Shown: in pieces, positions 1 to 41,090 of the stretch | Layout of the letters: the number at the start of each line of letters is the position of its first letter | Numbering within the stretch: the first letter of the stretch is position 1 | Virus record (IMG/VR): IMGVR_UViG_2563366960_000010 | Reading direction: 5' to 3' (one strand) | Length of the DNA stretch: 41,090 nucleotides | Source: a virus | Lineage: Duplodnaviria; Heunggongvirae; Uroviricota; Caudoviricetes | Translations under genes and position numbers: made by a program | The notes under the pieces: generated by a model | Told to the model about the DNA's origin: nothing | Database searches by the model: none | The model's input: only the letters and a program-made list of their open reading frames with translations

Positions 1-516
1 ATGAAATTTAAAAAATGTCTTCTGCCTGTGGCAATGTTAGCGTCATTCACTCTGGCAGGATGCCAGTCAAATGCTGATGATCATGCCGCCGATGTTTATC
101 AAACCGATCAACTGAATACCAAACAAGAAACTAAAACCGTTAATATTATTTCCATTCTTCCCGCAAAAGTTGCCGTAGACAACTCCCAAAATAAACGGAA
201 CGCACAAGCCTTCGGCGCGCTTATTGGTGCAGTCGCTGGCGGTGTAATCGGCCACAACGTGGGGTCTGGCAGCAATTCCGGAACGACGGCAGGTGCAGTT
301 GGCGGCGGAGCTGTTGGCGCGGCAGCGGGTTCTATGGTGAATGATAAAACCTTAGTGGAAGGTGTTTCTTTAACGTATAAGGAAGGCACCAAAGTGTATA
401 CCTCCACCCAGGTGGGTAAAGAGTGCCAGTTTACGACAGGTTTAGCCGTTGTTATTACCACGACGTATAACGAAACGCGTATTCAGCCAAATACGAAATG
501 TCCTGAAAAGAGCTAA
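1..516 (+). CDS. yfgH: Outer-membrane lipoprotein, glycine-zipper (SlyB/PCP-like); probable host flank gene
   Basis: 171-aa ORF with lipoprotein signal peptide and lipobox LAGC, then Gly/Ala-rich glycine-zipper core. Symbol is from remembered yfgH-yfgI-guaA synteny and length match, not a search. Confidence 0.55.
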   Translation: MKFKKCLLPVAMLASFTLAGCQSNADDHAADVYQTDQLNTKQETKTVNIISILPAKVAVDNSQNKRNAQAFGALIGAVAGGVIGHNVGSGSNSGTTAGAVGGGAVGAAAGSMVNDKTLVEGVSLTYKEGTKVYTSTQVGKECQFTTGLAVVITTTYNETRIQPNTKCPEKS

Positions 517-531
517 TGATCAGGAGGAGTC

Positions 532-1071
532 ATGAAGAAAGTTTTTCTTTGCGCCATCTTAGCCTCCTTAAGCTATCCGGCTATCGCCTCATCATTGCAG
601 GATCAACTCTCGGCTGTCGCAGAAGCGGAACAGCAAGGTAAAAATGAAGAGCAAAGGCAGCATGACGAATGGGTCGCGGAGCGCAACAGGGAAATCCAGC
701 AAGAGAAGCAACGTCGCGCAAACGCCCAGGCCGCGGCTAATAAAAGAGCGGCAACGGCAGCGGCGAATAAGAAAGCTCGTCAGGATAAACTGGACGCCGA
801 AGCCACTGCGGACAAAAAACGCGATCAAAGTTATGAAGATGAGCTACGCAGCTTAGAGATTCAGAAACAAAAACTGGCGCTGGCGAAAGAAGAAGCCCGC
901 GTCAAGCGCGAAAACGAATTTATCGATCAGGAACTGAAGCACAAAGCTGCGCAAACCGATGTGGTGCAATCTGAAGCTGACGCAAACAGAAATATGACTG
1001 AAGGCGGTCGCGATCTGATGAAAAGCGTGGGCAAAGCAGAAGAGAACAAATCGGACAGCTGGTTTAACTAA
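532..1071 (+). CDS. yfgI: Secreted coiled-coil protein of unknown function; probable host flank gene
   Basis: 179-aa ORF with SD-like GGAGGAG upstream, signal peptide, charged K/E/Q/A-rich helical body. Symbol from remembered synteny and length only. Confidence 0.5.
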   Translation: MKKVFLCAILASLSYPAIASSLQDQLSAVAEAEQQGKNEEQRQHDEWVAERNREIQQEKQRRANAQAAANKRAATAAANKKARQDKLDAEATADKKRDQSYEDELRSLEIQKQKLALAKEEARVKRENEFIDQELKHKAAQTDVVQSEADANRNMTEGGRDLMKSVGKAEENKSDSWFN

Positions 1072-1109
1072 GCGATGTCAGTAACTTCAAGCCTATGATT
1101 CGTGAGTAT

Positions 1110-1142
1110 AAAAAACCCTCTGTAGTAACAGAGGGTTTTGTT
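1110..1142. terminator. Rho-independent terminator, apparently bidirectional, between flank genes and the lysis cassette
   Basis: A-run, stem CCCTCTG / CAGAGGG with 6-nt loop, then TTTTGTT; lies between convergent genes ending at 1071 and 1290. Confidence 0.6.
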
Positions 1143-1289
1143 CATTCATAGTGCAGGGTTCAAATCATTCCCACTCAATTATTTACGATAACCATAACCA
1201 ATTGAGTGATAACATTTTTCCAAATCTCAATTTTTCCCGTACCGTTTTATATACCGTCACCGGAAATCAGTACCATGAAAAATGCCATG

Positions 1290-1772
1290 CTATCTGGTCA
1301 AAGTGTCGTACTGTTTTTCGCAGACTCTTCCGGCTTCGGCTGCCCGGTCAGCATACTCTGCCAGTTGTCTGTTTCTCTCGAGAGATTTGCTGAGCACGTC
1401 GGCAAGCAAAACTCCGGTGTCTGCGGCTGACGACCCAGCGCCGACAATGGCGTTATACTGCCTGAGCTGCTCACGGATGGCAAAGAGTTGTTGCTGCAAC
1501 CGGCCAGCGCTAGCGGCAGCATCAAGAGCATCATTGCGCGCCTGGTCGATCCTCTGCTGAGCTTCACGTTCATTGGTCACTTTCTCCTGTTCGTAGTACT
1601 GACGAACTTTGTCTTCTTCGGCTTTGCGGTCTTCTTCCGCCTGAGCATACCCGGCATCGTACTGGCGACTGCCGTGTATATTCCAGGCAACCACTCCTGA
1701 TATGACCAGAACAGCAAGCACTGCCACGATAAGAAACTGTTTCCAGTATGCTTTTACGAATGCCCAGATCAT
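1290..1772 (-). CDS. Rz: i-spanin Rz
   Basis: 160 aa, N-terminal TM helix then charged coiled-coil; start overlaps endolysin stop by 4 nt; last gene of lysis cassette. Confidence 0.75.
1298..1534 (-). CDS. Rz1: o-spanin Rz1 lipoprotein embedded in the +1 frame of Rz
   Basis: Embedded ORF with signal peptide [13 protein letters not shown] (lipobox LAGC) and Pro/Ser-rich mature part; exact start (1534 or 1531) uncertain. Confidence 0.6.
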   Translation of the reverse strand: MMLLMLPLALAGCSNNSLPSVSSSGSITPLSALGRQPQTPEFCLPTCSANLSRETDNWQSMLTGQPKPEESAKNSTTL

Positions 1773-2398
1773 ACCGCCAGCACCTTACTGGCAGTGATGT
1801 ACCGCGCTCGCCGGTCGTCGATGCCGTTCCGGCCACCATTGATAATCAGAGTTACACGTGCAATATCGCCGGTATACTTCATGCATCCTTTGCTGGCGAA
1901 GAACCACGCCGCGCTACGAGCCGCATATTCGTCCTGCGCCAGCAGTTCAGGGCTCTCCAGCAGGTCAACCTTCAGACCGTTTCCGCAATCACGATAGTTA
2001 TTCAAACCGGTAATCTGGATAAGTCCGCGCCCTCGGTAATTCCAGCCATCACCAGGGGCATTGTTCCCCATGCGTTTGCTGTATACCATATTTGCGATCG
2101 CGCGCTGGCGCTCAAGTGGCAATGGTGGTTCACCAGCACGGCGCCCCAGTGCATTAGCCTGCCCCTGAGTGAGACGCCCAGCCCGAACGAAGTTAGCCAG
2201 TCCGCTGACACTGTAGTTGAAATTCTCCTGCAACCTGGTGAAGCCCCCAGACTCATGCCCGACTTGAGCAATAAACATTGCCTGATCTTCTGCTTTGCTG
2301 ATACCAAACTCTTTCATCGCAGAAGTTATATGCGAGAACCAGCGTGCGGCCAGTGCCTCGCTGATACCAGCAGCTCGCTGGAATTGTTTAATCTCCAT
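1769..2398 (-). CDS. Endolysin, glycoside hydrolase family 19 (chitinase class I-like)
   Basis: Starts at MEIKQF (ATG 2398) inside a longer ORF; motif [12 protein letters not shown] and [12 protein letters not shown] typical of GH19 phage endolysins. Confidence 0.85.
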
Positions 2399-2696
2399 GT
2401 TTAGACCTCGATACTTTAAAAATTTGAACGACGTTACCGCGCGTTTTAATAACCGCAGCCAGCATGACAGCGTTGATAATGACCTCAGATAAATCCACAG
2501 CCATTGGCGTACGTAACCAGATTGCATAGGCGACTCGAACAGGAATACTGGCCGCAGCAACAATCAGGAAATAAGCAAGCCATCCTCCCCACCTTCGATG
2601 TTGAGAGCCGTTACGCCGGAATGTGACAACGCGAATTGCTATGCCAGTGCAAATAACTGCATTGGTGATAAGCAAAAAAAACTCATGCGTTACCAT
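2388..2696 (-). CDS. Small two-TM membrane protein in lysis cassette (holin/antiholin-like)
   Basis: 102 aa, two hydrophobic helices, SD GGGGAGAAAAG upstream, overlaps holin end and endolysin start. Confidence 0.5.
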
Positions 2697-3087
2697 CGTC
2701 TTTTCTCCCCGGAATTAACTCGCGTGGATTATCGGAACGGTGATAGAGCCATATACCAATACGCACAGCGACAATTGCTGACACGAATGCGCCTGCAGAG
2801 AAAACAATCCCTTTTTCAAAAGAGTCCTGCGTGATGGTAGGGATCAGGCTGGCTATGCCGATAAGAATTGATGCTGCTGGTTTGTAAAAGAGAAGGCCGC
2901 AAAGAAAGCTGAGCATCGACAGGAGCACCCGGCGACGGATGGGGTACTCTACTGCAGAGGTAACAAAAATTACCGCCCCAGCCAAAGCCCCTAAAGCAAC
3001 CTCCGGAGGGGCACCTGCAATAACCGCAGCAAGAGAACTAAAACTAAGCAACTGATTTAATTGCTCACTTGTTACTTGAGCAGACAT
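2683..3087 (-). CDS. Holin
   Basis: 134 aa with multiple TM segments and charged C-terminus, strong SD AGGAGA, first gene of lysis cassette. Confidence 0.65.
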   Translation of the reverse strand: MSAQVTSEQLNQLLSFSSLAAVIAGAPPEVALGALAGAVIFVTSAVEYPIRRRVLLSMLSFLCGLLFYKPAASILIGIASLIPTITQDSFEKGIVFSAGAFVSAIVAVRIGIWLYHRSDNPRELIPGRKDDGNA

Positions 3088-3368
3088 ACTTTCTCCTGTT
3101 TACTATCTATAAGCCAGTCAATTATTGATGACTAAACCCGCATAGTAAACCATATATGAATCATTATTGTTCCATATCATATATCTCAATAAAAGTACTA
3201 ATGATTTTACAGAACGAGCCAGCAGAGTGGGGGCAGTTGTACAGGAACCATAGACTTAATTTTGTATTTAATAATGCTATGGTGTAATAAACCTGAACAT
3301 GTATTTAAAATACGTACTGATTCATGATAGAATTCAAAGATAACTTTTCACAAACTCCGTTTTTGATA

Positions 3369-3395
3369 CCCGCAAAATATTGCGGGCTTTTTTTT
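3369..3395 (+). terminator. Plus-strand intrinsic terminator abutting the tailspike stop codon
   Basis: Stem CCCGCA / TGCGGG with 6-nt loop followed by T8 on the plus strand; on the minus strand the hairpin is not followed by a U-run. Confidence 0.5.
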
Positions 3396-6300
3396 AACGT
3401 TCTTCCAGAGACTGAATCCGCTCTTTTATCTTATCCATTTCTCTGCGCTGCCATGCTGCCTCGATATAGAATAAGAGATCAGGTCTGACCCCCCATCTAG
3501 ATCCTGCTGGCGTTATTTCAACGCGCTCAATGATGTCTTCCATTACCATCACTGGATTATCATCCTCATCAACAATGATGCTCCCGTCATTATCAGTCAG
3601 CGGCATTTCCCTTTGGCCAGTAATGACGTCATCATATACTGCGGGATAATCGTCATAGCAAAGAAAGGCATAGCGGCATGTTGTGCTTTCTTCTTCCATG
3701 AGTCCGTGAGAAATAAGAACATCACGAAGTTGCTGCGCGATTACACCATGATGTATCCTCGCCCCTTCTTCCCCCTTTATAGCGACAGCGTTCAGCCATT
3801 TATAAGCGATATACCTGACGTCACCCCAGGCATCCAGCAATGCTTCGTCAGGAGAGACCGGCTCTGTCTTTAATGTTCCGTCACTGGTAACCACAGGATT
3901 GGAGCCAAGATAAACTGTCGAGAACCTGTTTCCCGGACCACCAAGAGCATTTACATTATCAAGATAAGGTTTAACATCTCCGTTCTCAAAAAGATGTTCG
4001 AGTGCGTTATATACCGCGCGACGTGGAGTACTGCTTCCGGAACCATGCAACGTTATCATTGCACCATCTGCTGAAGACGTTGTTTCACCGCCGCTAACGA
4101 TTAATCTCTGAGCGGTAACATCATCAGACGGTACTTTCTTCGCAATAATGGCGTAATTACCCTCAAGTTTGACTTCCGCGCGAACTTGTCCTGATGTACC
4201 TGCATGGACAGTCAGTGACTGGACGGCAACATCATCTGTGAAATCAACGGGTACAGGAACCGTCCTCACGCCTGACGTCGACATAAAAGTAGGAAGCGTT
4301 CTGTTAGGAGTGGCTCCGTAGACAAAATCCCTTGAAACAAATTCTTCCTGTTTAATTTTCACCCTGAAACAATACAAATCAGCCGGGTGACCATCGTGAA
4401 CATAAGGATATTTTCTGTTGTTATCCCCTATGCTCCATGGGTTTAGAAAGTCTTCCCCACCGAAAATGTAGTACAGCCAGTTGTCTTTGATACAAACTGA
4501 ACCAACACCAACTGCAGAGTTAACTATTCCGCCCTGATAAATCTGATCAGTAACATTAACCCACTCTACATTATCCAGACTCCACTCATTGACGTTAACT
4601 CTGGTCATAAATGTTCTTGGATAATTTCCTGCATAACGGTTATCAGGTTCTCCTCCTTCCCACTCACCAAATGCGCGCTCACTGCCAAAAATAATCAGCT
4701 CATCGCCAACTTTGGCAAAAGGAAGGTTTGAGTGATGAACATTATTTGGGAAGCGAAGAGAATTCCATGATGTACCTAAATCAGAGCTTCTGTGCAATGA
4801 ACTACCGGGTTGAGTACTTAATGTCCCCCTGGTCGTCAGATACAGAATGCCATCATAATATTTTACACATGGCTCAGATGCATTCGCCTCATATTCTGCA
4901 GGTATGCGTCTGCGAACAAAGCTACCAGGAGAACCGAAAGCATCAGAGAAATAGAGTATCCCAAGCTCGCGTGGACCAATATCACCATTATGGTAGCCAA
5001 CAGCAAAACTGTTATCGCTAATCGTCGCAAAACTGTGAATCTCAGTAACAGGAGTGCTTCCGTCAACAAAAGAAGGAATAGTTCCAAGACTGGTTTTTCT
5101 CCATGGTGACGAGTGAAATGATGTACCAAAACTCCAGTATCTACCCTCGTTATTCTGATCCACATCCTGGGTATTTTGCGTCGTAACTGTAAAAGTATTT
5201 TTATCAATAACAGTAGTCACCGTCATATTCCCGGTAACACCTGTAACACCAGAGTTTGAGAAGTTGACAAAATCACCAGCAAATAATCCGTGATCAGTAA
5301 TGCGAATATAAGCGACTTGCTGATTTGCTGCTTTCGTTATACCACCATAAGCGCGAAGGCTGCGACTCATTGGGCGATCCCACAACTCTGCAACCTGCAG
5401 TTTATTTCCGCTCACGGTCCGCGTCTCAATTACAGCAAAAAGGCGATTTCTGACAACCCCCATACTCATGCAGTGATAGTTAACTGTGGGATAGTTTTCA
5501 TGTAAATCTGTAAGCCATTCCGGCGTTGTCCAGGTCTTCCCGTCATCTCCTGAGCGAACCCATGCAACATGGAGGTTATTTACACCATGGCGGTCTCCAG
5601 CCATAAAAGGCGCATAGATGACATTGTCATATACAAACGTTTTATCCTGCGTCCAGGCGTTGTACCACGGTGTATCTGTAATTTTAAATAACTCTCCCTG
5701 GATAAAATCTTCAGAAGCATAAAAAAGAGGCTGGCCCGGTATTCTCTCAAATAAAAAACGAGCATTTTTAAATCGACTGACATCCGGAAGAGTTGATACT
5801 TTAAAAGTAAGCCCTAATCCGTCAATTTTATAACCTGGAGATGAGGCTTCAAGGCACGCGCTTATTGCAGTGGAATCGTCATTTATACCATCACCAACAG
5901 CTCCAAAATCTTTGGGGCTAATAGCATCACGCATTTTATCCTGGAACGTTCGGTACACAGCCCCAGAACCATACTGAATAAACCAACCAAAACCACCAAC
6001 AACCCCGGCGATTGCAGCATCGACATAATTACGCATTGAGCGATTATTTACAGCGTCCTGCTCAAATGATGGATCTGCAAGGTTAGAAATTTTGTTTTGC
6101 TTTGCATCGTAATATTTTGCAAGCAAAGATGGTTTCATCAATGCACGTCTGAACCACCCAAAACATTGCTGGATCAGCATCGTCAGGTAGTCAAAGGCAT
6201 CTTCATGCACTTCGGGGAAAAATTTTCCCTGATTGCGAAGGTCTGTCTCCTGCACTACATCAAGCACACGATCTATCGTAATTCGCCATCCAGTAGCAAG

Positions 6301-6513
6301 CGGAGACGGAAGAACCACAGAACCGCCACTATAAGTGCCCGCCCCAGTTACCGTATAACCGGTATCCAGAACCAATTCTGTTACGTTTCCGTTCAGGTCA
6401 GACACCTGAACAACCAGGTCTGATTTTCTGAAAATTCGAAAAGTATACGGAAACGATGTCGTAACGCCGTTACCGGTGTATTCGTTGTGGTCAACTTCGG
6501 TTGAGACCGTCAT
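3394..6513 (-). CDS. Tailspike: endosialidase with T7 gp17-like N-terminal adaptor and C-terminal intramolecular chaperone domain
   Basis: 1039 aa. N-terminus resembles T7 tail-fibre adaptor; sialidase-type FERIP motif; two Asp-boxes (SGDDGKTW, SSDLGTSW); C-terminus resembles the self-cleaving chaperone domain of K1F-type endosialidases. Confidence 0.8.
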   Translation of the reverse strand: MTVSTEVDHNEYTGNGVTTSFPYTFRIFRKSDLVVQVSDLNGNVTELVLDTGYTVTGAGTYSGGSVVLPSPLATGWRITIDRVLDVVQETDLRNQGKFFPEVHEDAFDYLTMLIQQCFGWFRRALMKPSLLAKYYDAKQNKISNLADPSFEQDAVNNRSMRNYVDAAIAGVVGGFGWFIQYGSGAVYRTFQDKMRDAISPKDFGAVGDGINDDSTAISACLEASSPGYKIDGLGLTFKVSTLPDVSRFKNARFLFERIPGQPLFYASEDFIQGELFKITDTPWYNAWTQDKTFVYDNVIYAPFMAGDRHGVNNLHVAWVRSGDDGKTWTTPEWLTDLHENYPTVNYHCMSMGVVRNRLFAVIETRTVSGNKLQVAELWDRPMSRSLRAYGGITKAANQQVAYIRITDHGLFAGDFVNFSNSGVTGVTGNMTVTTVIDKNTFTVTTQNTQDVDQNNEGRYWSFGTSFHSSPWRKTSLGTIPSFVDGSTPVTEIHSFATISDNSFAVGYHNGDIGPRELGILYFSDAFGSPGSFVRRRIPAEYEANASEPCVKYYDGILYLTTRGTLSTQPGSSLHRSSDLGTSWNSLRFPNNVHHSNLPFAKVGDELIIFGSERAFGEWEGGEPDNRYAGNYPRTFMTRVNVNEWSLDNVEWVNVTDQIYQGGIVNSAVGVGSVCIKDNWLYYIFGGEDFLNPWSIGDNNRKYPYVHDGHPADLYCFRVKIKQEEFVSRDFVYGATPNRTLPTFMSTSGVRTVPVPVDFTDDVAVQSLTVHAGTSGQVRAEVKLEGNYAIIAKKVPSDDVTAQRLIVSGGETTSSADGAMITLHGSGSSTPRRAVYNALEHLFENGDVKPYLDNVNALGGPGNRFSTVYLGSNPVVTSDGTLKTEPVSPDEALLDAWGDVRYIAYKWLNAVAIKGEEGARIHHGVIAQQLRDVLISHGLMEEESTTCRYAFLCYDDYPAVYDDVITGQREMPLTDNDGSIIVDEDDNPVMVMEDIIERVEITPAGSRWGVRPDLLFYIEAAWQRREMDKIKERIQSLEER

Positions 6514-6617
6514 GTTAAATCTCCAGATAGTCGCAGCACCCGTTGCGCCGCATATCTGGTTATTCTATTACCTGGAAAACCACATATGGATAGAAAGGCT
6601 GTAAATACGAATAGATA

Positions 6618-6632
6618 TTACCTTTCAGGTAA
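6618..6632. promoter_or_regulatory. Operator-like 15-bp palindrome TTACCT-N3-AGGTAA
   Basis: Perfect inverted repeat TTACCTTTCAGGTAA upstream of the LexA box and the small antirepressor-like gene. Confidence 0.55.
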
Positions 6633-6669
6633 TTTGCAAAACGTGCTGGATAGCAAACAAATTATTTGA

Positions 6670-6689
6670 TACTGTATAAATATACAGTT
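6670..6689. promoter_or_regulatory. LexA (SOS) box
   Basis: TACTGTATAAATATACAGTT is a near-perfect match to the CTGT-N8-ACAG consensus, 20 nt upstream of the ATG at 6709. Confidence 0.7.
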
Positions 6690-6708
6690 ATTGCATGGAG
6701 AAGATAAG

Positions 6709-6966
6709 ATGCAGCAGTATCACTATCCACTGGAAGACGGATTTACCGAAAGGATTCACACGCCGGGAGGCGTCAGGTCACTGGTGGAGGGATCGCACTT
6801 GATGAAATTACTCCGGGATCTCGATAAGGATGGATTTAATGTCGATGGCCCACTTGCCGAACTGACTGCACTGATTAACTACGTCACCAGCTCACAGATG
6901 TCTATGCAGGATCTGCAAACACATCTCGACTATTGTGCCGAACAATTACGAAAACAAACCCGGTAA
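6709..6966 (+). CDS. Small protein homologous to the C-terminal domain of the antirepressor at 8115-8825; candidate SOS-controlled antirepressor or modulator
   Basis: 85 aa from ATG 6709 with SD GGAG. By eye about 40% identical to the last ~80 aa of the Ant ORF (shared IH.P.GV, LM.LL, DG..V.G..AEL, QTH). Confidence 0.6.
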   Translation: MQQYHYPLEDGFTERIHTPGGVRSLVEGSHLMKLLRDLDKDGFNVDGPLAELTALINYVTSSQMSMQDLQTHLDYCAEQLRKQTR

Positions 6967-6988
6967 ATTTAAAGGCCGCAAGAGCGGC

Positions 6989-7717
6989 CTATCGTTTCGC
7001 TTTGTGCTCGTCCCAGCACGTTTTGCACCATGCCATTAAGCCGTCCGCATTTTGATTATTAGGGTAAAAGCTGGTCCGTTTTCTGCGGACATTACAAATT
7101 GGGCACCACTTCATATGGCGTGTATTCTTTGGGCCATCGAGACACCTTGCACACCACTTAGTCAATCCATCTGGATTTTTTGACGATTTCCGGAATTTGT
7201 CATATGGAAGGTTTATTCTGCATCGCAAACACTGCTTGCGGCCACTTGAAACTCTGTTAGCTGATTCTTCTTTTGGCGGCGATACAGAAGGTATTCTTGC
7301 TGGCTCTGATACTGCCTGAGGTGCTTTTTTAGATGACTGAGACGATATGTCATCACCAGGGAATCTTCCATGATATGCCGGACGCATTGATACTCCAGGT
7401 GGAAGCTCAGCTGTAAACGGCTTTGGCTGAATCAGTTGCCTCTCTTTTGCTAACTCCTGCTGTTTACAATATGTCTGGATTACCGCACTATCATAAGCAG
7501 GAGGTGCGGAAATATTAGGCGCATTACCTCCAGTTTTTTGAAACTGAGTAGAGGTGTGTTCTATCACCTGTGTACGATTAATCGTTATCTCCCCATCTTC
7601 GGTCTTTATCGTTTTGTTATGATTAACGACCGTACGATCAGAGATCTTAGTCTTGTTCTGGTTGATAACGTAAATAATCACCGCAACCACACCAACAACT
7701 ATCCAGAAAACTTCCAT
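6989..7717 (-). CDS. Membrane-anchored protein with tandem CxxC zinc-ribbon repeats; candidate superinfection-exclusion factor
   Basis: 242 aa; N-terminal TM helix, Pro/Ser-rich linker, C-terminal twofold repeat C-x2-C ... DGL..WC-x2-C; SD GAGGA upstream; operator palindrome just upstream. Confidence 0.55.
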   Translation of the reverse strand: MEVFWIVVGVVAVIIYVINQNKTKISDRTVVNHNKTIKTEDGEITINRTQVIEHTSTQFQKTGGNAPNISAPPAYDSAVIQTYCKQQELAKERQLIQPKPFTAELPPGVSMRPAYHGRFPGDDISSQSSKKAPQAVSEPARIPSVSPPKEESANRVSSGRKQCLRCRINLPYDKFRKSSKNPDGLTKWCARCLDGPKNTRHMKWCPICNVRRKRTSFYPNNQNADGLMAWCKTCWDEHKAKR

Positions 7718-7737
7718 TGCTTTTCCTCACAATAACA

Positions 7738-7752
7738 TTACCTTAAAGGTAA
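7738..7752. promoter_or_regulatory. Operator-like palindrome TTACCTTAAAGGTAA
   Basis: Perfect 15-bp inverted repeat 21 nt upstream of the minus-strand start at 7717. Confidence 0.55.
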
Positions 7753-7830
7753 TATCTTGCTTTCAGGTGATCAAGCGTTAAACGCCACCAACCAAATACG
7801 GTTGATTTTGATATTTCTCCGCGTTTATCA

Positions 7831-7845
7831 TTACCTTTGCGGTAA
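7831..7845. promoter_or_regulatory. Operator-like palindrome TTACCTTTGCGGTAA (one mismatch)
   Basis: Near-perfect copy preceded by candidate -35/-10 elements (TTGATT ... TATCAT); upstream of the structured leader before ant. Confidence 0.5.
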
Positions 7846-7935
7846 ATTTACATCGCACTCCTCTTGTGCCATAGTAATCGGGCACTGGCAAAATCCAGTG
7901 CCGGGATTGGCGTCCCGGGTTACTAAGTGGCGCAT

Positions 7936-7959
7936 ACCACGCCAGACGTGGTTTTTTTA
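7936..7959 (+). terminator. Intrinsic terminator inside the leader upstream of the antirepressor gene
   Basis: Stem ACCACG / CGTGGT with 5-nt loop followed by T7; preceded by a strong hairpin GGCACTGG / CCAGTGCC at 7881-7902. Confidence 0.6.
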
Positions 7960-8114
7960 TGCGTTAAGCACAGCTATATCCGAATTATGGTGGGCTGGGC
8001 AGGGGTCCGAAAGGACGCCGGTACCACTTAGGCCGGTACGCCAACCTTGTCCAGTTCACCACCAGTAATTGGCGTTGCGGTGGTGATTAAAATCACTAAG
8101 TGGAGATAACCACC

Positions 8115-8825
8115 ATGGCTAATGCTCAAACTTCCATCTTCAAATTTGAATCTGTTAACCCTATCCGTTCCATCATTATCGATGGCCAACCATGGTTTGT
8201 AGCCCAAGACGTTTGTAGTGCGCTGCGTATCCAAAACGTCACCCAAGCACTTGAAAAACTGGATGATGATGAAAGGTCTATGTTCAACATAGGGCATGAA
8301 CATCGTGCAATTTTTGACAGCCGAGTAAAAGAGATCAACATCATCTCCGAGTCAGGCCTCTACACACTGATCCTCCGCTGCCGCGACGCAGTGACACCAG
8401 GCACTATCCCCTACCGCTTTCGTAAATGGGTTACGGGTGAGGTTCTTCCTCAGATCCGCCGCACCGGAAGCTACATTAAAAACTCGCTCCCGCAGGAAGA
8501 ACGCATAAAGATGGTTGCCGACCAGGTGGCCAACGCCACGGCGTCAGCAGTAATGCAGGCGATGAAGATAGAGAACAAAACCTACAGCGCCCCACTGAAT
8601 CCCGGCTACCGCAGCCTGATTCATTCGCCGTCTGGTGTTCTCGGCCTGACGGAGAACTCACTGCTGATGAATCTGCTGAACCAGTTACAGGACGACGGGC
8701 ACGACGTATCGGGCGCGGCGGCGGAGCTGACCACCATGTTCTGCTACATCGTCGGTGTGAGCAAATGCCTGCGTGATATCCAGACCCACGCGGAATACAT
8801 CAACGACAAGGCAGGGTTCTTCTGA
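8115..8825 (+). CDS. ant: Antirepressor, Bro-N/KilA-N family N-terminal domain
   Basis: 236 aa from ATG 8115 with SD GGAG; N-terminal Bro-N pattern (IFKFE...IRSIIIDGQPWFVAQDV); C-terminal domain paralogous to the 85-aa ORF. Confidence 0.75.
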   Translation: MANAQTSIFKFESVNPIRSIIIDGQPWFVAQDVCSALRIQNVTQALEKLDDDERSMFNIGHEHRAIFDSRVKEINIISESGLYTLILRCRDAVTPGTIPYRFRKWVTGEVLPQIRRTGSYIKNSLPQEERIKMVADQVANATASAVMQAMKIENKTYSAPLNPGYRSLIHSPSGVLGLTENSLLMNLLNQLQDDGHDVSGAAAELTTMFCYIVGVSKCLRDIQTHAEYINDKAGFF

Positions 8826-8833
8826 CGGGCGGT

Positions 8834-8860
8834 GGCACAGGGATGTGCCTTTAAATAATT
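8834..8860 (+). terminator. Weak terminator-like hairpin after ant
   Basis: Stem GGCACA / TGTGCC then TTTAAATAATT; short T-run, so weak. Confidence 0.3.
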
Positions 8861-8897
8861 CTGTACAGATTGCAGACTGTGGGTGAATAGCGTACTA

Positions 8898-8912
8898 TTA
8901 CCTTAAAGGTAA
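8898..8912. promoter_or_regulatory. Operator-like palindrome TTACCTTAAAGGTAA abutting the SD of the 55-aa gene
   Basis: Perfect copy immediately followed by AGGAGG and ATG 8925. Confidence 0.55.
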
Positions 8913-8924
8913 AGGAGGCGCGAT

Positions 8925-9092
8925 ATGACAGCGTTGAAAAATCGTACTCAGCACAATGAACAAGCCAAGCAATGCTGGGATGTCATTGGAAAAGTTATGC
9001 TTGGCCGCGCAAGCAAAGAGCGCGACAAGGATATGGTTTACCAGACAGGAACATCTTTCAGCGACTTCAAGGCGGCATTTCGCTCCAAATAG
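8925..9092 (+). CDS. Small basic protein (55 aa), first gene of an accessory two-gene cassette
   Basis: ATG with perfect SD AGGAGG at 6-nt spacing; below the 60-aa cutoff of the ORF track; no family recognised. Confidence 0.5.
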   Translation: MTALKNRTQHNEQAKQCWDVIGKVMLGRASKERDKDMVYQTGTSFSDFKAAFRSK

Positions 9093-9112
9093 AAGCACAT
9101 CAGGAGTTTTCC

Positions 9113-9553
9113 TTGAAGTTTAACATTAGAATATCTAATAGTTTTCTACATGGGGAAAGCAACACCCCTTTCGCTGTAGACGGACCTTTCCTTACTGATG
9201 ATGAAATAAAAATCATACAAAGTTTTTTAGAGGATGTTGCCAATGGAAGGGCGCTTGTTGGAAAAAACAAGCCCTCGTGGGTTGATGATAACCATGATAA
9301 AATTCCCGGCTCAGACAATTATGAGCAAGAGAATTATTGGCATTATCATTGTGGGCCAACATGGTATCCAAACACATTTAAGAATTATACCATTAACTTA
9401 AATTTCAACCCTGGCGGAAGGCATTCTAATGAATGCATTCATTATGCAAAAAATGATAATGAAATTGTCATTGTTGGATTTTCAAGAGAACACATACCTT
9501 TCCTTTCATCAGATGGAAACAACAATCCGCTTTTTAATGATGAAGAAGAATAG
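9113..9553 (+). CDS. Hypothetical 146-aa protein in AT-rich cargo region
   Basis: TTG start with SD CAGGAG 6 nt upstream; region markedly AT-rich versus neighbours; Asn/Asp-rich, acidic tail; terminator follows directly. Confidence 0.5.
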   Translation: MKFNIRISNSFLHGESNTPFAVDGPFLTDDEIKIIQSFLEDVANGRALVGKNKPSWVDDNHDKIPGSDNYEQENYWHYHCGPTWYPNTFKNYTINLNFNPGGRHSNECIHYAKNDNEIVIVGFSREHIPFLSSDGNNNPLFNDEEE

Positions 9554-9576
9554 CCCGCGCTGCGGGCTTTTTTGTG
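9554..9576 (+). terminator. Intrinsic terminator after the AT-rich cassette
   Basis: Stem GCCCGC / GCGGGC followed by TTTTTTG immediately after the stop at 9553. Confidence 0.7.
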
Positions 9577-9645
9577 GACGAAACAAAAGTCAGTGCTACA
9601 CTCATTGACGCCACATTGAGGTGGCTTATAGATGGAAATTTCACA

Positions 9646-9807
9646 ATGAAAAAAGCATTTGCTGCACTGTTCGTTTTGTTGTCTCTGGTAGCTTCAACTC
9701 AGGCCTTTGCCGGTCGTTGTCAGCACGACAGCGACACTGCTGCTGACGGCTCCCGCTGCGGTGGGCGTTCTGCGGACTCCCGTCCGGGCGGCGGTGGCAT
9801 TCGTTAA
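9646..9807 (+). CDS. Small secreted Gly/Arg/Asp-rich peptide with two cysteines
   Basis: Signal peptide MKKAFAALFVLLSLVASTQAFA then ~31-aa mature peptide; weak SD; longer track ORF would start at GTG 9574. Confidence 0.45.
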   Translation: MKKAFAALFVLLSLVASTQAFAGRCQHDSDTAADGSRCGGRSADSRPGGGGIR

Positions 9808-9830
9808 AAACAAGGCCGCGAAAGCGGCCT
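9803..9830 (-). terminator. Terminator closing the minus-strand internal virion protein operon
   Basis: Stem GGCCGC / GCGGCC (9813-9830) followed on the minus strand by a U-rich run. Confidence 0.55.
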
Positions 9831-9842
9831 GTGACATGTCAC
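9831..9842. repeat. GTGACATGTCAC palindrome copy 1 (14-mer CGTGACATGTCACA on minus strand)
   Basis: Perfect 12-bp palindrome between convergent genes; same core at 27027 and 29292. Confidence 0.6.
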
Positions 9843-9849
9843 GCTCACG

Positions 9850-9990
9850 TTATGACAAGCCTATGTACCCTGCTACACCAGATAATATCATAATAACTGC
9901 AACAGCAAATTCGCCATCGTCAATGATACATTTACGGTTCATAACGCCAAGTGCAACAAGCGCAAACACAACAAGAATAAAAGCAATCAT
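9850..9990 (-). CDS. Small hydrophobic membrane peptide (46 aa) coupled to the last internal virion protein gene
   Basis: ATG 9 nt after the stop of the 824-aa gene, SD AGGA; two hydrophobic segments; below ORF-track cutoff. Confidence 0.45.
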   Translation of the reverse strand: MIAFILVVFALVALGVMNRKCIIDDGEFAVAVIMILSGVAGYIGLS

Positions 9991-9999
9991 TTCTCATCC

Positions 10000-12474
10000 T
10001 TATTGCGGAGTGACATCCTGTGGTCGCCACCAGTATGTCTGGTTAAACTCTTTCTTCGAACGTTGCTCCATTTTACGCAAATAACCTGGTGAAAAATACT
10101 CCTGCATCTGGTTAAAGATCATGTGATCGAGAGCCGCCTTCAAGTACCAGAGATTCGCACCTGGCATCAGACCTTTCCCCAGCTTAACCAGATCACCACC
10201 AGTCTGCTCACTCTTCCCTTCCACAGCATTTAACGGTATGCCCTGAGCAATCTTCACTACGTCATCAACCAGACCAGCTACCGGGCCAAGCATCGACGCC
10301 AGCGCGCCGCTTCCGTACCTAGTGTGATCTGACAATAAAAAGTCACCGTAAAGGCCAAGACCACCACCTTTCAGTAGAGCACCAAGCCAAAATTTAGCAG
10401 CATCTTCTCCTGTCATCTCGCGAGGATTACGACCAGACGCAAGGTCGTTAAGTTGCTGCGACAAAGCGCCAAGAATGGTCGTACTGGCAATAAACGTCGC
10501 AATATATGCCGCACGCCCACCAGCAGACGGCATACCCATAGCGCGTGACCAGTGACGCATAACCACCGAGATAGGGAACGATTTAAACAGGAAAACACTT
10601 CTCGTTAATTCACCTTTCCATGTTCCACGCTGAATACCAGAACCGGTTATCAGTTGCTCACGTGCTCCCGGTGTAATAACAGCCATATCAACTTCTTCAG
10701 TTACGGCACCGAGCAGTTTACGCATTGCCTCAAATTTCACGCGTTCAGGCTCACCAAGATGTTTAACTGCTGAATCAGGGATACGCATAATGCTTTCCGG
10801 TGTCAGCATCGTATTATTACCGTTCCCCCAGTCCTCCTGTTTCGCCAGCTTCCATACGCTCCAGTCTGTGTCAGTAATCCCTTTGCTTTTCAGGATACGA
10901 AAATCAGAGTCATCGAGGCTACGAAGGTCTGGTGTACGTGACACTACTTCTCCCAGGCTTCCCATCATGGTTACGCCATAGGCGCGCTTGTGCGCATCTG
11001 ACCATGCTGTAAGCCCACTGGCACGCATTACCGCCGTTGCCGCCCAACGAGACACTGACGGCCCCATATTATCCATCGCCCAGCGGTTAACGCTGCCAAG
11101 TAGAGATTCCATCGCCAGACCAGCGCGGCGCGCCCGCGCAAGTTCTGTACGGTTCGTTGGGTCCATAGCTTCAAGCTGGTTGCGGAATAACTGGTTCATT
11201 GGAAGGTTGGTAACCTTCGCAGACAGATACATGGTTCCAAGATCAGAGAACGATGACAGCAACGCGGATCCGAGTCTGCTGGCAACCAGCCAGTTGCGGA
11301 TATTGTCAGACCATCGCGCGATGTGCGGATTCGCTACAGGCTGTGTCTTTCCGGAAATAAAGTTGTACAGATTCTCTGTGTTGTTCGCCAGCCGCTCGAC
11401 TTTACCGGTTTTACTCGGGTTAGCTGTTGCCGTTTCTGCCTTCACCTGATCAAGAAGAGAGCGGAAAACATGATCGGGGTTTGGGCCATATGTTTCCACC
11501 AGTGCAATATCTTTACTGATACCTTCCAGGTGACCGACCATGATTTCCCATAGAGAGCGATCGCCATAAAGTTGCTGATATTGCAGATAGGAATCTGCAT
11601 CTTTGAAATGTATCTGTCGTGATGCATTACCACGGTTAGCACGTGCGCCGGAAATTCGCATTCCGGTATCAGTAAGCTTATTCAGCCCACCAGTAGCGAT
11701 CGTGTTATAAGCCTCTCCAAGAAATGAAGACAACTCGGCATCGTTCATCAGTTGTCCATCGGCTCGGATATAATATTTGCGATCCAGCTTACCTATAACA
11801 TCGCTAACCCACTTATCCTTTGATACTGCCCCAACCTTTTCCATAGAATGATGTTGAGGGATCCCCCAGTTTTCGAGATAGCCAATGTCCCCACCAGCAT
11901 CATTAAACCGGCGGCGCAGCAGCTCTGTAACTTCTCTCCACGCCTTAGCACCGTTTCTTGCTTTAGCATTGCCAGTATTTTGCCCCCGCATTTCATATAC
12001 CAGGTCACGTACGCCCGCTTCATCTTCAAACAGACCAAAAAAGCGAGGATCAACTGCTTCGAATGCCTCCTGCAATTGACTCAATGCATAATCACGGGTG
12101 GCTTTTGTTCTGGATTCAACAGAGAGGAAATTAGATTTACCGTCTGCATTAAAAGCTATAGTACGGTTAAGAGCGCCAAGTTTCCCATCAGCCCCTTGAT
12201 AGCTATTGATAAATTTATCCAATCTCTGACGCGCGGCTATAGTGAGAGCCACACGACGTTTCTTTAATGCCGCTTCTCGCTGTAATTCTTCAGATGCCAA
12301 TTGTGCTGCTCGATATAGCCGCTCTGATTCGGAAAGTTGTCTCCACGACATCGGGTCATCACGAGCAATGGAGCGCATATTTCGATAAATGCGGTCTTCA
12401 ATGTTCTGTATTTCTCGCGCCGTTAACGTGCGCTGCGCCGCCTGCTGGACCGCTTGTATACATTCCTGTCTCAT
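10000..12474 (-). CDS. Internal virion / DNA-ejection protein (C-terminal part of a T7 gp16-like function)
   Basis: 824 aa, follows the 600-aa gene with 5-nt spacing; position and size in T7-like virion module. Confidence 0.55.
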   Translation of the reverse strand: MRQECIQAVQQAAQRTLTAREIQNIEDRIYRNMRSIARDDPMSWRQLSESERLYRAAQLASEELQREAALKKRRVALTIAARQRLDKFINSYQGADGKLGALNRTIAFNADGKSNFLSVESRTKATRDYALSQLQEAFEAVDPRFFGLFEDEAGVRDLVYEMRGQNTGNAKARNGAKAWREVTELLRRRFNDAGGDIGYLENWGIPQHHSMEKVGAVSKDKWVSDVIGKLDRKYYIRADGQLMNDAELSSFLGEAYNTIATGGLNKLTDTGMRISGARANRGNASRQIHFKDADSYLQYQQLYGDRSLWEIMVGHLEGISKDIALVETYGPNPDHVFRSLLDQVKAETATANPSKTGKVERLANNTENLYNFISGKTQPVANPHIARWSDNIRNWLVASRLGSALLSSFSDLGTMYLSAKVTNLPMNQLFRNQLEAMDPTNRTELARARRAGLAMESLLGSVNRWAMDNMGPSVSRWAATAVMRASGLTAWSDAHKRAYGVTMMGSLGEVVSRTPDLRSLDDSDFRILKSKGITDTDWSVWKLAKQEDWGNGNNTMLTPESIMRIPDSAVKHLGEPERVKFEAMRKLLGAVTEEVDMAVITPGAREQLITGSGIQRGTWKGELTRSVFLFKSFPISVVMRHWSRAMGMPSAGGRAAYIATFIASTTILGALSQQLNDLASGRNPREMTGEDAAKFWLGALLKGGGLGLYGDFLLSDHTRYGSGALASMLGPVAGLVDDVVKIAQGIPLNAVEGKSEQTGGDLVKLGKGLMPGANLWYLKAALDHMIFNQMQEYFSPGYLRKMEQRSKKEFNQTYWWRPQDVTPQ

Positions 12475-12479
12475 TTAAT

Positions 12480-14282
12480 TTAACCTCTCAAGAAACACGC
12501 CACAGCGACATCAAACAGGCTGGAATCCTGTATTGCCTGCTCACTTTCCCTGTTCGCTTCATCCAGTACTTCACGCGCGCTGCGCGATTGTGGATTACCA
12601 TCATCATCCAGCACGGTGATTATCATGTCCGGATATTCAAGCAGCGAGTCTTCAGCTATACGCAGATCAATATCTCCTGCCGGATCTGCCATCATTTTTT
12701 GTTCTGTCTGTTGCAATATCTTACCGGGATCAAAAGGAGCTACTTCGTCTGGCGTCCTGACCTCTGCTGTTTTATAGAATGAAACAGCCTGAGCATTAAG
12801 TTCACTTTCTGCCTGCTGTCTCCGAGCCAGTTCTGCTCGAGCTTCAAAAAACTGACCGCCAGGCTCATGCGGTGCCAACGCGTTACGGGAAAATTCCAGG
12901 CGTTCTTGTGCCTGCCGGATTCGTTGGTCAATATCCCGAAGTCTGGCCTGTTTATCTGATCGAGCACGAGACAAAGCTTTACCGCTACCGGCTGGATCTT
13001 CTGCAAGAATTTGTGCGCGCTGTTCAGTGAGATTTTCAATAATTCGTTGGCTATTAGCGATTTCAGACTGGTAAACCTGTCTATCGCCACGCGGCAAAAG
13101 CTGCGCGGCCTGTTCTTCAAGCAACCGATTTTCTATAGCGCGCGCCGTTACTCCATCATCTACAGATGACAGAGCCTCATTAACTGCCTGAGACAGCAGA
13201 CTCTTGCGTCCAGGAATTTCACTGAAAGATGCAGACTCAACAATGCTGGCAACGTCTACAGGTCTCCCCTGGCTAACATCAGACATGGCTTTTCGCAGAG
13301 CCTGAATGTGCGAATTACGCGAAAGCACGTTGATCGGCACGCCGGGAGCAATATCAATTTCAGCATGATGAGCGGCATTCGCCGCCAGTGCAGCATCGAT
13401 ATCAACTGGTGAAAAATTTGGTGCGCTTGTAGACTCGCCGCGAGAGTTAATAAATCTGCCGACACCACCAAACGCCACCCCAAGAACAGCATCAATAGCA
13501 ATTGCCTGTCGATCCAACACATCATACTGGTTAGCCATTTCGCTATAGCCACCATCACGAAGCGTTTTTGCAGTAAGCCCACGCTGTGCCATACCGAACG
13601 CAATATTTGTACCTGCGGCATAGGCAATATCTGGCGTTGCACGTACTGCTGTTGCTGCGGCGCGTCGCACTGAACTTTCACCCGTCCGCGCAAGCTGAGC
13701 CGCCACACCTTCCGCCAGCGCACCACCAGCACGTAACCCGAGGCTCATAGGGATCAGTGTTCCGGCACCAGCAGTAATACCCTGCACTAATCCCGCTTCC
13801 TGCGCCGTCCTGAAATCAACACCCTGTGCTGTAAGCCGTTCAAACTCAGAAAAACCCTGTAGAGAAGTTACCGCCGCAGCACCTCCGACCGGACCACCGA
13901 GCGTTGTACCGACAACAGCCTGCCCGCCCATATCGAACAACCCATAAAGGACCTGCCCGGCGGTTCCGGTTGTCGCGGCATCAGGCGTCAGCCGCTTAAC
14001 CTGCTGCTCTGCTAGTTTTCTCTGCTCAGCAATGTATGAAACTGAAGTGTCATTGATCGAGGTGTTTTCGTTAACAAACTGAGCAATCGGGGATACGATT
14101 TTATCCATCCCTGCCCATAGCAACTGATCTGGCTTTGCCACCAGCCCGGAGTACAAACCAGACAATGCCGCTCCTACAGCATTGTCGAAAAAACCAACAT
14201 CGCTGTTAAAGCCAGCTGGATTTGATGCTGCTTCGTCAAGCTGCTGATTCTGGTTTACTGGATTAAGGCCAAAGTAACTCAT
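12480..14282 (-). CDS. Internal virion / ejection protein, Gly/Ala-rich with hydrophobic segments
   Basis: 600 aa with Gly-rich hydrophobic stretches and coiled-coil C-terminal half; start overlaps previous gene stop. Confidence 0.5.
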   Translation of the reverse strand: MSYFGLNPVNQNQQLDEAASNPAGFNSDVGFFDNAVGAALSGLYSGLVAKPDQLLWAGMDKIVSPIAQFVNENTSINDTSVSYIAEQRKLAEQQVKRLTPDAATTGTAGQVLYGLFDMGGQAVVGTTLGGPVGGAAAVTSLQGFSEFERLTAQGVDFRTAQEAGLVQGITAGAGTLIPMSLGLRAGGALAEGVAAQLARTGESSVRRAAATAVRATPDIAYAAGTNIAFGMAQRGLTAKTLRDGGYSEMANQYDVLDRQAIAIDAVLGVAFGGVGRFINSRGESTSAPNFSPVDIDAALAANAAHHAEIDIAPGVPINVLSRNSHIQALRKAMSDVSQGRPVDVASIVESASFSEIPGRKSLLSQAVNEALSSVDDGVTARAIENRLLEEQAAQLLPRGDRQVYQSEIANSQRIIENLTEQRAQILAEDPAGSGKALSRARSDKQARLRDIDQRIRQAQERLEFSRNALAPHEPGGQFFEARAELARRQQAESELNAQAVSFYKTAEVRTPDEVAPFDPGKILQQTEQKMMADPAGDIDLRIAEDSLLEYPDMIITVLDDDGNPQSRSAREVLDEANRESEQAIQDSSLFDVAVACFLRG

Positions 14283-16792
14283 TGCGGAATATCTCCGGAG
14301 AATCTCTGACGCTTCTGTGTCAGATTAAGAACAACGGGAGAACCATCATCTTTCAGCAGATAACCAGTACCAAGTTTCACCAGGTACTGACTATCGCCGT
14401 AACTTTGCAAACCATACTGACCAGGCGGTGTTTTTATCCCGGAGCCGACAACTTGTTCATTCCAAGCCTGATTAACCTGCTTATCGAATTGCTCTGCAGA
14501 CATTCCCCACGGCAAAAGGACATTCCCCATTCCGTTATAGTCATGCACGCCACCTGTAGCTACGTTAACAGCCTGTTTCCAGACATCATTGTCAATTTCG
14601 CCTGATACCACGCCTTTTTTCGCCATCACACCAGCGTAATAATCCTTTGCGATCTCGTATGCCATTGATGCGCCCTGAGCGTCACCAGCAAATGCATCCT
14701 TCACCATGTCAGAAAACTCAAGGCGAAGATCAGCATCTTTAGGCATCGGAATACCTTTCGCATCATCAGTACCTTTACGAGCCGCCGCGCCAGCAAGAAT
14801 TGTCTGCGCAGCGGTTTCAGGAGACACGGAAACATCCGGATTAAACCAGTTTTTTTCTGCCAAAATACCACCAGGCTTATCCATCAGTATCCCGGCAACG
14901 GCAGCAGATGGAGCGTTGGCACTGATCTGCTGTAGTGCTGACATATACACCTGCCCACCACCAGTGCTCTGCCTGATGGTATCGAGATATGCTGCCTGTT
15001 GGGAAACTGGAGCATCACGAAAGAAAACACCGATCTGATTGGCCTCGTCTTTGGAAAAGAACGTCAGTGGAGTGCCATATGACTTAGCAAGGTCACTGAC
15101 CTGAGCGGCACGCAAGGCAACGCTCTGTCCAAAGTTATCCTTATTGCTCATGTCGATAGGCTTTGCCTGTCGGGAGGCAAGAGAGAACTGCACAGGATCC
15201 GACTGCCGCTGCTTTATCACCTGATTTGCAGCCGAAACAACGTTGTCATAAAGAGTTGCGCGTGCCGCATACCCCTCCCCTGTATCACCAGTATCCGGGC
15301 GTAATTGCTCAACATATGCTGTAATGCTGCTTGTCGGCATGTTGCGGAAAGAGCCTATATACTGTCCGGCGATCTGCGTATTCTTAAACTCGGTATATCG
15401 CAGGTTTCCTTCTCTGACTCCATAAGCTGCAATAAAATCATCCTCACCAGGTGGGTTAGGAAATTCAATGCCACGCATATACGCAGCCGTCGCATCGCGA
15501 ACCCGGCTGTCGAGCATCGTTTTATATTCAGCCTGCTGTTGTCTGGCTAGTGCATCAGTCTGTCGCAACACGCTGGCCTGATCTGATTCACTTAAAGCAT
15601 CGAACCAGGCTACACCGGTATAACGTTTATTTTTTGTCGGTAGCTGAGAAAGCCCCAGCGCAGCACTAACACCTGCAGTTAACTGCTGATCACTGTATGG
15701 CTGGCTACCGTTTTCATGATGGATAATGGCTGCACAAAGCGCCTTCAGGGTATCAGGATTTGATGCATCGAGAGGCTCATCAGCAGAAACGCCAAGTTGT
15801 TCGCACACTGCTTTGATATACGACATAGTGTCATTTTTATCAGTAGGCGGTGCCCAGCGATTAATTATCTCGCTGACGGTATCAATACCCTGCCGCTGAT
15901 ACGACATCAGGTTCCGCCCTAATGCACGAATACCGTGTTCAGGGGTTTCGAATTTGGCAAAGCGACCATCATCACCAGTCTGCCCAACCCACGGATTAGT
16001 TTTGCTGTATTCAAGATTGCCGGGGTTATTGTTGCGTATACCGCGGGTACGATCGGAAGAGCCACTATCTGCTACAGCACGGCGAGAACCAGCAGCAGTA
16101 TCGCTTAACTCGCCGTTTTGCTGTCTTACCTGAAGATAGTTTGCTCCAATAGCATTTTGAGCAGTTGCTTTTGCTGTTGCTTCTTTAAACTCGATTTTCT
16201 TGGCCTGGATTTGCTCGTCACTCCAGCCATGTGCAATGCCGTAATCCTCAATTTGCTGGAAAGTTTGCTTATTAGCCAATACGTATGCGGCGTTGTCGCC
16301 ATACAATGCTGCGGCATTTTTACCATTGTTCAGCAGCGTAGCCTGAAACTGGCCTTCTTCGTAGGCATTTATTTGCCCTATCTCGTGCCGCCCGGCCTGC
16401 GTAGTGAACTGAATGCGCTGCTGCTGCGCCTGCTGCATGAAAGCATTACGAGCCTGTTCATCCGGCAGCGACATAGCCAGTTGTTCGACCTGAGCATCAA
16501 ACTGCTGCGTATACTCCTGACCTTTTCCAATAGCATTTTTCCCTTTCAGGTTAAGCAAACCTGTTTCAGGGTTATTCAGCAGATCGCTGCTTATCTGGCT
16601 TAAGCTAAGAGAAGCATCCTGAGCCATAGCAACATTCGCACGCTGTTTTGCCTGCGCAATAATACCTGCATATTGCTCTGCAACATCGCCAAGTACATCA
16701 CCGACATTTGGTGTCTGAAACGATGAGAATCCCTGCGTCGAAATCCCTCTGCTCTGAACCTGACGGCCCGATGTTGTTGGTACAACTGGCAT
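14279..16792 (-). CDS. Internal virion protein with a possible peptidoglycan-hydrolase-like segment
   Basis: 837 aa; segment GIRNNNPGNLEYS...WAPP resembles a motif I associate with virion muralytic domains (uncertain). Confidence 0.45.
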   Translation of the reverse strand: MPVVPTTSGRQVQSRGISTQGFSSFQTPNVGDVLGDVAEQYAGIIAQAKQRANVAMAQDASLSLSQISSDLLNNPETGLLNLKGKNAIGKGQEYTQQFDAQVEQLAMSLPDEQARNAFMQQAQQQRIQFTTQAGRHEIGQINAYEEGQFQATLLNNGKNAAALYGDNAAYVLANKQTFQQIEDYGIAHGWSDEQIQAKKIEFKEATAKATAQNAIGANYLQVRQQNGELSDTAAGSRRAVADSGSSDRTRGIRNNNPGNLEYSKTNPWVGQTGDDGRFAKFETPEHGIRALGRNLMSYQRQGIDTVSEIINRWAPPTDKNDTMSYIKAVCEQLGVSADEPLDASNPDTLKALCAAIIHHENGSQPYSDQQLTAGVSAALGLSQLPTKNKRYTGVAWFDALSESDQASVLRQTDALARQQQAEYKTMLDSRVRDATAAYMRGIEFPNPPGEDDFIAAYGVREGNLRYTEFKNTQIAGQYIGSFRNMPTSSITAYVEQLRPDTGDTGEGYAARATLYDNVVSAANQVIKQRQSDPVQFSLASRQAKPIDMSNKDNFGQSVALRAAQVSDLAKSYGTPLTFFSKDEANQIGVFFRDAPVSQQAAYLDTIRQSTGGGQVYMSALQQISANAPSAAVAGILMDKPGGILAEKNWFNPDVSVSPETAAQTILAGAAARKGTDDAKGIPMPKDADLRLEFSDMVKDAFAGDAQGASMAYEIAKDYYAGVMAKKGVVSGEIDNDVWKQAVNVATGGVHDYNGMGNVLLPWGMSAEQFDKQVNQAWNEQVVGSGIKTPPGQYGLQSYGDSQYLVKLGTGYLLKDDGSPVVLNLTQKRQRFSGDIPQ

Positions 16793-16804
16793 CTTATTAT
16801 CCCC

Positions 16805-17344
16805 TTATCGACCGGTTGGAGTGCCAACAGCAGCAGAAATCGGCGCAGCCTTCTGAGAGAACGGGCTCCACGTTCCGCCGCCCATCTGGTATGCACCGTA
16901 TGCTTTTAGTGGTGCCGTTAACAAAGTGCTGGTCATCGATGATTTAGCAGCCGACTGAGCAGCAGCCCCCTGTGCCTGAGCATTCATTCCCTGAACCTGA
17001 TACCCATATGCCTCACGCTGAGCATTATTCACTGTCGTTAACGCATCAAGAGTGCCGAACTGAGCATTATCCGCAAAAACGTCAAGAGCTGTTCCGCTAC
17101 TTAATTCCGCACCGGTAGCCCCCATAGTGGCCGCCGCAGTGCCTGAGCGTTGACGCATTTCACGACGACGCTGATCCGCTTCAATATTCCCACGATTGAT
17201 TGAATCCTGTGCCTGAGCTTCAGCAATTTCAGCATTCCGATCAGCTATGGCTGACTGGTATTTTGCCTGCTTGCTCTGGCTGTACATTGACGCGGCTGTG
17301 GATGCCACTGTGACGGCAACCAAAGCGATGGCTGGGTTACACAT
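16805..17344 (-). CDS. Internal virion protein, T7 gp14-like
   Basis: 179 aa, starts MC with hydrophobic N-terminus, Ala/Gln-rich, ends AAPISAAVGTPTGR resembling the T7 gp14 C-terminus. Confidence 0.55.
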   Translation of the reverse strand: MCNPAIALVAVTVASTAASMYSQSKQAKYQSAIADRNAEIAEAQAQDSINRGNIEADQRRREMRQRSGTAAATMGATGAELSSGTALDVFADNAQFGTLDALTTVNNAQREAYGYQVQGMNAQAQGAAAQSAAKSSMTSTLLTAPLKAYGAYQMGGGTWSPFSQKAAPISAAVGTPTGR

Positions 17345-17808
17345 TATTTTCTCTCCATGTGAAATCTGTGGAAATTAAGACCAAGAGCACCATAAGGCGC
17401 GGCTTCTTCAAGCCTGAATCCAAGCCAGTGCAGCCATGCTTTGGCAACATGGTTTCGCTCGTCGACGTAGTTTTCCAGGCGCGGATAAACTGCCAGCATC
17501 TGCTGCAATACAGGGCGGCAGTGGCGAAGAAATGTCTTCTGATATTTTTCAATACGGCTGGTTCCTACCAGCCAGGGCGTACCATTGCCACCGATCATTG
17601 ACGCCGGAGATACGCCAAACATGGTTACCAGTTCTCCGTTCGCAAATCCTGACCAGGCCATAGTCGCAGTACGCAGACCAACACGCAGCGCATCTTCGGT
17701 AGTCATCAGTGATACCGCATACAGTTCGTCAATATCAGCCTGACGAACATCCGGCAAAATCATCTGAAGATGCTCTTCGGTTGCGGGAATAATTTGAACA
17801 TTGATCAT
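17344..17808 (-). CDS. Virion assembly/internal protein (gp13-like position)
   Basis: 154 aa between tail-tube B-like and gp14-like genes; overlapping start/stop codons. Confidence 0.4.
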   Translation of the reverse strand: MINVQIIPATEEHLQMILPDVRQADIDELYAVSLMTTEDALRVGLRTATMAWSGFANGELVTMFGVSPASMIGGNGTPWLVGTSRIEKYQKTFLRHCRPVLQQMLAVYPRLENYVDERNHVAKAWLHWLGFRLEEAAPYGALGLNFHRFHMERK

Positions 17809-20279
17809 CAGAACCCACCAACAGTAAGGCGAGGAATAACGGCAAGAACAGACAGCGGCAACGGATCAAGCTGACGGATTTTTACACGTCCGTTTTTGCC
17901 CCAGTTACTGTCCAGTTTCACTTCTACTTTTCCGGTAGCATCATCAACAGGATCATCGTAGAACTCGAATTCACGCTGTGGATATTCGTACCATTTACCG
18001 CCGGGCGTAGTCGCCCAGATGCCGCGACTGGCATTCACAACCAGAGTAACGGACGGGATCACCTGTTTTTTGTCCAGCAGCGTTTCCTGTCCGTTAATGT
18101 TGATATCCAGTGTTTCGAATTCAGCAGTTATTGGCAGGCCGATGTGCACTACAGCCCCCGGTGATTCCAGCGTGACGGCACATCCGGAAACCACTTTCTG
18201 TGGTTCCACGTTCGCATCAGAGAGAATGTTTACGGTCTGGCCTTCAAGATGAGACAGGCCTCCAAATGTCCGGCGCGCCATCTGCCAGTTCGTGGTGGCC
18301 ACATTCCTGAGGGATGGCGGGACGTTCCTGTTAGCACGAACCACTACAGCGGTATTGCTGGTTACAGAAATAATGTCGCAACGTAATTCTTTTGACACCT
18401 CATCGCCAGTATCAGGATCAGTTCCGGTATAAGGGAACTGTAGTTGCGCGCCGACATCACTACTGGTGAAGTACGCACCACCAGAAACACTGATTGTATA
18501 TTCCGCGCGGTAATCCCATTCGCCAGAACCACCAGTGATGATCATCGTTCTGTCAGACGTATTTCTTCCATCATAGCTAAGGCCAGAATCAACAAAGAAA
18601 GCATCTTCATCGCTGGTAAATAAACGGCTGGACAGTCGCTCGATGTATCTCACTGTTTGCCCGTTAACGGTTCGGTTAACGACGAAATACACCGCATCTT
18701 CATTGCCTTCGCTGATACTGCATGTGCTTTCATATTTTCCGGTACTGGATTGTGGTGCCCATGCAAAAACCTGCTGATCACGCAAATAGGTCATCACCAG
18801 TAATTTACCGTCATCACGGATGCAGAAGGCGCTGGAGTAAGGGACTATTGAGAAGCACCAGTCAACAATGCTGTGCTTCTGAAAAAGATGATTGGCAAGG
18901 ATAGTAAGGTCGTTCCCCTGATAGCCGTCAACATCGAATGAGTAGGCCAGATCACGGACAACACTGCCTTTCTCCTGGACGAACAGAGCAATATTCGCCA
19001 CGGCAATTGGTGGGACATTGCTCGAGCCATTTGATCCCTGAGAGCTGAATGCAAATGATGATGGGGTAAGCACTTTGTTCTGGTCGCCAGTGATGACGTA
19101 CTCACCTCCGGAAGTCAGCGCCACCAGCGAACCAACATCAATCAGGTGACGGATCTCATTAACCTGACGCCCGGCATAGGTGTAGATAATTCTGTCGTCA
19201 TCCTGCGTAGGATTGCTTTTGCCAAAATCCTTATAATCCCCAGTACGGCTGGCCCAGATAGTCTGAGGGAACGCAGTCGATGCGGCGAAGTAAAGACGCT
19301 GTTGATAATAAACAACAGTGCCAGGATAACCATTAACACTGTTCCAGGCATATTTAGCCCATTTATAGCTGGCATTATCCTCGCCAACGACCTGCGAAGG
19401 GATATAGGAAATCACCTCGGCAGTTGCAGTAGTGCCATTTGCAGCAGTGATACGGGCAATGCCAAAACCACTGTGCAGATACTCCCACTCAATGCCAGTA
19501 TCATCATCACCGGATCCGCCCCAGCCATCCCATGATGTGCCTTCTGTATGCGAAGGGCGCAAAGTACCTGTTTTGCCTGCTGTAACGGCGCGATAGTAGT
19601 TACTGTCTGCACGGCGAATATCGCCAATCGACGTACTCTTACTGGTTTCCCATACAGGTACTGAATCCACTGCAGGCTGTTCCAGATAGAACAATTTGCC
19701 TACCTGCTCCGCGCCAAAAATAGAGACGCTTGCCGTTAACGTAATTGTCCCGGTGCTGGCGCTGGCATAAACCGTCACTGACTCATCAATATTGATATCT
19801 TCAAATGGCCCGTTCTTCGTTACCACATCAACCAGTTGCCAGTTGTCATGCGCATAGCGACGCAACTCTTTCGGCGGGTATGCCGGATGAACAAGCGTAA
19901 GCACGTCTGCGCTTTGCGTGAATTTAATTCGGAACAGATCGGCTTCAGTATATGGCGTGGCAATTTCATAAATAACATTGCTGCTGTTCAGCACCAACGC
20001 ACCATCTTTGATAACGCGCATGTACTGGTGTCCGAACTCCAGAGCATAGGTCTGAACCGTCGAGAACTGGAACGGGATCAGGCGGCATTTCCGATTTGGG
20101 TATTTGGCGGCACCGACAAAACGCGTACCAGGTCGATTCTCAACGCCGCCATACTGCCGCACGATAAAGTTATCGCACTTGCGCAATGCCACCTGGTACT
20201 TCGCCATGTCGATACGTCCGTACAACGACGGTCCAATCTCACCACCAGCAAAGCTGGGCTGGATCCAACTGATAGCCAT
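17808..20279 (-). CDS. Tail tubular protein B (nozzle), T7 gp12-like
   Basis: 823 aa, size and position match T7 gp12 (794 aa); immediately downstream of adaptor-like gene. Confidence 0.55.
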   Translation of the reverse strand: MAISWIQPSFAGGEIGPSLYGRIDMAKYQVALRKCDNFIVRQYGGVENRPGTRFVGAAKYPNRKCRLIPFQFSTVQTYALEFGHQYMRVIKDGALVLNSSNVIYEIATPYTEADLFRIKFTQSADVLTLVHPAYPPKELRRYAHDNWQLVDVVTKNGPFEDINIDESVTVYASASTGTITLTASVSIFGAEQVGKLFYLEQPAVDSVPVWETSKSTSIGDIRRADSNYYRAVTAGKTGTLRPSHTEGTSWDGWGGSGDDDTGIEWEYLHSGFGIARITAANGTTATAEVISYIPSQVVGEDNASYKWAKYAWNSVNGYPGTVVYYQQRLYFAASTAFPQTIWASRTGDYKDFGKSNPTQDDDRIIYTYAGRQVNEIRHLIDVGSLVALTSGGEYVITGDQNKVLTPSSFAFSSQGSNGSSNVPPIAVANIALFVQEKGSVVRDLAYSFDVDGYQGNDLTILANHLFQKHSIVDWCFSIVPYSSAFCIRDDGKLLVMTYLRDQQVFAWAPQSSTGKYESTCSISEGNEDAVYFVVNRTVNGQTVRYIERLSSRLFTSDEDAFFVDSGLSYDGRNTSDRTMIITGGSGEWDYRAEYTISVSGGAYFTSSDVGAQLQFPYTGTDPDTGDEVSKELRCDIISVTSNTAVVVRANRNVPPSLRNVATTNWQMARRTFGGLSHLEGQTVNILSDANVEPQKVVSGCAVTLESPGAVVHIGLPITAEFETLDININGQETLLDKKQVIPSVTLVVNASRGIWATTPGGKWYEYPQREFEFYDDPVDDATGKVEVKLDSNWGKNGRVKIRQLDPLPLSVLAVIPRLTVGGF

Positions 20280-20887
20280 CAGGACAACCTCGCAATGGTA
20301 AACTCGTCAACCGGTGGCTGTGGTTCCTGTGATTCATTCTGGCTATGCGAGCCAGCACTAAGAATCACGCGATTGTACATATTGAGAGCAAATGTACCGA
20401 GATCCGCATTCCCAGTCAGCGCCATGTTAATGGCTGCCGCAAGACGCCAGGCCAGCGCCTCCATAAAAATGGCATCAAACATGTTTACATCTGAAACGCG
20501 AGAGACATACTTGAGCCATGCCTGAGGCTGGTCTGTGTAGATCAACTTTCCTGTTCCGTTGGTGTCTGCACCAACTTCGTACTGAACGCGCATTGCTGCT
20601 GTTGGATTGCGTACACCAGGAAGCATAATTTCAGTAATGCGCAGACAATCTGACGGGTACTGGTACGCATATTCCCAGTCAGGCGGTGGATTGCTCGTAT
20701 CTGCAAGCGCCACGCGTTTGGTAGCAAAGTTCCAGTCAAAATCAGAAAGCACAGCATCACGGCAGGCCTCAAAGTGCAGCGAACATTCCCCCGCTTCCTT
20801 GCTGGCTTCCGTCAGGCTGTTAATGCTGCGGCTGTTGCCAATATTGGACAGCGCACGATTACAGATCTCTACTACAGAGGCCATCAC
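20279..20887 (-). CDS. Tail tubular protein A (adaptor), T7 gp11-like
   Basis: 202 aa; N-terminal pattern resembles T7 gp11; position before nozzle gene. Confidence 0.5.
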   Translation of the reverse strand: MMASVVEICNRALSNIGNSRSINSLTEASKEAGECSLHFEACRDAVLSDFDWNFATKRVALADTSNPPPDWEYAYQYPSDCLRITEIMLPGVRNPTAAMRVQYEVGADTNGTGKLIYTDQPQAWLKYVSRVSDVNMFDAIFMEALAWRLAAAINMALTGNADLGTFALNMYNRVILSAGSHSQNESQEPQPPVDEFTIARLS

Positions 20888-21213
20888 TCACCTCCGTTAC
20901 CGTACAGAGTTTCAGCCGCTGATTTTTCTACATCCCCGGAAACAGGAGCGATCGCCATATCAGTGATCTGCAGATCGGCGCTGCGATTAACACCATCGTC
21001 AGTTTCTTTGGCAGACAGGCCTCGAATAACAGCCTTTGCAGTTATCATCACTTCTGTTCCGACGCCCTGAGGTTGCGCCTTCAGCTTATTCAATGTGTCG
21101 TTATTAAGAGTGATGCACAGCCCCCACGGGTATTCATCGCGAGTTCTGGTTTCTCCGCTCTCATCCTGGTAGCTGTCAGTGCCGGTTTTGAGGTTTACGA
21201 GTTCCATATACAC
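20884..21213 (-). CDS. Hypothetical virion protein
   Basis: 109-aa ORF translationally coupled within the structural operon. Confidence 0.4.
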   Translation of the reverse strand: MYMELVNLKTGTDSYQDESGETRTRDEYPWGLCITLNNDTLNKLKAQPQGVGTEVMITAKAVIRGLSAKETDDGVNRSADLQITDMAIAPVSGDVEKSAAETLYGNGGE

Positions 21214-21257
21214 TCCTGCAATAAAGGGGCCGAAGCCCCTTGTCTGATCCGCGAGGC

Positions 21258-21602
21258 TTACACGCCCAGTTCTTTACGCTTATCTGCGATCTTCTCGCGG
21301 AGCGTTTCGGCTTTGGCGTTATGGTGTGGCTTCTCGTTAAAGAGCAATTCGTACTCTTCACGGAGCTTATCCAGTTCACCATCATCTGACACGTCGTTGA
21401 TGATTTTGGTGCTGGTTGCTGCCATTGACACCTTTCCTGCAACTTTTGCTTTTGCCTGTCTGGCTGCATCGTTAACAGGTTCCAGTGCGCTACCAGGCTC
21501 ACCTTCGTATTCGATTTCTGCCCCCTCCGGCCACAGAGTGTTATGGATATGAGAGAGGCGCAGAACGCGGTATCTTGGTTTCTCACCTGACATCGATATC
21601 AC
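21258..21602 (-). CDS. Hypothetical virion protein
   Basis: 114-aa ORF in structural operon, charged C-terminal helix. Confidence 0.4.
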   Translation of the reverse strand: MISMSGEKPRYRVLRLSHIHNTLWPEGAEIEYEGEPGSALEPVNDAARQAKAKVAGKVSMAATSTKIINDVSDDGELDKLREEYELLFNEKPHHNAKAETLREKIADKRKELGV

Positions 21603-21603
21603 C

Positions 21604-22041
21604 TTAACCAGTTACTTTTGAGCGGATCGGATACGGCGTATTGGCATCAACATCAAGACTGATACCAGCAGTGAATTCGCCAGCCGTTAGTGGGCCAGTT
21701 GCGACGGAGTAGTTAACACGCAGATATCGCTGAACACCGGCAGGCACCTTTGCAGAAACAACTCGTTTACCTGCTGTCAGGGCGGTCTTTGCCAGTGCGC
21801 CACTATCATAAATAGTGGTCCATGAGCTGTTATTCTCACTCGTCTGCAACTGGATGTTTACAGTTGCATCACCGCTTGCTGCGGCGGCTGTGTTAACCAG
21901 CGCCCAAAACTCAAGCGGGTAACCCACGCCGATATCACGACGTTTTCCGTCAATTGGACCGAGATCGATTACGTCAGTAGAAGCCGCGGTATTCGTAACC
22001 GCCTGAGCTTCGGAGAACATCAACAGTTTGTCGGTGATCAT
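21604..22041 (-). CDS. Hypothetical beta-rich virion protein (possible capsid decoration/minor capsid protein)
   Basis: 145 aa directly downstream of major capsid gene; Thr/Ser/Val-rich. Confidence 0.4.
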   Translation of the reverse strand: MITDKLLMFSEAQAVTNTAASTDVIDLGPIDGKRRDIGVGYPLEFWALVNTAAAASGDATVNIQLQTSENNSSWTTIYDSGALAKTALTAGKRVVSAKVPAGVQRYLRVNYSVATGPLTAGEFTAGISLDVDANTPYPIRSKVTG

Positions 22042-22092
22042 CTTCTTTCTCCATTAGTGGGTCTGTTACGACCCACAGGTTAATAACAGGCG

Positions 22093-23085
22093 TTACACCA
22101 CGCGGGCTTCTGTTTCCAGAAGCGCATCAGTTTCACGGATTGGTACACCACGGAATGAAGTCCACCACTCGCCTTCTGTCTCTTTTACGCTGATAGCCAG
22201 AGATGTTTTCTCCAGAGACTGCAGATCAAGAGCCTGGCCTACAGTGCGGTTCATGTAGAACACCGGGCGGCCCATGCCACGGTTTGGAATGCGATGTAGT
22301 GCTTTAACCATCAACTTCGCAATATTTGCGGCAGAGGATGGTTCTGAAAGATTGCTGACATCGATGTTTGCAATGCGAACAACATAACGCCAGTCACGCA
22401 GAGCAAGTCCGTTATCCCATTTGTAATGGGTGCGATAGCCTTCGTACTTGCCGCCATTAGCATCTTCCAGTGTCACCTGGCCTTTATCTTCCATCTGGAT
22501 GCCAGCCTTCTGCCCTTTCGGGAAGATGCCATGCACGGTGTTTTCGCCCCACACCACTAACCAGATTGAGGTGTTATCTGTACCCGTGCCACCAGCATCA
22601 ATGATGTTCTGAGCATTACCCGCAGACAGGCTGGAATAGCGGGAGGACAGTCCCATAAACTGCTGAGGGTTAACGCTGGAATCACCATAAAACAGCGTCT
22701 GCGCCATCTGCTGATTCATCGCTTCAATAAATGCGCGGTCTTCAGACAGGCGGAATTCGGCGGTATTGCCGTTCAGATCAGCCAGTGACTTATCGACTTC
22801 CGCATAGGTTTCCAGCATGCCAACGGAATCGGTTACCTGCACTGTGGTTGATTTGCTTGGCTGTACGCCATAGTTCAGCAAACGCCAGGTAGCTGAAGGT
22901 AAACCAGAACGAATGGTGGTTCGGTGTCCGGTAGGAAGGTTCCCTTCGACAAAAGGCATATCCTGAAGGATCGGGTTAGTTTGACCGAGAAGCTCGATAA
23001 TCTTATCGACTTTCCCGTTTGGATCGACGCGCTTACCCCAGTCAGCCAGCGTTAGCGCAGTTAAGCCTTTAACAGCCATTGTCAT
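22093..23085 (-). CDS. Major capsid protein
   Basis: 330 aa, follows scaffold-like gene, strong SD; assignment by size and synteny. Confidence 0.65.
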   Translation of the reverse strand: MTMAVKGLTALTLADWGKRVDPNGKVDKIIELLGQTNPILQDMPFVEGNLPTGHRTTIRSGLPSATWRLLNYGVQPSKSTTVQVTDSVGMLETYAEVDKSLADLNGNTAEFRLSEDRAFIEAMNQQMAQTLFYGDSSVNPQQFMGLSSRYSSLSAGNAQNIIDAGGTGTDNTSIWLVVWGENTVHGIFPKGQKAGIQMEDKGQVTLEDANGGKYEGYRTHYKWDNGLALRDWRYVVRIANIDVSNLSEPSSAANIAKLMVKALHRIPNRGMGRPVFYMNRTVGQALDLQSLEKTSLAISVKETEGEWWTSFRGVPIRETDALLETEARVV

Positions 23086-23093
23086 TTCCTCTC

Positions 23094-23795
23094 TTATTTG
23101 CCATAGAGCACTTCGGCCGCACTACGCTGGCCTTCATTACCACCGGTGACCATGCCATCTTCAGACATCGCCTTTCCGATTTTCACGAACGTTTTGACCA
23201 GATCAGGGTGATTACCCAGCCCGGTGGTGTTCAGATATTCTTTGAGTTCAGGTGTCCCGAACTGGTCAAGCGCACGCTGTGCGGCGCTAAGGTTAGAAAT
23301 CAACTTGTCGCCACCGATTTCTTTGTCGGCTTTTACATCCGCAGCCCACTGCTCGGTTGTTTTCTGCCAGGCTTCTGCCTGGCGCTGCTGAACACCTGCC
23401 AGAATCTTCGGATAAGCATCAACCAGCTTTTGCGCTTGCTCGTTGGTCAGGTTTAGTTCTCGCGCCACCGGCTCGAATTCCTTCAACGCTTCTGTATCCA
23501 GCTCTACGCCTTCGGCAGCCTGAAACTCGTACTTTTCAGGCGCACCCTCTGGTTTATCGCCGTCCTTTTTTTCATCCTGCTTATCGTTTTCAGGCTTTTT
23601 GTCATCAGCAGGTTTATCGCCATCAGCAACAGGTTGTGGCTTATCACCTTCCTGTTGTGATGGATCACCAACTGGAGCAGGGTTATCACCTGCAGGCGCT
23701 GACGGTTCTGACGCAGCCGGAGCTGCTCCACCATCGACTGGTTGCTCATTGCAAAGACGGCGATACAGCAAACGCTCAAATAAATTCATGATCAC
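23094..23795 (-). CDS. Scaffolding protein
   Basis: 233 aa, acidic low-complexity Pro/Asp/Lys-rich N-terminal half, helical C-terminal half, between portal and capsid. Confidence 0.6.
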   Translation of the reverse strand: MIMNLFERLLYRRLCNEQPVDGGAAPAASEPSAPAGDNPAPVGDPSQQEGDKPQPVADGDKPADDKKPENDKQDEKKDGDKPEGAPEKYEFQAAEGVELDTEALKEFEPVARELNLTNEQAQKLVDAYPKILAGVQQRQAEAWQKTTEQWAADVKADKEIGGDKLISNLSAAQRALDQFGTPELKEYLNTTGLGNHPDLVKTFVKIGKAMSEDGMVTGGNEGQRSAAEVLYGK

Positions 23796-24088
23796 TCCTG
23801 TTCACTGGCCTCTTTGGCCATCTTCAAATACTGTTCAGGGCAATGCGCCATAACGCGCTGAAACAGTTCCAGCGCCAGATTGCGTTGCCCCTCATTAAAT
23901 GCCATTGCCATAGCATCCATCGGAGAGATAGCGGAAAACACCCGGCCTTTCTCCAGCACCGACCAGACAACGCGACGCCCCTGTTCACTGCTCATGACAA
24001 AGCGAATGTCATCAATTTCACGCTGTGCCATGTCACGTTGCTTACGGGCGTTTTCTTCTTTCAGTTGATCGTCTTCGAAATCTGTCAT
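23792..24088 (-). CDS. Small acidic head-assembly-associated protein
   Basis: 98-aa ORF overlapping portal stop and scaffold start. Confidence 0.4.
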   Translation of the reverse strand: MTDFEDDQLKEENARKQRDMAQREIDDIRFVMSSEQGRRVVWSVLEKGRVFSAISPMDAMAMAFNEGQRNLALELFQRVMAHCPEQYLKMAKEASEQE

Positions 24089-25764
24089 TGTGATTGCCCA
24101 CCCTGACCACTAACTGCATTCGCCATAGCTGACAAAACACTCGGATCCGAAGTTTTAGCTTCGCTTAGCGTCTTGGCACCCTGTGCCGCCGCCATCCCCA
24201 TCGCCATCATTTGTTGCTGCTGTTGTTGCTGTGCCCGTTGCTGGCGAGCCTGCTCAACCTGTTCCTGCGGAACAATGACGGTTGGAGACACTCCGGACAT
24301 ATCAGCGAATGCATCGATCGCCTGATCAACGTTGAGTTTGTCGAGAGCTTCTGGTTTCGCTTGCGCAAGTTGACCAATGAAGTTAACCGTGGACGCCAGA
24401 CTGGACAGGCCGATAGACTTCTGCGCCTGAGCCATGACGGAAATGTATTCGACCTTCAGGGGCATGCCTTCCATCGCGTCAGGCGGTGTCGGCAGCATGT
24501 TTTTACGCACCATCATCGAGAAAGCGCGGTCAATGAGAGGATTAAGACATTCGTCGTTCAGACGCTCCAGAACCGGCCCCAACATCAGAAGTTTTTCTTC
24601 TTTCATTTCGATCACCGCTTCAACAGGCATCGAGCGGGTATTGATGTTCTGCAACATCATGAACAGATCGACAAAGTAGGCGCTGTTAATGATTTGACGG
24701 GTGTCCTGAATGTCTGCCACCAAATCTGCTGTACTGGGGTTAACCAGATAAGCAGGCCTGAAACCATCCTGACCAGTAATCTGATCGATATACGTGATGT
24801 CGCCAGGAAGAAGGGAGGCACGCTGATTCTTGAGGGAAGTCGGAGCAACCATCGGCGGATTGGTGGCTTTATCAATCAACTGCGACTTGCGCTTCTGGAG
24901 AAGCTGCAATGCCTTAACAGGTCCAAGCGCCAGCATACCCGGGCATGATGATCCATAAACATCTTCGCCGTTAACTTCCCAGCGCGGAGCCATAATTGGA
25001 AACTCATCGAATCCGGACTCACGCAACAACTTGTCGTTATCGCCACCAACCTCGTAATAAACCGATTTGAATGGCTTGTTCTTGCTATCCAGCTTCGATG
25101 TATCGCGGTCAATGTTCGGGTAAACCGAATGCATCACTTCAATCCACTTCTCGTAGGTGCCGCTTTCCCACATGCTTTTTACGGATTCGCTGACGTTATT
25201 TAGCCCGAACTCCTGAACAAGCTGACGAACAGTCATAGAGAACTTGCGAAAACAGGTGTCCACACTGCCACGAGGTGAGTTAGCCAGGTAGTAACTGCCT
25301 ATCGGGAATGGCATTGTGCGAATGATGTCCTCGTCATCCTCCAGCACCGCCATTGCACCAGTGCTGTATGTGCCGAGGCTTCCGTATAACTGCGGAAGAG
25401 ACTGGTAGAGATTCGACTTATTGAACATATCGTTCATGCGGTTCTGAACTGCCTCAAGCCACAACTTAACAGGGCCATAGTCCATCATTTCAGGATCTGG
25501 CGTAGCCAGGCGAAACCACGGACGGGCGGGGCTTGTTATGCCTGACATCATGCCGCTGGCAAGAGTGCGCGCCGCCATAGTCCCGGTCGAATCAATAATG
25601 CGTGTATTGCGTCGATCGTTACGGTTAACCTCAGAAGTCAGAAAGCGGGAACCACGCGGGTTGATGTAATCACTCAACTCGCGCCAGTGCGGCTCGAACG
25701 ACTGACGCTCGCTTTCAAGTTGTGCGAACTGTTTGTTCAATCGCTCTTTAGTTGTTTCCGCCAT
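24085..25764 (-). CDS. Portal protein (T7 gp8-like head-to-tail connector)
   Basis: 559 aa; Gln-rich C-terminal tail (QQRAQQQQQQQMMAMGMAAAQGA) resembles T7 gp8 C-terminus; SD GGAGTC. Confidence 0.75.
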   Translation of the reverse strand: MAETTKERLNKQFAQLESERQSFEPHWRELSDYINPRGSRFLTSEVNRNDRRNTRIIDSTGTMAARTLASGMMSGITSPARPWFRLATPDPEMMDYGPVKLWLEAVQNRMNDMFNKSNLYQSLPQLYGSLGTYSTGAMAVLEDDEDIIRTMPFPIGSYYLANSPRGSVDTCFRKFSMTVRQLVQEFGLNNVSESVKSMWESGTYEKWIEVMHSVYPNIDRDTSKLDSKNKPFKSVYYEVGGDNDKLLRESGFDEFPIMAPRWEVNGEDVYGSSCPGMLALGPVKALQLLQKRKSQLIDKATNPPMVAPTSLKNQRASLLPGDITYIDQITGQDGFRPAYLVNPSTADLVADIQDTRQIINSAYFVDLFMMLQNINTRSMPVEAVIEMKEEKLLMLGPVLERLNDECLNPLIDRAFSMMVRKNMLPTPPDAMEGMPLKVEYISVMAQAQKSIGLSSLASTVNFIGQLAQAKPEALDKLNVDQAIDAFADMSGVSPTVIVPQEQVEQARQQRAQQQQQQQMMAMGMAAAQGAKTLSEAKTSDPSVLSAMANAVSGQGGQSQ

Positions 25765-25778
25765 TTCAATGACTCCGG

Positions 25779-25985
25779 TTACTGACCAAGCAGCGTTTTA
25801 CCGCTGGTATTAGCGGTTGATGTGTCGCCCTGAGAACCGGTAAGCAGCGTAGAACTACGACCAGCAGCAGCGCGACGGCGACGAGTTTCTTCGTCGCGGG
25901 CATCAACAACGGCGGCATCCTGCTCCTGTGGTGCTGCCTGAACTTCTGGTGTTGCAGGCACTGATGGTGAGCTACCCATGCACAT
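25779..25985 (-). CDS. Small low-complexity protein upstream of portal
   Basis: 68 aa, Ala/Pro/Thr-rich; initiation region GGAGTCATTGAT-ATG nearly identical to that of the portal gene. Confidence 0.4.
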   Translation of the reverse strand: MCMGSSPSVPATPEVQAAPQEQDAAVVDARDEETRRRRAAAGRSSTLLTGSQGDTSTANTSGKTLLGQ

Positions 25986-26075
25986 ATCAATGACTCCGTA
26001 CGCAATTAAATTATTACCAATTTAACCACATATGATTTATTTATCGTAGGTAGTTGACATTTAACGCACAAATTA

Positions 26076-26090
26076 TTACCTTTCAGGTAA
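26076..26090. promoter_or_regulatory. Operator-like palindrome TTACCTTTCAGGTAA upstream of the tRNA island
   Basis: Perfect copy; a TTGACA hexamer lies 17 nt upstream. Confidence 0.5.
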
Positions 26091-26412
26091 CCAAAGAGTT
26101 CATTCCGGTTACTAACCTGACTGGCTTGTCGTTAAATTGAACAGGTGGAGTGAGCTTTTATTTTGAGCAGTACGGCGTATGGCACATGCGCCGATAGCGG
26201 TCTGGATACGTTTAAGGGGCACCCTCCCTTGCTCGGGCAAACGAACCAGGTAGCCGGAATGTGCAAGTCGAGCGGTTTTATTCCGCGCACGTGGATTCAC
26301 CATCCCGGCGATTCGGTGTGACGCCTCGGAAGAGACGAGGGTACAACGATGAGAGCATTTATGGAGCCGCGACAAAGTGTGGCGCCTTAACAGGCTAAGT
26401 GCTCTCAGCGTT

Positions 26413-26489
26413 GTGGCATTAGCTCAGTTGGACAGAGCAACCGCCTTCTAAGCGGTTGGTCGCAGGTTCGAATCCTGCATGCCACGCCA
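26413..26489 (+). tRNA. tRNA-Arg (anticodon UCU), phage-encoded, argU-like
   Basis: 77-nt cloverleaf folded by hand: acceptor GTGGCAT/ATGCCAC, T-arm GCAGG-TTCGAAT-CCTGC, anticodon loop CTTCTAA, discriminator G, encoded CCA; core resembles E. coli argU but stems differ. Confidence 0.85.
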
Positions 26490-26532
26490 GAATCACGCCT
26501 AAGGACCGTGATGCCAGAAGTTCCAGGTGCTT

Positions 26533-26574
26533 GGCGGTGATGGTTTCCCTTGAAGGACTATCACCGCCCTTTTT
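26533..26574 (+). terminator. Intrinsic terminator downstream of the tRNA
   Basis: 9-bp stem GGCGGTGAT / (A)TCACCGCC followed by CTTTTT. Confidence 0.6.
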
Positions 26575-26652
26575 ACAGCAGGACGCCATTGCGATGACTT
26601 CATGCTGTAAACCAGTACAGCCACGGAAGGCATAACTCATTGCTTCCAGTTC

Positions 26653-26677
26653 GCCCGGTTCGTCCGGGCATTTTTTT
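26653..26677 (+). terminator. Second intrinsic terminator immediately upstream of the 110-aa gene SD
   Basis: Stem GCCCGG / CCGGGC followed by T7; SD AAGGTGA and ATG 26690 follow directly. Confidence 0.6.
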
Positions 26678-26689
26678 AAGGTGAAAATC

Positions 26690-27022
26690 ATGAAAGAGAA
26701 GACTGCAGCTGAGCGCTATGCCGCAGCTATCAATGCCGCGATGGCGATTGTAAACCTGCGTGAAGAGATTAAAGATCTCCTTGCAATTATCCATAACAAC
26801 CTGACATGTACAGAGTTGCTTGGCGGTCAGTACAACGGTGAGGCGGTGAAGGAGGCATTTAAAAATGCCGAGGTAGGAATAATTCCAGCAAACTATGTCA
26901 AGGCTGAATGTGTGCTCCTAAAGGCACGAGTGAGTCTGCATGAAGATCCTGGTAATCTCGGTCGAACTGCAATGCGTTACGTGATAGACGAGTCGAATGC
27001 CAAACACAATCTACCGAAATAA
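26690..27022 (+). CDS. Hypothetical 110-aa helical protein in tRNA island (accessory gene)
   Basis: ORF with SD AAGGTGA, opposite in orientation to the flanking late operon; no family recognised. Confidence 0.5.
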   Translation: MKEKTAAERYAAAINAAMAIVNLREEIKDLLAIIHNNLTCTELLGGQYNGEAVKEAFKNAEVGIIPANYVKAECVLLKARVSLHEDPGNLGRTAMRYVIDESNAKHNLPK

Positions 27023-27026
27023 CACC

Positions 27027-27038
27027 GTGACATGTCAC
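27027..27038. repeat. GTGACATGTCAC palindrome copy 2 (14-mer CGTGACATGTCACA)
   Basis: Perfect copy 5 nt after the stop of the 110-aa gene, between convergent genes. Confidence 0.6.
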
Positions 27039-27112
27039 AAACAGACAGCCTATGAGCTGGCTTTGTTTTATCCTCACCAGAGGATATCAACGACATTATC
27101 CCCACCAGCGGA

Positions 27113-28588
27113 TTAAGCATAGGGATCGTAATCTGTGATGGCCTTGCCTTGCTGGTTCTGCTGACCGGGAATTCGCAGACGCTTCGACACAGGGAACGCA
27201 AACGTCAGCAGTAGCGCATCGCCTTTACCAGGAGAACGCCCAAGTCGCTCTTTGATATCTTCCTTCGGTTCGATAACGATTTTACCGTCCACTCGAACTT
27301 TGTACTCTGCTGCCGACAGGTCGTCCGCTGTTTCCTGGTCATCCAGCATGCCGCCCAGCCTCAGCCATGTCTTGCATGAATTGAACATCTCCCCACGCTT
27401 GTTGAGCATCTGCGGGTCAGTAGACGCGCCACCGAACGGAACAAGTTGCCATGTACGACCCCATCCGTCACCGATTGACTTCAGACCGGTTCCGTAACCG
27501 AAGTCGATGAACACCGCGTCAGCCTGATACTGGTCTTCAAAGTCAGCGATACGCTTCGCCATAATCAGATCGTCGGTAGTCTTGTTGCCAGTCCACAGCA
27601 CCTTACTGTGTAGCCCCTGCCGCAGGTATATCACCGCGTCATCAACGCCTGAATATGCCGGGTCAACACCGATTATCACCGGAGCATGCGCCACCTGCGC
27701 AGCGGTTACCACCCGTTTCATTGCCTCATCAGTAAGACCGGTAGGGATAAACTGCAATTCAGATGCATCAGGGAATATGCCGCGCACACGGATTTTAACG
27801 AAGTCGCTGTCTTCCCCGTAGTCATCAACCCATTTCTGCAACTGCTGTTTGTTAGTGCCTTCCACCGTTCGGCTGTCAATCTGCGCAGTTTTCCAGCGGT
27901 GTTTATATTTGCGGAAACATTCGCGGAAACGTCCGGTATTACGCGTCGGGTTTCCGAACGCCACCCAGATAATCTCAGTGTCTTCGTCCGTTAGTGCACC
28001 CTCGGCAACTTCCCACACCAGATCCGCAATGTTCGACGCTTCATCGAATACCACGATGATGCGTTTGCGCTCGTTGTGTAGTCCGGCGAATGCCTCAGTG
28101 TTGTGCTCAGACCAGGGGATTGCGTCAGCTCGCCACCGCTTGTCGTGTCCAGGATCATTGCTGTACATCGCGGTAGCGGTACAGGTAAACCAGTCTTTCG
28201 TGATAGCAAGGTTCGACCACTTGATAATTTCCGGCCAGGTCTTCGTTCGTAGCTGGTTGTCGGTGTTGGCGGTCACCACGACCTTACAATCCTCGCAAGT
28301 GGACATGCCCCAGTTGATCAGCATTGAGATGAATGCGGATTTACCAATACCGTGACCCGAAGCACGTGCCAGCATAAGCGGCTGATAGCGCGTCTCTGGA
28401 TTCTGCAGGTGATCACGTATCTCTCGGAACGCATCAGCCTGCCACTGACGTGGGCCGGTAGCATGTGCCAGTTCAGTCCCCTCTTCCCCCCACGGGAACG
28501 CATAGAGGGCATAGCCAAGCGGATCGTGAGTGAACCCTGCAATATCCTCGATCAACTGCTCTTCAGGAGATAACGCTGTATCTGTCAC
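27113..28588 (-). CDS. terL: Terminase large subunit
   Basis: 491 aa, Walker A-like GHGIGKS, acidic nuclease-domain motifs; 4-nt overlap with upstream small terminase gene. Confidence 0.85.
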   Translation of the reverse strand: MTDTALSPEEQLIEDIAGFTHDPLGYALYAFPWGEEGTELAHATGPRQWQADAFREIRDHLQNPETRYQPLMLARASGHGIGKSAFISMLINWGMSTCEDCKVVVTANTDNQLRTKTWPEIIKWSNLAITKDWFTCTATAMYSNDPGHDKRWRADAIPWSEHNTEAFAGLHNERKRIIVVFDEASNIADLVWEVAEGALTDEDTEIIWVAFGNPTRNTGRFRECFRKYKHRWKTAQIDSRTVEGTNKQQLQKWVDDYGEDSDFVKIRVRGIFPDASELQFIPTGLTDEAMKRVVTAAQVAHAPVIIGVDPAYSGVDDAVIYLRQGLHSKVLWTGNKTTDDLIMAKRIADFEDQYQADAVFIDFGYGTGLKSIGDGWGRTWQLVPFGGASTDPQMLNKRGEMFNSCKTWLRLGGMLDDQETADDLSAAEYKVRVDGKIVIEPKEDIKERLGRSPGKGDALLLTFAFPVSKRLRIPGQQNQQGKAITDYDPYA

Positions 28589-29181
28589 TGATTACCATCC
28601 TGACGTTCTTTGAGTCGCTTCCTGGCTGCTGCTATGCGATCAGCAATTGTCACATTCACATTAACATCCAGACGTTCTTTGAACGCGTTGACATCAACAT
28701 GCTTACCAATCAGCTCAAGGTTCTTCACCTTGTCAGGCCATTTAATTTTTTTGAGGATTGTCTCTATCGAATCCTCGTTCATGTTCATGATGGTCGATGA
28801 CAGATCAAAGCCACTAAGCGTAGTGCGCCAGATTTTCGGCCACTCACGGATTGGTTTAAGGCTCCCATCGTCGTTGAGGATGTCGATCACGTCCATCTGG
28901 TCGATCTCCACCAGGCGCATGAGAACGTAATCAGCACTGACGCGCATTCGTTTGTTGCGCTCCTCCATCAACTCGGCAATCCGTTTTTGAATGCGTTCAT
29001 CGCGCATCATGACACTGGCTTTAACTGCCGCTGTATTTGGGGAGAATCCTGCGTTAATCGCTGCCTGAGTCTGGTTTTCAGGCGTTTTGATGTATGACTG
29101 GCAATAAGCCTCCTGCATTGCTGTTAGTGGCTTAAATTGCGTTGATTTGCGTTTATAGGTTTTAGGTTCAGCAGGCATCAT
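28585..29181 (-). CDS. terS: Terminase small subunit
   Basis: Upstream of and overlapping terL; N-terminal HTH-like segment; start taken at ATG 29181, the track ORF extends to a TTG at 29259. Confidence 0.55.
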   Translation of the reverse strand: MMPAEPKTYKRKSTQFKPLTAMQEAYCQSYIKTPENQTQAAINAGFSPNTAAVKASVMMRDERIQKRIAELMEERNKRMRVSADYVLMRLVEIDQMDVIDILNDDGSLKPIREWPKIWRTTLSGFDLSSTIMNMNEDSIETILKKIKWPDKVKNLELIGKHVDVNAFKERLDVNVNVTIADRIAAARKRLKERQDGNQ

Positions 29182-29291
29182 AACCACCGTGGTAATAGTT
29201 ACCGTTGTGGTAATAGTACCATGCAAAATAAAGCCGCCATAGTTGGCGGCAGTATTCAAAACCCATCAAATTCATCATGCATAATCTACTC

Positions 29292-29303
29292 GTGACATGT
29301 CAC
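29292..29303. repeat. GTGACATGTCAC palindrome copy 3 (14-mer CGTGACATGTCACA)
   Basis: Perfect copy overlapping the stop codon of the 115-aa gene, upstream of terS. Confidence 0.6.
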
Positions 29304-29647
29304 ACTATTAATTTCGTTTCATGCCAGCCTTTAGTCACCCAGCATTGCGAGTCACCATTACACGGGCATGAATTAACTGGAACTCTCTCGCCGCACTTAC
29401 CGCAACATTTTCTGCTGATCGATTTTATACGCCCGCGCACGCGTGCATCATCCTGGCGGATCAGTAACGCGATGTACTCGGCCATTTCATAGGGATCGCG
29501 ACCAGGGCGCCGGGCGGCGCAGTTCCGCGCCAGCATTTCCTGCTCCTGCTTATCCAGCACCAGTTCAATTTTGCGCTCACCGGCGGCGGACTGCCGAGCG
29601 CGCTGCGCGGCTTTGCGTTCTGCGGGGGATTTAGCCACGAATCGCAC
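29300..29647 (-). CDS. Hypothetical protein with basic helical N-terminus and Cys-rich C-terminus (possible DNA-binding regulator)
   Basis: 115 aa, GTG start; C-terminal cluster CCGKCGERVPVNSCPCNGDSQC; last gene before terS. Confidence 0.45.
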   Translation of the reverse strand: MRFVAKSPAERKAAQRARQSAAGERKIELVLDKQEQEMLARNCAARRPGRDPYEMAEYIALLIRQDDARVRGRIKSISRKCCGKCGERVPVNSCPCNGDSQCWVTKGWHETKLIV

Positions 29648-29753
29648 TCCACGCCAGATTGATTAATGACTCCCAGGTAATATAAACCCGGATACCAGCA
29701 GCCAGGCCGAAACCAATCACCATGGCATAAAGCAGAGCGTTGCACTTGTTCAT
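29631..29753 (-). CDS. Small hydrophobic membrane peptide (40 aa)
   Basis: ATG overlaps the DUF551 stop (TGATG), excellent SD AGGAGGTGA; single TM-like segment; below ORF-track cutoff. Confidence 0.5.
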   Translation of the reverse strand: MNKCNALLYAMVIGFGLAAGIRVYITWESLINLAWSAIRG

Positions 29754-30532
29754 CACTTCACCTCCTGCTGCGGTGCTGCTGGCATTTCACGCCAGTGCGT
29801 AACTGAGTGCGGATCCGGATATTCGGTGCCATCATCCCAGCGATTGCCATTCCACATTGCAGACCACATCTCACCGTCTTCATACATGACCATTACCGGA
29901 ATTAACTTATCCGGCATTCTCTCACTACAGCTTATCCAACCATCCGGAGTTACCGGATAGTTGCCAGCCTGAACAGTAGGCATATCAGGACCTTTGCGAA
30001 TCGCCCTGGCAAGATCGATTGGGTCGTCGTACAACCAGTCACCTGTTTGCGGATGATTGGCTTCTGCCAATTGTGCAGCCCACTCCAGGCCGTCTTTGTG
30101 TCCTTGCAGATAGTCCAGCGGTAACTCATCACTATTACTTACAGGTTCGGCCTGAAGCATGGCGGCGCGGCAGGCGTTCCAGCCTCTCACCTCTGCAATA
30201 GCGGCAACAGCATCGACCGCGTACATTTTAAGAGGGTTAGGCATTGGTTTTTCTTCAGGTACTACTGGCACTGGAGGGGCGGCATAAACAGGAATAACGT
30301 CCGATTGCTCTTTATTGCTTTCATCCGTCAAAGCCCAGAATAATTTTCCGGCCGGATGTTTGAAAATATAAGCAACTGGTTCTGCGCTATCAGCTTCGCG
30401 CCGCTTCTGTAGCTCTGCTGCCATTGCTCTCACGACTTCAACTGGTACCCTTGCAGCAAACTCTATGTTGGTGATCAGCTCATTAAGATATTGCTCGCTG
30501 GGATACTGTTTCTTATCGGTTAAAGGGGTCAT
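29753..30532 (-). CDS. DUF551-domain protein
   Basis: 259 aa; C-terminal W..I...ERMP......VTHWREMP pattern typical of DUF551 in lambdoid nin regions. Confidence 0.6.
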   Translation of the reverse strand: MTPLTDKKQYPSEQYLNELITNIEFAARVPVEVVRAMAAELQKRREADSAEPVAYIFKHPAGKLFWALTDESNKEQSDVIPVYAAPPVPVVPEEKPMPNPLKMYAVDAVAAIAEVRGWNACRAAMLQAEPVSNSDELPLDYLQGHKDGLEWAAQLAEANHPQTGDWLYDDPIDLARAIRKGPDMPTVQAGNYPVTPDGWISCSERMPDKLIPVMVMYEDGEMWSAMWNGNRWDDGTEYPDPHSVTHWREMPAAPQQEVK

Positions 30533-30533
30533 A

Positions 30534-31025
30534 TCACTCTCCTTTGATGCGAATGCCAGTGGTACTCATTCTCCTGATTTCCCAGAGCACACGAGGAACA
30601 CCACCGTTTCCGACCGGATCGCGTTTACTCCGCAGGGCGACGCTTGATTCCGCCCAGCTTTTTCTTGGAGGAAGCTCTTTCACACGAACAAAACCAGCTG
30701 CGCGAAGAGATGCTCCTGATTCATCTGCCCGGGTGTACGTAATACAACGTTGATAACCCATAGCTTTTGCTGCCCGCCAGACAGCACCATAAAGCGCGCT
30801 GTTAGCGTTGCGTTCTCCTGTGGTACATGTGCGATTTACTTCAAGCGTTAATCCATCGTCCAAATGTCGTGCAACAGGTCTACCGGCTGTCGCCACACCT
30901 ATCAATTCTCCGGCATCATTTCTCAGACCAATGCTGAATTTATGCCCCACCGGGGGTTTATTGTGTCGGTGATGTCTTGATATAAACGCCTTCGCAACAC
31001 GAAGAGTAACCGGTGAAATTTGCAC
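30534..31025 (-). CDS. Hypothetical protein (nin-region)
   Basis: About 163 aa from GTG 31025 with SD AAGGAGAG (track ORF extends to 31064); contains HRH..PPVGH; family not recognised. Confidence 0.45.
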   Translation of the reverse strand: MQISPVTLRVAKAFISRHHRHNKPPVGHKFSIGLRNDAGELIGVATAGRPVARHLDDGLTLEVNRTCTTGERNANSALYGAVWRAAKAMGYQRCITYTRADESGASLRAAGFVRVKELPPRKSWAESSVALRSKRDPVGNGGVPRVLWEIRRMSTTGIRIKGE

Positions 31026-31027
31026 TC

Positions 31028-31744
31028 TCACTCTCCTTTGATGCCAATGTTTACAGCCTGGCAAGCCTCTTTGAGCACCCAGTCAACAGCGTCTTTCCAT
31101 GCTCCGGTTTCGACTGGCGGGTTCTCACGTTTTACCTGCTCATAAAAACGCACCGCTTTAATCAGTCCTTCCGGTACTACTGGCGATGGCTGTTTAGCTT
31201 CTAAATCAGCAATTCTGTCAACCACGGCATCTACAGCATCTGAAAAGCCGAACAAGTTGCTCCACTCCGGCCTATCCCCGGTTGCTGCAAAATACATATC
31301 AGCTAAAGCAGACTCAGCATGATCACGCTCGCTGATGAGTTGCTCTTCGCTTTTCTCCAGTTCAGCAATACGCTTACTTCCATCCGAGATAACACCTTCG
31401 TAATATTCACGCTGCTCGTTGAGTTTTGATTTTGTCTCCTCAAGTTCAGCAACCAGTTTTCGAAGCCCTTCAATCTCACCATTGCGAGCAATGAGGTCGC
31501 GGCACATGCTTTCGTTCTCATCCAGCAGTGCAAGCACGGTAGCCGGATTAGCCTTGGCAACAAAATCCCGGACTGGCTTACAATCAATCTCCGCAATGGG
31601 TTGATACGATGTGTAGCCATGCTGTCTTGTATAACTACCGTGACGAATAACGAAAAAATCACCATTTATTTTTTTAGCCTGCCACTTATCTTCACCGGCT
31701 TTCTCTGCCGCTTCACGCAGTGCATGATAGTTAATTTTGTTCAC
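31028..31744 (-). CDS. Ead/Ea22-like protein
   Basis: 238 aa; N-terminus MNKINYHALREAAEKAGEDKW resembles Ead/Ea22-like prophage proteins; central coiled coil. Confidence 0.55.
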   Translation of the reverse strand: MNKINYHALREAAEKAGEDKWQAKKINGDFFVIRHGSYTRQHGYTSYQPIAEIDCKPVRDFVAKANPATVLALLDENESMCRDLIARNGEIEGLRKLVAELEETKSKLNEQREYYEGVISDGSKRIAELEKSEEQLISERDHAESALADMYFAATGDRPEWSNLFGFSDAVDAVVDRIADLEAKQPSPVVPEGLIKAVRFYEQVKRENPPVETGAWKDAVDWVLKEACQAVNIGIKGE

Positions 31745-32346
31745 TGGTTGCCTCCTTTGCGAAGCTCTGCGGCAAAGTCAACTAACCACTCGGTCATTTC
31801 AACCTTCCCTACCAGGTCTGAACCAGGAAACATACAGCAATCACTCTGCGCCGCTTTGAAATCCTTATACTCATATTCCTGAGCCACCAGATTTTTTGCA
31901 GCTTCTATAACAGCATCCACCCCCTGCGCCCGTACTTCAGCCAGGAAAGCGTCGGTGGCTTGGGTTTCGATATCGTTAATTTCAGGAAGAATCTCTTCCC
32001 ATGTAGCGATATCGCCATTCAAATGCCATCCGGCAATTCCACTGGAGTTATCCGCAACACTGCGAACGGCTTCAATAGTTTCATGCATTGCCGCATTCTC
32101 CGCTGCCAGCGCCGAAAACTTCTCGTGTGCCAACTTAACAGCCGCATCAGCCTGCTTAATTGACTCAATCGCTTTCTGCTGGTCTTCGGCCAGCGCATTA
32201 GCACGCACCAGTTGCACTTCCAGTTGCGTTGCCAAATCGCTGATCAGCTTTGCCACACTGCGCATATCAACGGCACCACATTCTGCTTTCAGTTCCGAAG
32301 CCATCTCATGCCAGGCGGCAACTAACCCTTTGATATTACTTTCCAT
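31741..32346 (-). CDS. Coiled-coil protein, possibly Ead/Ea22-like
   Basis: 201 aa, helical, overlaps downstream gene start; assignment by position and composition. Confidence 0.4.
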   Translation of the reverse strand: MESNIKGLVAAWHEMASELKAECGAVDMRSVAKLISDLATQLEVQLVRANALAEDQQKAIESIKQADAAVKLAHEKFSALAAENAAMHETIEAVRSVADNSSGIAGWHLNGDIATWEEILPEINDIETQATDAFLAEVRAQGVDAVIEAAKNLVAQEYEYKDFKAAQSDCCMFPGSDLVGKVEMTEWLVDFAAELRKGGNQ

Positions 32347-32407
32347 CTTTACCCTCGCTTATCCACATAACTTATTGATTACATTGATAACTAAAAAGAT
32401 CGTCGAT

Positions 32408-32752
32408 TCAGAACTCTTCGATGTTCCAGCCACCACCTGCTTTCTTTGGTTTAACCGTTACCCCGATGATTCGGAACGGATACTGATCTGCGGCGACTTT
32501 GGTTTTCACCCTGGCGTCGTCGGTCCAGAAACCTTTCACTTCGTGCAGTTCCATCTCTCCGGTGGCGAGCATCACAGCGAAATCGGGCGTATAGAACGTG
32601 TTGTCAGCTAACCGCAGCTTGATACCCTCGAATCGATACCAGGCGATTTCCCCTGCACGTTTACGCTGCTCAAGGTGCTGGCAATACGCAGATTCTGTTT
32701 TGTTCATCTGGCCTGTTTTGAGTCGACCAAGAGCCTGTATCTGTTTTCTCAT
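32408..32752 (-). CDS. DUF1064-like phage protein
   Basis: 114 aa with pattern recalled for DUF1064 proteins; operator palindrome sits immediately upstream. Confidence 0.5.
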   Translation of the reverse strand: MRKQIQALGRLKTGQMNKTESAYCQHLEQRKRAGEIAWYRFEGIKLRLADNTFYTPDFAVMLATGEMELHEVKGFWTDDARVKTKVAADQYPFRIIGVTVKPKKAGGGWNIEEF

Positions 32753-32755
32753 GAT

Positions 32756-32770
32756 TTACCTCTAAGGTAA
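32756..32770. promoter_or_regulatory. Operator-like palindrome TTACCTCTAAGGTAA
   Basis: Perfect half-sites; on the minus strand the AGGTAA half lies 3 nt before the DUF1064 ATG. Confidence 0.55.
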
Positions 32771-32817
32771 TTAAAAACCATATAAGACACGAAATCAATA
32801 GAGTTTAGAATATTTTG

Positions 32818-32832
32818 TTACCTTGTAGGTAA
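32818..32832. promoter_or_regulatory. Operator-like palindrome TTACCTTGTAGGTAA
   Basis: Perfect half-sites 47 bp from the previous copy, in the intergenic region between the P-like and DUF1064 genes. Confidence 0.55.
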
Positions 32833-32869
32833 TTGTTGAGGCGTAAAAAAATGCGCTATCGCGCTGGTA

Positions 32870-33646
32870 TTACTTGATAAATCCTGCCGCCTTTCCCCGC
32901 CTGTATTCCTCCATCAGCCACTGCGCCGGTGTTATTCCCCCAAGGGTGGCGGCGTTAGGCATGCACCCGAAACTTCGCCCTGGTGGATGGTAAACGTCTC
33001 TCCCTGTGTCCGGAGGTGTACTCATGGGCTCTGGCTTTGCCTGTATGCTGATCACCGGATCGGGTATCTGCTGTCCGGAAGCCACCTTTTTCGCCCAATC
33101 ATCGAGCAGCCTGCGCGCGTGTTTCTCAACCTCACTCTCGCTAAGCTGGCGCTGATACATTGCACGACGGGTATCACATACGACCCAGTACATAACCGGA
33201 TGCCGCCACGGGAATCTTTCGGGACCACCAGGATATAAACTTTTTTCCTTGCTGTACCGGTGAAACTCCGCCATCACATCGTCAATGGTGACGCCAAGAA
33301 CCATCTTGCTGTCTTTGCACCACTTGATGAATTGCCCTGGCGACGGCCAGAACGGAGATTCACTGGCGCGGGCGTGGCGCATACCAGCGTTAACCTGTTC
33401 CATTGTAGTGATCCCATTCTCCAGAAACGCAAGCATCCATTGCTTACGGAATTCATTAAGTTTGTTCTGCTCCCTTATGGTCGAAACGCTTGCAGGAAAT
33501 GCAGCCTGTAACTGGACAAATAGTTCATTGAAAATTCTAGCAACCTGCTCCTTTTTGCCATTGCTGTCACGCCGCTCTTCATGCACAGCAACACCATGCT
33601 CACGTAAGCGATCGTACTCATTGAGAAGTTCTGGAGTTGATTTCAT
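32870..33646 (-). CDS. Replication protein, lambda P-like (helicase loader)
   Basis: 258 aa with strong resemblance to lambda P (FPAS, QW.LAF.ENGITTMEQVNAGMR, PSPGQF..WC). Confidence 0.8.
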   Translation of the reverse strand: MKSTPELLNEYDRLREHGVAVHEERRDSNGKKEQVARIFNELFVQLQAAFPASVSTIREQNKLNEFRKQWMLAFLENGITTMEQVNAGMRHARASESPFWPSPGQFIKWCKDSKMVLGVTIDDVMAEFHRYSKEKSLYPGGPERFPWRHPVMYWVVCDTRRAMYQRQLSESEVEKHARRLLDDWAKKVASGQQIPDPVISIQAKPEPMSTPPDTGRDVYHPPGRSFGCMPNAATLGGITPAQWLMEEYRRGKAAGFIK

Positions 33647-34448
33647 CCCACACCCCTTCTATCCAGTCAGTGTTATTCCAGTCAAGCTCATCGCTTTTCC
33701 CGGCATTTTTTGATTTTCCCCTGATATGATTTACGTGCCTGGCGAATTTTTGTTCCCACTGAACCTGCGTGAACACTTTGCCCTCAGCCATCCAGTAATC
33801 CCGGAATGCAGCAAGTTCAGCAGGTGTAAATTCCGGTTCCGGCAGGGCCGTTCCCCACAGCGCAGCACGCCGCCGAAAATCTGGCGACGGTAGCCAGCCA
33901 TCTGTCATCGGAAATTTCCCGATGGGTTCACTCAGGCCATCCAGAAATTCAGGTTCTGCCACCTGCAACGGCGTACTGTTCGCTTCACTGGTCGGAGCAC
34001 CCTCGCGCACGTGCGCTATGTGTGGGGTTTTATATATATCTTCCTCTTCCTCTTCCTCTGGTAACTCCTTTTGTAACGCTGTTGGCGTTACTTTTTGCGT
34101 TACTCGTTTTCTATGCTCTGCCACTCTTCTATTCGTAAGTGCACGTTTTTTCGATGATTCTCCATTATGTCGCTCAAAGTTTGGAAGAATTAGTTTGCCG
34201 TCATGATAAGCAAGCCATCCGACGCTAATGAGGGCGTCAGCAAATCCTGTAATAAAAGCGAGTCTATCAAGTACTCCTTTTGTAACGCTGCCAGCGTTAC
34301 CGTCTATTGTTTGCTGGTCAGCCCATGCCCATATACGAACCAGCTTTCCAAGAACAGCATCTGGATCAATACCCAGAATTTCTGCTATCTGAAAAATTTC
34401 AGGTTTATCAGGAGTGATAACTTCAACCTTAATCCAGCTGCTTGCCAT
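33618..34448 (-). CDS. Replication initiation protein, DUF1376/YdaU-like with DnaT-like C-terminal domain
   Basis: About 276 aa from ATG 34448 with SD GAGGGG; acidic EEEEEED linker; C-terminal segment resembles DnaT-type domains; upstream of P-like gene. Confidence 0.55.
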   Translation of the reverse strand: MASSWIKVEVITPDKPEIFQIAEILGIDPDAVLGKLVRIWAWADQQTIDGNAGSVTKGVLDRLAFITGFADALISVGWLAYHDGKLILPNFERHNGESSKKRALTNRRVAEHRKRVTQKVTPTALQKELPEEEEEEDIYKTPHIAHVREGAPTSEANSTPLQVAEPEFLDGLSEPIGKFPMTDGWLPSPDFRRRAALWGTALPEPEFTPAELAAFRDYWMAEGKVFTQVQWEQKFARHVNHIRGKSKNAGKSDELDWNNTDWIEGVWDEINSRTSQ

Positions 34449-34641
34449 AGGTTTCCCCTCTTGCACTCTTTAGTGCACAAGCAAATTCATTACGATGGCG
34501 GTTGGCGCTATTCATTGCACATTCAACACATGTTCCGTTCAGAACATACCTTTCAGAGAGATGGCCGTGACGGCACCGCTTTCCTGTGAAATAGCGATTT
34601 AACCCGGCTTTTGCGGCCTCCATTCTGGTTACTATCTTCAA
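34429..34641 (-). CDS. Small zinc-finger protein (possible regulator)
   Basis: 70 aa, TTG start with SD AAGGGG; motif C-x-H ... C-x2-C. Confidence 0.4.
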   Translation of the reverse strand: MKIVTRMEAAKAGLNRYFTGKRCRHGHLSERYVLNGTCVECAMNSANRHRNEFACALKSARGETYGKQLD

Positions 34642-34740
34642 TTTTTCCGCCCCTTTTTGTTATTGATATTGGCTATTTTGCACAATTGGAAAATTTGATC
34701 AACCAGATTTGGTTTTTTATTACCCTTAAGGTGCGAATAG

Positions 34741-34767
34741 ATATGAAAAGACCGCCGGATGGCGGTC
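34741..34767 (-). terminator. Terminator-like hairpin downstream of the cro-like gene
   Basis: Minus-strand hairpin GACCGCC / GGCGGTC followed by UUUUCAUAU; short U-run, possibly antitermination-dependent. Confidence 0.4.
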
Positions 34768-34789
34768 TACAGAGGGTTGTGGCTGGATA

Positions 34790-35020
34790 TCATGAGTAGA
34801 AGAAGTATGCCAGTTCTGCTTTTGAGCGCAGCCATTGTCTTGTTTTACAGGCTTTAAAAAGCCCATTCATCAATACTTTACCTGGCATTTTGCGCTTGCC
34901 TGTTAAGTGAGTCTGGATATAGTGACTCGTCGTTCCGGCTTCCTGTGCGAAGGCTTCACGCTCATCCGGAGTAAGTGCAAGCCAGTGCTTTTTGAAATCG
35001 AAATGTCCGTTATCGCTCAT
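34790..35020 (-). CDS. Cro-like HTH DNA-binding protein
   Basis: 76 aa, HTH-like segment, divergent from repressor gene across an operator-containing region; first gene of the replication operon. Confidence 0.55.
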   Translation of the reverse strand: MSDNGHFDFKKHWLALTPDEREAFAQEAGTTSHYIQTHLTGKRKMPGKVLMNGLFKACKTRQWLRSKAELAYFFYS

Positions 35021-35056
35021 AGCTATTGCCTGATATTTATTTCAGATAATAAATAT

Positions 35057-35119
35057 TCACCCATAAGGTAACAAAAATCAAGGATAGTTACCTATGAGGT
35101 GCATTTACCTGTTGGGTAA
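35057..35119. promoter_or_regulatory. Immunity-region operator cluster (three sites) between divergent cro-like and repressor genes
   Basis: TCACCCATAAGGTAA (35057-35071), TTACCTATGAGGTGC (35088-35102), TTACCTGTTGGGTAA (35105-35119); degenerate versions of the 15-bp palindrome. Confidence 0.6.
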
Positions 35120-35174
35120 TATTGCTTTAAATTGAATCATCTACTGATTCATATATGAGGCGATTTTCCAGAAA

Positions 35175-35759
35175 ATGAAAAGTATCCAGGACGTCCGCAG
35201 GCAAAATCTCAACGACTTGATCGACCGTGAATTCAATGGTGTTCAGACGCGGATGGCAGAAAAACTTGGAACTCAGGCAAATCTGGTAAACCGCTGGGCT
35301 CTTGGCAAGAAGGTTATCGGCGACCAGGTTGCACGAAAAATTGAAGCTGCCGCCAATAAACCCCGTAACTGGCTTGATATTGATCGTTCGCTTTCTCAGG
35401 AGGGTTTTCAGCCTGTCGGCCCGAGCGATATAGGTCAGCTGGCGGCTCACAACCTGGAACGCTGGATGAGCGAAAGCCGCGACCTTTCAACACAGGGAAA
35501 ACTTCACCGCGCATCCGGCGTCGCCCAGGTGACAATCAGCCGCCTGTTAAACAATGAGGTCAGCGTTTCCATTTCCACCCTGGAGAATGTTGCATCCGCA
35601 TTCGGGCGTCACGGATATGAACTACTGATTCACCCGCACGACCCTGCGACTATCAACTATGACCGCTCACGCTACGCATTGTTACCCGAAACCGAGAAAG
35701 CAAAGATCGAAAGTTACATTGAATTTGTCATCAACCAGAACGAAAAAAGCAAACAATAA
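35175..35759 (+). CDS. Prophage repressor candidate with tandem XRE-type HTH domains and no S24 peptidase domain
   Basis: 194 aa; two HTH-like segments; no Ser-Lys autocleavage domain recognisable; divergent from the cro-like gene. Confidence 0.6.
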   Translation: MKSIQDVRRQNLNDLIDREFNGVQTRMAEKLGTQANLVNRWALGKKVIGDQVARKIEAAANKPRNWLDIDRSLSQEGFQPVGPSDIGQLAAHNLERWMSESRDLSTQGKLHRASGVAQVTISRLLNNEVSVSISTLENVASAFGRHGYELLIHPHDPATINYDRSRYALLPETEKAKIESYIEFVINQNEKSKQ

Positions 35760-35780
35760 AACTATAGTTTTCAGTAAGTA

Positions 35781-35805
35781 AGCCGCCTCATGGCGGCTTT
35801 TTTAT
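35781..35805 (+). terminator. Intrinsic terminator after the repressor gene
   Basis: Stem AGCCGCC / GGCGGCT followed by TTTTTTATT. Confidence 0.65.
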
Positions 35806-35816
35806 TGCCAGATAGA

Positions 35817-35831
35817 TTACCTTACGGGTAA
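35817..35831. promoter_or_regulatory. Operator-like palindrome TTACCTTACGGGTAA (one mismatch) at the early-left promoter
   Basis: Lies just upstream of TTGACA (35851-35856); GGTAAC half-site repeats at 35888-35907 follow. Confidence 0.5.
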
Positions 35832-35912
35832 TTTTTTTAACTCATATCTATTGACACCAAACCAAATAAGCATAATTATTACCCCAACGGTAACAGACCG
35901 AGGTAACAAGTT

Positions 35913-36065
35913 ATGCAGTGGAAAATCATCAACGGTTGGTACTGCGTTACTGCATGCGGATTCATGAGCTGGAAGTTCCGCACCTTACAGGAAGGCATTA
36001 AGTGGGCTTTCGTCAGCAAAGAAGCTCGCGATGTAGCCAACGATAACGAGATATGGGAGGGCTGA
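35913..36065 (+). CDS. Small Trp/Cys-containing protein (50 aa), first gene of the early-left operon
   Basis: ATG with SD GAGGTAA; below ORF-track cutoff; function unknown. Confidence 0.4.
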   Translation: MQWKIINGWYCVTACGFMSWKFRTLQEGIKWAFVSKEARDVANDNEIWEG

Positions 36066-36067
36066 TA

Positions 36068-36367
36068 ATGAACGTTAATCAGCAGAAAAATCTTCAAAAA
36101 ATCATGCTGGCATTCGACAAGGACTACCGCCTGTCAGAACAGCTATATGACCGACAAGTTGAACTGATTGAGAGCATCCGACTTCATCAACTGTCCTCAA
36201 CTTTCGACGTTGTAACAGGCAAAGGCGTTCGTCAGGAAGTGCTGGAGGCTGCTAAAGACAGCCCTGAGTTCGAAGAACTGATGGATGCCTACCGGCGCGA
36301 GGCAATGGCAATTATAGCGCGCTGGGATCTGGCGGATCAGCTTGATGGGCAGAGGGACGCGGCATGA
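36068..36367 (+). CDS. Hypothetical early protein (99 aa) preceding the recombination genes
   Basis: ATG 36068 with SD GGGAGGG; stop overlaps the exonuclease start (ATGA). Confidence 0.45.
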   Translation: MNVNQQKNLQKIMLAFDKDYRLSEQLYDRQVELIESIRLHQLSSTFDVVTGKGVRQEVLEAAKDSPEFEELMDAYRREAMAIIARWDLADQLDGQRDAA

Positions 36368-37263
36368 TGCGGAACGCTGGAATCATGGATAGAACAAAAT
36401 ACATCGGAGGAAGCGATGTTGCAGGGATTCTTGGAATTAGCCCATGGCGCACCCCGCTTGAGGTTTATCTGGATAAGGTCCAGCCACGTGTCAAACCAGT
36501 AGACCCAAGCAAGCAGAAAGTTTTCACGCGTGGCCAGCGTATGGAGCCATACGTAATAGACCTGCTTTCTGAGGAAACAGGGATGGAAATCGTTCATCGC
36601 GGAAACCGCTATATCCACCGTGATTACGATTTTATTGCAGCTGAGATCGATGCAGAAGCAGCGTCAGGCGAGAACATTGAGATCAAAACAGTTAGTCCGT
36701 TCAAAGCCAAAGAATGGGGAGAAATCCAGACAGATGCAATTCCTGTGCATTACACGGCCCAGGCCATGCACGGGTTGATGGTTACAAACAAACAGGTATG
36801 CGTTTTCGGTGTGCTTATCGGTGGCGACGACTTCCGAATCTATCGGGTTGAGCGTGATGAAGAAACTATCCAGGCGATCTTAGAAAAAGAAATCGCTTTC
36901 TGGGACCGAGTGAAAAATCTTAACCCGCCGGAAGCTACCAGCGTAAGCGATGTATCGCTGATGTTTGAGAAAGATGCCGGGACAAGTATCGAGGCTGACG
37001 GAAAGGCACTCGCACTATTCAACGATCTACGAGACATGAAATCACGCAGAAAATCACTGGAAGAAGAAATAGCTATATCAGAAGAGAAGCTGAAGATGTA
37101 CATGCAAGAGCACTCAGTCCTGACCCTGGACGGAAAGCCGCTCTGCACATGGAAATCTCAGATCAGCAACAGATTCGACCAGAAGCTATTCCAGTCAGTA
37201 CACCCTGAGTTATTCGAAAAATTCAAAACAACAACGACACAACGCGTCTTCAGAATGAAGTAA
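36364..37263 (+). CDS. YqaJ-like viral recombinase exonuclease (lambda Exo-type)
   Basis: 299 aa; N-terminal DRTKYIGGSDVAGILGISPWRTPLEVYLDK matches the YqaJ pattern; directly upstream of recT. Confidence 0.8.
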   Translation: MMRNAGIMDRTKYIGGSDVAGILGISPWRTPLEVYLDKVQPRVKPVDPSKQKVFTRGQRMEPYVIDLLSEETGMEIVHRGNRYIHRDYDFIAAEIDAEAASGENIEIKTVSPFKAKEWGEIQTDAIPVHYTAQAMHGLMVTNKQVCVFGVLIGGDDFRIYRVERDEETIQAILEKEIAFWDRVKNLNPPEATSVSDVSLMFEKDAGTSIEADGKALALFNDLRDMKSRRKSLEEEIAISEEKLKMYMQEHSVLTLDGKPLCTWKSQISNRFDQKLFQSVHPELFEKFKTTTTQRVFRMK

Positions 37264-37272
37264 GGAGAAAAA

Positions 37273-38295
37273 ATGTCTATCAATGCACTTAAGGCAGCGG
37301 CTACCGGTAACCAAGTTGCACATCATAATGAGAAACCAACAACTCTGGCCGGACTTCTGGCAGACCCAAAAATTAAAGCTCAGATGGCTTTGGCACTTCC
37401 AAAGCACATGACAGCAGACCGTCTGGCGCGCATAGCAACCACAGAGATCAGAAAGGTTCCAAAACTTGCATCATGCGACCAAGCCAGCTTCCTGGGGGCA
37501 ATTATGCAATGTGCCCAATTGGGTCTTGAACCAGGCGGAGCTCTTGGACACGCTTACCTGATACCGTTCGACAAACGCCAGAAAGTAAATGGAAGATGGG
37601 AAACCGTATCTACAGAAGCACAGCTGATTATCGGCTATCGCGGAATGATTGACCTTGCCCGCCGCTCTGGGCAGATCCTGAGTATCTCGGCTCGTACCGT
37701 ACATACAAACGACAAATTCAGCTACTCATACGGCCTGGAAGAAACGCTCGAGCATTTACCTTGCGAAACAGGTGACCGCGGAGAATTAACGCACGTTTAC
37801 GCCGTTGCACGACTGAAAGATGGCGGAGTCCAATTTGAAGTTATGAGCCGGGCAGACGTTGAGAAAGTTCGTGCACTGAGCAAAGCCGGTAGCAGTGGCC
37901 CATGGGTTGATCACTTCGATGAGATGGCTAAAAAAACAGTAATTCGCCGACTGTTCAAATATCTTCCTGTTTCTATTGAAATGCAGAAGGCTGTTGTTAT
38001 GGATGAGCGCGCTGAAGCTGGACTTAGCCAAGATAACGCAGCTGTTATCACTGGTGAATATTCCGTAGTTGACGATGAGCGTCAACACCTGTCGCCAATT
38101 TCAGATTCAGAACGAGAAGAAGCTCGAGAATATATCATCGCGATACTTAATAGCCTGGATCCATCTGCTGAAGATGCAAAAACGATGTTCAAGCGCGCTG
38201 AAAATGAAATTAACACCATGGCTGAAAAGCTCGGTGATGAATATCACCAAAAATTCATGATGACGCTTAACGATATGCGTCCAGAATTCGAGTAA
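37273..38295 (+). CDS. recT: RecT-family single-strand annealing protein
   Basis: 340 aa with extended identity to Rac RecT as recalled (LGLEPG.ALGHAYL.PF, LIIGYRGMIDLARRSGQI, THVYAVARLKDGG.QFEVM, GPWV.H..EMAKKT.IRRLFKYLPVSIE). Confidence 0.9.
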   Translation: MSINALKAAATGNQVAHHNEKPTTLAGLLADPKIKAQMALALPKHMTADRLARIATTEIRKVPKLASCDQASFLGAIMQCAQLGLEPGGALGHAYLIPFDKRQKVNGRWETVSTEAQLIIGYRGMIDLARRSGQILSISARTVHTNDKFSYSYGLEETLEHLPCETGDRGELTHVYAVARLKDGGVQFEVMSRADVEKVRALSKAGSSGPWVDHFDEMAKKTVIRRLFKYLPVSIEMQKAVVMDERAEAGLSQDNAAVITGEYSVVDDERQHLSPISDSEREEAREYIIAILNSLDPSAEDAKTMFKRAENEINTMAEKLGDEYHQKFMMTLNDMRPEFE

Positions 38296-38344
38296 CCACC
38301 ACCGCGGCGCCACGTGCGCCGCACTGCAACCAAGAGAGGTATTC

Positions 38345-38593
38345 ATGAAAGGTGCATTAGGTAAGAAAGAACTCCTGGCGGTGGTGCCACTGTCATGGAG
38401 CACTATCGACCGTATGGAGCGCGCAGGGGAATTTCCTAAACGCTGGTATATCACCGATAAACGCTGCGCATGGAACCGTGATGAAGTTGAGCGTTGGCTT
38501 GATGAACGTCAGGCAGCAAGCCCGGCAGAGTTCCAGGGTAAAAAGCCTCCTGTTCAGCAACGTGTATATCGTCCCGTGAGCAACGCTGCATGA
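38345..38593 (+). CDS. AlpA-family phage transcriptional regulator / excisionase-like
   Basis: 82 aa with the AlpA-type pattern (LSWSTIDRMERAGEFPKRWYITDKRCAWNRDEVERWL). Confidence 0.65.
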   Translation: MKGALGKKELLAVVPLSWSTIDRMERAGEFPKRWYITDKRCAWNRDEVERWLDERQAASPAEFQGKKPPVQQRVYRPVSNAA

Positions 38594-38702
38594 GTGCGCT
38601 GCTAAGGCACTGGAGCAAATGGTCAGGATGGTACTTATTCCTGGCCTCTGTTTCAGCATGGCTTTATCTGCTGGCATTAATTTTCAGAGAGGGTTGGATT
38701 AA

Positions 38703-39002
38703 GTGAGAAAGTTAAGCCGACTTGAAAAATATCACATGAATAAGGTTTCAATGCGCAGTCCGTCAAAGATTGTCGCCGTTACTCCTGCGGCGATAGAGAT
38801 CGAAAAACGCGCGATTGAAAGAGAGAAAAAAGGGCAATTCCGCATTGCCGCTCACCTTTGGCTTCAGTGTATGGATGTTGCTTCTGGTGATGTTGAACGT
38901 GCAAGGATCGCGGTTCGCAGGGACCAATGTATCACAAAAGGTAACGGCCTTCGCCGTGGCGACTATAGCGGCATAGGATGTTGTGGGGTGGTTTATGACT
39001 AA
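38703..39002 (+). CDS. PerC/ANR-like small regulator (tentative)
   Basis: 99 aa, GTG start; central AAHLWLQC...RIAVRRDQC resembles the PerC pattern as recalled. Confidence 0.4.
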   Translation: MRKLSRLEKYHMNKVSMRSPSKIVAVTPAAIEIEKRAIEREKKGQFRIAAHLWLQCMDVASGDVERARIAVRRDQCITKGNGLRRGDYSGIGCCGVVYD

Positions 39003-39645
39003 GAAATACACACTAATCTATGCAGATCCACCCTGGGTATACCGGGACAAAGCCGCAGATGGTAATCGCGGTGCCGGTTTTAAATATCCGGTTATGAGTG
39101 TGCTGGATATCTGCCGCCTTCCTGTGTGGGATTTGGCCGATGAAAACTGTCTGTTGGCCATGTGGTGGGTGCCAACACAACCACTCGAAGCACTAAAAGT
39201 TGTTGAAGCCTGGGGATTCCGTCTGATGACGATGAAGGGCTTCACGTGGATAAAATGTGGTAGTCGACAACCAGATAAACTGGTTATGGGTATGGGACAC
39301 ATGACTCGCGCCAATAGTGAAGATTGCCTGTTTGCGGTAAAGGGAAAACTACCTACGCGCATTAATGCAGGGATCGTTCAGTCATTTACCGCACCGCGGC
39401 TTGAGCATTCAAGAAAGCCAGATATCGTTCGTGAAAAACTTGTGCAATTATTAGGCGATATTTCTCGCATTGAACTGTTCGCCCGCCAGACGTCTCATGG
39501 CTTTGATGTTTGGGGTAATCAGTGCGAAGACCCGGCAGTGCAACTACACCCTGGATACGCGTTGGATATTGGCGGATTAACAAATGCATTCAGCAATGCT
39601 CCGCTGTCACCAACAGACATCCAGGGGCGGGAGCGTGCTGCATGA
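38995..39645 (+). CDS. Orphan DNA N6-adenine methyltransferase, MT-A70 family
   Basis: About 216 aa from ATG 38995; catalytic DPPW in LIYADPPWVY; no adjacent restriction gene. Confidence 0.8.
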   Translation: MTKKYTLIYADPPWVYRDKAADGNRGAGFKYPVMSVLDICRLPVWDLADENCLLAMWWVPTQPLEALKVVEAWGFRLMTMKGFTWIKCGSRQPDKLVMGMGHMTRANSEDCLFAVKGKLPTRINAGIVQSFTAPRLEHSRKPDIVREKLVQLLGDISRIELFARQTSHGFDVWGNQCEDPAVQLHPGYALDIGGLTNAFSNAPLSPTDIQGRERAA

Positions 39646-39836
39646 ACAGGGCATCACCAGCAGATTTAAGAAAATGCCTTGAAACTGCAAACATGCTTGC
39701 ACACAGCGGGATCAGGTTTGTTCCAATTCCCGCTGTCACTGATGCTGAATTTGCAACACTGTCAGCAATATTCGAAAACAAAATTGAATCACTGGCAGCA
39801 GAAGCAGAGATGGAAGAAAATCAGCAGAACTATTAA
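39642..39836 (+). CDS. Small hypothetical protein adjacent to integrase
   Basis: 64 aa from an ATG overlapping the methyltransferase stop (ATGA); the track ORF's upstream extension overlaps the methyltransferase and is unlikely. Confidence 0.4.
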   Translation: MNRASPADLRKCLETANMLAHSGIRFVPIPAVTDAEFATLSAIFENKIESLAAEAEMEENQQNY

Positions 39837-39839
39837 ACG

Positions 39840-41090
39840 TTATTCCCCCGCCATCCACTTCTCAAACTTCGACGGGGAGAACGGAATCAGATCCGTATGC
39901 TCCCCGTCAATCCATGAATCAATCATATCGGCCCACTGCTGCAACATGTAGGCGCGCTGTCTGGCGTATTCCGCTTTGTTATATACGGCGCGCACACCTT
40001 TCTGCTCATGTGCCAGAGCCTTTTCAATCCAGTCTGAAGGATAACCAGCCTCATGCAACAACGTACTGGCTGTACGGCGCATATCATGTACAGTGAAGTC
40101 CTGAATATGCTCACCATCTTCATTTATTATTTTCACCGTTCTGTCGATCAGAGAGTTCAGCGCGGCATTAGATAATGGCTTCCGGAAATTGTAACGACCA
40201 GGAACCAGATATTCACTTCCACCAGCGCACATCTGCAACCCGACCAATATATCCTGTGCCTGTTTAGGCAGGTAAATAACGTGCGCCCGGCTTCCCTTCA
40301 TGCGGTCTGGAGGAATTGTCCATGTCCATTTTTTAAAATCTATTTCATCCCACGTTGCATTGGTGAATTCGCCCTTACGAACCATAGTGATAAGCACCAG
40401 TTTTAAAGCCATTTTCATAGTGCCCATAGCACCAATGGCATCCAGCGTGCGGAAGAACAGGCCAATTTCTTCTGGTGCCAGTGTTCGCTCTCGTGGTTTA
40501 AATATGGCGATAGACGAAGGTTTAATGTCAGCCGCAGGATTAAACAAACCATGACCACGGTCATTGGCGTGACGGTATACGCTACTGATGATCTCCCTGG
40601 CCTGCACTGCTGTTGCCCGGCCACCGCGTTCGACAATCCGGTCACACAAATCACGAACCATCGATGTGGTAATTTCAGCCATCATTTTATTGCCAAGAAC
40701 CGGAAGTATGTCACGGTCGATCACCGCCTGTTTCATTGCGCGGGTACTGTCAGCCAGGATGACGTGTTTCATATAACTGTCGGTATGTACCGCAAACGTC
40801 TCGGCACCACGAATCTTTTTGATACCGTCACGTTTAGCCGCAGCCGGTGACTGGCCTGCTTTAAGCAGCTTCTTTGCAGCAATCAGTTCTTCTCGCGCTT
40901 CTGCCAGGCTGATACCGTCACGCCCATACTGCCCGATTACCAGTGTTTCGCGGCGACCGTTGATACGGTAGTCATAGCGAAACGAGACCGTGCCTGACGT
41001 AAGCACAGCTACATACAGCCCGTCACGATCGGAGACCTTGTACAGTTTGTCCTGCGGCTTGAGGTTTTTTAATTTTGTATCGGTAAGCAC
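39840..41090 (-). CDS. int: Tyrosine integrase, P4-type; 5' end probably truncated by the window edge
   Basis: 416 aa in window; arm-binding N-terminus LTDTKLKNLKP..LY.V.DRDGLYV and C-terminal catalytic region HDMRRTASTLLHEAGY; first in-window codon is GTG at the last base, so the true start is likely beyond 41090. Confidence 0.85.
   Translation of the reverse strand: MLTDTKLKNLKPQDKLYKVSDRDGLYVAVLTSGTVSFRYDYRINGRRETLVIGQYGRDGISLAEAREELIAAKKLLKAGQSPAAAKRDGIKKIRGAETFAVHTDSYMKHVILADSTRAMKQAVIDRDILPVLGNKMMAEITTSMVRDLCDRIVERGGRATAVQAREIISSVYRHANDRGHGLFNPAADIKPSSIAIFKPRERTLAPEEIGLFFRTLDAIGAMGTMKMALKLVLITMVRKGEFTNATWDEIDFKKWTWTIPPDRMKGSRAHVIYLPKQAQDILVGLQMCAGGSEYLVPGRYNFRKPLSNAALNSLIDRTVKIINEDGEHIQDFTVHDMRRTASTLLHEAGYPSDWIEKALAHEQKGVRAVYNKAEYARQRAYMLQQWADMIDSWIDGEHTDLIPFSPSKFEKWMAGE

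Follow-up and report, generated by a model that had tools for sequence, protein, structure and literature searches.

The window, by which we mean the whole stretch of 41,090 nucleotides analyzed here (virus IMGVR_UViG_2563366960_000010), opens with a host flank outside the prophage that carries yfgH and yfgI (1..1071, plus strand), matched by megablast in 5422 of 5426 E. coli genomes and annotated as yfgH/yfgI in strain A33. The left boundary of the prophage is an att core (1163..1179, minus strand; ATTGAGTGGGAATGATT) that is an exact match to the core of attP and attB described for vB_EcoP_ZX5 (3' end of guaA). Phage homology starts at 1163, and the start at 1144 given in a preliminary description of the sequence is corrected accordingly. 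At the opposite end lies the gene for a P4-family tyrosine integrase (39840..41090, minus strand; PF13356, PF22022, PF00589), which in strain A33 adjoins guaA, the other flank of the prophage besides yfgI. The second att copy is located beyond the right end of the window, and we infer completeness at this end from related genomes. The junction between yfgI and the prophage recurs in 459 of the 5426 complete E. coli genomes.

The lysis cassette (1290-3087, minus strand) is located downstream of the tailspike gene and encodes an Rz-type spanin (DUF2514; 1290..1772; PF10721, E 2e-43) with an embedded Rz1 lipoprotein (1298-1573; lipobox LALAGC), which are 86-88% identical to their epsilon15 counterparts; an endolysin of the glycoside hydrolase family 19 type (1769..2398; PF00182, E 6e-9; 84% identical to the epsilon15 endolysin); and two holin-family membrane proteins of 102 and 134 aa (2388-2696, PF05449, E 5e-27, and 2683-3087, PF16931, E 5e-11), orthologs of the epsilon15 holin and gp23. 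The position of holin, endolysin and Rz/Rz1 after the tailspike was noted previously and stands, but its description as T7-like is only partly apt: in T7, only the holin and spanins come after gene 17, interleaved with terminase genes, and the endolysin (gp3.5) is located 24 kb upstream.

The tailspike (3394..6513, minus strand; endosialidase Pfam domains) is chimeric. Residues 1-165 represent an epsilon15/phiV10-type particle-binding domain (71.5% identical to residues 1-161 of epsilon15 gp20), and residues 193-1037 a K1 endosialidase, including a chaperone domain at its C-terminus (95.6% identical to residues 134-978 of CUS-3 SiaK1). In a fold search, the N-terminus matched Carin-1 8ck1_B and the N-terminus of T7 gp17 (7ey9/7boz), so that the predicted fold agrees with the T7 gp17-like N-terminus proposed earlier; P22 gp9 was not among the 50 matches listed. 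This gene, which combines an epsilon15-type N-terminus with a CUS-3-like K1 endosialidase, is the recent mosaic piece of the element. Such a fusion has already been described for ZX5, and the chimeric junction occurs in 72 complete genomes, including those of APEC O1, APEC O18 and O1:K1:H7 strains. Between the tailspike and the internal protein genes, a variable accessory-gene island that differs among relatives (6691..9990) contains a gp19-like ORF and small ORFs (PHROG matches), a 242-aa ORF with no assigned function (6989-7717, minus strand), and a Bro-N antirepressor (8100-8825, plus strand; PF02498, E 1e-19).

The large internal virion proteins noticed in the preliminary description are three products of 824, 600 and 837 aa encoded at 10000-16792 (minus strand). 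The 824-aa protein (10000..12474; phrog_684), an ortholog of epsilon15 gp17 (28% identical; 99% to ZX5), corresponds to T7 gp16 according to Hardies et al. (2016, PMC4819975); hhalign gave a nonsignificant E value of 0.09 against T7 gp16. The 600-aa protein (12480..14282; phrog_1145) is an ortholog of epsilon15 gp16 (30% identical) for which hhalign revealed no connection to either T7 or P22, and homology of these two proteins to T7 gp15/gp16 was not confirmed by this method. The 837-aa protein (14279..16792) contains a muralytic, lysozyme/transglycosylase-like domain (residues 249-406) recognized by PDB and hhalign searches (9vvp_L, E 9e-39; endolysin 7q47_A); it is 53% identical to K1F gp16 residues 3-154 and aligns with T7/K1F gp16 at E 1e-16 (hhalign).

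Next to these genes, on the same strand, are those for a 179-aa protein (16805..17344) and a 154-aa protein (17344..17808). The former begins with MC and finishes with TGR, exactly like T7 gp14, as had been pointed out, and passes the threshold of the PF24072 T7_gp14 family (32.8 bits; cutoff 27). Against T7/K1F gp14, hhalign yielded E 7.5e-5 over 15 C-terminal columns in local mode, and a run with global behavior gave E 9e-7 across 163 columns. The latter is a gp13-like internal virion protein that matches phrog_308 (E 1e-62), as does T7 gp13 (E 1e-42); its hhalign match has E 6e-4 over 139 columns, and its match to PF11090 only E 0.088. Whether the ejection proteins are closer to those of T7 or P22 is debated, because in published trees (Swanson et al., PMC8954989) the gp14- and gp16-like proteins of epsilon15 group closer to P22 than to T7.

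The two tail genes at 17808-20887 (minus strand) were recognized initially by their adaptor and nozzle sizes (202 and 823 aa, versus 196 and 794 aa for T7 gp11 and gp12), and this reading is borne out. The 823-aa product (17808..20279) is a tail nozzle of the T7 gp12 class, with a match to the Carin-1 'Tail Nozzle' (PDB 8ck1_A) at E 2.5e-216. A profile of 61 nozzle sequences aligns with T7 gp12 residues 350-466 at E 9e-6 (probability 83%), compared to E 0.19 for the profile alignment with P22 gp10; 485 relatives of this gene were found among IMG/VR viral contigs. The AlphaFold model (pLDDT 84.7) of the 202-aa portal-tail adaptor (20279..20887) has the T7 gp11 fold: Foldseek matches include Carin-1 8ck1_E (TM 0.82), LME-1, KP32 tail tubular protein A, and T7 gp11 (7box_M; TM 0.58, E 3e-6), and P22 gp4 was not among the 50 matches listed. 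The portal protein (24085-25764, minus strand) belongs to the T7 gp8 family (PF12236 Head-tail_con, E 6e-187) and is connected to T7 gp8 by reciprocal PHROG matches (332/449). Its C-terminus (...QARQQRAQQQQQQQMMAMGMAAAQGAK...; Gln accounts for 27% of the last 60 residues) is Gln-rich like that of T7 gp8 (...EEQKQQKMAQQSMQMGM...), in agreement with the preliminary description, and its PDB matches include 8ck0_A (E 8e-178) and the portal of a T7-like cyanophage (8i4m_S, E 2e-5).

The capsid shell block (20884..23085, minus strand; PF20911, PF21190, PF21628) consists of the genes for the major capsid protein (22093-23085), a Bbp16-type cement protein (21604-22041), a 114-aa protein (21258-21602), and a gp10-type staple protein (20884-21213). 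The best solved relative of the capsid protein, which is of the epsilon15 gp7/BPP-1 type, is BPP-1 (3j4u_A, 432 bits), which outscores epsilon15 (3j40_A, 290 bits), and neither pairwise nor PHROG comparisons linked it to T7 gp10 or P22 gp5. The capsid protein and its two decoration proteins are of the epsilon15/BPP-1 type and not T7-like. A scaffold/protease-like 233-aa protein and a 98-aa protein (23094..24088, minus strand) are orthologs of epsilon15 gp6 (phrog_458 'protease') and gp5 (74% and 66% identical, respectively). The large (27113-28588, minus strand; 95% identical to epsilon15 gp2) and small (28585-29259, minus strand; PF03592) terminase subunits are encoded ahead of the portal gene, which is not the T7 arrangement. 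The large subunit falls in phrog_2 (181 bits), which is also matched by P22 gp2 (157 bits), whereas the best family of T7 gp19 is phrog_38. A tRNA-Arg gene (anticodon UCU; 26413..26489, plus strand) predicted by ARAGORN is also annotated in O157 typing phages and in strain A33.

The early-right region (29300..35020, minus strand) encodes an epsilon15 gp49-like regulator (phrog_536, transcriptional regulator), DUF551, Ead/Ea22 and DUF1064 proteins, a small ORF in the cro position, a lambda P-type replication protein (32870-33646) and a DnaT-like initiator (33618-34466), as identified by Pfam matches and colinearity with phiV10. The early-left region (35175..39836, plus strand), colinear with phiV10, ZX5 and epsilon15, begins with an HTH repressor (35175-35759) and further encodes a YqaJ exonuclease, RecT, AlpA, PerC, an MT-A70 methylase and an ORF in the DUF1382 position (Pfam). 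These early genes and the integrase bear out the lambdoid/P4-type regulation, replication, recombination and integration recognized in the preliminary description, and the lack of a phage RNA polymerase gene stands as well: all ten ORFs of at least 300 aa in the window were accounted for.

At the nucleotide level, the structural region is 97-98% identical over 91-94% of its length to HEMP4, phiv142-3, ZX5 and phiV10, and ~76% identical to epsilon15. The lysis/tailspike and early regions are also covered by ZX5, at 98-99% identity, but coverage is only 68% for window positions 1-10000 (which include 1162 host bases) and for 30000-41090. A comparison of 23 virion, packaging and lysis proteins found 21 that are 97-100% identical to those of ZX5; the exceptions are the 179-aa gp14-like protein (64%, and likewise only 64% to the phiV10 allele) and the 837-aa internal protein (90%). 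A synteny comparison, as suggested in the preliminary description, showed that the gene order is colinear, gene by gene, with phiV10, ZX5 and epsilon15, including the lysis genes past the tailspike. We conclude with high confidence that positions 1163-41090 represent an apparently intact prophage of a temperate podophage of the genus Uetakevirus (epsilon15/phiV10 lineage), essentially vB_EcoP_ZX5, with a P4-type integrase and integrated at the 3' end of guaA. ZX5 itself is a temperate Uetakevirus with a K1 host, guaA integration and spontaneous induction (Pathogens 2022, PMC9782041). Because of the divergence of the gp14-like and 837-aa proteins and the partial coverage of the accessory island and the early region, the prophage is a close variant of ZX5 but not the same isolate. 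The element is an ordinary, well-known kind of E. coli prophage.

The preliminary description portrayed a mosaic temperate phage with a T7-like virion module and lambdoid regulation, which can be read as a noteworthy and potentially novel combination with a lambdoid temperate backbone. The genes for tail and ejection proteins are indeed of the T7 type and follow the order of T7 genes 8 to 17, the early genes are lambdoid/P4-type, and the RNA polymerase gene is absent. However, the junction is neither recent nor unusual, being part of a conserved genus architecture shared with epsilon15, phiV10 and ZX5 at ~76-98% nucleotide identity, and the element recurs in hundreds of E. coli genomes, with relatives of its nozzle gene in IMG/VR contigs. 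Pairwise searches barely detect the remote similarity to T7, and any joining event is therefore ancient. Furthermore, the claim of a T7-like particle holds for the portal, tail and ejection parts but not for the capsid shell or the large terminase: the capsid shell, terminase and endolysin are of non-T7 ancestry. Finally, the deep homology of the tail and internal virion proteins of the epsilon15 group to those of T7 is already in print (Hardies et al. 2016, PMC4819975). The novelty of the mosaic is contradicted by this publication and by the identity and colinearity of the relatives, which makes this reading improbable.

Still less probable, and largely refuted by family, profile and fold comparisons, is a P22/Sf6-like virion, such that the T7 likeness of this temperate enterobacterial podophage with tailspikes would reflect only general short-tailed features. 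The shared phrog_2 membership of the large terminase, Sf6 gp2 as the best HHpred match listed in the epsilon15 RefSeq note, the near-identity of the tailspike catalytic part to that of the P22-like phage CUS-3, and the trees of Swanson et al. all speak for it, and according to Hardies et al. all of these groups ultimately share a common ancestry. Yet the portal belongs to PF12236, not PF16510; the gp14-like protein to PF24072, not PF25688, with P22 gp7 in another family; and the gp13-like protein to phrog_308, not phrog_651 or DUF2824. The nozzle profile favors T7 gp12 over P22 gp10, the adaptor and spike-anchor models match T7-type chains, with neither P22 gp4 nor gp9 among the 50 listed for each, and no annotated gene matches the P22 needle gp26, which was included among the compared references. 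Because T7 counterparts were matched and the P22 counterparts fall in other families, the closer affinity to P22/Sf6 that would have overturned the T7 assignment was not observed for the tail/ejection module. Thus, the portal, adaptor, nozzle, gp13-like, gp14-like and muralytic internal proteins and the tailspike anchor are supported as T7-type, not P22-type.

From established knowledge of epsilon15, T7 and K1 phages, the Uetakevirus prophage would produce a T=7 head of gp7-type coat protein strengthened by the cement and staple proteins, carrying a gp8-type portal dodecamer, an adaptor ring of the gp11 type and a gp12-type nozzle hexamer. The endosialidase spikes, six trimers, would dock at the adaptor-nozzle junction via the gp17-like N-terminal domain and degrade the K1 polysialic-acid capsule. 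Subsequently, an internal core would be ejected, cutting peptidoglycan and forming a trans-envelope DNA channel; it would comprise the gp14-like and muralytic 837-aa proteins together with those of 600 and 824 aa. Host RNA polymerase would perform all transcription, under a repressor/antirepressor circuit, and cells would probably be lysed by the holin-endolysin-spanin cassette that ends the tailspike transcription unit.

Compared to known systems, the prophage most closely resembles ZX5 (MW722083.1), with equal gene order, att core and guaA site and a tail fiber of the same 1039 aa (99.8% identical); the accessory island (6.7-10 kb) and the early-right region differ in part. With the Uetakevirus type members phiV10 (NC_007804; structural region 97% identical) and epsilon15 (NC_004775; ~76%), it shares a common order of terminase, portal, capsid, adaptor, nozzle, internal protein, accessory island, tailspike, lysis, att-int and early genes. 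In these phages, however, the receptor-binding part of the tailspike is O157- or O-antigen-specific, not a K1 endosialidase, and O-antigen modification genes occupy the position between the tailspike and lysis genes, where the window has an empty gap of 306 bp. The capsid shell block of epsilon15 is only 36-43% identical to that of the window, and the counterparts of the 600- and 824-aa proteins only 28-30%. CUS-3 SiaK1 and K1F gp17 share the beta-propeller, beta-barrel, stalk and chaperone domains of the tailspike (95.6% and 62% identical, respectively), whereas the particle-binding modules at the N-termini differ: that of the window is epsilon15-type, that of CUS-3 P22 gp9-type and that of K1F T7-type. 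No neuO-like gene is found downstream of the tailspike in the window.

T7 and other Autographiviridae share the portal family, the gp11-fold adaptor, the gp12-class nozzle, the gp13- and gp14-family proteins, the gp17-type anchor and a muralytic domain borne on an internal protein, with these virion genes in equal order and the holin downstream of the fiber gene. In contrast to T7, the window contains no phage RNA polymerase or T7 replication genes, and the lifestyle is temperate; the capsid protein is of another family and is accompanied by cement and staple proteins; the large terminase, encoded upstream of the portal, is P22-like; a GH19 endolysin in a contiguous lysis cassette takes the place of the gp3.5 amidase; and three large proteins, not gp15 and gp16, share the ejection functions. 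For the capsid protein, portal, adaptor, nozzle and fiber anchor, the nearest structurally solved relatives come from Cobetia marina phage Carin-1 (PDB 8CJZ/8CK0/8CK1) and from Legionella phage LME-1 (PDB 9EFK), which infect other hosts; in Foldseek alignments, the adaptor and fiber anchor are 32% and 47% identical to those of Carin-1, and 20% and 17% identical to those of LME-1. Both have been described as having T7-like virions (PMC12407071), and their structures argue against non-T7 adaptor and nozzle folds in the epsilon15 group.

The prophage that begins at position 1163 belongs to a phage type already known, of which a nearly identical isolate has been published. In megablast searches of the phage collection, positions 10000-30000 were 97-98% identical over 91-94% of the length to HEMP4, phiv142-3, the temperate Escherichia phage vB_EcoP_ZX5 (ZX5) and phiV10, and the structural half was about 76% identical to the Salmonella phage epsilon15; the early region and the lysis/tailspike end matched the same phages as the structural half. 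All five phages are placed in the genus Uetakevirus, and the Uetakevirus gene order, from the terminase to the integrase and early genes, is kept gene by gene, as seen from the annotations of phiV10, ZX5 and epsilon15. Of 23 proteins for virion, packaging and lysis that were compared with ZX5, 21 match along their entire length with 97-100% identity; a gp14-like protein of 179 aa (64%) and a large internal protein of 837 aa (90%) differ more. In pairwise comparison with reference phages, the epsilon15 orthologue was the best match for 22 of 23 proteins, and K1F gp17 was the best match for the tailspike. That the prophage is a defective remnant was rejected, all 23 proteins compared aligning at approximately full length with those of viable ZX5.

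The first 1162 bp of the window are E. coli chromosome (yfgH, yfgI), followed by prophage to the window end. Phage homology begins at 1163, to which the left boundary of 1144 in the preliminary description is corrected, the sole coordinate to change. The 17-bp att core, ATTGAGTGGGAATGATT, occupies 1163-1179 as a single copy in the window and is identical to the core of ZX5, which has been located at the 3' end of guaA (PMC9782041). E. coli strain A33 has the same prophage inserted between yfgI and guaA, the latter directly beyond the integrase gene; together with the presence of one att core in the window, this places the second att copy just outside, and the prophage is fully contained except for about 190 bp. 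The integrase Pfam domains, the att core and the A33 neighbor together show the Uetakevirus combination of a P4-type integrase and insertion at the 3' end of guaA. The yfgI-prophage junction was found in 459 of 5426 complete E. coli genomes, and IMG/VR viral contigs contain 485 relatives of the nozzle gene, the best 80 of which are all at least 99% identical.

The gene map was derived from ORFs, Pfam and PHROG scans, and the annotations of phiV10, ZX5 and epsilon15. In phage order, the minus strand encodes, from 29259 downwards, the small and large terminase subunits; the portal, a 98-aa protein and a scaffold/protease-like protein; the capsid shell block at 20884-23085 (capsid protein, Bbp16-type cement, 114-aa protein and gp10-type staple); a 202-aa adaptor and an 823-aa nozzle; internal proteins of 154 aa (gp13-like) and 179 aa (16805-17344); large internal proteins of 837 aa (14279-16792), 600 aa and 824 aa; and, beyond a variable accessory island with a Bro-N antirepressor, the 1039-aa tailspike and the lysis genes (two holin-family genes, GH19 endolysin, and Rz with embedded Rz1), which precede the att site. 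The terminase and portal genes flank a gene for tRNA-Arg (anticodon UCU; 26413-26489, plus strand) that runs in the opposite orientation and is likewise annotated in O157 typing phages and strain A33. The other arm encodes the P4-type integrase, DUF1382, MT-A70 methylase, PerC, AlpA, RecT, YqaJ-type exonuclease, HTH repressor, DnaT-like initiator, a lambda P homologue, DUF1064, Ead/Ea22-type genes and a late regulator. A 176-aa ORF in the early region (30534-31064, minus strand) matched the Mom protein family below threshold (22.2 bits vs a cutoff of 27.1). In the accessory island, a functionally unassigned 242-aa ORF (6989-7717, minus strand) falls in phrog_6762, and its last 40-50 residues weakly match Lar-like restriction-alleviation, endonuclease VII and HNH zinc-finger families. 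Strong terminator-like hairpins on the minus strand, after the last internal-protein gene (9813-9830) and after the 242-aa ORF (6973-6990), suggest that the head, tail and ejection genes and the tailspike-lysis genes are separate transcription units divided by the accessory island.

The preliminary description had read the prophage as a T7-like virion module joined to lambdoid regulation. When each virion component was tested against T7 and P22, most matches of the tail and ejection proteins went to T7. The reading is partly supported: it holds for the tail and ejection machinery, which, apart from the 600- and 824-aa proteins, is T7-type rather than P22-type, and fails for the capsid, large terminase and endolysin, which are not T7-like. 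Pairwise phmmer comparison of the window with T7, K1F and P22 yielded almost no matches beyond one domain, so that the T7 relationship, if real, must be ancient. The portal belongs to the T7 gp8 family PF12236 (E 6e-187) and has a Gln-rich C-terminal segment like that of gp8, the latter as anticipated; its PHROG assignment, phrog_332 (also 449), reciprocally cross-matches that of T7 gp8, phrog_449 (also 332), and its second PDB match is the portal of a T7-like cyanophage, the P22 portal being in PF16510/phrog_156. The 154-aa protein shares phrog_308 (E 1e-62) with T7 gp13 (E 1e-42) and aligns with gp13 over 139 columns in two-sequence hhalign (E 6e-4); P22 gp14 is in other families. The 179-aa protein starts with MC and ends with TGR exactly as T7 gp14 does, again in line with the preliminary description, and exceeds the curated threshold of PF24072 (T7_gp14), P22 gp7 being in PF25688; RefSeq names the protein in A33 "virion core protein, T7 gp14 family". 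A nozzle profile of 61 sequences, drawn from the best 150 of 18,173 representatives found in an exhaustive search, matched T7 gp12 residues 350-466 with E 9e-6 and probability 83%, vs E 0.19 for P22 gp10; this central region of gp12 is the one reported by Hardies et al. (PMC4819975).

For the adaptor, a shallow profile of 26 sequences (Neff 2.2) detected neither T7 gp11 nor P22 gp4 in hmmsearch or hhalign, and after this the question of its fold was settled by structure prediction and Foldseek. The AlphaFold model (pLDDT 84.7) matches the Cobetia marina phage Carin-1 (TM 0.82), the Legionella phage LME-1, T7 gp11 (TM 0.58, E 3e-6) and several T7-like phage gp11 proteins; the 50 matches listed do not include P22 gp4. 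The tailspike N-terminus has PF03906 as its sole Pfam match, below threshold (E 0.006). Its 24-sequence profile is colinear with T7 gp17 residues 1-160 over 127 columns (hhalign E 0.003; vs P22 gp9, E 0.27), and its structural model (pLDDT 71 overall and about 90 within residues 11-80) matches Carin-1, LME-1, PhiM1 and the T7 gp17 N-terminal chains 7ey9 and 7boz, all with Foldseek probability 1.0. Shared PHROGs were dropped as evidence of a T7-type N-terminus because the P22 gp9 N-terminus shares other tailspike PHROGs with the window protein; in phrog_1171, 8649 and 20129, for example, N-terminal positions are matched by both epsilon15/T7-type and P22 gp9-type anchors. Such mixing of N-terminal module types makes a shared PHROG unreliable evidence of homology for modular tailspikes.

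The portal, adaptor, nozzle, gp13, gp14 and fibre N-terminal domain of the Autographiviridae are all represented, and the T7-type genes follow the order of T7 genes 8 to 17. No window protein matched the P22 families PF16510, PF11650, PF11134, PF25688 and PF16928 or P22's own PHROGs, hhalign against the P22 counterparts gave E values of 0.19-0.27, and no Lederbergvirus-type portal, gp4, gp10, gp26 needle, gp7/gp20/gp16 or gp9-type head-binding domain was found.

Among the parts unlike T7, the capsid protein is a member of the epsilon15 gp7/BPP-1 family (PF20911, phrog_212), T7 gp10 being in phrog_267, and showed no link to either T7 gp10 or P22 gp5. Its best solved relative is Bordetella phage BPP-1 (3j4u_A, 432 bits) vs epsilon15 (3j40_A, 290 bits), and the shell block at 20884-23085 (minus strand) is 36-43% identical to epsilon15 compared with 81-88% for the flanking portal, adaptor and nozzle; both observations point to replacement of the shell module within the genus. 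The large terminase, encoded with the small subunit upstream of the portal gene, has as its named terminase family phrog_2, shared with P22 gp2, the best family for T7 gp19 being phrog_38. Of the remaining Autographiviridae traits, a T7-type capsid gp10, a large terminase gp19 and a phage RNA polymerase are lacking; the absence of the polymerase, already claimed from the first reading, is borne out by other assignments for all 10 ORFs of at least 300 aa.

Among the ejection proteins, residues 249-406 of the 837-aa protein form a muralytic domain, which has 53% identity to the K1F gp16 N-terminus (residues 3-154) and is the only part matching gp16 (hhalign E 1e-16). This domain was evidently exchanged between ejection proteins of the epsilon15 and K1F types. 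The alignment of T7 gp16 itself with K1F gp16 starts only at about residue 125. The 824-aa protein gave a non-significant two-sequence hhalign match to gp16 (E 0.09), with all homologues among the matches listed at least 88% identical, and the 600-aa protein had no hhalign match to gp15 or gp16; epsilon15 gp17 has been assigned as the gp16 counterpart (PMC4819975). For the gp14-like protein, the large terminase and the 824-aa protein, single-sequence PDB searches gave no informative match. The gp14-like protein is 64% identical to the ZX5/phiV10 alleles and 68% to that of epsilon15, the 837-aa protein is 90% identical, and the neighboring genes are 99% identical; these values mark 16805-17344 and 14279-16792 as a patch of locally divergent alleles among the ejection-protein genes.

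The tailspike is chimeric. Residues 1-165 are 71.5% identical to the epsilon15 gp20 N-terminus and 68% to the phiV10 tail-fibre N-terminus, and residues 193-1037 are 95.6% identical to SiaK1, the endosialidase of the P22-like K1 prophage CUS-3, and 62% to K1F gp17. By sequence comparison, the tailspike is the recent mosaic piece of the prophage. ZX5 shares this exact chimera (99.8% identical), as do 72 complete E. coli genomes, among them APEC O1, APEC O18 and O1:K1:H7 strains. The protein has the complete architecture of the K1-specific (GH58) phage endosialidase tailspikes (N-terminal extension, beta-propeller with inserted beta-barrel, stalk and C-terminal intramolecular chaperone), with PF12218, PF12217, PF12195, PF12219 and PF13884 all above threshold, and the ZX5 tail protein has been described as a T7-like N-terminal domain with endosialidase and chaperone (PMC9782041). 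Given the 95.6% identity to CUS-3 SiaK1, the activity of which is annotated as experimentally shown, the tailspike is predicted to cleave alpha-2,8-polysialic acid.

The epsilon15 particle, as seen by cryo-EM, is short-tailed, with six tailspikes and an internal core. Electron microscopy of ZX5 likewise showed a short tail, six tailspikes and an internal core (PMC9782041); the window prophage would be expected to form such a particle. The T7 relationship of the tail and ejection proteins is established knowledge, present in the literature since 2016: using profile-profile methods, Hardies et al. showed that tubular tail proteins A and B of T7 and its internal virion proteins A, B and D have homologues at syntenic positions in the epsilon15 group, with the nozzle profiles of epsilon15 and T7 as the only strongly matching pair and the epsilon15 terminase and capsid grouping with siphoviruses (PMC4819975). 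The epsilon15 RefSeq record gives HHpred matches of gp11 to T7 tail tubular protein A and of the terminase to Sf6 gp2. Carin-1 and LME-1, the closest solved relatives of the prophage portal, adaptor and nozzle, have virions called T7-like in the LME-1 paper (PMC12407071). Swanson et al. noted that the epsilon15 internal core is T7-like, and placed the gp14- and gp16-like proteins of epsilon15 nearer P22 in simple trees (PMC8954989); the family-level tests performed here favour a T7 affinity for gp13 and gp14.

Two wider readings concern the whole known lineage, and neither is specific to the window. We consider both unlikely: the first is that the epsilon15 lineage keeps the ancestral state of the T7-type tail and ejection machine, and the second that its three-protein ejection set forms a differently organised trans-envelope channel. 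If the former were true, a temperate phage dependent on host RNA polymerase would have come first and would have been the later source of the virion module of the lytic Autographiviridae; if the latter were true, the 837-, 600- and 824-aa set, with an exchangeable muralytic domain and divergent gp14 alleles, would be unlike the gp14-gp15-gp16 channel of T7.

The prophage has small discovery value, being of a type that is common in E. coli, K1 strains included, and has been characterised before. Its practical value lies in correct annotation, as a K1-capsule-specific Uetakevirus prophage at guaA. Its carriers are extraintestinal pathogenic strains such as APEC O1, which bears on K1 phage-host ecology and on endosialidase mining.

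The lysis cassette lies downstream of the tailspike, as the first reading had it. The two are separated by a 306-bp AT-rich gap without a gene (3088-3393), a position occupied in epsilon15, phiV10 and CUS-3 by surface-polysaccharide modification genes (O-antigen polymerase, oac, neuO); a hairpin followed by a T-run is present on the plus strand at 3369-3394. The lysis genes of the window are contiguous and include a GH19 endolysin, whereas in T7 the holin and spanin genes are interleaved with the terminase genes, and the amidase gene 3.5 lies far from gene 17.

Follow-up and report, generated by a model that had tools for sequence, protein, structure and literature searches.

The window analysed here, a stretch of 41,090 nucleotides, is a Uetakevirus (epsilon15/phiV10-like) E. 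coli prophage with a K1 endosialidase tailspike, and it raises the question of what is held by the 306 bp of non-coding DNA (3088-3393) that lie between the start of the first lysis gene, Phage_holin_8, and the stop codon of the tailspike gene. The features on which the answer depends are the following:

2683..3087, minus strand: Phage_holin_8 gene, 134 aa, start at 3087, first of the lysis cassette
3088..3192, minus strand: conserved upstream/leader region of the lysis genes, alignable to and colinear with other Uetakevirus slots, unlike the rest of the gap
3147..3159, no strand assigned: motif AAACCATATATG, invariant or nearly so in the alignments of relatives
3156..3287, plus strand: 43-aa ORF, judged non-coding, its ATG overlapping the conserved lysis-upstream motif
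3193..3393, no strand assigned: lineage-specific orphan insert of ~200 bp, without similarity to other slots, phages, plasmids or E. coli loci, GC 0.34 (lowest in the window; flanks 0.45-0.52)
3304..3333, plus strand: predicted sigma70 promoter with extended -10, TTTAAA/TTAAAA-N18/17-TGaTAGAAT
3324..3353, minus strand: weak alternative promoter-like site, TTGTGA-18-TATCAT, 9/12 match, no TG
3340..3395, plus strand: predicted ~55-nt non-coding RNA, inferred from promoter and terminator
3369..3395, plus strand only: intrinsic terminator (stem 3369-3375/3380-3386, loop 3376-3379, C3387, T8 3388-3395)
3394..6513, minus strand: K1 endosialidase tailspike gene, 1039 aa, TAA stop at 3396..3394

The slot between the tailspike and the lysis genes

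Behind Phage_holin_8 the lysis cassette encodes, in this order, Phage_holin_3_7, a GH19 endolysin and DUF2514/Rz. The tailspike contains the Pfam domains End_beta_propel, End_tail_spike, End_N_terminal and Peptidase_S74 and is 99% identical to CUS-3 siaK1 from 3423 onward, the DNA homology with CUS-3 breaking off at 3423, inside the 3' end of the gene. The gap had been described as strongly AT-rich and it is so: its GC content is 0.324, whereas the lysis genes have 0.517, the tailspike gene 0.447 and the window as a whole 0.49, and it forms the most AT-rich 306 bp of the window (0.15% of 306-nt segments are equally low, all of them overlapping the gap). No tRNA or tmRNA was found in the gap, and on neither strand did the whole gap fold better as RNA than its shuffles (z = -0.6 and -1.6). 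Apart from a weak 12-nt inverted repeat (3247-3283), flanked by no U-run, a search for repeats found nothing in the gap.

Comparison with the equivalent region of related phages, by which the original prediction was to be checked, indicates that the gap is a variable slot of which only the left part is conserved. It is the variable cargo (moron) slot of the family, which had escaped the original prediction, as had the lineage-specific orphan insert. Among ~86 relatives the slot between the tailspike and holin_8 measures 72-2258 bp and falls into ~36 classes, and it is either empty or occupied by small ORFs or convergent cargo genes, the latter including phiV10 oac, the Tyrion O-antigen acetylase and ORFs of 329-646 aa; in Citrobacter braakii, a convergent 59-aa ORF is found together with a hairpin. 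The slots of L094 (T9), L095, L086, L052 and L029 carry terminators co-directional with the tailspike gene, so that the coupling of tailspike and lysis transcription varies in the family.

The minimal slots of relatives (72-120 bp) correspond to the lysis upstream region alone. In the window, this region contains a Shine-Dalgarno sequence (AGGAG, 3097..3093) and a weak sigma70-like site (TTTACT-17-AATAAT, 3149..3121). The conserved motif AAACCATATATG is half of a palindrome, AACCATATATGGTT, that occurs in phiV10, Tyrion and Citrobacter prophages, and seven sites similar to the motif occur in the window where 1.6 are expected; it probably serves the lysis cassette as a promoter or regulator element.

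The insert makes up about two thirds of the gap, and the unique sequence runs on to 3422, thus taking in the last nine tailspike codons. It was present in 72 of 5426 E. coli genomes, always at least 96% identical and in the same context, while the prophage itself occurs in ~1.3% of complete E. coli genomes; its hosts include O1:K1, O2:K1 and O7:K1 strains (APEC, CE10) as well as isolates from blood and cerebrospinal fluid. All 15 IMG/VR matches and all eight metagenome matches to the insert have the same neighbours. Distant-mode blastn against phages, plasmids and E. coli genomes gave no homologue outside the lineage, exact-pattern scans of IMG/VR and metagenomes found the insert only in the same lineage and context, and blastn-short and nhmmer searches of the slots of relatives returned nothing similar. 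The ZX5 paper says nothing on the gap region. The gap carries SNPs at the same density as the lysis genes (~33/kb), with no drop in variability over the predicted RNA; as the copies are at least 96% identical and the lineage is young, conservation and covariation are uninformative here.

The lowest GC content of the window is what would be expected of acquired cargo. Of the marks of a moron, the insert shows the position between genes that are adjacent in relatives (72-120 bp apart), the deviant base composition and a terminator of its own; its promoter is a consensus match only, and it has no credible ORF and so no protein-coding gene benefiting the lysogen. It is therefore moron-like in architecture and not a classical moron.

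The one-way terminator and the predicted short RNA

The hairpin CCCGCAA-AATA-TTGCGGG at the right end of the gap has a 7-bp stem with five GC pairs and a 4-nt loop, with a folding energy of -10 to -11 kcal/mol. Taking as the definition of an intrinsic terminator a GC-rich stem of at least 5 bp, a loop of 3-8 nt and a U-run directly 3' of it, both the stem-loop and the U-run of a Rho-independent terminator are found on the plus strand; on the minus strand the hairpin is followed by UAUCAAAAAC, which provides no U-run. T3394 and T3395 of the T-run belong to the tailspike stop codon. Within 2400-4200 nothing else resembles a terminator, and the 41 kb contain only three more strong ones, each at a gene end. 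Of 47 copies, 46 keep the stem intact, the T-run measures 7-9, and 10 have an inverted loop (AATA<->TATT); a full-text sequence search gave no literature match to the hairpin sequence. With this stem, the one-sided T-run and a chance of only ~5e-5 for such a terminator in random sequence of the composition of the gap, the plus-strand-only terminator claimed by the original prediction holds good, and by its sequence it is a genuine one-way intrinsic terminator.

A terminator acting on the plus strand only implies a plus-strand transcription unit that starts inside the gap, and a strong bidirectional terminator at 1108-1140 would block plus-strand read-through from upstream genes. A plus-strand promoter in the gap had been proposed, and an extended -10 site does lie on this strand, 35 bp before the hairpin, as a match to consensus only: its -35 is TTTAAA (3304) or TTAAAA (3305), its TG occupies 3325-3326 and its -10, TAGAAT, 3328-3333, with a predicted start near A3340. 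The chance of a TG-extended -10 at such a distance from the hairpin is 0.017-0.04, TG-extended sites account for four rows (three distinct sites) among the 47 promoter-like rows of the window, and the hexamers are invariant in 47 copies representing 16 haplotypes. Promoter-like hexamers are enriched in AT-rich DNA generally, and 2400-4200 holds 10 of them against 3.8 expected. Promoter prediction on both strands, also suggested beforehand, returned this plus-strand site (3304-3333) and minus-strand sites at 3353..3324, 3189..3160 and 3149..3121. The -10 of the first of these overlaps the plus-strand -10, such sites being common in AT-rich DNA; if used, it would give the lysis genes a leader of ~230 nt.

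The RNA predicted from promoter and terminator begins with a part that is unstructured (AUAACUUUUCACAAACUCCG), continues with a U-rich stretch (GUUUUUGAUA) and ends in the terminator hairpin and U8. Its fold has a z of -2.65, driven by the hairpin, and a search at a permissive threshold found no Rfam family for it, the best scores being those of Arrc14 (21 bits, threshold 99) and GcvB (14, threshold 42), which align to the terminator only. According to PMC5558911, terminators of Hfq-binding sRNAs follow a rule of seven or more T, and the U-rich stretch GUUUUUGAUA with the hairpin and U8 fits the 3'-module criterion given there. E. coli prophages often encode sRNAs with terminators of this type (PMC4104026; bioRxiv 10.64898/2026.05.13.724894), and the predicted ~55-nt RNA unit is of a kind that prophages commonly carry. 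At 3352, centrally within the putative seed, an A/C polymorphism is common. No trans target scored better than with shuffled seeds when 46 translation start regions of the phage were searched.

Our preferred reading, for and against which we hold the balance to be about even, is that an insert with a promoter and a one-way terminator in the cargo slot makes a non-coding RNA of ~55 nt. The left ~105 bp of the slot are conserved lysis upstream DNA, and the remaining ~200 bp are an insert confined to the K1-endosialidase lineage, which would form a miniature plus-strand transcription unit. Its extended -10 promoter would fire towards the tailspike gene, and after ~55 nt RNA polymerase would meet the strong intrinsic terminator, at a U-run that reaches into the stop codon of the tailspike gene. 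The resulting short non-coding RNA would have a free 5' region followed by a U-rich stretch, a GC hairpin and U8, a 3' arrangement that is typical of Hfq-binding sRNAs. The prophage would make it without depending on late transcription, and the terminator would also keep such convergent transcription from entering the late operon. The slot, the orphan insert, the one-way terminator and the lack of a credible ORF are shown by the sequences; the activity of the promoter, the ends of the RNA, binding of Hfq and any regulatory role in trans or in cis are inferred.

Alternative explanations

The main rival, which we regard as a real though lesser possibility, is that the terminator is a relic or an insulator, left by a lost convergent cargo gene or brought in with the 3' flank of the donor endosialidase, with no functional RNA; at most it would block stray antisense transcription into the late operon, and the promoter-like site would be a by-product of AT-richness. 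The slots of relatives indeed hold convergent genes that end beside the tailspike stop, the orphan insert shows no sign of constraint, and promoter-like hexamers are abundant in such DNA. The CUS-3 breakpoint at 3423, inside the tailspike gene, means that the flank could have come with another endosialidase allele, and a deleted cargo gene would also leave a promoter beside a terminator. However, no remnant of an ORF or Shine-Dalgarno sequence can be detected between promoter and terminator, the TG-extended -10 at 35 bp is unlikely to be there by chance at the value given above, and stem and T-run of at least seven are kept together in 46 of the 47 copies, though the lineage is young.

It is unlikely, in our estimate, that the RNA acts in cis like OOP of lambda. 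OOP is a short RNA transcribed against a phage operon from a constitutive promoter, with an intrinsic terminator of its own close to where the opposing gene ends; it overlaps ~50 nt of the cII coding sequence and acts through RNase III. The likeness lies in this convergent layout of a short RNA and its own terminator, the difference in an overlap with the tailspike ORF that amounts to 2 nt of the stop codon, so that pairing would matter for read-through transcripts only. In such a mechanism the plus-strand RNA would pair with tailspike transcripts reading through into the lysis genes, or the polymerases would collide, and lysis expression would be uncoupled from the late operon or damped relative to it. 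Read-through is likely, as no minus-strand terminator separates the end of the tailspike gene from the holin_8 start; over 3340-3395 the predicted RNA would match the read-through transcript in full complementarity, and the co-directional terminators of some relatives at this same spot again point to a coupling that varies. Against this, the overlap leaves out the lysis ribosome-binding site and reaches no more of the tailspike gene than its stop codon, and relatives whose slots measure 72 bp do without the predicted RNA. The original prediction had the RNA antisense to the lysis-gene leader; this would apply only to transcripts from tailspike read-through or from a far-upstream minus-strand promoter, the conserved lysis upstream region (3088-~3192) lying outside the RNA (3340-3395).

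A role on the minus strand appears improbable: the hairpin would stabilise the 3' end of the tailspike mRNA or mark a site where it is processed, and the AT-rich DNA would be a promoter or a curved region for late lysis expression, as had also been suggested. The minus-strand promoter-like sites listed above and the conserved lysis upstream region within the gap are consistent with it, but the one-sided T8 is the signature of a plus-strand terminator, and the idea of curved DNA found no support, the 10-11 bp periodicity of AA/TT being no higher than in shuffles. Moreover, the conserved part that bears a promoter is 3088-3192 and not the insert, which relatives lack altogether.

That the 43-aa ORF encodes a small protein and is terminated by the hairpin is very improbable: it is the only ORF of more than 30 aa wholly inside the gap, on the strand of the terminator, and one metagenome-derived 'hypothetical protein' record exists for it, but it has no Shine-Dalgarno sequence, no homologue beyond copies that are 98-100% identical, no upstream promoter-like site on the plus strand and no annotation in ZX5, IAI39 and four other E. 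coli RefSeq records inspected, and its start codon lies inside the conserved DNA motif and is mutated (ATG to ATA) in one copy of the lineage. It is the largest ORF of the gap. The original claim that the gap has no plausible ORF is borne out. All gap ORFs of at least 20 aa were rejected as coding, and none resembles a hydrophobic type I toxin.

Related systems and meaning for the family

The unit resembles phiV10 oac (O-acetyltransferase) in occupying the same slot between tailspike and holin_8, convergent with the tailspike gene, in a GC content below that of its flanks, in a predicted autonomous logic of promoter and terminator and in its absence from close relatives whose flanking genes are adjacent. 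It differs in having no protein-coding cargo and no sequence similarity to the cassettes of relatives, and the operator ATTACC-N5-GGTGAT, which precedes oac and the cargo genes of Tyrion and C. braakii, is missing in the present gap. The CUS-3 neuO locus is likewise accessory low-GC DNA of a temperate K1 phage and directly follows a K1 endosialidase gene that is 99% identical; neuO, however, is a protein-coding contingency gene, co-directional with the tailspike gene, in a P22-like phage, and has no similarity to the insert. With the Hfq-dependent prophage sRNAs DicF, AgvB/AsxR and Pas, as described in PMC4104026, PMC5558911 and bioRxiv 10.64898/2026.05.13.724894, the predicted RNA would share its shortness, a promoter of its own, a 5' part that is single-stranded, a stretch rich in U, a GC hairpin with at least seven U and a place in accessory prophage DNA. 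There is no sequence or Rfam relationship with them, and the host phage is a Uetakevirus podovirus, not a lambdoid phage.

A hypothesis-driven target search of the K1 capsule cluster gave one lead, which we do not count as a finding. UCACAAACUC (3349-3358), in the single-stranded part of the RNA, is a perfect 10-nt complement to positions -9..+1 of kpsD in two K1 hosts of the prophage; the match is marginal (shuffle P ~0.05-0.1), and an equal score is reached by ~0.8% of background start regions. It is lost with the common C allele at 3352, the kpsD site of IAI39 being unchanged. It is a long shot that the slot has been refilled with a small RNA that tunes the receptor, repressing kpsD (outer-membrane export of polysialic acid) and shielding lysogens from superinfection; if true, this would be an RNA-based form of lysogenic conversion where relatives carry surface-modifying O-antigen acetylases. 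As the RNA would be sited at the position of the lysogenic-conversion genes of relatives, it could, if real, affect the capsule, phage immunity or the timing of lysis. Should the insert be only a relic, the hypervariable slot of 72-2258 bp and the conserved lysis upstream element would still be useful for annotation of the genus; a real RNA would be the first sRNA candidate described for epsilon15/phiV10-like podoviruses.

Composition and terminator of the tailspike-holin gap

In the match search the region is 99.8% identical to Escherichia phage vB_EcoP_ZX5, of the genus Uetakevirus (epsilon15/phiV10 group). The original prediction placed an AT-rich, non-coding gap with a plus-strand-only terminator between a tailspike and a holin gene, and both gene labels are right, since Pfam domains identify a K1 endosialidase gene and Phage_holin_8/Phage_holin_3_7 genes.

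Features of the gap and its flanks
3394-6513, minus strand: K1 endosialidase tailspike, with all four endosialidase Pfam domains and a Peptidase_S74 chaperone
3369-3386, plus strand: hairpin CCCGCAA-AATA-TTGCGGG, then C, then T8
Leftward from 3087, minus strand: lysis genes, encoding a Phage_holin_8 membrane protein, a Phage_holin_3_7 holin, a GH19 endolysin and a DUF2514/Rz protein
1108-1140, both strands: strong bidirectional terminator AAAAAACCCTCTGTAGTAACAGAGGGTTTTGTT, between the convergent DUF5384 gene (plus) and Rz/DUF2514 gene (minus)

The gap (3088-3393, 306 bp) has a GC content of 0.324 against 0.49 for the window, and no other 306-nt stretch in the 41 kb is as AT-rich. It holds few ORFs of at least 20 aa and, as predicted, no plausible one: the longest (43 aa, plus strand) has no Shine-Dalgarno sequence and no homologue except copies that are 98-100% identical. 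This ORF is unannotated in ZX5 and in the RefSeq records inspected, and its start codon is lost in one family member. A small protein from it is unlikely, as are curved DNA in the gap and minus-strand roles for the gap feature.

The C and T8 follow the hairpin on the plus strand, the final two T's being part of the tailspike stop codon, whereas the minus strand has UAUCAAAAAC there. A strict search (7 Watson-Crick pairs, 5 or more GC pairs, 7 or 8 T in 8) accepts only four sites in the window, the other three at gene ends, and a comparable site arises in 5e-5 of trials under a Markov model that keeps the composition of the gap. The AT-rich non-coding gap with its one-way terminator is borne out as a whole and is not due to chance.

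The tailspike gene is 99% identical in DNA to CUS-3 siaK1 from 3423 onward. This identity ends 27 nt short of the stop (window 3397-3423), although the terminal residues still resemble each other as protein (QRREMDKIKERIQSLEER vs QRREIERIKARLDLIEGKH); the break near 3423 marks a recombination joint within the 3' end of the gene. The prophage of E. coli 23CRST038 (L031, locus 499-905) is decaying: an IS3 element interrupts its endosialidase gene some 200 bp short of the 3' end, with gap and lysis genes still present.

The slot in relatives and the orphan insert

In phiV10 the equivalent slot, from the tail fibre gene to the holin_8 gene, carries oac, an O-antigen acetyltransferase gene convergent with the tail fibre gene. 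A convergent O-antigen acetylase occupies the slot in Enterobacter phage Tyrion and a co-directional acetyltransferase that in TL-2011b, while EC.W1-9 and phiv142-3 carry co-directional small ORFs. Across six genomes and 80 IMG/VR contigs encoding the holin_8 protein, the slots fall into about 36 classes of 72 bp to 2258 bp, which are empty or contain small ORFs or convergent ORFs of 329-646 aa. Several classes (loci L094, with T9, L095, L086, L052 and L029) have a co-directional terminator just past the tailspike stop. Among the slots surveyed, a convergent terminator at this stop occurs only in the K1 class, which shares the window's insert, and in Citrobacter braakii, where a convergent 59-aa membrane-like ORF is followed by a hairpin adjoining the tailspike stop.

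Only 3098-~3192 can be aligned, colinearly, with other slots. It includes the ribosome-binding region and an invariant AAACCATATATG (3147-3159), half of a palindrome AACCATATATGGTT found in relatives, and it belongs to the lysis cassette as its upstream region, because minimal slots keep just that part. Some 25-45 nt before the start of holin_8, relatives (loci L002, L007, L024-L029 and others) conserve a strong Shine-Dalgarno sequence (AAGGGGG/AAGGAGG) and an ATG; this ATG opens a tiny ORF (MHSKRW-stop in phiV10) that ends at or overlaps the start codon of holin_8, an arrangement suggestive of translational coupling. In window 3088-3125, ATA replaces this ATG and a direct AGGAG is present instead.

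For the remainder, namely the insert (~3193-3393) plus the last nine codons of the tailspike as far as the CUS-3 breakpoint (3423), relatives are detectable only in the same context. The insert occurs in three phage records, 15 IMG/VR contigs, eight metagenome contigs and, among 5426 complete E. coli genomes, 72 that include many K1 strains; identity among all copies is at least 96-98%.

The window also contains 12 sites of a 17-bp palindrome, ATTACC-N5-GGTAAT, with at most one mismatch, where 0.2 would be expected (6617, 7737, 7830, 8897, 26075, 29180, 29198, 32755, 32817, 35104, 35816 and 35878). Most of them lie in intergenic promoter regions, and the palindrome is probably the operator of the phage repressor or of another global regulator. 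In the slots of phiV10, Tyrion and C. braakii, the convergent cargo gene is preceded by a copy, ATTACC-N5-GGTGAT, which is lost from the K1 gap. Seven AACCAnATATGGTT-like sites (1.6 expected) are found at 3148, 6578, 7790, 26024, 34701 and two weaker positions, several of them 40-50 bp from an ATTACC-N5-GGTAAT site, a spacing that suggests a common promoter architecture including the conserved gap motif. At 6670-6689, a near-perfect LexA box TACTGTATAAATATACAGTT stands just upstream of a plus-strand ORF (6709-6966) whose ZX5 counterpart precedes ash and anti-repressor genes, suggesting SOS-controlled anti-repressor induction, likened here to the Tum protein of phage 186. A tRNA-Arg gene (anticodon TCT; 26413-26489, plus strand) overlaps the start of a mechanical minus-strand ORF (26419-26691).

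A predicted plus-strand RNA and its variation

The 1108-1140 terminator is predicted to close the lysis cassette and the upstream plus-strand genes alike; because plus-strand transcripts coming from genes to the left of the cassette run into it, the unit must start nearer the hairpin. The sole plus-strand sigma70-like site in the gap, TTTAAA/TTAAAA-N18/17-TGaTAGAAT (3304-3333), is among the 4 of 47 promoter-like rows in the window (three distinct sites) that are TG-extended. In simulations, any such site falls in the gap with P = 0.039, and 20-120 nt ahead of the hairpin with P = 0.017. From it, transcription would begin near A3340 and give an RNA of some 55 nt, made up of a 5' part without structure, GUUUUUGAUA, the terminator hairpin and U8. 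Its 3' end would fit the Hfq-binding sRNA module, for which PMC5558911 gives seven or more T's. The predicted RNA matches no family in the Rfam search, and the literature search returned no paper mentioning the region.

Among 47 copies (16 haplotypes), the promoter hexamers show zero variation, the terminator stem is intact in 46, A3368G lengthens it by one base pair, and the T-run measures 7-9. This comparison counts neither for nor against function, because SNP density in the gap overall equals that of the adjacent lysis genes and an A/C polymorphism is frequent at 3352, in the middle of the putative seed. In 10 of the 47 (L023, L030-L032, L037 and others) the hairpin loop is exactly reverse-complemented (AATA to TATT, 3376-3379) with unchanged flanks, most simply explained as a single hairpin inversion by template switch.

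No phage translation start region pairs with the RNA better than expected for shuffled seeds. The receptor-modifying genes in relatives' slots, together with this phage's use of the K1 capsule, prompted a test of the kps/neu cluster in two of its hosts, IAI39 and ExPEC XM.

Match to the kpsD start region
Window 3349-3358, plus strand: UCACAAACUC of the predicted RNA, with 10-nt perfect complementarity to kpsD -9..+1 in both hosts (host loci L124, 2435-2444, and L127, 4552-4561)

Ten nt is reached somewhere among the 14 start regions by 4.9% of shuffled seeds, and the kpsD duplex energy is reached by 0.8% of the 242 start regions that served as background. The 3352 C allele, carried by IAI39 itself, breaks this pairing, the kpsD site being unchanged. 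kpsD as a target is a statistically marginal lead of low probability.

Possible roles of the gap unit

The best-supported reading, at roughly even chances, is an autonomous plus-strand mini-unit in the cargo slot: the predicted promoter would produce a short non-coding RNA independently, and the terminator would also protect the late operon from convergent transcription. A relic or insulator, with the hairpin and promoter-like site left over from a lost or donor-derived convergent gene of the kind seen in other slots, is a less probable but serious reading, at perhaps one chance in three. An OOP-like cis-antisense role is conceivable, because nothing terminates minus-strand transcripts between the tailspike and lysis genes, and is considered improbable.

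The proposed mini-unit is of an architecture ordinary for prophages. It resembles a moron in this respect but does not carry the protein gene that defines one, and in appearance it is similar to a prophage Hfq-type sRNA gene, for which it is a candidate; E. coli prophage-borne sRNAs of similar build are well documented (PMC4104026; bioRxiv 10.64898/2026.05.13.724894). The candidate RNA lies where relatives carry conversion genes, in a K1 prophage of clinical relevance.

Follow-up and report, generated by a model that had tools for sequence, protein, structure and literature searches.

A probable endosialidase tailspike in an ε15-like prophage

The window analyzed here (a 41,090-nucleotide stretch of viral DNA; IMG/VR record IMGVR_UViG_2563366960_000010) encodes on its minus strand, at positions 3394 to 6513, a protein that is very probably the tailspike with which a temperate ε15-like podovirus (Uetakevirus, ZX5 type) of K1 Escherichia coli binds and destroys its receptor. 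On the basis of the open reading frame (ORF) and of Pfam and PDB matches, we annotate the gene as encoding a precursor of an endosialidase (endo-N-acetylneuraminidase, GH58) of 1039 aa. The initial annotation had predicted such an enzyme with specificity for polysialic acid and thus for the K1 capsule, and this prediction is supported by the domain matches in Pfam and PDB, by the conserved active-site residues, by near-identity to the enzyme of prophage CUS-3, and by the K1 type of carrier strains. Endosialidase tailspikes decide which phages are able to infect K1 strains of E. coli, which rank among the leading causes of neonatal meningitis; K1 is also a major capsule type of ExPEC and APEC. 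The enzymes serve as tools for the removal and detection of polysialic acid. The enzyme family, the protein, the phage type, and the K1 hosts have all been described before, so the finding, although correct, is ordinary and leaves current understanding unchanged.

Domain architecture of the tailspike

The ORF begins with an ATG codon and has the length of 1039 aa originally proposed for it; the corresponding gene of strain APEC O1 (99.9% identical) has a coding-sequence call of the same length from PGAP. All four endosialidase domains and the Peptidase_S74 domain exceed the Pfam gathering cutoffs. From the N terminus onward, and with all coordinates on the minus strand, the protein consists of a virion attachment (anchor) domain of the ε15-like/Uetakevirus type (aa 1 to 194; 5932 to 6513), delineated by nucleotide and amino acid identity and PDB matches; an endosialidase N-terminal extension (End_N_terminal, PF12218, E = 6e-32; aa 205 to 271; 5701 to 5901); a six-bladed β-propeller catalytic domain (End_beta_propel, PF12217, E = 1e-233, 775 bits against a cutoff of 24; aa 272 to 721; 4351 to 5700); a β-barrel nested within the propeller (End_beta_barrel, PF12195, E = 8e-46; aa 383 to 465; 5119 to 5367); a trimeric stalk (End_tail_spike, PF12219, E = 9e-78; aa 722 to 876; 3886 to 4350) that corresponds to the β-helix stalk of endoNF, the endosialidase of phage K1F; and a C-terminal intramolecular chaperone domain (Peptidase S74, PF13884 and PDB code 3gw6; aa 877 to 1039; 3397 to 3885). 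The β-barrel is 67% identical to that of K1F and 99% identical to that of CUS-3, and in endoNF it carries a polysialic acid-binding site (PMC12632334). The segment from aa 205 to 876 aligns continuously with endoNF (PDB codes 1v0e and 3gvl), and the phi92 endosialidase (4hiz) matches over the same residues. The resemblance of the C terminus to a self-cleaving chaperone, pointed out in the initial annotation, is real: PF13884 matches aa 877 to 937 (E = 1.7e-10; 41 bits against a cutoff of 22), and the endoNF stalk and chaperone domain (3gw6) matches aa 757 to 1038 (E = 1.3e-93).

We also considered whether the protein might instead be a non-sialidase β-helix depolymerase with sialidase-like motifs arising by chance. 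Sister Uetakevirus tailspikes with the same N terminus are annotated as eliminase or GH28 related, and there is a weak pectate lyase-like match at aa 201 to 221 (PF12708, E = 0.035). That match, however, spans only the common GDGxxDD junction motif, whereas the remainder of the protein matches endosialidase models (E values as low as 1e-233) and, from aa 205 to 876, the structures of endoNF. The homology is thus closer to endosialidases than to any non-sialidase β-helix tailspike, and we regard this alternative as already refuted, its probability being negligible.

Two Asp-boxes had been noted, and both are present within the propeller region, namely, SGDDGKTW (aa 321 to 328; 5530 to 5553) and SSDLGTSW (aa 576 to 583; 4765 to 4788). 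The pattern [ST]xDxGxx[WF] thus occurs twice, against 0.065 occurrences expected per shuffled sequence, and both occurrences align with Asp-boxes of the K1F enzyme, where they belong to propeller blades 1 and 4 (PMC2716378). The FERIP motif taken earlier as sialidase type is likewise present (aa 255 to 259; 5737 to 5751), but it is not diagnostic. Together with the junction motif DFGAVGDGINDD, it sits in the PF12218 extension (aa 205 to 271), outside the propeller (aa 272 to 721), and the aligned position reads YERIP in K1F and WERLA in the K1E endosialidase. Its arginine is absent from the key catalytic residues named for K1F in a mutational-scan paper citing earlier work (PMC12632334). For these reasons we rejected FERIP as a sialidase signature and do not count it as evidence of sialidase chemistry. 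In GH33 exosialidases, by comparison, the arginine of the F/YRIP motif belongs to the catalytic arginine triad (PMC10298468), and the tailspike lacks this signature.

Active-site and self-cleavage residues

The residues named as key for catalysis in K1F, H350, R549, E581, R596, and R647 (PMC12632334), are all identical in the tailspike, where they correspond to H309 (5587 to 5589), R515 (4969 to 4971), E547 (4873 to 4875), R562 (4828 to 4830), and R613 (4675 to 4677). Similarly, the Ser-Lys dyad of endoNF (S911/K916) and its assisting stalk arginine, R897 (PMC8326128), are conserved as S877, K882, and R863. A cut at S877 by this dyad (S877/K882) is predicted to remove the chaperone and to leave a mature spike of 876 aa. 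In the stalk, R803 and S814, which we take to correspond to contacts of the endoNF stalk binding site, are conserved.

Two positions of the endoNF binding sites described in the literature differ in the tailspike, K410 being replaced by G369 and Q853 by M819, and both differences are common to CUS-3. Since K410 is reported to be essential in vitro, these replacements raise the alternative that the protein retains polysialic acid binding but is catalytically inactive or altered in specificity (for O-acetylated K1 or for the alternating 2,8/2,9 polymer of K92), so that it would act as a lectin-like adhesin and not as a depolymerase. The fourteen neuS-like genes at 80 to 90% identity found in E. 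coli, which show that related capsule types exist, would fit an altered specificity. Against inactivity, all five of the key active-site residues are kept, and the K410A variant is without a defect in the phage context despite the in vitro result (K1F mutational scan; PMC12632334). Moreover, SiaK1 of CUS-3 has the same two substitutions, and its GenBank record (CP000711, Lederbergvirus) assigns it GO:0016996, endo-α-sialidase, with direct-assay (IDA) evidence (PMID 16689790). We therefore judge this alternative to be very improbable and retain an active depolymerase as the preferred reading.

For the copy in the window, we infer endosialidase activity from the 99 to 100% identity of its catalytic part to SiaK1, whereas trimerization, self-cleavage, and capsule-dependent infection are suggested by homology with endoNF and SiaK1. 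Under this model, three chains would form a trimer, with the C-terminal chaperone domain (aa 877 to 1039) directing their folding; once the stalk has folded, the dyad, with the help of R863, would cut at S877 and free the chaperone; and the mature spike would join the tail via its ε15-type N-terminal domain. The β-barrel and stalk sites would then bind α-2,8-polysialic acid, the propeller active site would cleave the polymer internally, and the virion could in this way reach the outer membrane by tunneling across the K1 capsule. Host range would consequently be limited to K1-type encapsulated E. coli.

Prophage context and lifestyle

The surroundings of the gene are those of an integrated phage, and the temperate lifestyle assumed in the initial annotation is well founded. 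An attachment site core, ATTGAGTGGGAATGATT (1163 to 1179, minus strand), marks the prophage/host boundary beside yfgI and is an exact match to the attP/attB core of phage ZX5 (vB_EcoP_ZX5; accession no. MW722083), whose homology to the window begins exactly at position 1163. At the other end, a tyrosine integrase (39840 to 41090, minus strand; Pfam Arm-DNA-bind_3, Phage_int_M, and Phage_integrase) shows 98% identity to the integrase region of ZX5, and its start codon forms the end of the window. An HTH repressor-like gene, a terminase gene, and a portal gene are also present. Downstream of the tailspike gene lies a lysis cassette identified by Pfam matches (1290 to 3087, minus strand), comprising two holins, a GH19 endolysin, and a DUF2514 protein that is annotated as "endopeptidase" in related phage records; its gene order is the same in APEC O1 and ZX5. 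Between the two is an AT-rich 3' flank of the tailspike gene (3113 to 3393, minus strand), which includes a hairpin just after the stop codon (3369 to 3386) and is specific to this phage lineage; the Uetakevirus backbone homology resumes at position 3112. A search of the phage collection for the source of this flank (window positions 3088 to 3440) returned only ZX5 and two Phi05 records.

Overall, 83% of the prophage part (1163 to 41090) aligns in the same order with ZX5, which its taxonomy line places in Uetakevirus, at 96 to 99.7% identity. The ZX5 counterpart of the tailspike gene, ORF7, is 99.8% identical in nucleotide sequence and differs in two amino acids (S368R and A388V); its GenBank record calls it only "tail fiber domain-containing protein," although the paper on the phage already lists its endosialidase and chaperone domains (PMC9782041). 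ZX5 is a temperate phage that was isolated on an O87:H52:K1 strain, on which it forms plaques and which it lysogenizes, and it integrates at the 3' end of guaA (PMC9782041, 2022). Outside the tailspike, the window and ZX5 differ by cassettes, including an additional 242-aa membrane/Cys-rich ORF (6989 to 7717) and a different YqaJ/RecT recombination module. A PADLOC search of the variable cargo ORFs close to the tailspike gene gave no hits to defense systems. Among complete genomes, the best match to window positions 1 to 12000 has 97% coverage and 98.7% identity.

These cassette replacements, which lie in the early and moron regions and account for the approximately 17% of the phage part that differs from ZX5, could also be read as signs of a defective cryptic prophage, in which the endosialidase would be a remnant irrelevant to host range; strain CE10, in which the CUS-3-type endosialidase gene is frameshifted, shows that genes of this kind may decay. 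Here, on the other hand, the tailspike ORF is intact and only 2 residues away from that of the viable ZX5, none of the large virion ORFs differs in length from its counterparts in APEC O1 and ZX5, and the integrase, attachment core, lysis cassette, terminase, and portal are all in place. We hence consider a defective relic unlikely and favor a functional temperate phage. As for the suggested relevance of the enzyme to capsule-dependent virulence, it finds no support, the authors of the ZX5 study having seen no effect of lysogeny on virulence (PMC9782041).

Distribution among E. coli genomes

The ε15-type gene is found in 72 of 5426 complete E. coli genomes, in which the RefSeq annotation (PGAP) names the product, 99.9% identical to the tailspike, an [quoted passage not shown]; the CUS-3 type is found in 181 of the same 5426 and neuS in 329. 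Carriers are strongly enriched among neuS-positive (K1) genomes, with at least 7 known carriers in a sample of 60 neuS-positive genomes versus 0.8 expected (P = 1e-5). They include strains named O1:K1, O2:K1, and O7:K1, as well as IHE3034, which has a full kps/neu cluster (kpsFEDUCS, neuDBACES, and kpsMT) at pheV. Many K1 strains carry both the ε15-like prophage and CUS-3. The knowledge that the CUS-3 enzyme also occurs in a second, widespread family of temperate phages is useful for the prophage typing of K1 lineages.

Relationship to known endosialidases and tailspikes

In the alignment with the K1F, K1E, and CUS-3 endosialidases proposed as a check, the tailspike proved to match K1F end to end and to be nearly identical to the core of the CUS-3 enzyme. 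EndoNF (gp17; PDB codes 1v0e, 3gvl, and 3gw6) agrees with the tailspike in the order of its domains, N-terminal extension through chaperone, and is approximately 62% identical over aa 196 to 1039, with all of the key catalytic and self-cleavage residues in common and K410 and Q853 not conserved; the tailspike propeller has a 7-residue insertion, FVDGSTP, relative to it. K1F itself is a lytic phage with a T7-type N-terminal adaptor, unlike the temperate ε15-like prophage with its ε15-type anchor.

The likeness to the P22-like prophage CUS-3 is closer still. A tract of 2393 nt (3423 to 5815, minus strand; gene nt 699 to 3091), both ends of which fall within the coding sequence, is 99.5% identical to siaK1. 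At the protein level, identity is 95% over 847 aligned residues, reaching 99 to 100% in the propeller, barrel, and stalk (aa 272 to 876) and 93% in the chaperone domain. Near-identity starts at aa 233, the preceding aa 195 to 232 having diverged, and divergence is also seen in the final 9 codons and in the 3' flank. The two phages have a temperate lifestyle and K1 E. coli hosts in common, but CUS-3 has a P22-type head-binding N terminus with no similarity to aa 1 to 192 of the tailspike and integrates at argW and not at the guaA/yfgI site. Neither a neuO gene nor an AAGACTC repeat was found downstream of the tailspike. We rejected the identification of the window as a CUS-3 prophage, since the N-terminal domain, integration site, and backbone differ and neuO is absent; the window carries the CUS-3 catalytic module although it is not CUS-3.

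Signs of gene conversion are seen between ε15-type and CUS-3-type endosialidase genes. It is conceivable, and we hold it as a tentative view somewhat short of an even chance, that CUS-3 (at argW) and the ε15-like phage (at guaA/yfgI), unrelated but coresident, undergo repeated gene conversion, perhaps catalyzed by the phage's own YqaJ/RecT pair, and thereby maintain one endosialidase module in common. The ε15-type gene would then be an older, more divergent acquisition, with an interior (nt 699 to 3091) since homogenized with CUS-3, which would account for the persistence of divergence at the edges only (aa 195 to 232, the final 9 codons, and the 3' flank). Among five genomes with both genes, same-genome copies of the two types are not systematically closer than between-genome copies, and clear conversion tracts occur in CE10 only, so that the idea draws on mosaic allele patterns. 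If it is true, receptor specificity evolves in concert across coresident prophages.

With respect to its anchor, the tailspike belongs with those of other ε15-like phages, whose common N-terminal particle-binding domain it possesses. The part coding for aa 1 to 194 is 98% identical in nucleotide sequence to the tail fiber genes of Uetakevirus phiv142-3 and phage EC.W1-9, with the homology stopping exactly at gene nt 582, and is 68 to 70% identical in amino acid sequence to the tailspikes of Salmonella phages SPC32H and PAT1; the N terminus also matches the tailspike N termini of PDB entries 28lx and 8ck1 (E = 1e-35). The same anchor is thus found in phiv142-3, EC.W1-9, the CUVM3 prophage, and Salmonella ε15-like phages. 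Uetakevirus-type tailspike genes occupy the same genome position, between the anti-repressor region and the holin genes, and all those compared have the junction motif (K/R)D(F/W)GAxGDGxxDD. The presence of the CUS-3 enzyme behind this anchor helps in understanding how phages exchange receptor-binding modules. The other Uetakevirus-type tailspikes have unrelated receptor-binding modules, annotated as eliminase, GH28-related, or SGNH hydrolase, and hence presumably target other surface polysaccharides.

Endosialidase architecture of the tailspike

The tailspike is encoded by a single 1039-aa open reading frame (ORF) at window positions 3394 to 6513 on the minus strand, equal in length to the PGAP coding sequence of the 99.9% identical gene in Escherichia coli APEC O1. 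As judged by Pfam, its endosialidase architecture is complete, with all domains far above their gathering scores: End_N_terminal (aa 205 to 271), End_beta_propel (aa 272 to 721; E = 1e-233) with a nested End_beta_barrel (aa 383 to 465), End_tail_spike (aa 722 to 876), and the Peptidase_S74 "chaperone of endosialidase" domain (aa 877 to 937). Comparison with PDB entries aligned aa 205 to 876, with no large gaps, to endoNF, the tailspike endosialidase of lytic phage K1F (1v0e and 3gvl), and to the phi92 endosialidase (4hiz), and aa 757 to 1038 matched a construct of the endoNF stalk and chaperone (3gw6). The initial annotation had reported this ORF and three motifs in it, FERIP (aa 255 to 259) and the Asp-boxes SGDDGKTW (aa 321 to 328) and SSDLGTSW (aa 576 to 583), an observation that is confirmed throughout. 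Two Asp-box patterns compare with 0.065 expected in shuffled sequence, and both align with the two of the K1F enzyme, which belong to propeller blades 1 and 4 (PMC2716378).

The initial annotation had also proposed alignment with the K1F, K1E, and CUS-3 endosialidases. A deep mutational scan of K1F lists H350, R549, E581, R596, and R647 as key residues of the endoNF active site (PMC12632334); in this four-way alignment all of them are conserved, as H309, R515, E547, R562, and R613. The self-cleavage dyad S911/K916 of endoNF and the assisting R897 (PMC8326128) are likewise kept, as S877, K882, and R863. Hence, the interpretation of the protein as a predicted endosialidase is supported, as is the likeness of its C terminus to a self-cleaving chaperone, here by the Peptidase_S74 domain, the 3gw6 match, and these three residues. 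Where endoNF has K410 and Q853, the window tailspike has G369 and M819, exactly as in CUS-3; in the context of the phage, K410 can be dispensed with (PMC12632334).

FERIP, by comparison, is not valid evidence of a sialidase. It lies in the N-terminal extension, outside the propeller; the aligned position reads YERIP in K1F but WERLA in the K1E endosialidase, and its arginine is absent from the listed endoNF active-site residues (PMC12632334).

By homology, and with domain roles taken from the K1F literature (PMC12632334 and PMC8326128), the chaperone domain would trimerize the stalk before being released by a cut at S877; the resulting spike of 876 aa would be joined to the tail via its ε15-type N terminus. 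Barrel and stalk sites would bind polysialic acid while the propeller would cleave alpha-2,8 linkages internally, and the virion would therefore be able to penetrate the K1 capsule.

Prophage context

The window is a prophage: after the host genes yfgH and yfgI (1 to 1071) comes an attachment core, ATTGAGTGGGAATGATT (1163 to 1179), identical to that of the temperate Escherichia phage vB_EcoP_ZX5, whose integration site is the 3' end of guaA (PMC9782041). From precisely 1163 onward the sequence is homologous to ZX5, with 83% of the remainder covered at 96 to 99.7% identity. A tyrosine integrase gene occupies 39840 to 41090, the window ending at its start codon, and the window also encodes a repressor-like HTH protein and a recombination pair, YqaJ/RecT. 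From the attachment core, ZX5 homology, integrase, and repressor-like gene, the phage is therefore temperate, as originally described, and belongs to the ε15-like genus Uetakevirus, a placement taken from the taxonomy line of the ZX5 record.

The tailspike gene is followed by genes for two holins, a GH19 endolysin, and a DUF2514 protein. A GC-rich hairpin, CCCGCAAAATATTGCGGG (3369 to 3386), lies 8 nt past the stop codon of the tailspike. Because only the plus strand has its T-run, it resembles a terminator acting on transcripts that run against the tailspike gene; the tailspike transcript may read through it into the lysis genes. Directly upstream of the tailspike is an additional 242-aa ORF (6989 to 7717, minus strand) with a hydrophobic, probably membrane-spanning N terminus and a Cys-rich C terminus with CxxC pairs. 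It gave a weak Stc1 match (E = 3e-4) and no match in PADLOC; it is lacking in ZX5 and APEC O1 and present, annotated as hypothetical, in MS20653 and E19035, and may be a moron gene. Between the terminase and portal regions the phage carries a tRNA-Arg gene (anticodon TCT; 26413 to 26489, plus strand), which the APEC O1 prophage copy shares. The early-region cargo at 30534 to 31064 and 29753 to 30532 (both minus strand) is unlike that of ZX5; it encodes a protein with weak likeness to Mom (PF25680, where E = 1e-4 falls short of the gathering score), together with a DUF551 protein.

Association with K1 hosts

Several lines of evidence bear out the proposed link to the K1 capsule. The strain on which ZX5 was isolated is of type O87:H52:K1 (PMC9782041). 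Among 5426 complete E. coli genomes, 72 carry a RefSeq-annotated gene 99.9% identical to that of the window; these carriers include APEC O1, IHE3034, O7:K1 CE10, and several strains named O1:K1:H7 or O2:K1:H5. In IHE3034, pheV is the site of a full K1 cluster, made up of kps region 1, neuS (the polysialyltransferase gene), neuE, neuC, neuA, neuB, neuD, kpsT, and kpsM. The neuS gene occurs in 329 of the 5426 genomes, and an even sample of 60 of these 329 includes at least 7 known carriers (BCE049, EC69, GPEC403-625, CUVET18-565, Br_54_kylling, E23, and F11), against 0.8 expected by independence (hypergeometric P = 1.2e-5). The best match of window 1 to 12000 in complete genomes has 97% coverage and 98.7% identity. 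The suggested relevance to virulence is unsupported: ZX5 lysogeny had no effect on virulence or serum sensitivity (PMC9782041).

Mosaic edges and possible exchange between coresident genes

Backbone homology to other Uetakeviruses stops at gene nt 582 and returns at window 3112, about 280 nt beyond the stop codon. The siaK1 gene of the P22-like prophage CUS-3 is 99.5% identical to gene nt 699 to 3091 only, so that both ends of this 2.4-kb tract (window 3423 to 5815) fall within the ORF. Outside this tract, the edges of the module look endosialidase-like but have diverged from CUS-3, or else are peculiar to the lineage: aa 195 to 232 (window 5815 to 5932) form a diverged endosialidase N-terminal stretch, and the last 9 codons with the 280-nt AT-rich 3' flank (window 3113 to 3422) match, within the phage collection, only the ZX5 and two Phi05 records. 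The sequence (K/R)D(F/W)GAxGDGxxDD, just after the anchor domain, opens all receptor-binding modules compared, including the nonendosialidase ones of sister phages, and may be a recombination joint. The YqaJ-like exonuclease and RecT recombinase pair (36364 to 38295, plus strand) stands where ZX5 has a RecE-like/RecT module with no nucleotide homology; such a phage-encoded single-strand-annealing system could drive tailspike module exchange.

The full CUS-3-type gene is found in 181 of the same genomes versus 72 for the ε15-type gene, and many K1 chromosomes carry both at separate sites, argW and guaA/yfgI, respectively (e.g., IHE3034 at 2.715 and 2.884 Mb, CE10, EC69, APEC O18, F11, and E19035). 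Aligned for 17 sequences, the shared tract has 48 variable sites, and the two types are told apart only by a few sites at its two edges. The CUS-3-type copy of the O7:K1 meningitis strain CE10 (L011; NC_017646.1, 836444 to 839390) has the ε15-type state at the four diagnostic sites of nt 3079 to 3085, and two further alleles, at nt 1389 and 1819, are private to it and the ε15-type copy of that strain. This CUS-3-type copy is annotated as a frameshifted pseudogene, with one base inserted near nt 2065 as counted along the window gene; its ε15-type counterpart is intact. The CUS-3-type copies of F11 and APEC O18 have ε15-type alleles mid-gene. The mosaic allele sharing suggests gene conversion between coresident prophages, but the sample is small, and when distances between the two types were simply compared within and between genomes, no systematic signal emerged.

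Relation to known endosialidases

The propeller, barrel, and stalk of CUS-3 SiaK1, for which the GenBank entry cites evidence of endo-alpha-sialidase activity from direct assay, are 99 to 100% identical to those of the window tailspike, whereas its P22-type N terminus is unrelated to the first 194 aa. The part encoding those 194 aa has 98% DNA identity to the tail fiber genes of the Uetakevirus phiv142-3 and phage EC.W1-9, whose distal modules, one annotated as "eliminase," are unrelated; the tailspikes of Salmonella phages SPC32H and PAT1 show 68 to 70% protein identity over the same region. Over the whole gene, the closest counterpart is ORF7, the tail protein of ZX5, with 99.8% identity and 2 aa differences. 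The endosialidase finding is already known, because of the ZX5 paper, the RefSeq protein name, which agrees with this identity, and the characterized enzymes SiaK1 and endoNF. The ZX5 paper (2022) describes ORF7 as having an endosialidase domain plus an endosialidase intramolecular chaperone and discusses the K1 capsule (PMC9782041).

Follow-up and report, generated by a model that had tools for sequence, protein, structure and literature searches.

The 41,090-nucleotide stretch of DNA analysed here, referred to as the window, derives from an E. coli temperate podophage of the epsilon15/phiV10 type (Uetakevirus). Between the tailspike gene and a gene for an 824-aa virion or injection-type protein, and divergent from the former, lies a short open reading frame on the plus strand (6709-6966) that begins with an ATG at 6709, comprises 85 codons with a stop ending at 6966, and is preceded by the Shine-Dalgarno motif GGAG at 6697-6700. 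Based on matches in PDB, SPC32H and PHROGs, we assigned it as ant, the gene of an 85-aa small antirepressor orthologous to Ant of phage SPC32H. The order tailspike (minus strand), ant (plus), small membrane protein (minus) and 824-aa protein (minus) equals that of SPC32H, apart from inserted accessory genes: about 2.9 kb of additional genes separate ant from the small membrane-protein gene in the window. On its 3' side, ant is bordered by a G+C-rich hairpin (6973-6990) shared with a convergent 242-aa gene; the T-run of the hairpin is weak on the plus strand, and the terminator scan calls it on the minus strand (6990-6973).

Directly upstream of ant, the sequence TACTGTATAAATATACAGTT at 6670-6689 matches the 20-mer LexA (SOS) consensus TACTGTATATATATACAGTA at 18 of 20 positions, with perfect CTGT and ACAG half-sites and a spacer made up entirely of A and T. 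It is the sole site in the 41-kb window with three or fewer mismatches to this 20-mer, and 100 dinucleotide shuffles of the window yielded none. The looser pattern CTGT-N8-ACAG occurs three times against 0.58 expected; its matches at 22063 and 26605 were rejected as LexA sites (G+C-rich spacers and more than three mismatches to the 20-mer). The SOS box proposed in the initial annotation, made from the sequence alone, stands, as does its position immediately before the 85-aa gene, with a gap of 19 nt to the ATG. The box is orthologous to the ant operator of SPC32H, since TACTGTATGTTTATACAGTG falls in identical alignment columns, with three mismatches to the consensus versus two in the window. 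Among relatives from four host genera (E. coli, Salmonella, Enterobacter and Klebsiella), the box is found 18-19 nt before the ant ATG, with one core change in the Klebsiella relatives, where the left half-site reads ATGT instead of CTGT.

The candidate ant promoter (6651-6680, plus strand) joins a -35 element TAGCAA (6651-6656) through an 18-nt spacer to a -10 element TATAAA (6675-6680) that falls within the LexA box, so that bound LexA would probably cover it. The alignment places TAGTCA/18/TATGTT of SPC32H in the same register, and the score of 8/12, where the promoter scan requires 9/12, keeps this site a candidate only. Two other arrangements were rejected on account of a poor -10 or a lack of conservation in SPC32H: TTGCAA at 6634-6639 with a -10 located 17 nt downstream, and TTGATA at 6666-6671 with TATTGC.

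Farther upstream, about 90 nt from the ant ATG, lies the palindrome TTACCTTTCAGGTAA (6618-6632), a probable operator of the phage repressor Rep. Sites of the form TTACC-N5-GGTAA number 13 in the window against 0.55 expected, and SPC32H, epsilon15, Tyrion, BUCT554 and the Klebsiella phages all keep a palindrome of this type at positions -89 to -91 relative to the ant start codon; the epsilon15 GenBank record labels the one upstream of ant as a repressor binding site. This arrangement suggests that ant may be under more than LexA control. Taken further, the same conserved palindrome, together with the degraded left half-site of the Klebsiella relatives, could be read to mean that the LexA box arose by chance or is a vestige and that ant answers to Rep, or is expressed constitutively, rather than to the SOS response. 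We consider this scarcely credible, given an 18/20 match that no shuffle reproduced and a constant distance to the ATG in four host genera. Moreover, the palindrome misses the promoter core, because its centre precedes the inferred ant transcription start by about 60 nt. SPC32N differs from SPC32H at two positions in 1449 nt, one of them a C-to-A change in the ACAG half-site of the ant operator, at the counterpart of window position 6685, and this virulent variant of SPC32H is said, from the 2013 work of Kim and Ryu, to have lost lysogenic control; the coincidence of the two argues for a functional box rather than a chance one.

The 85-aa product itself aligned by phmmer with PDB 5D50_E, 'Anti-repressor protein' (E = 4.1e-47, residues 2-84 to 3-85), showed 88% identity by tblastn to the annotated ant of SPC32H and SPC32N, and matched phrog_450 at E = 9e-48. 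This family, which PHROGs lists as 'unknown function', is its only PHROG match besides phrog_15539, a fragment family, and phrog_1760, matched in its C-terminal part, and profile searches gave no significant Pfam or NCBIfam family. PDB 5D50 holds 'Repressor' chains together with the 'Anti-repressor protein' chain in one entry and therefore represents a direct Ant-Rep complex. Published work describes SPC32H Ant as tetrameric; it binds two dimers of Rep and disrupts the Rep tetramer (PMC9638917).

The corresponding repressor of the window is the 194-aa product of rep (35175-35759, plus strand), a homolog of SPC32H Rep with two HTH modules that phmmer aligned with PDB 5D50_A, 'Repressor', over residues 1-190 (E = 3.5e-42). 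Its Pfam matches are HTH_3/HTH_26 only, and the Pfam search found no Peptidase_S24, in agreement with the earlier description of a repressor lacking this autocleavage domain. Aligned globally, this repressor and SPC32H Rep are 42% identical, versus 88% for Ant, which makes conservation of the Ant-Rep interface an assumption. Operator-like palindromes occur in pairs on both sides of rep: 35057-35119 (35057-35071, with one mismatch, and 35105-35119), between rep and a divergent 76-aa gene, and 35817-35893 (35817-35831 and 35879-35893), in the interval that separates rep from the early operon starting at 35913.

On this evidence, we hold with high confidence that 6709-6966 encodes an SPC32H-type small antirepressor belonging to an SOS/LexA switch that acts on a non-cleavable Rep, with the binding of LexA, the contact between Ant and Rep and the requirement for ant during induction carried over by homology. 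In the lysogen, host LexA at 6670-6689 would sit over the inferred -10 element and keep ant silent. Upon DNA damage, LexA would cleave itself and Ant would be made and bind Rep, which has no autocleavage domain of its own. As in SPC32H, an Ant tetramer bound to two Rep dimers would then disrupt the DNA-binding Rep tetramer and set off the lytic cycle. [quoted passage not shown] An SOS-controlled antirepressor directed against a non-cleavable repressor had been proposed for this locus before, and the homology to SPC32H Ant and Rep, the synteny and the LexA box all support it.

A second protein with an Ant-like domain is encoded within the 2.9-kb insertion. This predicted antirepressor of 236 aa (8115-8825, plus strand) combines an N-terminal Bro-N domain (PF02498; residues 17-112, Pfam E = 9.6e-20) with a C-terminal Ant-like domain (residues ~155-231, nt 8577-8807), and it matches phrog_130, 'anti-repressor Ant', at E = 3e-56. 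The C-terminal domain matched PDB 5D50_E at E = 3e-13 and phrog_450 at E = 5e-36. In a direct BLASTP comparison, residues 2-75 of Ant aligned without gaps to residues 155-228 of the Bro-N protein, with 31 of 74 positions identical (42%, E = 2e-15). The likeness of about 40% first estimated by eye is thus confirmed, and phrog_450 is the domain common to both proteins.

The initial annotation left two roles for the 85-aa protein, that of a repressor-binding effector and that of a modulator of a 'full-length' Ant. A modulator would act on the Bro-N antirepressor instead of on Rep itself, for instance through mixed oligomers, which are conceivable given the homologous domain in both proteins and the tetrameric state of SPC32H Ant. 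We find this very improbable. SPC32H, epsilon15, BUCT554 and BUCT711 carry ant and rep without a Bro-N fusion, so Ant works alone there, and the phiV10 counterpart of the fusion gene is split into two matches annotated as separate CDS, while ant is intact. The direct complex in 5D50 supports the effector role and leaves that of a modulator unneeded. Nor should the 85-aa gene be regarded as the mere C-terminal part of a larger Ant; the polarity is reversed, with the small Ant as the core and the Bro-N fusion as the accessory protein.

The Bro-N gene is preceded by an array of predicted regulatory elements. Two Rep-operator-like palindromes, TTACCTTAAAGGTAA (7738-7752) and TTACCTTTGCGGTAA (7831-7845), lie upstream of the RNA genes, the end of the latter lying 1 nt ahead of the -35 element of a predicted promoter for isrK; a further such palindrome is placed at 8898. 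This promoter-like site (7847-7875, plus strand; TTTACA, 17-nt spacer, CATAGT, extended TG) is a consensus match only and is located just upstream of an isrK-family sRNA (7882-7958, plus strand), which Rfam RF01394 matches over its full length at 67.7 bits (gathering score 50) and which contains its own intrinsic terminator, a hairpin and U-run. A C4-family antisense RNA follows (7983-8066, plus strand; RF01695, full length, 66 bits, gathering score 45). Its loop CCACUUAG (8024-8031) is complementary to two copies of CUAAGUGG, one inside IsrK (7923-7930) and one downstream (8096-8103), and its loop ACGCCAA (8038-8044) is complementary to UUGGCGU, again inside IsrK (7907-7913) and downstream (8069-8075). 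The downstream targets make up a leader (8069-8103, plus strand) whose CUAAGUGG copy overlaps the Shine-Dalgarno motif GGAG (8102-8105) of the Bro-N gene. In the interval from C4 to the start of this gene, we found no ATG-initiated ORF of at least 20 aa; a 34-aa GTG ORF and a 20-aa TTG ORF were the only ones there.

C4 was also found upstream of the Bro-N fusion in five related cassettes. Across all six, the window included, the loops of C4 change in concert with IsrK and with the ribosome-binding site of the Bro-N gene, with compensatory three-way changes in TL-2011b/phiV10, Tyrion, Kp4865-1 and ST11-OXA245phi3.2; the C4 loop of TL-2011b, for example, reads CCUUUUAG.

A word-index homolog search gave close stand-alone Ant orthologs only; an exhaustive profile search found the fusions. 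Homologs of Ant were detected in 35 phage records and those of Rep in 36, with a nearly complete overlap between the two sets; the small Ant is present in all 35 records with an Ant match and is conserved across the genus. Full-length Bro-N::Ant fusions were found in 18 records, all of phages and all (18/18) with Ant and Rep matches as well, and in the six phages examined the fusion always sits on the isrK/C4 RNA cassette. Beyond the Bro-N fusions, the Ant domain is joined to AntA, Rha and ORF6N N-terminal domains in other proteins, and non-phage islands encode it on its own, as proteins of 95 aa. Identity between the Ant1 and Ant2 subfamilies is only about 40%. One 95-aa Ant2-type gene of Klebsiella lies in a small island beside an AlpA-like gene and HicAB. 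Neither a LexA box nor C4/isrK was found in this island, which is probably a remnant.

These patterns bear on the target of the Bro-N protein, for which our assignment draws on co-occurrence, four identity comparisons and one overexpression study in a relative. The identity of its C-terminal domain follows that of Rep (98% vs 99%, 78% vs 78%, 54% vs 45%), and the Bro-N N-terminal half displays no such tracking (69%, 66%, 56-58%). The relative is ZX5, whose Ant, Rep and Bro-N protein (ORF4) are 100%, 99.5% and 81% identical to those of the window; overexpression of ORF4 reduced lysogens from 1e9 to 1e6 PFU/mL (PMC9782041). Most likely, the Bro-N protein is a second antirepressor against the same Rep, wired to the C4/IsrK antisense RNA instead of to LexA. 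A different target, namely a heterologous Rep from a relative that is co-resident or superinfected, or else a role in oligomerisation only, would suit the roughly 40% identity between Ant1 and Ant2 and a domain found on four N-terminal domain types as well as stand-alone in non-phage islands. It would also suit the antirepressor cross-talk between Gifsy prophages documented in the review cited above (PMC7380047). We judge this alternative unlikely, though a serious one, against the confinement of full-length fusions to phage records with this Rep family, the parallel divergence of the C-terminal domain and Rep, and the ZX5 result with a nearly identical Rep.

Considering both proteins together, we tentatively propose, at slightly less than even confidence, that the Ant fold is a portable Rep-targeting module, of which this phage uses two copies that receive different inputs and converge on one non-cleavable Rep. 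The stand-alone Ant, under LexA, would report host DNA damage. Bro-N::Ant would answer to C4/IsrK with its phage-specific loops, probably together with Rep operators, and would signal superinfection or the state of immunity. If this is true, the AntA, Rha and ORF6N fusions would represent interchangeable 'delivery' domains, and in many Bro-N/AntA/Rha 'antirepressors' repressor specificity would reside in the C-terminal half. Bro-N::Ant behind a covarying IsrK/C4 pair offers a testable example of a repressor-binding module joined to exchangeable control and N-terminal modules.

The switch mechanism as such is already published with a crystal structure, so that the earlier estimate of its novelty was too high; only the two differently wired Ant-domain proteins are mildly new. 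The value of the assignment lies in annotation, as neither Pfam nor NCBIfam models the Ant domain and PHROGs gives it no function. At least part of a 2.2-kb region that includes ant is matched by 534 of 5,426 complete E. coli genomes, and in the complete genomes listed the non-Bro-N genes under this match, including ant, are called 'hypothetical protein'. Recognising ant predicts that common E. coli prophages, with relatives in O157 and O103 strains, would be SOS-inducible through LexA and not through repressor cleavage.

The same gap in annotation extends to a close relative. The study of ZX5 (Li et al. 2022), in which overexpressed ORF4 moved the phage towards lysis, treats this Bro-N protein as the sole antirepressor and does not mention SPC32H (PMC9782041). 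GenBank labels the small ant gene of ZX5 'hypothetical protein'.

In its RNA organization, the window resembles the isrK-orf45-anrP locus of Gifsy-1, where read-through transcripts carry translationally silent antirepressor mRNA and the downstream output is the AntQ antiterminator (Hershko-Shalev et al. 2016, PMC4825925). As in Gifsy-1, a terminated IsrK sRNA is found directly upstream of an antirepressor-like gene; in contrast to Gifsy-1, the ORF scan from C4 to the Bro-N start revealed no convincing orf45 equivalent. Coliphage 186 Tum and the Gifsy/Fels-2 antirepressors (Shearwin 1998; Lemire 2011) share with Ant the principle of a small LexA-repressed antirepressor that inactivates a non-cleavable repressor. 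The initial annotation had taken 186 Tum and Gifsy-type systems as its model. Pfam, NCBIfam and PHROGs profiles gave no support for membership of Ant in the Tum or GfoA families, and these antirepressors, set apart by profiles only, are best regarded as functional analogues of Ant rather than as family members.

The C4 arrangement recalls the immI locus of P1 and P7, which consists of c4 antisense RNA, icd and ant and whose loop specificity differs between the two phages. Similarly, C4 adjoins the Bro-N gene in the window, its two loops match upstream and downstream targets with the downstream ones covering the ribosome-binding site, and its loop specificity varies among related phages. The anti-immunity locus of N15, composed of CA RNA, icd and antA/antB, is paired with an SOS-controlled (LexA) AntC, and the N-terminal ~150 residues of the Bro-N protein are 44% identical to N15 gp30, 'anti-repressor Ant'. 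The window departs from P1/P7 and N15 in that the stretch from C4 to the Bro-N gene showed no icd-like ORF and that the upstream target copies lie in a separately terminated IsrK sRNA. Unlike gp30, with which the match ends at residue ~151, the Bro-N protein ends in an SPC32H Ant domain.

The nearest known system is SPC32H itself, whose Rep/Ant/LexA switch was reportedly established by Kim and Ryu in 2013 and by Kim et al. in 2016, with the structures PDB 5D4Z and 5D50. The window differs from this Salmonella phage in its E. coli host, in a Rep that is 42% identical, in a LexA box nearer to consensus, and in the additional ~2.9 kb with the isrK/C4/Bro-N::Ant-like cassette, which SPC32H lacks. 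Both are uetakeviruses with orthologous Ant, homologous Rep proteins of two HTH modules without S24, and the same gene order, and in both a LexA box lies 19 nt before the ant ATG, with an ATTACC-N5-GGTAAT palindrome at the same place upstream.

The LexA (SOS) box TACTGTATAAATATACAGTT, read from the sequence at 6670-6689, agrees with the 20-mer SOS-box consensus TACTGTATATATATACAGTA at 18/20 positions, with perfect CTGT/ACAG half-sites and a spacer composed only of A/T. It is the sole site within three mismatches of TACTGTATATATATACAGTA in the 41-kb window, and dinucleotide-preserving shuffles of the window gave such a site in 0/100 cases; the looser pattern CTGT-N8-ACAG has three matches (0.58 expected), the two others having G+C-rich spacers. 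The initial annotation, which had placed a consensus LexA box just ahead of an 85-aa gene, was thus borne out on both counts: the gene, ant (85 codons, + strand), starts with an ATG at 6709, 19 nt after the box, and its stop ends at 6966, with GGAG ahead of the ATG (6697-6700) and a G+C-rich hairpin 3' of the gene (6973-6990). The most plausible candidate promoter, TAGCAA (6651-6656) and TATAAA (6675-6680) separated by 18 nt, scores below the threshold of the consensus promoter scan and would place the -10 element within the LexA box; Salmonella phage SPC32H, which has a characterised Rep/Ant/LexA switch, carries TAGTCA/18/TATGTT in matching register.

Alignment of the tailspike-ant intergenic regions puts the window box in exactly the same columns as the SPC32H box TACTGTATGTTTATACAGTG, and on this alignment the two are orthologous. 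SPC32N, the virulent variant of SPC32H, differs from it at two of the 1449 nt compared, one difference being a change from ACAG to AAAG within TACTGTATGTTTATACAGTG, which agrees with the account that a single LexA-site change reportedly renders Ant constitutive and the phage virulent. The box also lies 18-19 nt 5' of the ant ATG in TL-2011b, phiV10, epsilon15, Tyrion and BUCT554, differing from the 20-mer at 2-4 positions, and Klebsiella relatives carry it before ant with ATGT in place of CTGT as the single core change.

At the protein level, a phmmer search of PDB sequences returned only one match for Ant, the 'Anti-repressor protein' 5D50 chain E (E 4.1e-47, residues 2-84), and tblastn traces this chain to the annotated ant gene of SPC32H and SPC32N (88% identity). 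The 194-aa repressor candidate Rep (35175-35759, +) matches 5D50_A and 5D4Z_A, 'Repressor', over nearly its full length (E 3.5e-42), with 42% global identity to SPC32H Rep. Its Pfam matches are HTH-type only and no Peptidase_S24 was found in that search, confirming the earlier view that it has no autocleavage domain. The window and SPC32H share the gene order tailspike (-), ant (+), small membrane protein (-), 824-aa protein (-), and the phage records matching Ant (35) and Rep (36) overlap almost completely. DNA identity over the region is 91-97% to the E. coli phages TL-2011b, HEMP4, vB_EcoP_ZX5, phiv142-3 and phiV10 and about 77% to Salmonella epsilon15-like phages, all of these relatives being temperate podophages of the genus Uetakevirus. 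By every feature testable in silico, the LexA box and ant belong to the SPC32H Ant family, and they therefore represent a correct rediscovery of a known switch. The likeness to 186 Tum and the Gifsy antirepressors proposed at the outset stands as functional analogy only.

Homology of both proteins to a crystallised pair, synteny, the orthology and conservation of the operator and the lack of a Rep autocleavage domain together make it very probable that a LexA-repressed ant drives induction through binding of Ant to Rep. In the lysogen, LexA would repress ant; DNA damage would remove LexA, and Ant would then accumulate, bind Rep and dissociate it from its operators, allowing lytic genes to be expressed. 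A review (PMC7380047), citing Kim and Ryu 2013, Shearwin 1998 and Lemire 2011, describes antirepressors made after LexA self-cleavage that inhibit the lytic repressor via protein-protein interaction, and according to PMC9638917, tetrameric SPC32H Ant binds two Rep dimers and breaks up the DNA-binding tetramer of Rep.

The second Ant-like domain of the phage forms the C-terminus of a 236-aa Bro-N protein (8115-8825, +). BLASTP aligns 74 residues of Ant with it, ungapped, at 42% identity (E 2e-15), close to the roughly 40% estimated by eye, and the profile search suggested for the shared domain succeeded, as phrog_450 matches both Ant and fusion residues 155-231 (E 5e-36 for the latter). The same residues match 5D50_E (E 3e-13). 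The initial annotation had given the antirepressor role to the 236-aa protein and treated the 85-aa product as a fragment-like paralog, a polarity that is reversed by the records: Ant occurs in 35, and the full-length fusion in only 18, all among the Ant and Rep matches. The fusion is absent from SPC32H, epsilon15, BUCT554 and BUCT711, and relative to SPC32H about 2.9 kb is inserted in the window between ant and the small membrane-protein gene.

Searched exhaustively with a profile, 1.84 billion representative proteins yielded only 65 clusters with the Ant domain at E <= 1e-3. An alignment of the family separates Ant1 (stand-alone, 85-86 aa) from Ant2 (C-terminus of fusions and stand-alone 95-aa proteins), with 13 columns invariant across both. 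In fusions the domain follows Bro-N, AntA, Phage_pRha or ORF6N, modules that usually form the N-terminus of modular phage 'antirepressors'. One stand-alone 84-aa member, P0138, is Ant1-type in its N-terminal half and Ant2-type in its C-terminal half, and looks like a recombinant between the two. In four Klebsiella chromosomes (L006-L009), a gene at 4001-4288 encodes a stand-alone 95-aa Ant2-type protein in a small island beside an AlpA-like gene and a HicA/HicB pair; CTGT-N8-ACAG was found in none of the four, nor C4/isrK in the two scanned with Rfam (L006, L007), and these islands are probably remnants of a degraded element.

Three indirect lines point to Rep as the target of the fusion: its co-occurrence with Rep, the tracking of Rep identity by its C-terminal domain, and overexpression in ZX5. 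Identity to the window in TL-2011b, Tyrion and Klebsiella phages is 99%, 78% and 45% for Rep, 98%, 78% and 54% for the C-terminal domain, and 69%, 66% and 56-58% for the Bro-N half. In vB_EcoP_ZX5, whose Ant, Rep and fusion are 100%, 99.5% and 81% identical to those of the window, overexpressed Bro-N ORF4 lowered lysogens from 1e9 to 1e6 PFU/mL and repressor transcripts by 75% (PMC9782041); that study does not mention SPC32H, and the small ant gene in the ZX5 GenBank record is annotated 'hypothetical protein'. On this evidence the fusion is slightly more likely than not to be another antirepressor acting on the same Rep in response to a different input; that its Ant-like domain has a heterologous target or serves only for oligomerisation is less likely.

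That different input would be RNA. Directly 5' of the Bro-N gene, Rfam identifies full-length isrK sRNA (7882-7958, 67.7 bits) and full-length C4 antisense RNA (7983-8066, 66 bits). The exposed C4 segment CCACUUAG (8024-8031) has complements in IsrK (7923-7930) and in the leader (8096-8103), the latter overlapping the GGAG of the Bro-N gene (8102-8105), and the segment ACGCCAA (8038-8044) has complements at 7907-7913 (IsrK) and 8069-8075 (leader), the same a1b1 / a'b' / a2b2 layout as the P1/P7 immI region. The pair also stands ahead of the fusion gene in TL-2011b, phiV10, Tyrion, Kp4865-1 and ST11-OXA245phi3.2 and is absent from phages without the fusion. Across the loci compared (window 7882-8105; L001, TL-2011b, 4458-4691; L002 3643-3876; L010 2838-3073; L013 4062-4298; L015 2839-3070), the C4 loop, the IsrK copy and the ribosome-binding-site copy vary in a compensatory way among close relatives: CCACUUAG with targets CUAAGUGG in both IsrK and leader of the window, CCUUUUAG with CUAAAAGG in both in TL-2011b and phiV10, and CCUUUGUAG with CUACAAAGG in Tyrion and Kp4865-1, with one mismatch in the Tyrion IsrK copy. 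The second loop covaries as well, AGACCAA with UUGGUCU in Tyrion and GUCUCAA with UUGAGAC in Kp4865-1, each in both IsrK and leader. This variation suggests that phages with >99% identical Rep differ in immI-type specificity. Judged by this complementarity and the conserved, covarying cassette, the Bro-N gene is controlled by antisense RNA rather than by LexA. For IsrK, the closest experimentally studied counterpart is the Gifsy-1 isrK-orf45-anrP locus, in which transcription past the IsrK terminator gives a translationally silent antirepressor mRNA (PMC4825925). No convincing icd or orf45 equivalent was found for the window Bro-N gene. Separately, downstream of the homologous region, TL-2011b has an Rfam match at 7508-7575 to sar RNA, the P22 immI antisense RNA (44.8 bits, just over the gathering score of 43); Rfam gave no sar match in the window.

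A further layer may involve the 15-nt palindrome TTACC-N5-GGTAA, often ATTACC...GGTAAT, which occurs 13 times in the window against 0.55 expected (starts 6618, 7738, 7831, 8898, 26076, 29181, 29199, 32756, 32818, 35057, 35105, 35817 and 35879). The sites compared with the ORF map fall in intergenic DNA ahead of genes, flanking rep and lying 5' of ant, the isrK/C4 cassette and a 193-aa ORF. SPC32H has 10 such sites, and the epsilon15 GenBank record annotates the one 5' of gp19 (ant) as a repressor binding site. The palindrome probably serves as the Rep operator under a multi-operator regime like that of P1, in which case both antirepressor genes would be Rep-controlled as well.

Several neighbouring features were also recorded. 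The window tailspike (3394-6513, -, 1039 aa) has only the N-terminal head-binding part, the first ~200 residues, in common with relatives such as phiV10, SPC32H and PAS61, and DNA matches end about 590 nt into the query, which indicates the usual swapping of receptor-binding domains. Between ant and the RNA cassette lies a 242-aa ORF (6989-7717, -), probably a moron, with a hydrophobic helix in its N-terminal and Cys-rich repeats in its C-terminal part. Its full length is matched by phrog_6762 (unknown function), with additional weak matches to zinc-finger regions of the Stc1, endonuclease VII and Lar-like types. SPC32H, phiV10 and Tyrion lack it here, and TL-2011b has it only as a misc_feature labelled 'similar to hypothetical protein'. 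The 193-aa ORF (8972-9553, +) has no Pfam match; its match to phrog_5954 (unknown function) begins at residue 49, and the true start may be internal. The ORF lies between the palindrome at 8898-8912 and a strong bidirectional terminator (9552-9568). A tRNA gene at 26413-26486 (+; Rfam 73.3 bits), with anticodon loop CUUCUAA, is probably tRNA-Arg UCU; in SPC32H a tRNA-Arg is annotated between the genes for terminase and portal.

The region is common in E. coli: 534/5,426 complete genomes match part of its 2.2 kb and 101 carry the arrangement in full, and among the genomes listed the non-Bro-N genes under the match, ant included, are annotated 'hypothetical protein'. This is an annotation gap: a structurally solved protein for whose domain no Pfam-A or NCBIfam model was found, and whose phrog_450 is labelled 'unknown function'. 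What is mildly new is that one phage pairs two proteins with an Ant domain, each under a different control circuit. Phage N15 combines RNA-controlled AntA/B with SOS-controlled AntC and so offers a precedent for the two-circuit logic; the feature new to the window would be the putative repressor-binding domain common to both proteins.

Follow-up and report, generated by a model that had tools for sequence, protein, structure and literature searches.

The gene at 6989..7717 on the minus strand of the window (the whole 41,090-nt stretch of phage DNA that was analysed) encodes a 242-aa protein that is predicted, with strong support, to be a bitopic inner-membrane protein with about two residues in the periplasm and the remainder in the cytoplasm. 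Its upstream sequence argues strongly that its expression is wired into the immunity switch of the phage. We tentatively propose that the product may serve as a membrane tether that captures DNA or protein at the inner membrane face under the control of this switch, probably excluding competing phages. Accessory genes in the tailspike/immI interval of temperate phages are known to supply exclusion and defence functions, few of which have been worked out, and this small optional gene may encode a new kind of phage-exclusion or immunity-linked factor.

The open reading frame had been picked out as a gene in a preliminary description of the sequence, and its homologues, a Shine-Dalgarno sequence and a full-length family match all indicate that it is a real one. 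It begins with ATG and ends with a stop codon at 6989-6991; the Shine-Dalgarno sequence GAGGA, read from the sequence at 7724..7728 (minus strand), lies 6 nt before the ATG. The protein matches PHROG 6762 (unknown function) from residue 1 to 242 and over profile positions 1-242 of 242 (E 1.9e-149), and an NCBIfam search with it returned no match. We collected 33 clusters of homologues with 38-97% identity to the 242-aa protein, from Escherichia, Superficieibacter, Enterobacter, Citrobacter, Salmonella, Serratia, Providencia, Pectobacterium and Buttiauxella, and about 50 full-length representatives of the family at 50% clustering. The family is widespread in prophages of Enterobacterales and reaches beyond them to Aeromonas and Acinetobacter; in every database entry seen, its members are hypothetical, uncharacterised or nameless. 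Since a scan of genome contigs yielded only 4 loci with a homologue, distribution estimates were taken from viral and E. coli collections.

An N-terminal transmembrane (TM) helix followed by a Pro/Ser-rich linker had been expected from the sequence, and both features are borne out by the AF2 model and the homologue alignment. Residues 3-21 (7655..7711, minus strand) are helical in the model (pLDDT 87-94), and a hydrophobic N-terminal stretch is kept in all aligned homologues. Topology prediction, which had been suggested as a check, gave one TM segment with an N-out/C-in orientation. This orientation is predicted from charge rules and from the zinc sites: the segment is flanked by acidic ME on its N side and by basic NQNKTKISDR on its C side, and the zinc domain would lie in the cytoplasm. 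A secreted or periplasmic protein was considered and rejected, given that a basic n-region is absent, that the acidic N-terminus is followed by a basic C-flank, that the Yersinia homologue carries a (TK)8 run after the TM segment, and that Cys4 zinc sites suit the cytoplasm.

The anchor is followed by a conserved juxtamembrane β-hairpin (residues 29-52; 7562..7633, minus strand), in which T39, G42 and E43 are invariant or nearly so. The next 106 residues (53-158; 7244..7561, minus strand) form a disordered Pro/Ser/Gln-rich tether, with a pLDDT of about 44-65, a composition that includes 14 Pro, 14 Ser and 9 Gln, and a length of 63-106 aa among homologues. A single N-terminal TM segment is found in 68 of 98 small two-ribbon relatives, where the spacer is replaced by a coiled coil or a shorter linker; as these relatives keep the TM segment while the spacer changes, the anchor and the head appear to be the conserved unit. 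E. coli ZipA has its anchor at the extreme N-terminus, followed by a flexible tether and a globular head. The likeness of the phage protein to ZipA is one of architecture only: both combine an N-out/C-in N-terminal anchor, a long tether (Pro/Gln-rich in ZipA) and a cytoplasmic C-terminal binding domain, whereas the sequence and the head domain are unrelated and nothing ties the phage protein to FtsZ.

The same anchor, joined to a conserved hairpin that could oligomerise and encoded by a single prophage-borne gene, would also fit an abortive-infection (Abi) sensor/effector, in which foreign DNA or protein would be sensed by the ribbons and the membrane would be damaged when the TM helices and hairpin cluster. 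Membrane-anchored Abi proteins of prophages exist, PdpSau being an example (PMC10127798). For the present protein we regard such a function as very unlikely, because one short TM segment and a disordered linker make up no recognisable effector, and because the PADLOC 2.0 models gave 0 families at E ≤ 1.

The C-terminal head is a twofold Cys repeat, as the preliminary description had noted. Its two Cys quartets are in register with a period of 42 residues (C-x2-C-x8-F-x7-DG-x3-WC-x2-C), and profile-profile alignment of ribbon 1 with ribbon 2 (probability 97%, E 9e-11) confirms the duplication. The eight Cys are all invariant or nearly so among homologues. Zinc ribbon 1 (residues 159-196; 7130..7243, minus strand) contains C163, C166, C189 and C192 together with F175; zinc ribbon 2 and the C-terminal helix (residues 201-242; 6992..7117, minus strand) contain C205, C208, C231 and C234 together with F217. 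Structure prediction, also suggested earlier for these repeats, returned a confidently modelled, duplicated predicted zinc ribbon (pLDDT 92-96, AF2). In all homologues the two-ribbon head is strongly basic, with a net charge of about +15 (+13 to +17) and a pI of about 10.

Comparison of folds and profiles strongly supports the view that the ribbons are a Stc1-like module of the kind that occurs alongside HNH/EndoVII (His-Me finger) nucleases of phages and giant viruses. The His-Me finger core, a β-hairpin and helix with a Cys4 zinc knuckle, is present. Foldseek searches of BFVD matched HNH, beta-beta-alpha-Me and Stc1 proteins (E down to 4.5e-7), the structural neighbours of the ribbon domain are Hpy99I, PacI and viral HNH endonucleases, and the PHROG matches of the ribbons fall on the N-terminal parts of EndoVII/HNH families. 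Stc1 (PF12898) is the sole recurrent Pfam match, found in 16 of 22 family members (E ≤ 0.1). The 242-aa protein itself scores 21.6 bits over the whole protein and 22.9 bits for the domain against a gathering threshold of 24.8, and multi-repeat relatives exceed this threshold with 56-60 bits. Neither the domain nor a 22-member profile found anything significant in sequence searches of the PDB (Stc1, 2luy, E 0.26; PacI, E 8.9). The Stc1/EndoVII/HNH modules of Hpy99I, PacI and actinophage HNH endonucleases share the tandem Cys4 ribbons of the form C-x2-C ... (W/Y)C-x2-C; in contrast to these modules, the ribbons of the phage protein are joined to a membrane anchor, not to a nuclease or helicase, and lack the catalytic residues.

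With such structural neighbours, one could imagine that the protein is a catalytically active His-Me (HNH/PacI-like) nuclease, bound to the membrane and cutting DNA as it enters, all the more so as PacI, which lacks the canonical His, works with a Tyr instead (PMC5714182), and Y218 is nearly invariant in the homologue alignment. However, the catalytic His at the end of strand 1 is absent in both ribbons, with a Phe in its place (F175, invariant, and F217, nearly invariant), and no conserved residue across the wider family corresponds to the metal-binding Asn/His in the first helix turn. Moreover, Pfam HNH and Endonuclease_7 gave no match to the 242-aa protein at E ≤ 1 and matched 0 of 22 members at E ≤ 0.1. 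An active nuclease is therefore extremely unlikely, and the replacement of the catalytic His by Phe strongly suggests that the ribbons are binding modules. Stc1 itself is a protein-binding module.

The gene had been placed between the tailspike and the ejection-protein genes, by analogy with P22 and its sieA and immI region. The position holds, with the tailspike at 3394..6513 (minus strand) and the ejection genes from 10000..12474 (minus strand) onward, followed by 12480..14282 and 14279..16792, but the phage is not P22-like: its DNA and gene order match phiV10, TL-2011b and epsilon15, which rules out a P22-like identity and makes it an epsilon15/phiV10-like E. coli prophage (Uetakevirus). 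The corresponding interval of P22 does contain sieA and immI. The moron cassette is missing from phiV10; measured against that phage it spans about 870 bp (6967..7840), and blastn against phiV10 placed clean breakpoints at window positions 6966 and 7841. In 12 phage records (H3-H14) the matches come in two pieces that flank the cassette, and among complete E. coli genomes with the flanks (related prophages), 128 of 533 contain it. The TL-2011b copy is without the first 18 codons, so that loss of the gene appears not to be lethal to the phage.

At its distal end, a terminator-like hairpin, AGGCCGC-TCTT-GCGGCCT (6973..6990, minus strand), overlaps the stop codon and is shared head-to-head with a convergent gene for an 85-aa protein (6709..6966, plus strand). 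Its T-tract is weak; homologues carry a comparable hairpin immediately after the stop codon, and the Providencia copy (L008) has a stronger T-tract. Presence or absence among collinear phages, the hairpin and the inferred promoter together mark the gene as a moron, and they strongly support its description as a self-contained accessory cassette (promoter/operator, gene and hairpin) in the variable tailspike-to-ejection region of a temperate podophage. Morons of lambdoid phages have their own promoter and terminator and are patchily present. The cassette shares with them the clean presence/absence (against phiV10) and the possession of its own promoter and hairpin, and differs in that its promoter is predicted to be built around an immunity operator and not to be constitutive. 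LexA control of the moron gene was also considered and rejected, as the window has a single LexA box, which belongs to the adjacent gene for the 85-aa protein.

The operator is a perfect 17-bp palindrome, ATTACCTTAAAGGTAAT (7737..7753), with the core TTACC-N5-GGTAA at 7738-7752. The preliminary description had taken an upstream palindrome for the gene's own operator at a distance of 21 nt; the palindrome is real and not due to chance, but it lies 19 nt from the ATG and is a phage-wide operator. Indeed, the window contains 13 sites with at most one mismatch against 0.55 expected, a number reached in 0 of 100 shuffles, which disposes of both a private operator and a chance feature. A terminator was rejected as well, because the centre of the palindrome is AT-rich and the motif recurs at promoters. 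Copies also lie on both sides of the repressor gene, which marks the palindrome as the probable immunity operator. A second copy (7831..7845) lies 93 bp away from the one at 7737..7753 and directly adjoins the -35 of the isrK/C4/ant promoter, which is divergent, and the same motif occurs upstream of homologues at loci L003, L004, L064 and L067-L073. The presumed binder of TTACC-N5-GGTAA is the 194-aa prophage repressor (35175..35759, plus strand), which has two HTH motifs (Pfam) and no S24 peptidase domain and is 99.5% identical to vB_EcoP_ZX5 ORF21 and to the phiV10 repressor. Overexpression of ZX5 ORF21 shuts down lytic genes (PMC9782041).

We propose a sigma-70 promoter at 7746..7774 (minus strand), composed of a -35 TTGATC (7774-7769), a 17-nt spacer and a -10 TACCTT (7751-7746); it was inferred by eye, agrees with 7 of 12 consensus positions, and falls under the threshold of the promoter scanner, which did not call it. 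The predicted transcription start, near 7739, implies a leader of about 21 nt. The same build is seen at 26076 (TTGACA-17-TACCTT) and upstream of homologues (TTGACC-17-TACCTT in L068-L073; TTGAAC-17-TACCTT in L004/L084). The proposed -10 sits within the operator copy at 7737..7753. An operator half-site would thus double as the -10, so that any cassette carrying the operator would fall under immunity control, and repression in an established lysogen is predicted, unlike for the prophage-expressed SieA. Such silence in the lysogen is atypical of a classical prophage-expressed exclusion gene and speaks against the exclusion reading.

Early, repressor-sensitive expression, which the operator over the -10 predicts, would equally suit an anti-defence or host-takeover factor that is made once the repressor is absent and sequesters or blocks a cytoplasmic or membrane-associated host factor at the membrane, for instance a component of a restriction or defence system. 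The accessory nature and patchy presence of the gene agree with such a role, and neighbouring units with the same operator encode antirepressors and other early accessory genes. In addition, ribbon 2 weakly matches PHROG 5558 ('Lar-like restriction alleviation'), although this match is confined to the generic ribbon (residues 201-241 aligned with positions 7-47 of a 130-position profile) and is not accompanied by a Pfam Lar_restr_allev match. Co-transcription with cI or mnt, seen in three lineages, would also be unusual for an anti-defence gene, and we judge this role rather unlikely.

In phages of two other specificities, the homologues come with the palindrome that is enriched in the respective phage. 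In Providencia phages the corresponding position is occupied by TAACC-N5-GGTTA (3 sites against 0.01 expected), and in a siphovirus context the palindrome is CTGAT-N5-ATCAG (3 sites against 0.01 expected). Whatever the function of the protein, the operator of the cassette switches with the immunity type of the resident phage. Other homologues directly follow lysogeny genes: one lies 18 nt after cI on the same strand in Aeromonas phage phiARM81mr, one 54 nt after cI on the same strand in an Acinetobacter prophage, and one 11 nt past the end of mnt, within an immI region of the P22 type (L100). The slot after mnt in L100 is the orf59a/sieA slot of P22, and this homologue, together with those directly after cI, adds weight to the positional argument for superinfection exclusion made in the preliminary description. 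These arrangements strongly support the prediction that, in other phages, the gene either carries the resident operator type or is co-transcribed with cI or mnt. The lysogen silence predicted from the operator in the window conflicts with the cI- and mnt-linked contexts.

Proximity to lysogeny genes might also point to a modulator of the immunity circuit, the second alternative raised in the preliminary description, whereby a repressor, antirepressor or related regulator would be held at the membrane to tune the choice between lysis and lysogeny. Copies in epsilon15-like phages adjoin Bro-N, KilA-N/ANT or pRha antirepressors, others adjoin cI or mnt/arc/ant, and the gene in the window is transcribed away from the isrK/C4/ant operon, with 93 bp separating the two operators. 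Ant is encoded at 8100..8825. Yet Providencia phages carry the gene without a nearby Bro-N/ANT gene, the siphovirus copy lies inside the tail module, and immunity-adjacent positions are equally typical of defence morons. The partners also differ by context (HTH repressor, S24-type cI, RHH Mnt), which speaks against a regulatory target common to all of them, and a modulator of this kind is distinctly unlikely.

The basic, probably DNA-binding head recalls phi29 p16.7, an early phage membrane protein with a C-terminal DNA-binding domain, and suggests that an early-type protein with an N-terminal anchor might attach the phage's own DNA to the membrane for replication or organisation. The fold, however, is another one, and p16.7 serves the replication of its own phage, whereas the moron gene is optional and mobile. 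Only about one in four closely related prophages has it, and it moves between unrelated phage types; a role in the replication core does not fit a dispensable and mobile gene, and the chance that the protein attaches phage DNA in this way is small.

Under the exclusion reading that we prefer, the protein would be a membrane tether of ZipA-like architecture whose head of zinc ribbons captures a ligand from the cytoplasm at the inner membrane face; the ligand would most likely be DNA, with a protein as the other possibility. Its most likely role would be in conflict between phages, where it would hold or block the DNA of a superinfecting phage, or the cytoplasmic end of the machinery that delivers this DNA, on emergence at the inner membrane. 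Immunity wiring would be provided by a promoter embedded in the operator type of the resident phage, or by a position behind cI or mnt. In the present phage the protein would act mainly when the repressor is absent or inactivated, during early infection or induction, and the cI- and mnt-linked versions may act also in the lysogen. The more specific claim of a new single-gene exclusion/defence class, in which a dead HNH-derived double zinc finger on an immunity-wired tether catches foreign DNA or the injection tip, seems unlikely as it stands.

If exclusion from the cytoplasmic face of the membrane is true, its mechanism would be distinct from those of SieA, Imm, gp15 and Sie2009. Characterised injection blockers act in the membrane or periplasm; by comparison, almost nothing of the protein would be exposed on the membrane/periplasm side, which weighs against the exclusion reading. 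P22 SieA is likewise an inner-membrane protein encoded by an accessory gene between the ejection-protein genes and the tailspike, beside the antirepressor region. On inspection, SieA (164 aa) shows several hydrophobic segments and no Cys-rich domain, whereas the 242-aa protein has only one TM segment. BLASTP against P22 SieA gave a best E of 0.22 over 7 residues, and no family that the PHROG scan lists at E ≤ 1 has a superinfection-exclusion annotation; this lack of similarity also limits the exclusion reading, as does the absence of a PADLOC match. SieA is expressed from the prophage, and its proposed mode of action is interference with the gp20-gp16 conduit in the periplasm/membrane (PMC10883804). 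The moron protein differs in that it is predicted to be mostly cytoplasmic and in that its promoter is overlapped by a repressor operator.

Lambda rexAB is co-transcribed with cI, and lactococcal Sie2009-type genes lie beside the repressor gene. This position by the repressor is shared by the phiARM81mr and Acinetobacter homologues that follow cI. There is no homology to rexAB or to Sie2009-type proteins, and the gene in the window, unlike theirs, lies away from the repressor gene but carries its operator.

The ORF at 6989..7717(-) exists as claimed in the preliminary description and is a real gene; it starts with ATG, spans 242 codons and carries a Shine-Dalgarno sequence (GAGGA) 6 nt upstream. 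Searching 5.8 billion proteins, we found homologues of its product in 33 clusters, in which every named protein is labelled hypothetical or uncharacterised; full-length homologues (198-242 aa, 38-63% identity) occur in nine genera of Enterobacterales. Exhaustive profile searches delimited a full-length family of ~50 representatives at 50% clustering and a zinc-ribbon module common to 1683 proteins. The protein belongs to PHROG 6762 ('unknown function') and falls outside the SieA family; it is an uncharacterised variant of prophage accessory membrane protein.

A P22-like identity of the phage was rejected: the window is an epsilon15/phiV10-like (Uetakevirus) prophage. Its tailspike, 3394..6513(-), joins the beta-propeller, beta-barrel and intramolecular chaperone domains of an endosialidase to an epsilon15-type N-terminal adaptor, so the prophage is probably specific for the K1 (polysialic acid) capsule. 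The flanks, but not the gene, are matched by phiV10 and a dozen relatives; the breakpoints relative to phiV10, at 6966 and 7841, define an insert of ~870 bp (hairpin, gene, operator and promoter) between an 85-aa gp19-like gene and the antirepressor operon promoter. The flanks are present in 533 of 5426 complete E. coli genomes and the full region in 128. In TL-2011b the gene is missing its first 18 codons. In epsilon15-like prophages of Superficieibacter, Serratia, Providencia, Pectobacterium and Yersinia, homologues map to this variable interval as well. Their usual neighbours are antirepressors (Bro-N, KilA-N/ANT or pRha) or a HicBA pair, and in most of these loci they lie antisense to structural genes. 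The cassette is therefore a moron.

The homologue alignment and an AlphaFold2 model (mean pLDDT 72) agree on four parts of the protein and bear out the proposed anchor, linker and zinc-ribbon repeat. A TM helix at residues 3-21 (pLDDT about 90) is followed by a conserved beta-hairpin at 29-52 (pLDDT about 77), a disordered Pro/Ser/Gln-rich linker of variable length at 53-158, and a confidently modelled C-terminal domain of two ribbons at 159-242 (pLDDT 92-96). The ribbons are exactly in register with a 42-residue period (C-x2-C-x8-F-x7-DG-x3-WC-x2-C) and match each other in profile-profile comparison (97% probability, E 9e-11). Within the otherwise variable linker, residues about 97-122 (nt about 7352-7429) carry the motif QPKPFTAELP-GVS-RPAYHG-FPGD, kept only in the Escherichia/Superficieibacter/Enterobacter/Citrobacter/Salmonella clade, which could be a short linear docking motif.

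The TM helix has an acidic N-terminus (ME) and a basic C-flank (NQNKTKISDR), with no basic n-region and no cleavage site at the N-terminus. By the positive-inside rule this argues for an N-out/C-in topology, which would leave essentially the whole protein cytoplasmic; the Cys4 zinc sites are consistent with a reducing compartment. In Yersinia phage YeP5 the homologue (1900..2634) has a (TK)8 repeat directly after the TM helix, and the start annotated for it probably precedes the true one by 29 codons, as an internal MEIFW start fits the family.

The two-ribbon head bears a net charge of +13 to +17 in every homologue. Its sequence resembles only the Stc1 domain and the N-terminal ribbons of phage 'endonuclease VII/HNH' PHROGs; the window's protein falls just short of the Stc1 threshold, which multi-repeat relatives clear by a wide margin, and at E <= 0.1 the domain is matched by 16 of 22 relatives. 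We regard an active nuclease as very improbable: the defining catalytic His of His-Me nucleases lies at the end of strand 1 (PMC5714182), a position taken by Phe in this family (invariant in ribbon 1, nearly so in ribbon 2), the alignment contains no conserved metal-binding Asn/His, and HNH and Endonuclease_7 models gave no match. The head is most plausibly a binding module, either nuclease-derived or nuclease-associated, and we propose, as a new reading, a double zinc ribbon of His-Me type that is catalytically dead and faces the cytoplasm. Of 98 small proteins that carry a pair of these ribbons, 68 possess a single N-terminal TM; their spacer may be a hairpin plus disorder, a coiled coil or a short linker, indicating that selection acts on anchor plus head. 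Acting as a ZipA-like tether, the protein may use its basic head to capture DNA or a protein on the cytoplasmic side of the membrane. Tethering of the phage's own DNA is an improbable alternative.

As previously described, a palindrome precedes the gene; it comprises 17 bp, ATTACCTTAAAGGTAAT, at 7737-7753 and lies 19 nt rather than 21 nt from the ATG. It had been taken for the gene's own operator; instead, it is a copy of a phage-wide immunity operator. Allowing up to one mismatch over the whole window, TTACC-N5-GGTAA occurs 13 times versus 0.55 expected (6618, 7738, 7831, 8898, 26076, 29181/29199, 32756/32818, 35057/35105 and 35817/35879). The repressor ORF, 35175..35759(+), is flanked by two operators per side over divergent early promoters, with a degenerate third (2 mismatches, read by eye) upstream. 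Its 194-aa product has two HTH and no peptidase domain and is 99.5% identical to the phiV10 and vB_EcoP_ZX5 repressors; overexpression of the latter abolished free phage and lowered lytic transcripts by >99.9% (PMC9782041). The remaining operators lie 5' of accessory units, namely the gp19-like gene, the gene studied here, the isrK/C4/ant operon, a 55-aa ORF and a tRNA unit. Each examined accessory unit of the tailspike-to-ejection-protein interval begins with an operator, and relatives from Superficieibacter (4 sites) and Serratia (2 sites) repeat this layout.

The 26076 operator supplies, as its left half, the TACCTT that follows a perfect TTGACA after 17 nt, so that the half-site doubles as the -10 (promoter-operator 26046-26090(+)); a tRNA gene, 26413-26486(+), follows ~330 nt downstream. 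The gene has the same build (TTGATC-17-TACCTT, 7774-7746), as do its homologues in Enterobacter, Citrobacter and Salmonella contigs (TTGACC-17-TACCTT) and in Serratia (TTGAAC-17-TACCTT). With 7/12 matches the promoter of the window's gene was not called by a consensus scanner, and we infer it from the conserved geometry. That the gene's immunity operator holds the predicted -10 is new, as is the finding that operator type follows the resident phage. In Providencia phages this position is occupied by TTAACC-N5-GGTTAA, with TAACCT for the -10, and further copies lie elsewhere (3 versus 0.01 expected); in a siphovirus whose tail module contains the gene, CTGAT-N5-ATCAG stands 5' of it and of the neighbouring moron (3 versus 0.01 expected). 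A second palindrome, TGTGACATGTCACA, with CRP-like arms but a 4-nt spacer, lies just 5' of the homologue -35 in Superficieibacter (L003, about 7900-7915), Enterobacter, Citrobacter and Salmonella contigs (L067-L073, about 5935-5950) and is missing from the window's copy.

Since the predicted -10 lies within the gene's single, perfect operator, the repressor should occupy the -10/+1 region and silence the gene in the window's phage. Other contexts point the opposite way. Aeromonas phage phiARM81mr has 18 nt between the stop codon of its S24-type cI and the homologue's start, an interval with a Shine-Dalgarno sequence and no terminator; in an Acinetobacter prophage the homologue lies 54 nt after cI, with a hairpin in between. 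In L100, an epsilon15-like relative whose immI is of the P22 type, mnt is followed after 11 nt by the homologue, in the slot that orf59a and sieA occupy in P22, which vindicates the positional comparison with the P22 sieA/immI region. From their arrangement, these cI- and mnt-linked versions should be made in the lysogen. Common to all contexts are the wiring to the immunity switch and, probably, expression early after infection. An early anti-defence or takeover role would suit such timing and is a possible, less favoured reading; a modulator of the immunity circuit would suit the wiring and is unlikely. An abortive-infection sensor and effector is just as improbable as a tether for the phage's own DNA, and the protein fits none of the PADLOC systems. 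Anatomy, accessory status and operator statistics are established. Because a membrane protein that is optional, encoded by one gene and tied to immunity is most simply explained as a weapon of phage against phage, we tentatively rank first exclusion from the cytoplasmic side. The element lends itself readily to testing.

The isrK Hfq-binding sRNA (7882-7958(+), 67.7 bits) and C4 antisense RNA (7983-8066(+), 66 bits), both above the Rfam gathering score, directly precede ant, a Bro-N antirepressor (8100..8825(+)), a P1/P7-type immI layout in an epsilon15-like phage. The isrK promoter (TTTACA-17-CATAGT) ends 7 nt 5' of the isrK start, and operator 7831-7845 directly adjoins its -35; the placement, centred at about -44, would fit activation rather than repression. 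In phiV10 (L002, about 5385-5425) the corresponding operator is embedded in a far longer perfect inverted repeat, GGAGTGCTTATATTTACC-GCAAA-GGTAAATATAAGCACTCC. The window's sole LexA box, TACTGTATAAATATACAGT (6670-6688(+), perfect), is found 20 nt upstream of the start codon of the 85-aa epsilon15 gp19-like gene (6709..6966(+)); given that the repressor has no domain for self-cleavage, the small gp19-like protein is a candidate antirepressor under SOS control, following Tum/Gifsy-type logic. An operator at 8898-8912, identical to the 7738 copy, stands immediately 5' of AGGAGG and the candidate 55-aa ORF (8925..9092(+)), which a candidate 193-aa ORF without a Pfam match (8972..9553(+)) overlaps. 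In the early leftward operon, a 70-aa ORF (34429..34641(-)), likewise without a Pfam match, encodes another putative small metal-binding protein (C-x-H ... C-x2-C, RCRHGH...GTCVEC). HicB/HicA pairs adjoin the homologue in prophages of Superficieibacter (L003) and Pectobacterium (L098, pair at 6446..6892), and in the former the pair is preceded by a TTACC-N5-GGTAA operator at 7397-7411, just after a TTGACG-17-CAAAAT promoter.

Follow-up and report, generated by a model that had tools for sequence, protein, structure and literature searches.

The systems closest to the locus described here are the immunity regions of P1 and P4 and the isrK locus of Gifsy-1. The immI region of P1 and P7 consists of an operator, Oc4, followed by the segments a1 and b1, the c4 RNA, the segments a2 and b2, and the genes icd and ant1/2. 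Repression of Ant synthesis in P1 is exerted by the c4 RNA, whose b′ segment occludes the ribosome binding site and which RNase P processes (PMC8546580, PMC5320573). The icd gene is an upstream open reading frame (ORF); it is the direct translational target, and ant expression depends on it. Processing by RNase P releases P1 C4 from a longer precursor (PMC5320573). Facts on P1 are drawn here from its GenBank annotation and from secondary sources, and the ends of P1 C4 from annotation and sequence. The Gifsy-1 locus runs from isrK through orf45 (STnc1160) to anrP (Hershko-Shalev et al. 2016, PMC4825925). There, read-through of the IsrK terminator has been shown to be partial and yields an mRNA that is not translated; when IsrK is supplied in trans, translation of the antirepressor rises more than 100-fold. 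Activation proceeds via translation of orf45, an ORF coupled to anrP that extends across the C4 region. Binding of IsrK to Hfq, and trans-activation by IsrK of its own read-through mRNA, are described for Gifsy-1 only (PMC4825925). In P4, immunity is laid out on one strand as seqA, the CI RNA and seqC.

The window analysed here is a stretch of 41,090 nucleotides from a Caudoviricetes virus (IMG/VR record IMGVR_UViG_2563366960_000010). Its positions 7831–8114 probably form a P1-type immI RNA cassette that controls ant, a Bro-N antirepressor gene, with an IsrK-type RNA and a C4-type antisense RNA that together most likely set the amount of antirepressor made by the prophage. The cassette is an ordinary, unannotated copy of the system already studied in P1, P4 and Gifsy-1. 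Two known Rfam families stand in tandem on the plus strand, isrK (RF01394) followed by the C4 antisense RNA (RF01695), and a covariance-model search matches both models over their full length and above their gathering scores. The order on this strand is operator, promoter, IsrK with a1, b1 and a weak terminator, C4 with a′ and b′, then a2, b2 and ant. All 12 enterobacterial phage loci retrieved show this tandem of isrK and C4 at Rfam gathering score. As a whole, the 250-nucleotide leader folds at −104.4 kcal/mol, as against −82.3 ± 4.9 for shuffled sequences (z = −4.56), and none of 200 shuffles does as well; the structure of the leader exceeds chance expectation.

The first-pass annotation had described this leader as a series of hairpins with an internal terminator, and all of the listed elements exist within a few bases of where it placed them. 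The stem GGTCC-GAAA-GGAC is found at 8004–8016. The complementary pair CACCACC and GGTGGTG is also real, but its strands lie at 8056–8062 and 8079–8085 rather than at 8046–8080. What had been taken as further stems of generic leader structure is instead a complete C4 antisense RNA, the repressor element in P1.

Starting from the 5′ end, the inverted repeat TTACC-TTTGC-GGTAA (7831–7845) lies directly 5′ of the −35 hexamer and accounts for the operator that had been proposed at 7831. Allowing one mismatch, the pattern TTACC-N5-GGTAA occurs 13 times in the window, as against 0.55 expected by chance, and related Uetakevirus loci carry the same half-sites at the operator position with a variable 5-nucleotide spacer. 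A candidate repressor gene, with an HTH_3 domain, lies at 35175–35759 and is a putative partner of this operator set. A promoter scan predicts a sigma-70 promoter on the plus strand at 7847–7875 (TTTACA-17-CATAGT, with an extended −10 TG). The predicted transcription start, about 7882, coincides with position 1 of the isrK model. In all relatives, a promoter precedes IsrK hairpin 1 by this distance, as it does at the Gifsy-1 isrK locus, for which we set the start site at isrK model position 1, in agreement with the mutant numbering of PMC4825925. Another promoter-like site at 7802–7831, which would yield an RNA of about 120 nucleotides, was set aside, as the site conserved at a fixed distance in relatives is a different one. 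The same scan finds no promoter-like site on the minus strand in 7800–8200.

The IsrK-family RNA occupies positions 7882–7958 of the plus strand, about 77 nucleotides, and consists of two hairpins, a single-stranded linker and a terminator. It scores 67.7 bits against isrK (threshold 50; model positions 1–77; E = 1.6e-12), and the interval 7869–7921 scores 44.1 bits against c4-a1b1 (RF03163), just below the threshold of 46.7. Hairpin 1 (GCACUGG/CCAGUGC, 7882–7901) has all 7 of its pairs changed on both sides among relatives. Hairpin 2 (CGGGA-UUGGCG-UCCCG, 7902–7917) carries the a1 segment in its loop. The weak intrinsic terminator found by the terminator scan, ACCACG-CCAGA-CGUGGU followed by a U run, spans 7936–7958; its hairpin (7936–7952) has 6 pairs, a folding energy of −7.6 kcal/mol and z = −2.98, and its U7 run occupies 7952–7958. 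All 111 relatives carry a T run of 5 or more, and 108 of them, each folded individually, show a terminator hairpin of about −8 kcal/mol. The earlier suggestion of a small RNA thus holds in that a discrete RNA, of the IsrK family, is predicted to end at the internal terminator, but its length is about 77 and not about 120 nucleotides, because the conserved promoter TTTACA-17-CATAGT sets the start at about 7882.

The terminator is enclosed by a further helix on the plus strand, hereafter the bridge helix, in which GCGCAU (7930–7935) pairs with AUGCGU (7959–7964). Formation of this helix requires read-through RNA, and the minimum-energy fold of the leader as a whole includes it. Its strands covary between relatives, cognate pairing exceeding non-cognate pairing to an extent reached in 0 of 10000 permutations, and in P1 its equivalent is GGACA...TGTCC. 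Both C4, the counterpart of the STnc1160 region, and ant lie 3′ of IsrK, and Gifsy-1 gives the same pair of Rfam families.

The C4 element (7983–8066, plus strand) matches RF01695 with 66 bits (threshold 45; model positions 1–87; E = 8.7e-11). Aligned to the annotated 77-nucleotide C4 of P1, the mature RNA is predicted to comprise 7989–8062 (74 nucleotides), and its 5′ GGU and 3′ CCACC match the annotated P1 C4 in position. It folds at −43.5 kcal/mol (z = −4.6) into a long closing stem with two internal hairpins. The 17 pairs of the long stem are 100% paired in 44 sequences, with 5 pairs changed on both sides. Three small helices, that of the terminator and those of both minor C4 hairpins, reach a column-wise figure of only 46–61% paired on a MAFFT alignment with indels, in which alignment gaps blur the pair counts of the C4 hairpins and the terminator mapping slips by one base in register; these counts are no evidence against the three helices. 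Single-sequence folds show the terminator in 108 of 111 modules, and the C4 fold is clean. Segment b′ (CCACUUAG, 8024–8031) forms the loop of C4 hairpin 2, and segment a′ (ACGCCAA, 8038–8044) is unpaired between this hairpin and the 3′ strand of the long stem, both on the plus strand.

Downstream of C4, a leader hairpin on the plus strand (8079–8114) pairs GGUGGU (8079–8084) with ACCACC (8109–8114), encloses b2 and the Shine–Dalgarno sequence and ends at the start codon of ant. The fold of 8066–8125 has an energy of −19.3 kcal/mol (z = −3.27). Across 44 sequences, pairing in the helix that closes it reaches 91.6%, as against 28–42% with the partner slid by 1 or 2 columns, and most changes in this helix are one-sided. 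The gene itself (8115–8825, plus strand; ATG at 8115) encodes a 236-aa protein with a Bro-N domain (Pfam, 71.4 bits), and relatives bear annotations as anti-repressor or anti-immunity proteins. The genes 3′ of 41 modules are all of antirepressor type (Bro-N, ORF6N, Rha, AntA, KilA-N and P22_AR_C). In the window, ant has its own GGAG (8102–8105) at good spacing, and the interval between b2 and ant contains no ORF. The only ORF starting within C4 begins at the ATG at 7987, has 14 codons and stops at 8029–8031, 84 nucleotides before the ant ATG.

What ties the three parts of the leader together is a set of repeated segments, all on the plus strand. Segment a1 (UUGGCGU, 7907–7913), in the loop of IsrK hairpin 2, is an exact 7-nucleotide complement of a′, and a2 (UUGGCGU, 8069–8075) is a target copy in the ant leader, again complementary to a′. 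Segment b1 (CUAAGUGG, 7923–7930), in the IsrK linker, is an exact 8-nucleotide complement of the b′ loop, and the identical b2 (8096–8103) overlaps the first two G of the ant Shine–Dalgarno GGAG. Among relatives, the 6 tested pairs of a1 with a′ are 100% paired in 42 sequences, 2 of the 6 covarying, and 107 of 111 modules carry the reverse complement of a′ within their IsrK part. The 7 pairs of a′ with a2 are 100% paired in 44 sequences, with 3 covarying over 33 cells, as against at most 40% paired when the partner is slid by 1–3 columns; a2 is the exact complement of a′ in 111 of 111 modules. For b, cognate matches of b′ with b1 and with b2 are longer than non-cognate ones, and the observed sum is reached in 0 of 10000 permutations, in a cross-matrix built on fixed alignment windows with Watson–Crick-only scoring. 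An earlier matrix that allowed G–U pairs and used loops delimited by RNAfold was noisy and was replaced. In all, the 111 related modules fall into 3 a-types and about 30 b-types, and within each module all three copies match. The local duplexes have energies of −10.3 (a) and −12.6 (b) kcal/mol, and only these short duplexes are specific: whole-molecule duplexes are no better than those with shuffled targets (z = −1.4 for IsrK with C4 and −0.6 for the ant leader with C4), a comparison that is uninformative because GC-rich stems dominate it. Control of ant at the RNA level, which the first-pass annotation had raised as plausible, is almost certain.

We infer from sequence the promoter, the start site, the read-through, the processing of C4 and the direction of the effect on ant, and propose the following course. 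When the prophage repressor leaves its TTACC-N5-GGTAA operator, transcription would start at about 7882. Most transcripts would stop at 7958 as the 77-nucleotide IsrK RNA, and a fraction would read through. From the read-through RNA, C4 (about 7989–8062) would be cut, its 5′ end by RNase P as in P1, and its a′ and b′ segments would pair with a2 and b2, so that ribosome binding at ant is blocked. Because the window has no icd-like ORF, b2 would act directly at the ribosome binding site of ant. As a target mimic, IsrK would take up a′ and b′, both in free C4 and in C4 still embedded in the long transcript, and so relieve the block. The output of ant would follow from the ratio of terminated to read-through transcripts, and immunity specificity from the a and b sequences.

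Published Gifsy-1 results bear on this course in several ways. The compensatory mutants G28A/C162U and G31A/C159U (PMC4825925) map exactly to a1 and a′. When a C4-like RNA was overexpressed with IsrK in Gifsy-1, the effect of IsrK was not lessened (PMC4825925), a result that does not fit a simple titration model. The orf45 step of Gifsy-1 cannot carry over to the window, because the equivalent ORF has only 14 codons. We put forward, as a tentative idea with perhaps one chance in a few of being right, that every one of these phages, also P1 and P4, uses IsrK as the general anti-antisense partner of its C4. An RNA-only circuit might then be made up of the weak terminator, the duplicated a and b segments and the bridge helix, by which part of b1 is hidden in read-through RNA only. 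It would turn the ratio of terminated to read-through transcripts into an on or off state of the antirepressor, with the roughly 3 × 30 combinations of a and b acting as a large natural set of mutually orthogonal immunity specificities. Were this so, the window would hold the simplest form of the circuit, one with no need for an upstream ORF.

The main effect of C4 could also fall on RNA elongation and not on ribosome binding, a reading that we consider unlikely though deserving of some weight. C4 would pair with a1/b1 and a2/b2 on the nascent RNA and cause premature termination, for which the site would be the terminator of IsrK or a Rho-dependent one located upstream of ant or inside it. P4 shares the arrangement of an isrK-like element with C4, and its CI RNA is reported to cause termination after pairing with seqA and seqC (as summarised in PMC4825925). 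In the window, b1 ends 5 nucleotides before the terminator stem, and the bridge helix overlaps b1 and forms only in read-through RNA; therefore, pairing at b1 could shift the choice between termination and read-through. However, b2 lies over the Shine–Dalgarno sequence, 12 nucleotides from the ATG, which is the geometry of the translational block of P1, and the terminator scan finds no second plus-strand terminator between a2/b2 and ant. Because the translational block in P1 itself causes downstream polarity, the two modes are compatible.

A switch in cis of the Gifsy-1 type is decidedly improbable as an account of the window. In it, a1 and b1 would pair with a′ and b′ of the same read-through RNA. 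An ORF that begins where C4 begins would have its ribosome binding site opened by IsrK in trans, and its translation would be coupled into ant. The window shares its RNA elements with the studied Gifsy-1 locus, and the AUG within AAUUAUGGUGGG is conserved at 7987. Yet, the ORF from 7987 ends after 14 codons, 84 nucleotides short of the ant ATG, and ant carries its own GGAG at good spacing. Across relatives, 71 of 109 modules have a stop before the downstream start, and only 1 of 109 ends at that start. For the window, the coupling step is thus already refuted in large part by sequence.

The attenuator proposed in the first-pass annotation survives in part, since read-through of a terminator between the promoter and ant is required to reach the gene. 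A plain attenuator with a protein antiterminator, or a leader of unrelated hairpins, is very improbable: the elements match two curated RNA families at E < 1e-10, their intermolecular complementarity covaries, the terminator is uniformly weak, and nothing points to a dedicated protein antiterminator, for which neither a gene nor a site was identified. The uniform weakness of its hairpin, at about −8 kcal/mol in 108 of the 111 relatives, fits constitutive partial read-through instead, as shown for Gifsy-1 (PMC4825925). Least credible of all is that the region encodes a protein, be it the 103-aa ORF at 7757–8068, rejected as a gene since it matches nothing in Pfam up to E = 1, or a protein of the ‘Ash family’ or ‘SF0880-like’ kind that annotations of relatives name: the window does have an open frame across the module, 62 of 111 modules keep one frame open and Pfam Phage_ASH matches such ORFs in relatives, but the Phage_ASH-like frame in the window is broken by stops and reaches only 18.6 bits, 32 of 111 modules are without an open frame, the variation is compensatory in RNA helices, and the P4 ‘cI’ ORF overlaps the CI RNA, which is taken as the immunity factor (PMC4825925).

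With the P1-type immI cassette as the preferred reading, the leader is a standard arrangement of isrK and C4 and not a novel structure. Of 5426 complete E. coli genomes, at least 473 carry related modules, as do 253 phage records, Stx phages among them. RefSeq leaves the cassette unlabelled, and E. coli annotation at the site gives only ‘BRO-N domain-containing protein’ and ‘hypothetical protein’. Antirepressor synthesis, and through it prophage induction and heteroimmunity, is probably gated by the cassette in epsilon15-like prophages. The systems of P1, P4 and Gifsy-1 are usually treated separately, and a single layout is common to them, in which the specificity segments a and b change together at three places. 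The copy in the window indicates that the cassette can exist without an upstream ORF such as icd or orf45.

The system named in the first-pass annotation, the sar antisense RNA of P22, resembles the window in that an antirepressor gene is controlled at the RNA level. The analogy goes no further: sar lies on the opposite strand, across the arc–ant junction, whereas the regulator in the window comes from the strand of its target, with no minus-strand promoter and no sar match. A sar-type antisense RNA was rejected as a candidate, RF00262 being absent from the window at gathering score and from 7700–8300 at E up to 1. P4 is nearer, with its isrK-like element (60.8 bits) and C4/CI (74.9 bits) and a regulator that, as predicted for the window, is processed from the leader of the transcript under its control. 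The gap between isrK and C4 is about 108 nucleotides in P4, as opposed to 24 in the window, and P4 controls replication genes by transcription termination, not the ribosome binding site of an antirepressor gene.

Gifsy-1 has isrK (79.3 bits) and C4 (69 bits) at gathering score with the same spacing as the window, the same a type (UUGGCGU/ACGCCAA), the GGUGGUGA element and a b2 that adjoins the ribosome binding site, and antirepressor expression requires terminator read-through in both. The 45 codons of orf45, with a stop overlapping the anrP ATG, are reduced to a 14-codon dead end in the window; AnrP and the Ant of the window are unrelated by BLASTP, and neither antQ nor isrJ is found near the cassette. 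The promoter context differs too, being the lambdoid nin/Q region in Gifsy-1 and the tail-fiber region, with TTACC-N5-GGTAA operators, in the window.

Unlike the plasmid prophage P1, the phage of the window is an epsilon15-like podovirus prophage; it is without an icd-like ORF, its a and b sequences differ from those of P1, and its Ant has no BLASTP similarity to P1 Ant1. P1 scores 51.0 bits for c4-a1b1 and 35.1 bits for isrK (threshold 50), as against 67.7 for isrK in the window, and has a terminator-like hairpin. As in P1, a repressor operator, here a putative one, stands at the promoter and an antirepressor gene lies downstream; a1, b1, C4, a2 and b2 follow in the same order on one strand, with a of 7 and b of 8 nucleotides, and a hairpin with a U run separates b1 from C4. 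Similar to P1, finally, C4 has the same fold (68.8 bits in P1 and 66 bits in the window), and b2 precedes a start codon at nearly the same distance, 12 nucleotides before ant in the window and 11 before icd in P1.

The leader of ant (8115–8825 (+)), whose 236-aa product carries a Bro-N domain (71.4 bits), is an unannotated member of an already known kind of RNA control system. A whole-window Rfam scan at gathering thresholds gave three matches in all, a tRNA, isrK and C4. The isrK match (RF01394) occupies 7882–7958 (+), with 67.7 bits against a threshold of 50 (model positions 1–77), and the C4 antisense RNA (RF01695) occupies 7983–8066 (+), with 66 bits against 45 (model positions 1–87). A looser scan adds c4-a1b1 (RF03163, 'a1, b1 targets of C4') at 7869–7921, at 44.1 bits under its threshold of 46.7 (E = 6.8e-10). 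The hairpins, terminator, further stems, operator repeat and ant start listed in the first-pass annotation are all present in the sequence of 7300–8700. Because of these matches, hairpin 1 (7882–7901), hairpin 2 (7902–7917) and the terminator hairpin (7936–7952; 6 pairs, 5-nt loop, −7.6 kcal/mol), which runs into the U7 tract at 7952–7958, are read as one known small RNA, and the further stems (GGTCC-GAAA-GGAC, 8004–8016; CACCACC 8056–8062 with GGTGGTG 8079–8085) as a second; all lie on the (+) strand, as do the Shine–Dalgarno GGAG at 8102–8105 and the ATG at 8115. The 250 nt from 7876 to 8125 fold at −104.4 kcal/mol, versus −82.3 ± 4.9 in dinucleotide shuffles (z = −4.56; 0 of 200 as good).

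The suggestion of a small RNA in the leader stands, as does that of RNA-level control of ant, which we infer here from the isrK–C4 cassette. The predicted IsrK RNA is 77 nt by its model positions, not the ~120 nt first suggested, and the analogy with P22 sar was wrong, the Rfam scan giving no sar match in the window. That reading also did not recognise C4, the repressor RNA itself, in the second half of the leader. TL-2011b does have a P22-type sar match (6233–6300 of locus L002; 44.8 bits against a threshold of 43), ~3 kb downstream from its isrK/C4 cassette.

The operator is an inverted repeat, TTACC-N5-GGTAA, at 7831–7845, and is followed by a predicted promoter (TTTACA-17-CATAGT with an extended −10 TG, 7847–7875 (+)) with a predicted start at ~7882. 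With at most one mismatch, the repeat occurs 13 times in the window versus 0.55 expected, a count reached by no shuffle; the 15-nt sites begin at 6618, 7738, 7831, 8898, 26076, 29181, 29199, 32756, 32818, 35057, 35105, 35817 and 35879. They precede ant/IsrK, a divergent 242-aa gene, the 8972 ORF, the small terminase subunit ORF and replication genes, and look like a dispersed operator set similar to the C1 operators of P1. Flanked by pairs of sites, the HTH_3 protein gene at 35175–35759 (+) is a candidate for the prophage repressor. The 242-aa ORF (6989–7717 (-)) separates the tail-fiber region from the ant cassette and comes with an operator copy of its own (7738–7752). Its product has an N-terminal hydrophobic segment, a Cys-rich C-terminus and a weak Stc1 match (21.6 bits, below cut-off); a similar stretch in TL-2011b is annotated as misc_feature only, and phiV10 lacks it. 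The tRNA gene (26413–26486 (+), 73.3 bits) is inside the prophage and adjoins the operator copy at 26076.

In its fold, C4 has a closing stem of 17 pairs and two hairpins: a GAAA hairpin and another whose loop is 11 nt long, followed by an unpaired stretch of 7 nt. The loop of the second hairpin holds b′ (CCACUUAG, 8024–8031 (+)) and the unpaired stretch is a′ (ACGCCAA, 8038–8044 (+)); each has two exact complements, one in IsrK and one in the ant leader downstream of C4. Within IsrK, a1 (UUGGCGU, 7907–7913 (+)) sits in the loop of hairpin 2 and b1 (CUAAGUGG, 7923–7930 (+)) lies in the linker. Their leader counterparts are a2 (8069–8075 (+)) and b2 (8096–8103 (+)); the two leading G of GGAG fall within b2, which ends 12 nt before the ATG. 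The local a duplex has an energy of −10.3 kcal/mol and the b duplex one of −12.6 kcal/mol. A leader hairpin, closed by GGUGGU 8079–8084 and ACCACC 8109–8114 (+), encloses b2 and the Shine–Dalgarno sequence. A bridge helix (GCGCAU 7930–7935 with AUGCGU 7959–7964 (+)) surrounds the terminator; because its 3′ strand comes after the U run, it is possible only in read-through RNA, where it includes the 3′ end of b1. Its strands vary in concert across relatives, with a counterpart at the P1 locus (~3277–3283 with ~3311–3318 of L134), and it is part of neither the isrK nor the C4 Rfam model.

The window represents an epsilon15-like E. coli prophage (Uetakevirus). In each of the nearest phage records, HEMP4, TL-2011b, phiv142-3 and phiV10, the module has a tail-fiber gene on its upstream side and is followed by a gene labelled 'anti-repressor' or 'anti-immunity'. 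DNA-level conservation extends over ~7824–8090, a block that comprises operator, promoter, IsrK and C4 and stops short of the ant ribosome binding site. With a more sensitive search, the isrK–C4 module was recovered from 253 phage records, most of them of Stx-converting phages. Of 5426 complete E. coli genomes, at least 473 carry it too, and RefSeq labels at these copies are BRO-N protein and hypothetical protein only. By Rfam, all 12 enterobacterial phage loci fetched have C4 directly after isrK, and in VT2-Sakai the c4-a1b1 match overlaps the isrK match. A viral-contig scan contributed 120 more loci, which, pooled with the earlier ones, gave 111 distinct modules. The cargo genes of 41 modules are all of antirepressor type (Bro-N 15, ORF6N 11, Rha 6, P22_AR_C 6, AntA 2, KilA-N 1). 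In the Pasteurellaceae phage Aaphi23 (L013), Rfam AaHKsRNA82 (1848–1928, 99 bits), upstream of ant, follows an a1-type hairpin (UCGGGAUUGGCGUCCUGA) and precedes the C4 match; this stretch is probably the local equivalent of the IsrK terminator part.

The identity and order of the elements, their complementarity and the covariation of that complementarity are established here. Among the 111 modules, a′ is ACGCCAA in 89, AGACCAA in 18 and GUUCCAA in 4; its reverse complement recurs within IsrK in 107 modules and in the leader downstream in all 111. There are ~30 distinct b′ loops, and b1 and b2 fit the cognate loop in each, as in the matched pairs CCUUUUAG with CUAAAAGG, UUGAGUAG with CUACUCAA and AUCAUGAUGA with UCAUCAUG. 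Scored by Watson–Crick pairs only in fixed windows, the mean b′:b1 run is 6.66 nt for cognate versus 3.85 nt for non-cognate partners, and the b′:b2 run 7.86 versus 4.33 nt; the observed sums are reached by 0 of 10,000 permutations, which ignore sequence relatedness, although every class has a loop sequence of its own. Helix pairs were counted in an alignment of 44 sequences. Here IsrK hairpin 1 has both-side changes in 7 of 7 pairs, and the C4 long stem is 100% paired with both-side changes in 5 pairs. Both a interactions are 100% paired, a1:a′ with 2 of 6 pairs covarying and a′:a2 with 3 of 7 (slid versions of the latter, ≤40% paired). The overall covariation score is 0.231 versus 0.123 shuffled (0 of 500 reach it) and ≤0.106 with slid partners. 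The closing helix of the leader hairpin is 91.6% paired versus 28–42% when slid by 1 or 2 columns, a modest support because the changes are mostly one-sided.

Pfam PF10554 (Phage_ASH) matches translated ORFs exactly over isrK and C4 at 1989–2271 of comparison locus L004, 1900–2187 of L012 and 8330–8521 of P4 (L136). The matching ORFs are the 'Ash family protein' of Hafnia phage yong2, the N-terminal part of the PhiR47_1 'Rha protein' and the old P4 'cI' ORF overlapping the CI RNA. The window has a weak match (7873–8020, 18.6 bits) in a frame interrupted by stops. At least part of PF10554 may be a conserved RNA modelled as protein. Because the AUG at the C4 5′ end can be in frame with the antirepressor gene (35 of 109 modules), one long fused ORF is annotated across both RNAs (for example, L012 1552–2700).

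We propose a five-step scheme, which as a whole we regard as probable. The promoter would start RNA at ~7882 under repression via the adjoining operator, as at P1 Oc4. At the weak terminator, with a hairpin of ~−8 kcal/mol in 108 of 111 modules, the 77-nt IsrK RNA would be released or polymerase would pass. C4, whose 5′ GGU and 3′ CCACC correspond to the ends of the annotated P1 C4, would be cut out of the read-through RNA; RNase P processing of C4 has been described (PMC5320573). It would then pair with a2 and b2 and block ant translation, following the logic of P1 (PMC8546580, PMC5320573). Finally, IsrK would occupy a′ and b′ via a1 and b1 and lift the block, as the Gifsy-1 result suggests. 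The main alternative is a P4-style termination mode, and translational block and P4-style termination may operate together. In P4, isrK scores 60.8 bits and C4 74.9 bits, in agreement with the published remark on the resemblance of IsrK to P4 SeqA (PMC4825925).

In the P1 record (NC_005856), the −35 region of the c4 promoter carries the C1 operator Oc4. Annotated after it are, in turn, a 7-nt a1, an 8-nt b1, the 77-nt C4, the a2 and b2 copies, icd at 11 nt from b2, and ant1/ant2. Rfam scores there are 68.8 bits for C4 and 51.0 bits for c4-a1b1, and a sub-threshold isrK match (35.1 bits, E = 8.5e-6) takes in a hairpin and U run between b1 and c4, so the 'internal terminator' layout already exists in P1. 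In Gifsy-1 (NC_010392), isrK (79.3 bits), C4 (69) and c4-a1b1 (48.1) lie directly upstream of anrP (STM2616). Counted from the first base of the isrK match, positions G28 and G31 of the published mutants are in a1 (UUGGCGU), and C159 and C162 in a′ (ACGCCAA); a1:a′ pairing was therefore tested directly by the published compensatory mutations and gel shifts (PMC4825925). There, anrP is transcribed from the isrK promoter via read-through, the long RNA is untranslated, IsrK in trans raises anrP translation >100-fold, and a stable RNA, STnc1160, is processed out of the orf45 region (PMC4825925). In Gifsy-1, the orf45 start codon is the AUG of AAUUAUGGUGGG, the C4 5′ end, whereas the ORF in this position in the window (AUG 7987) has 14 codons, with its stop (8029–8031) inside the b′ loop. 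Of such ORFs in 109 modules, 71 stop short of the downstream start codon, 35 continue in frame and a single one terminates right at that codon. BLASTP shows no similarity of the window Ant to either AnrP or P1 Ant1; with these unrelated proteins and the varied antirepressor cargo, the RNA cassette is therefore portable. Unlike P1, the window has no icd-like ORF, and its cassette lies right over the ribosome binding site of the cargo gene.
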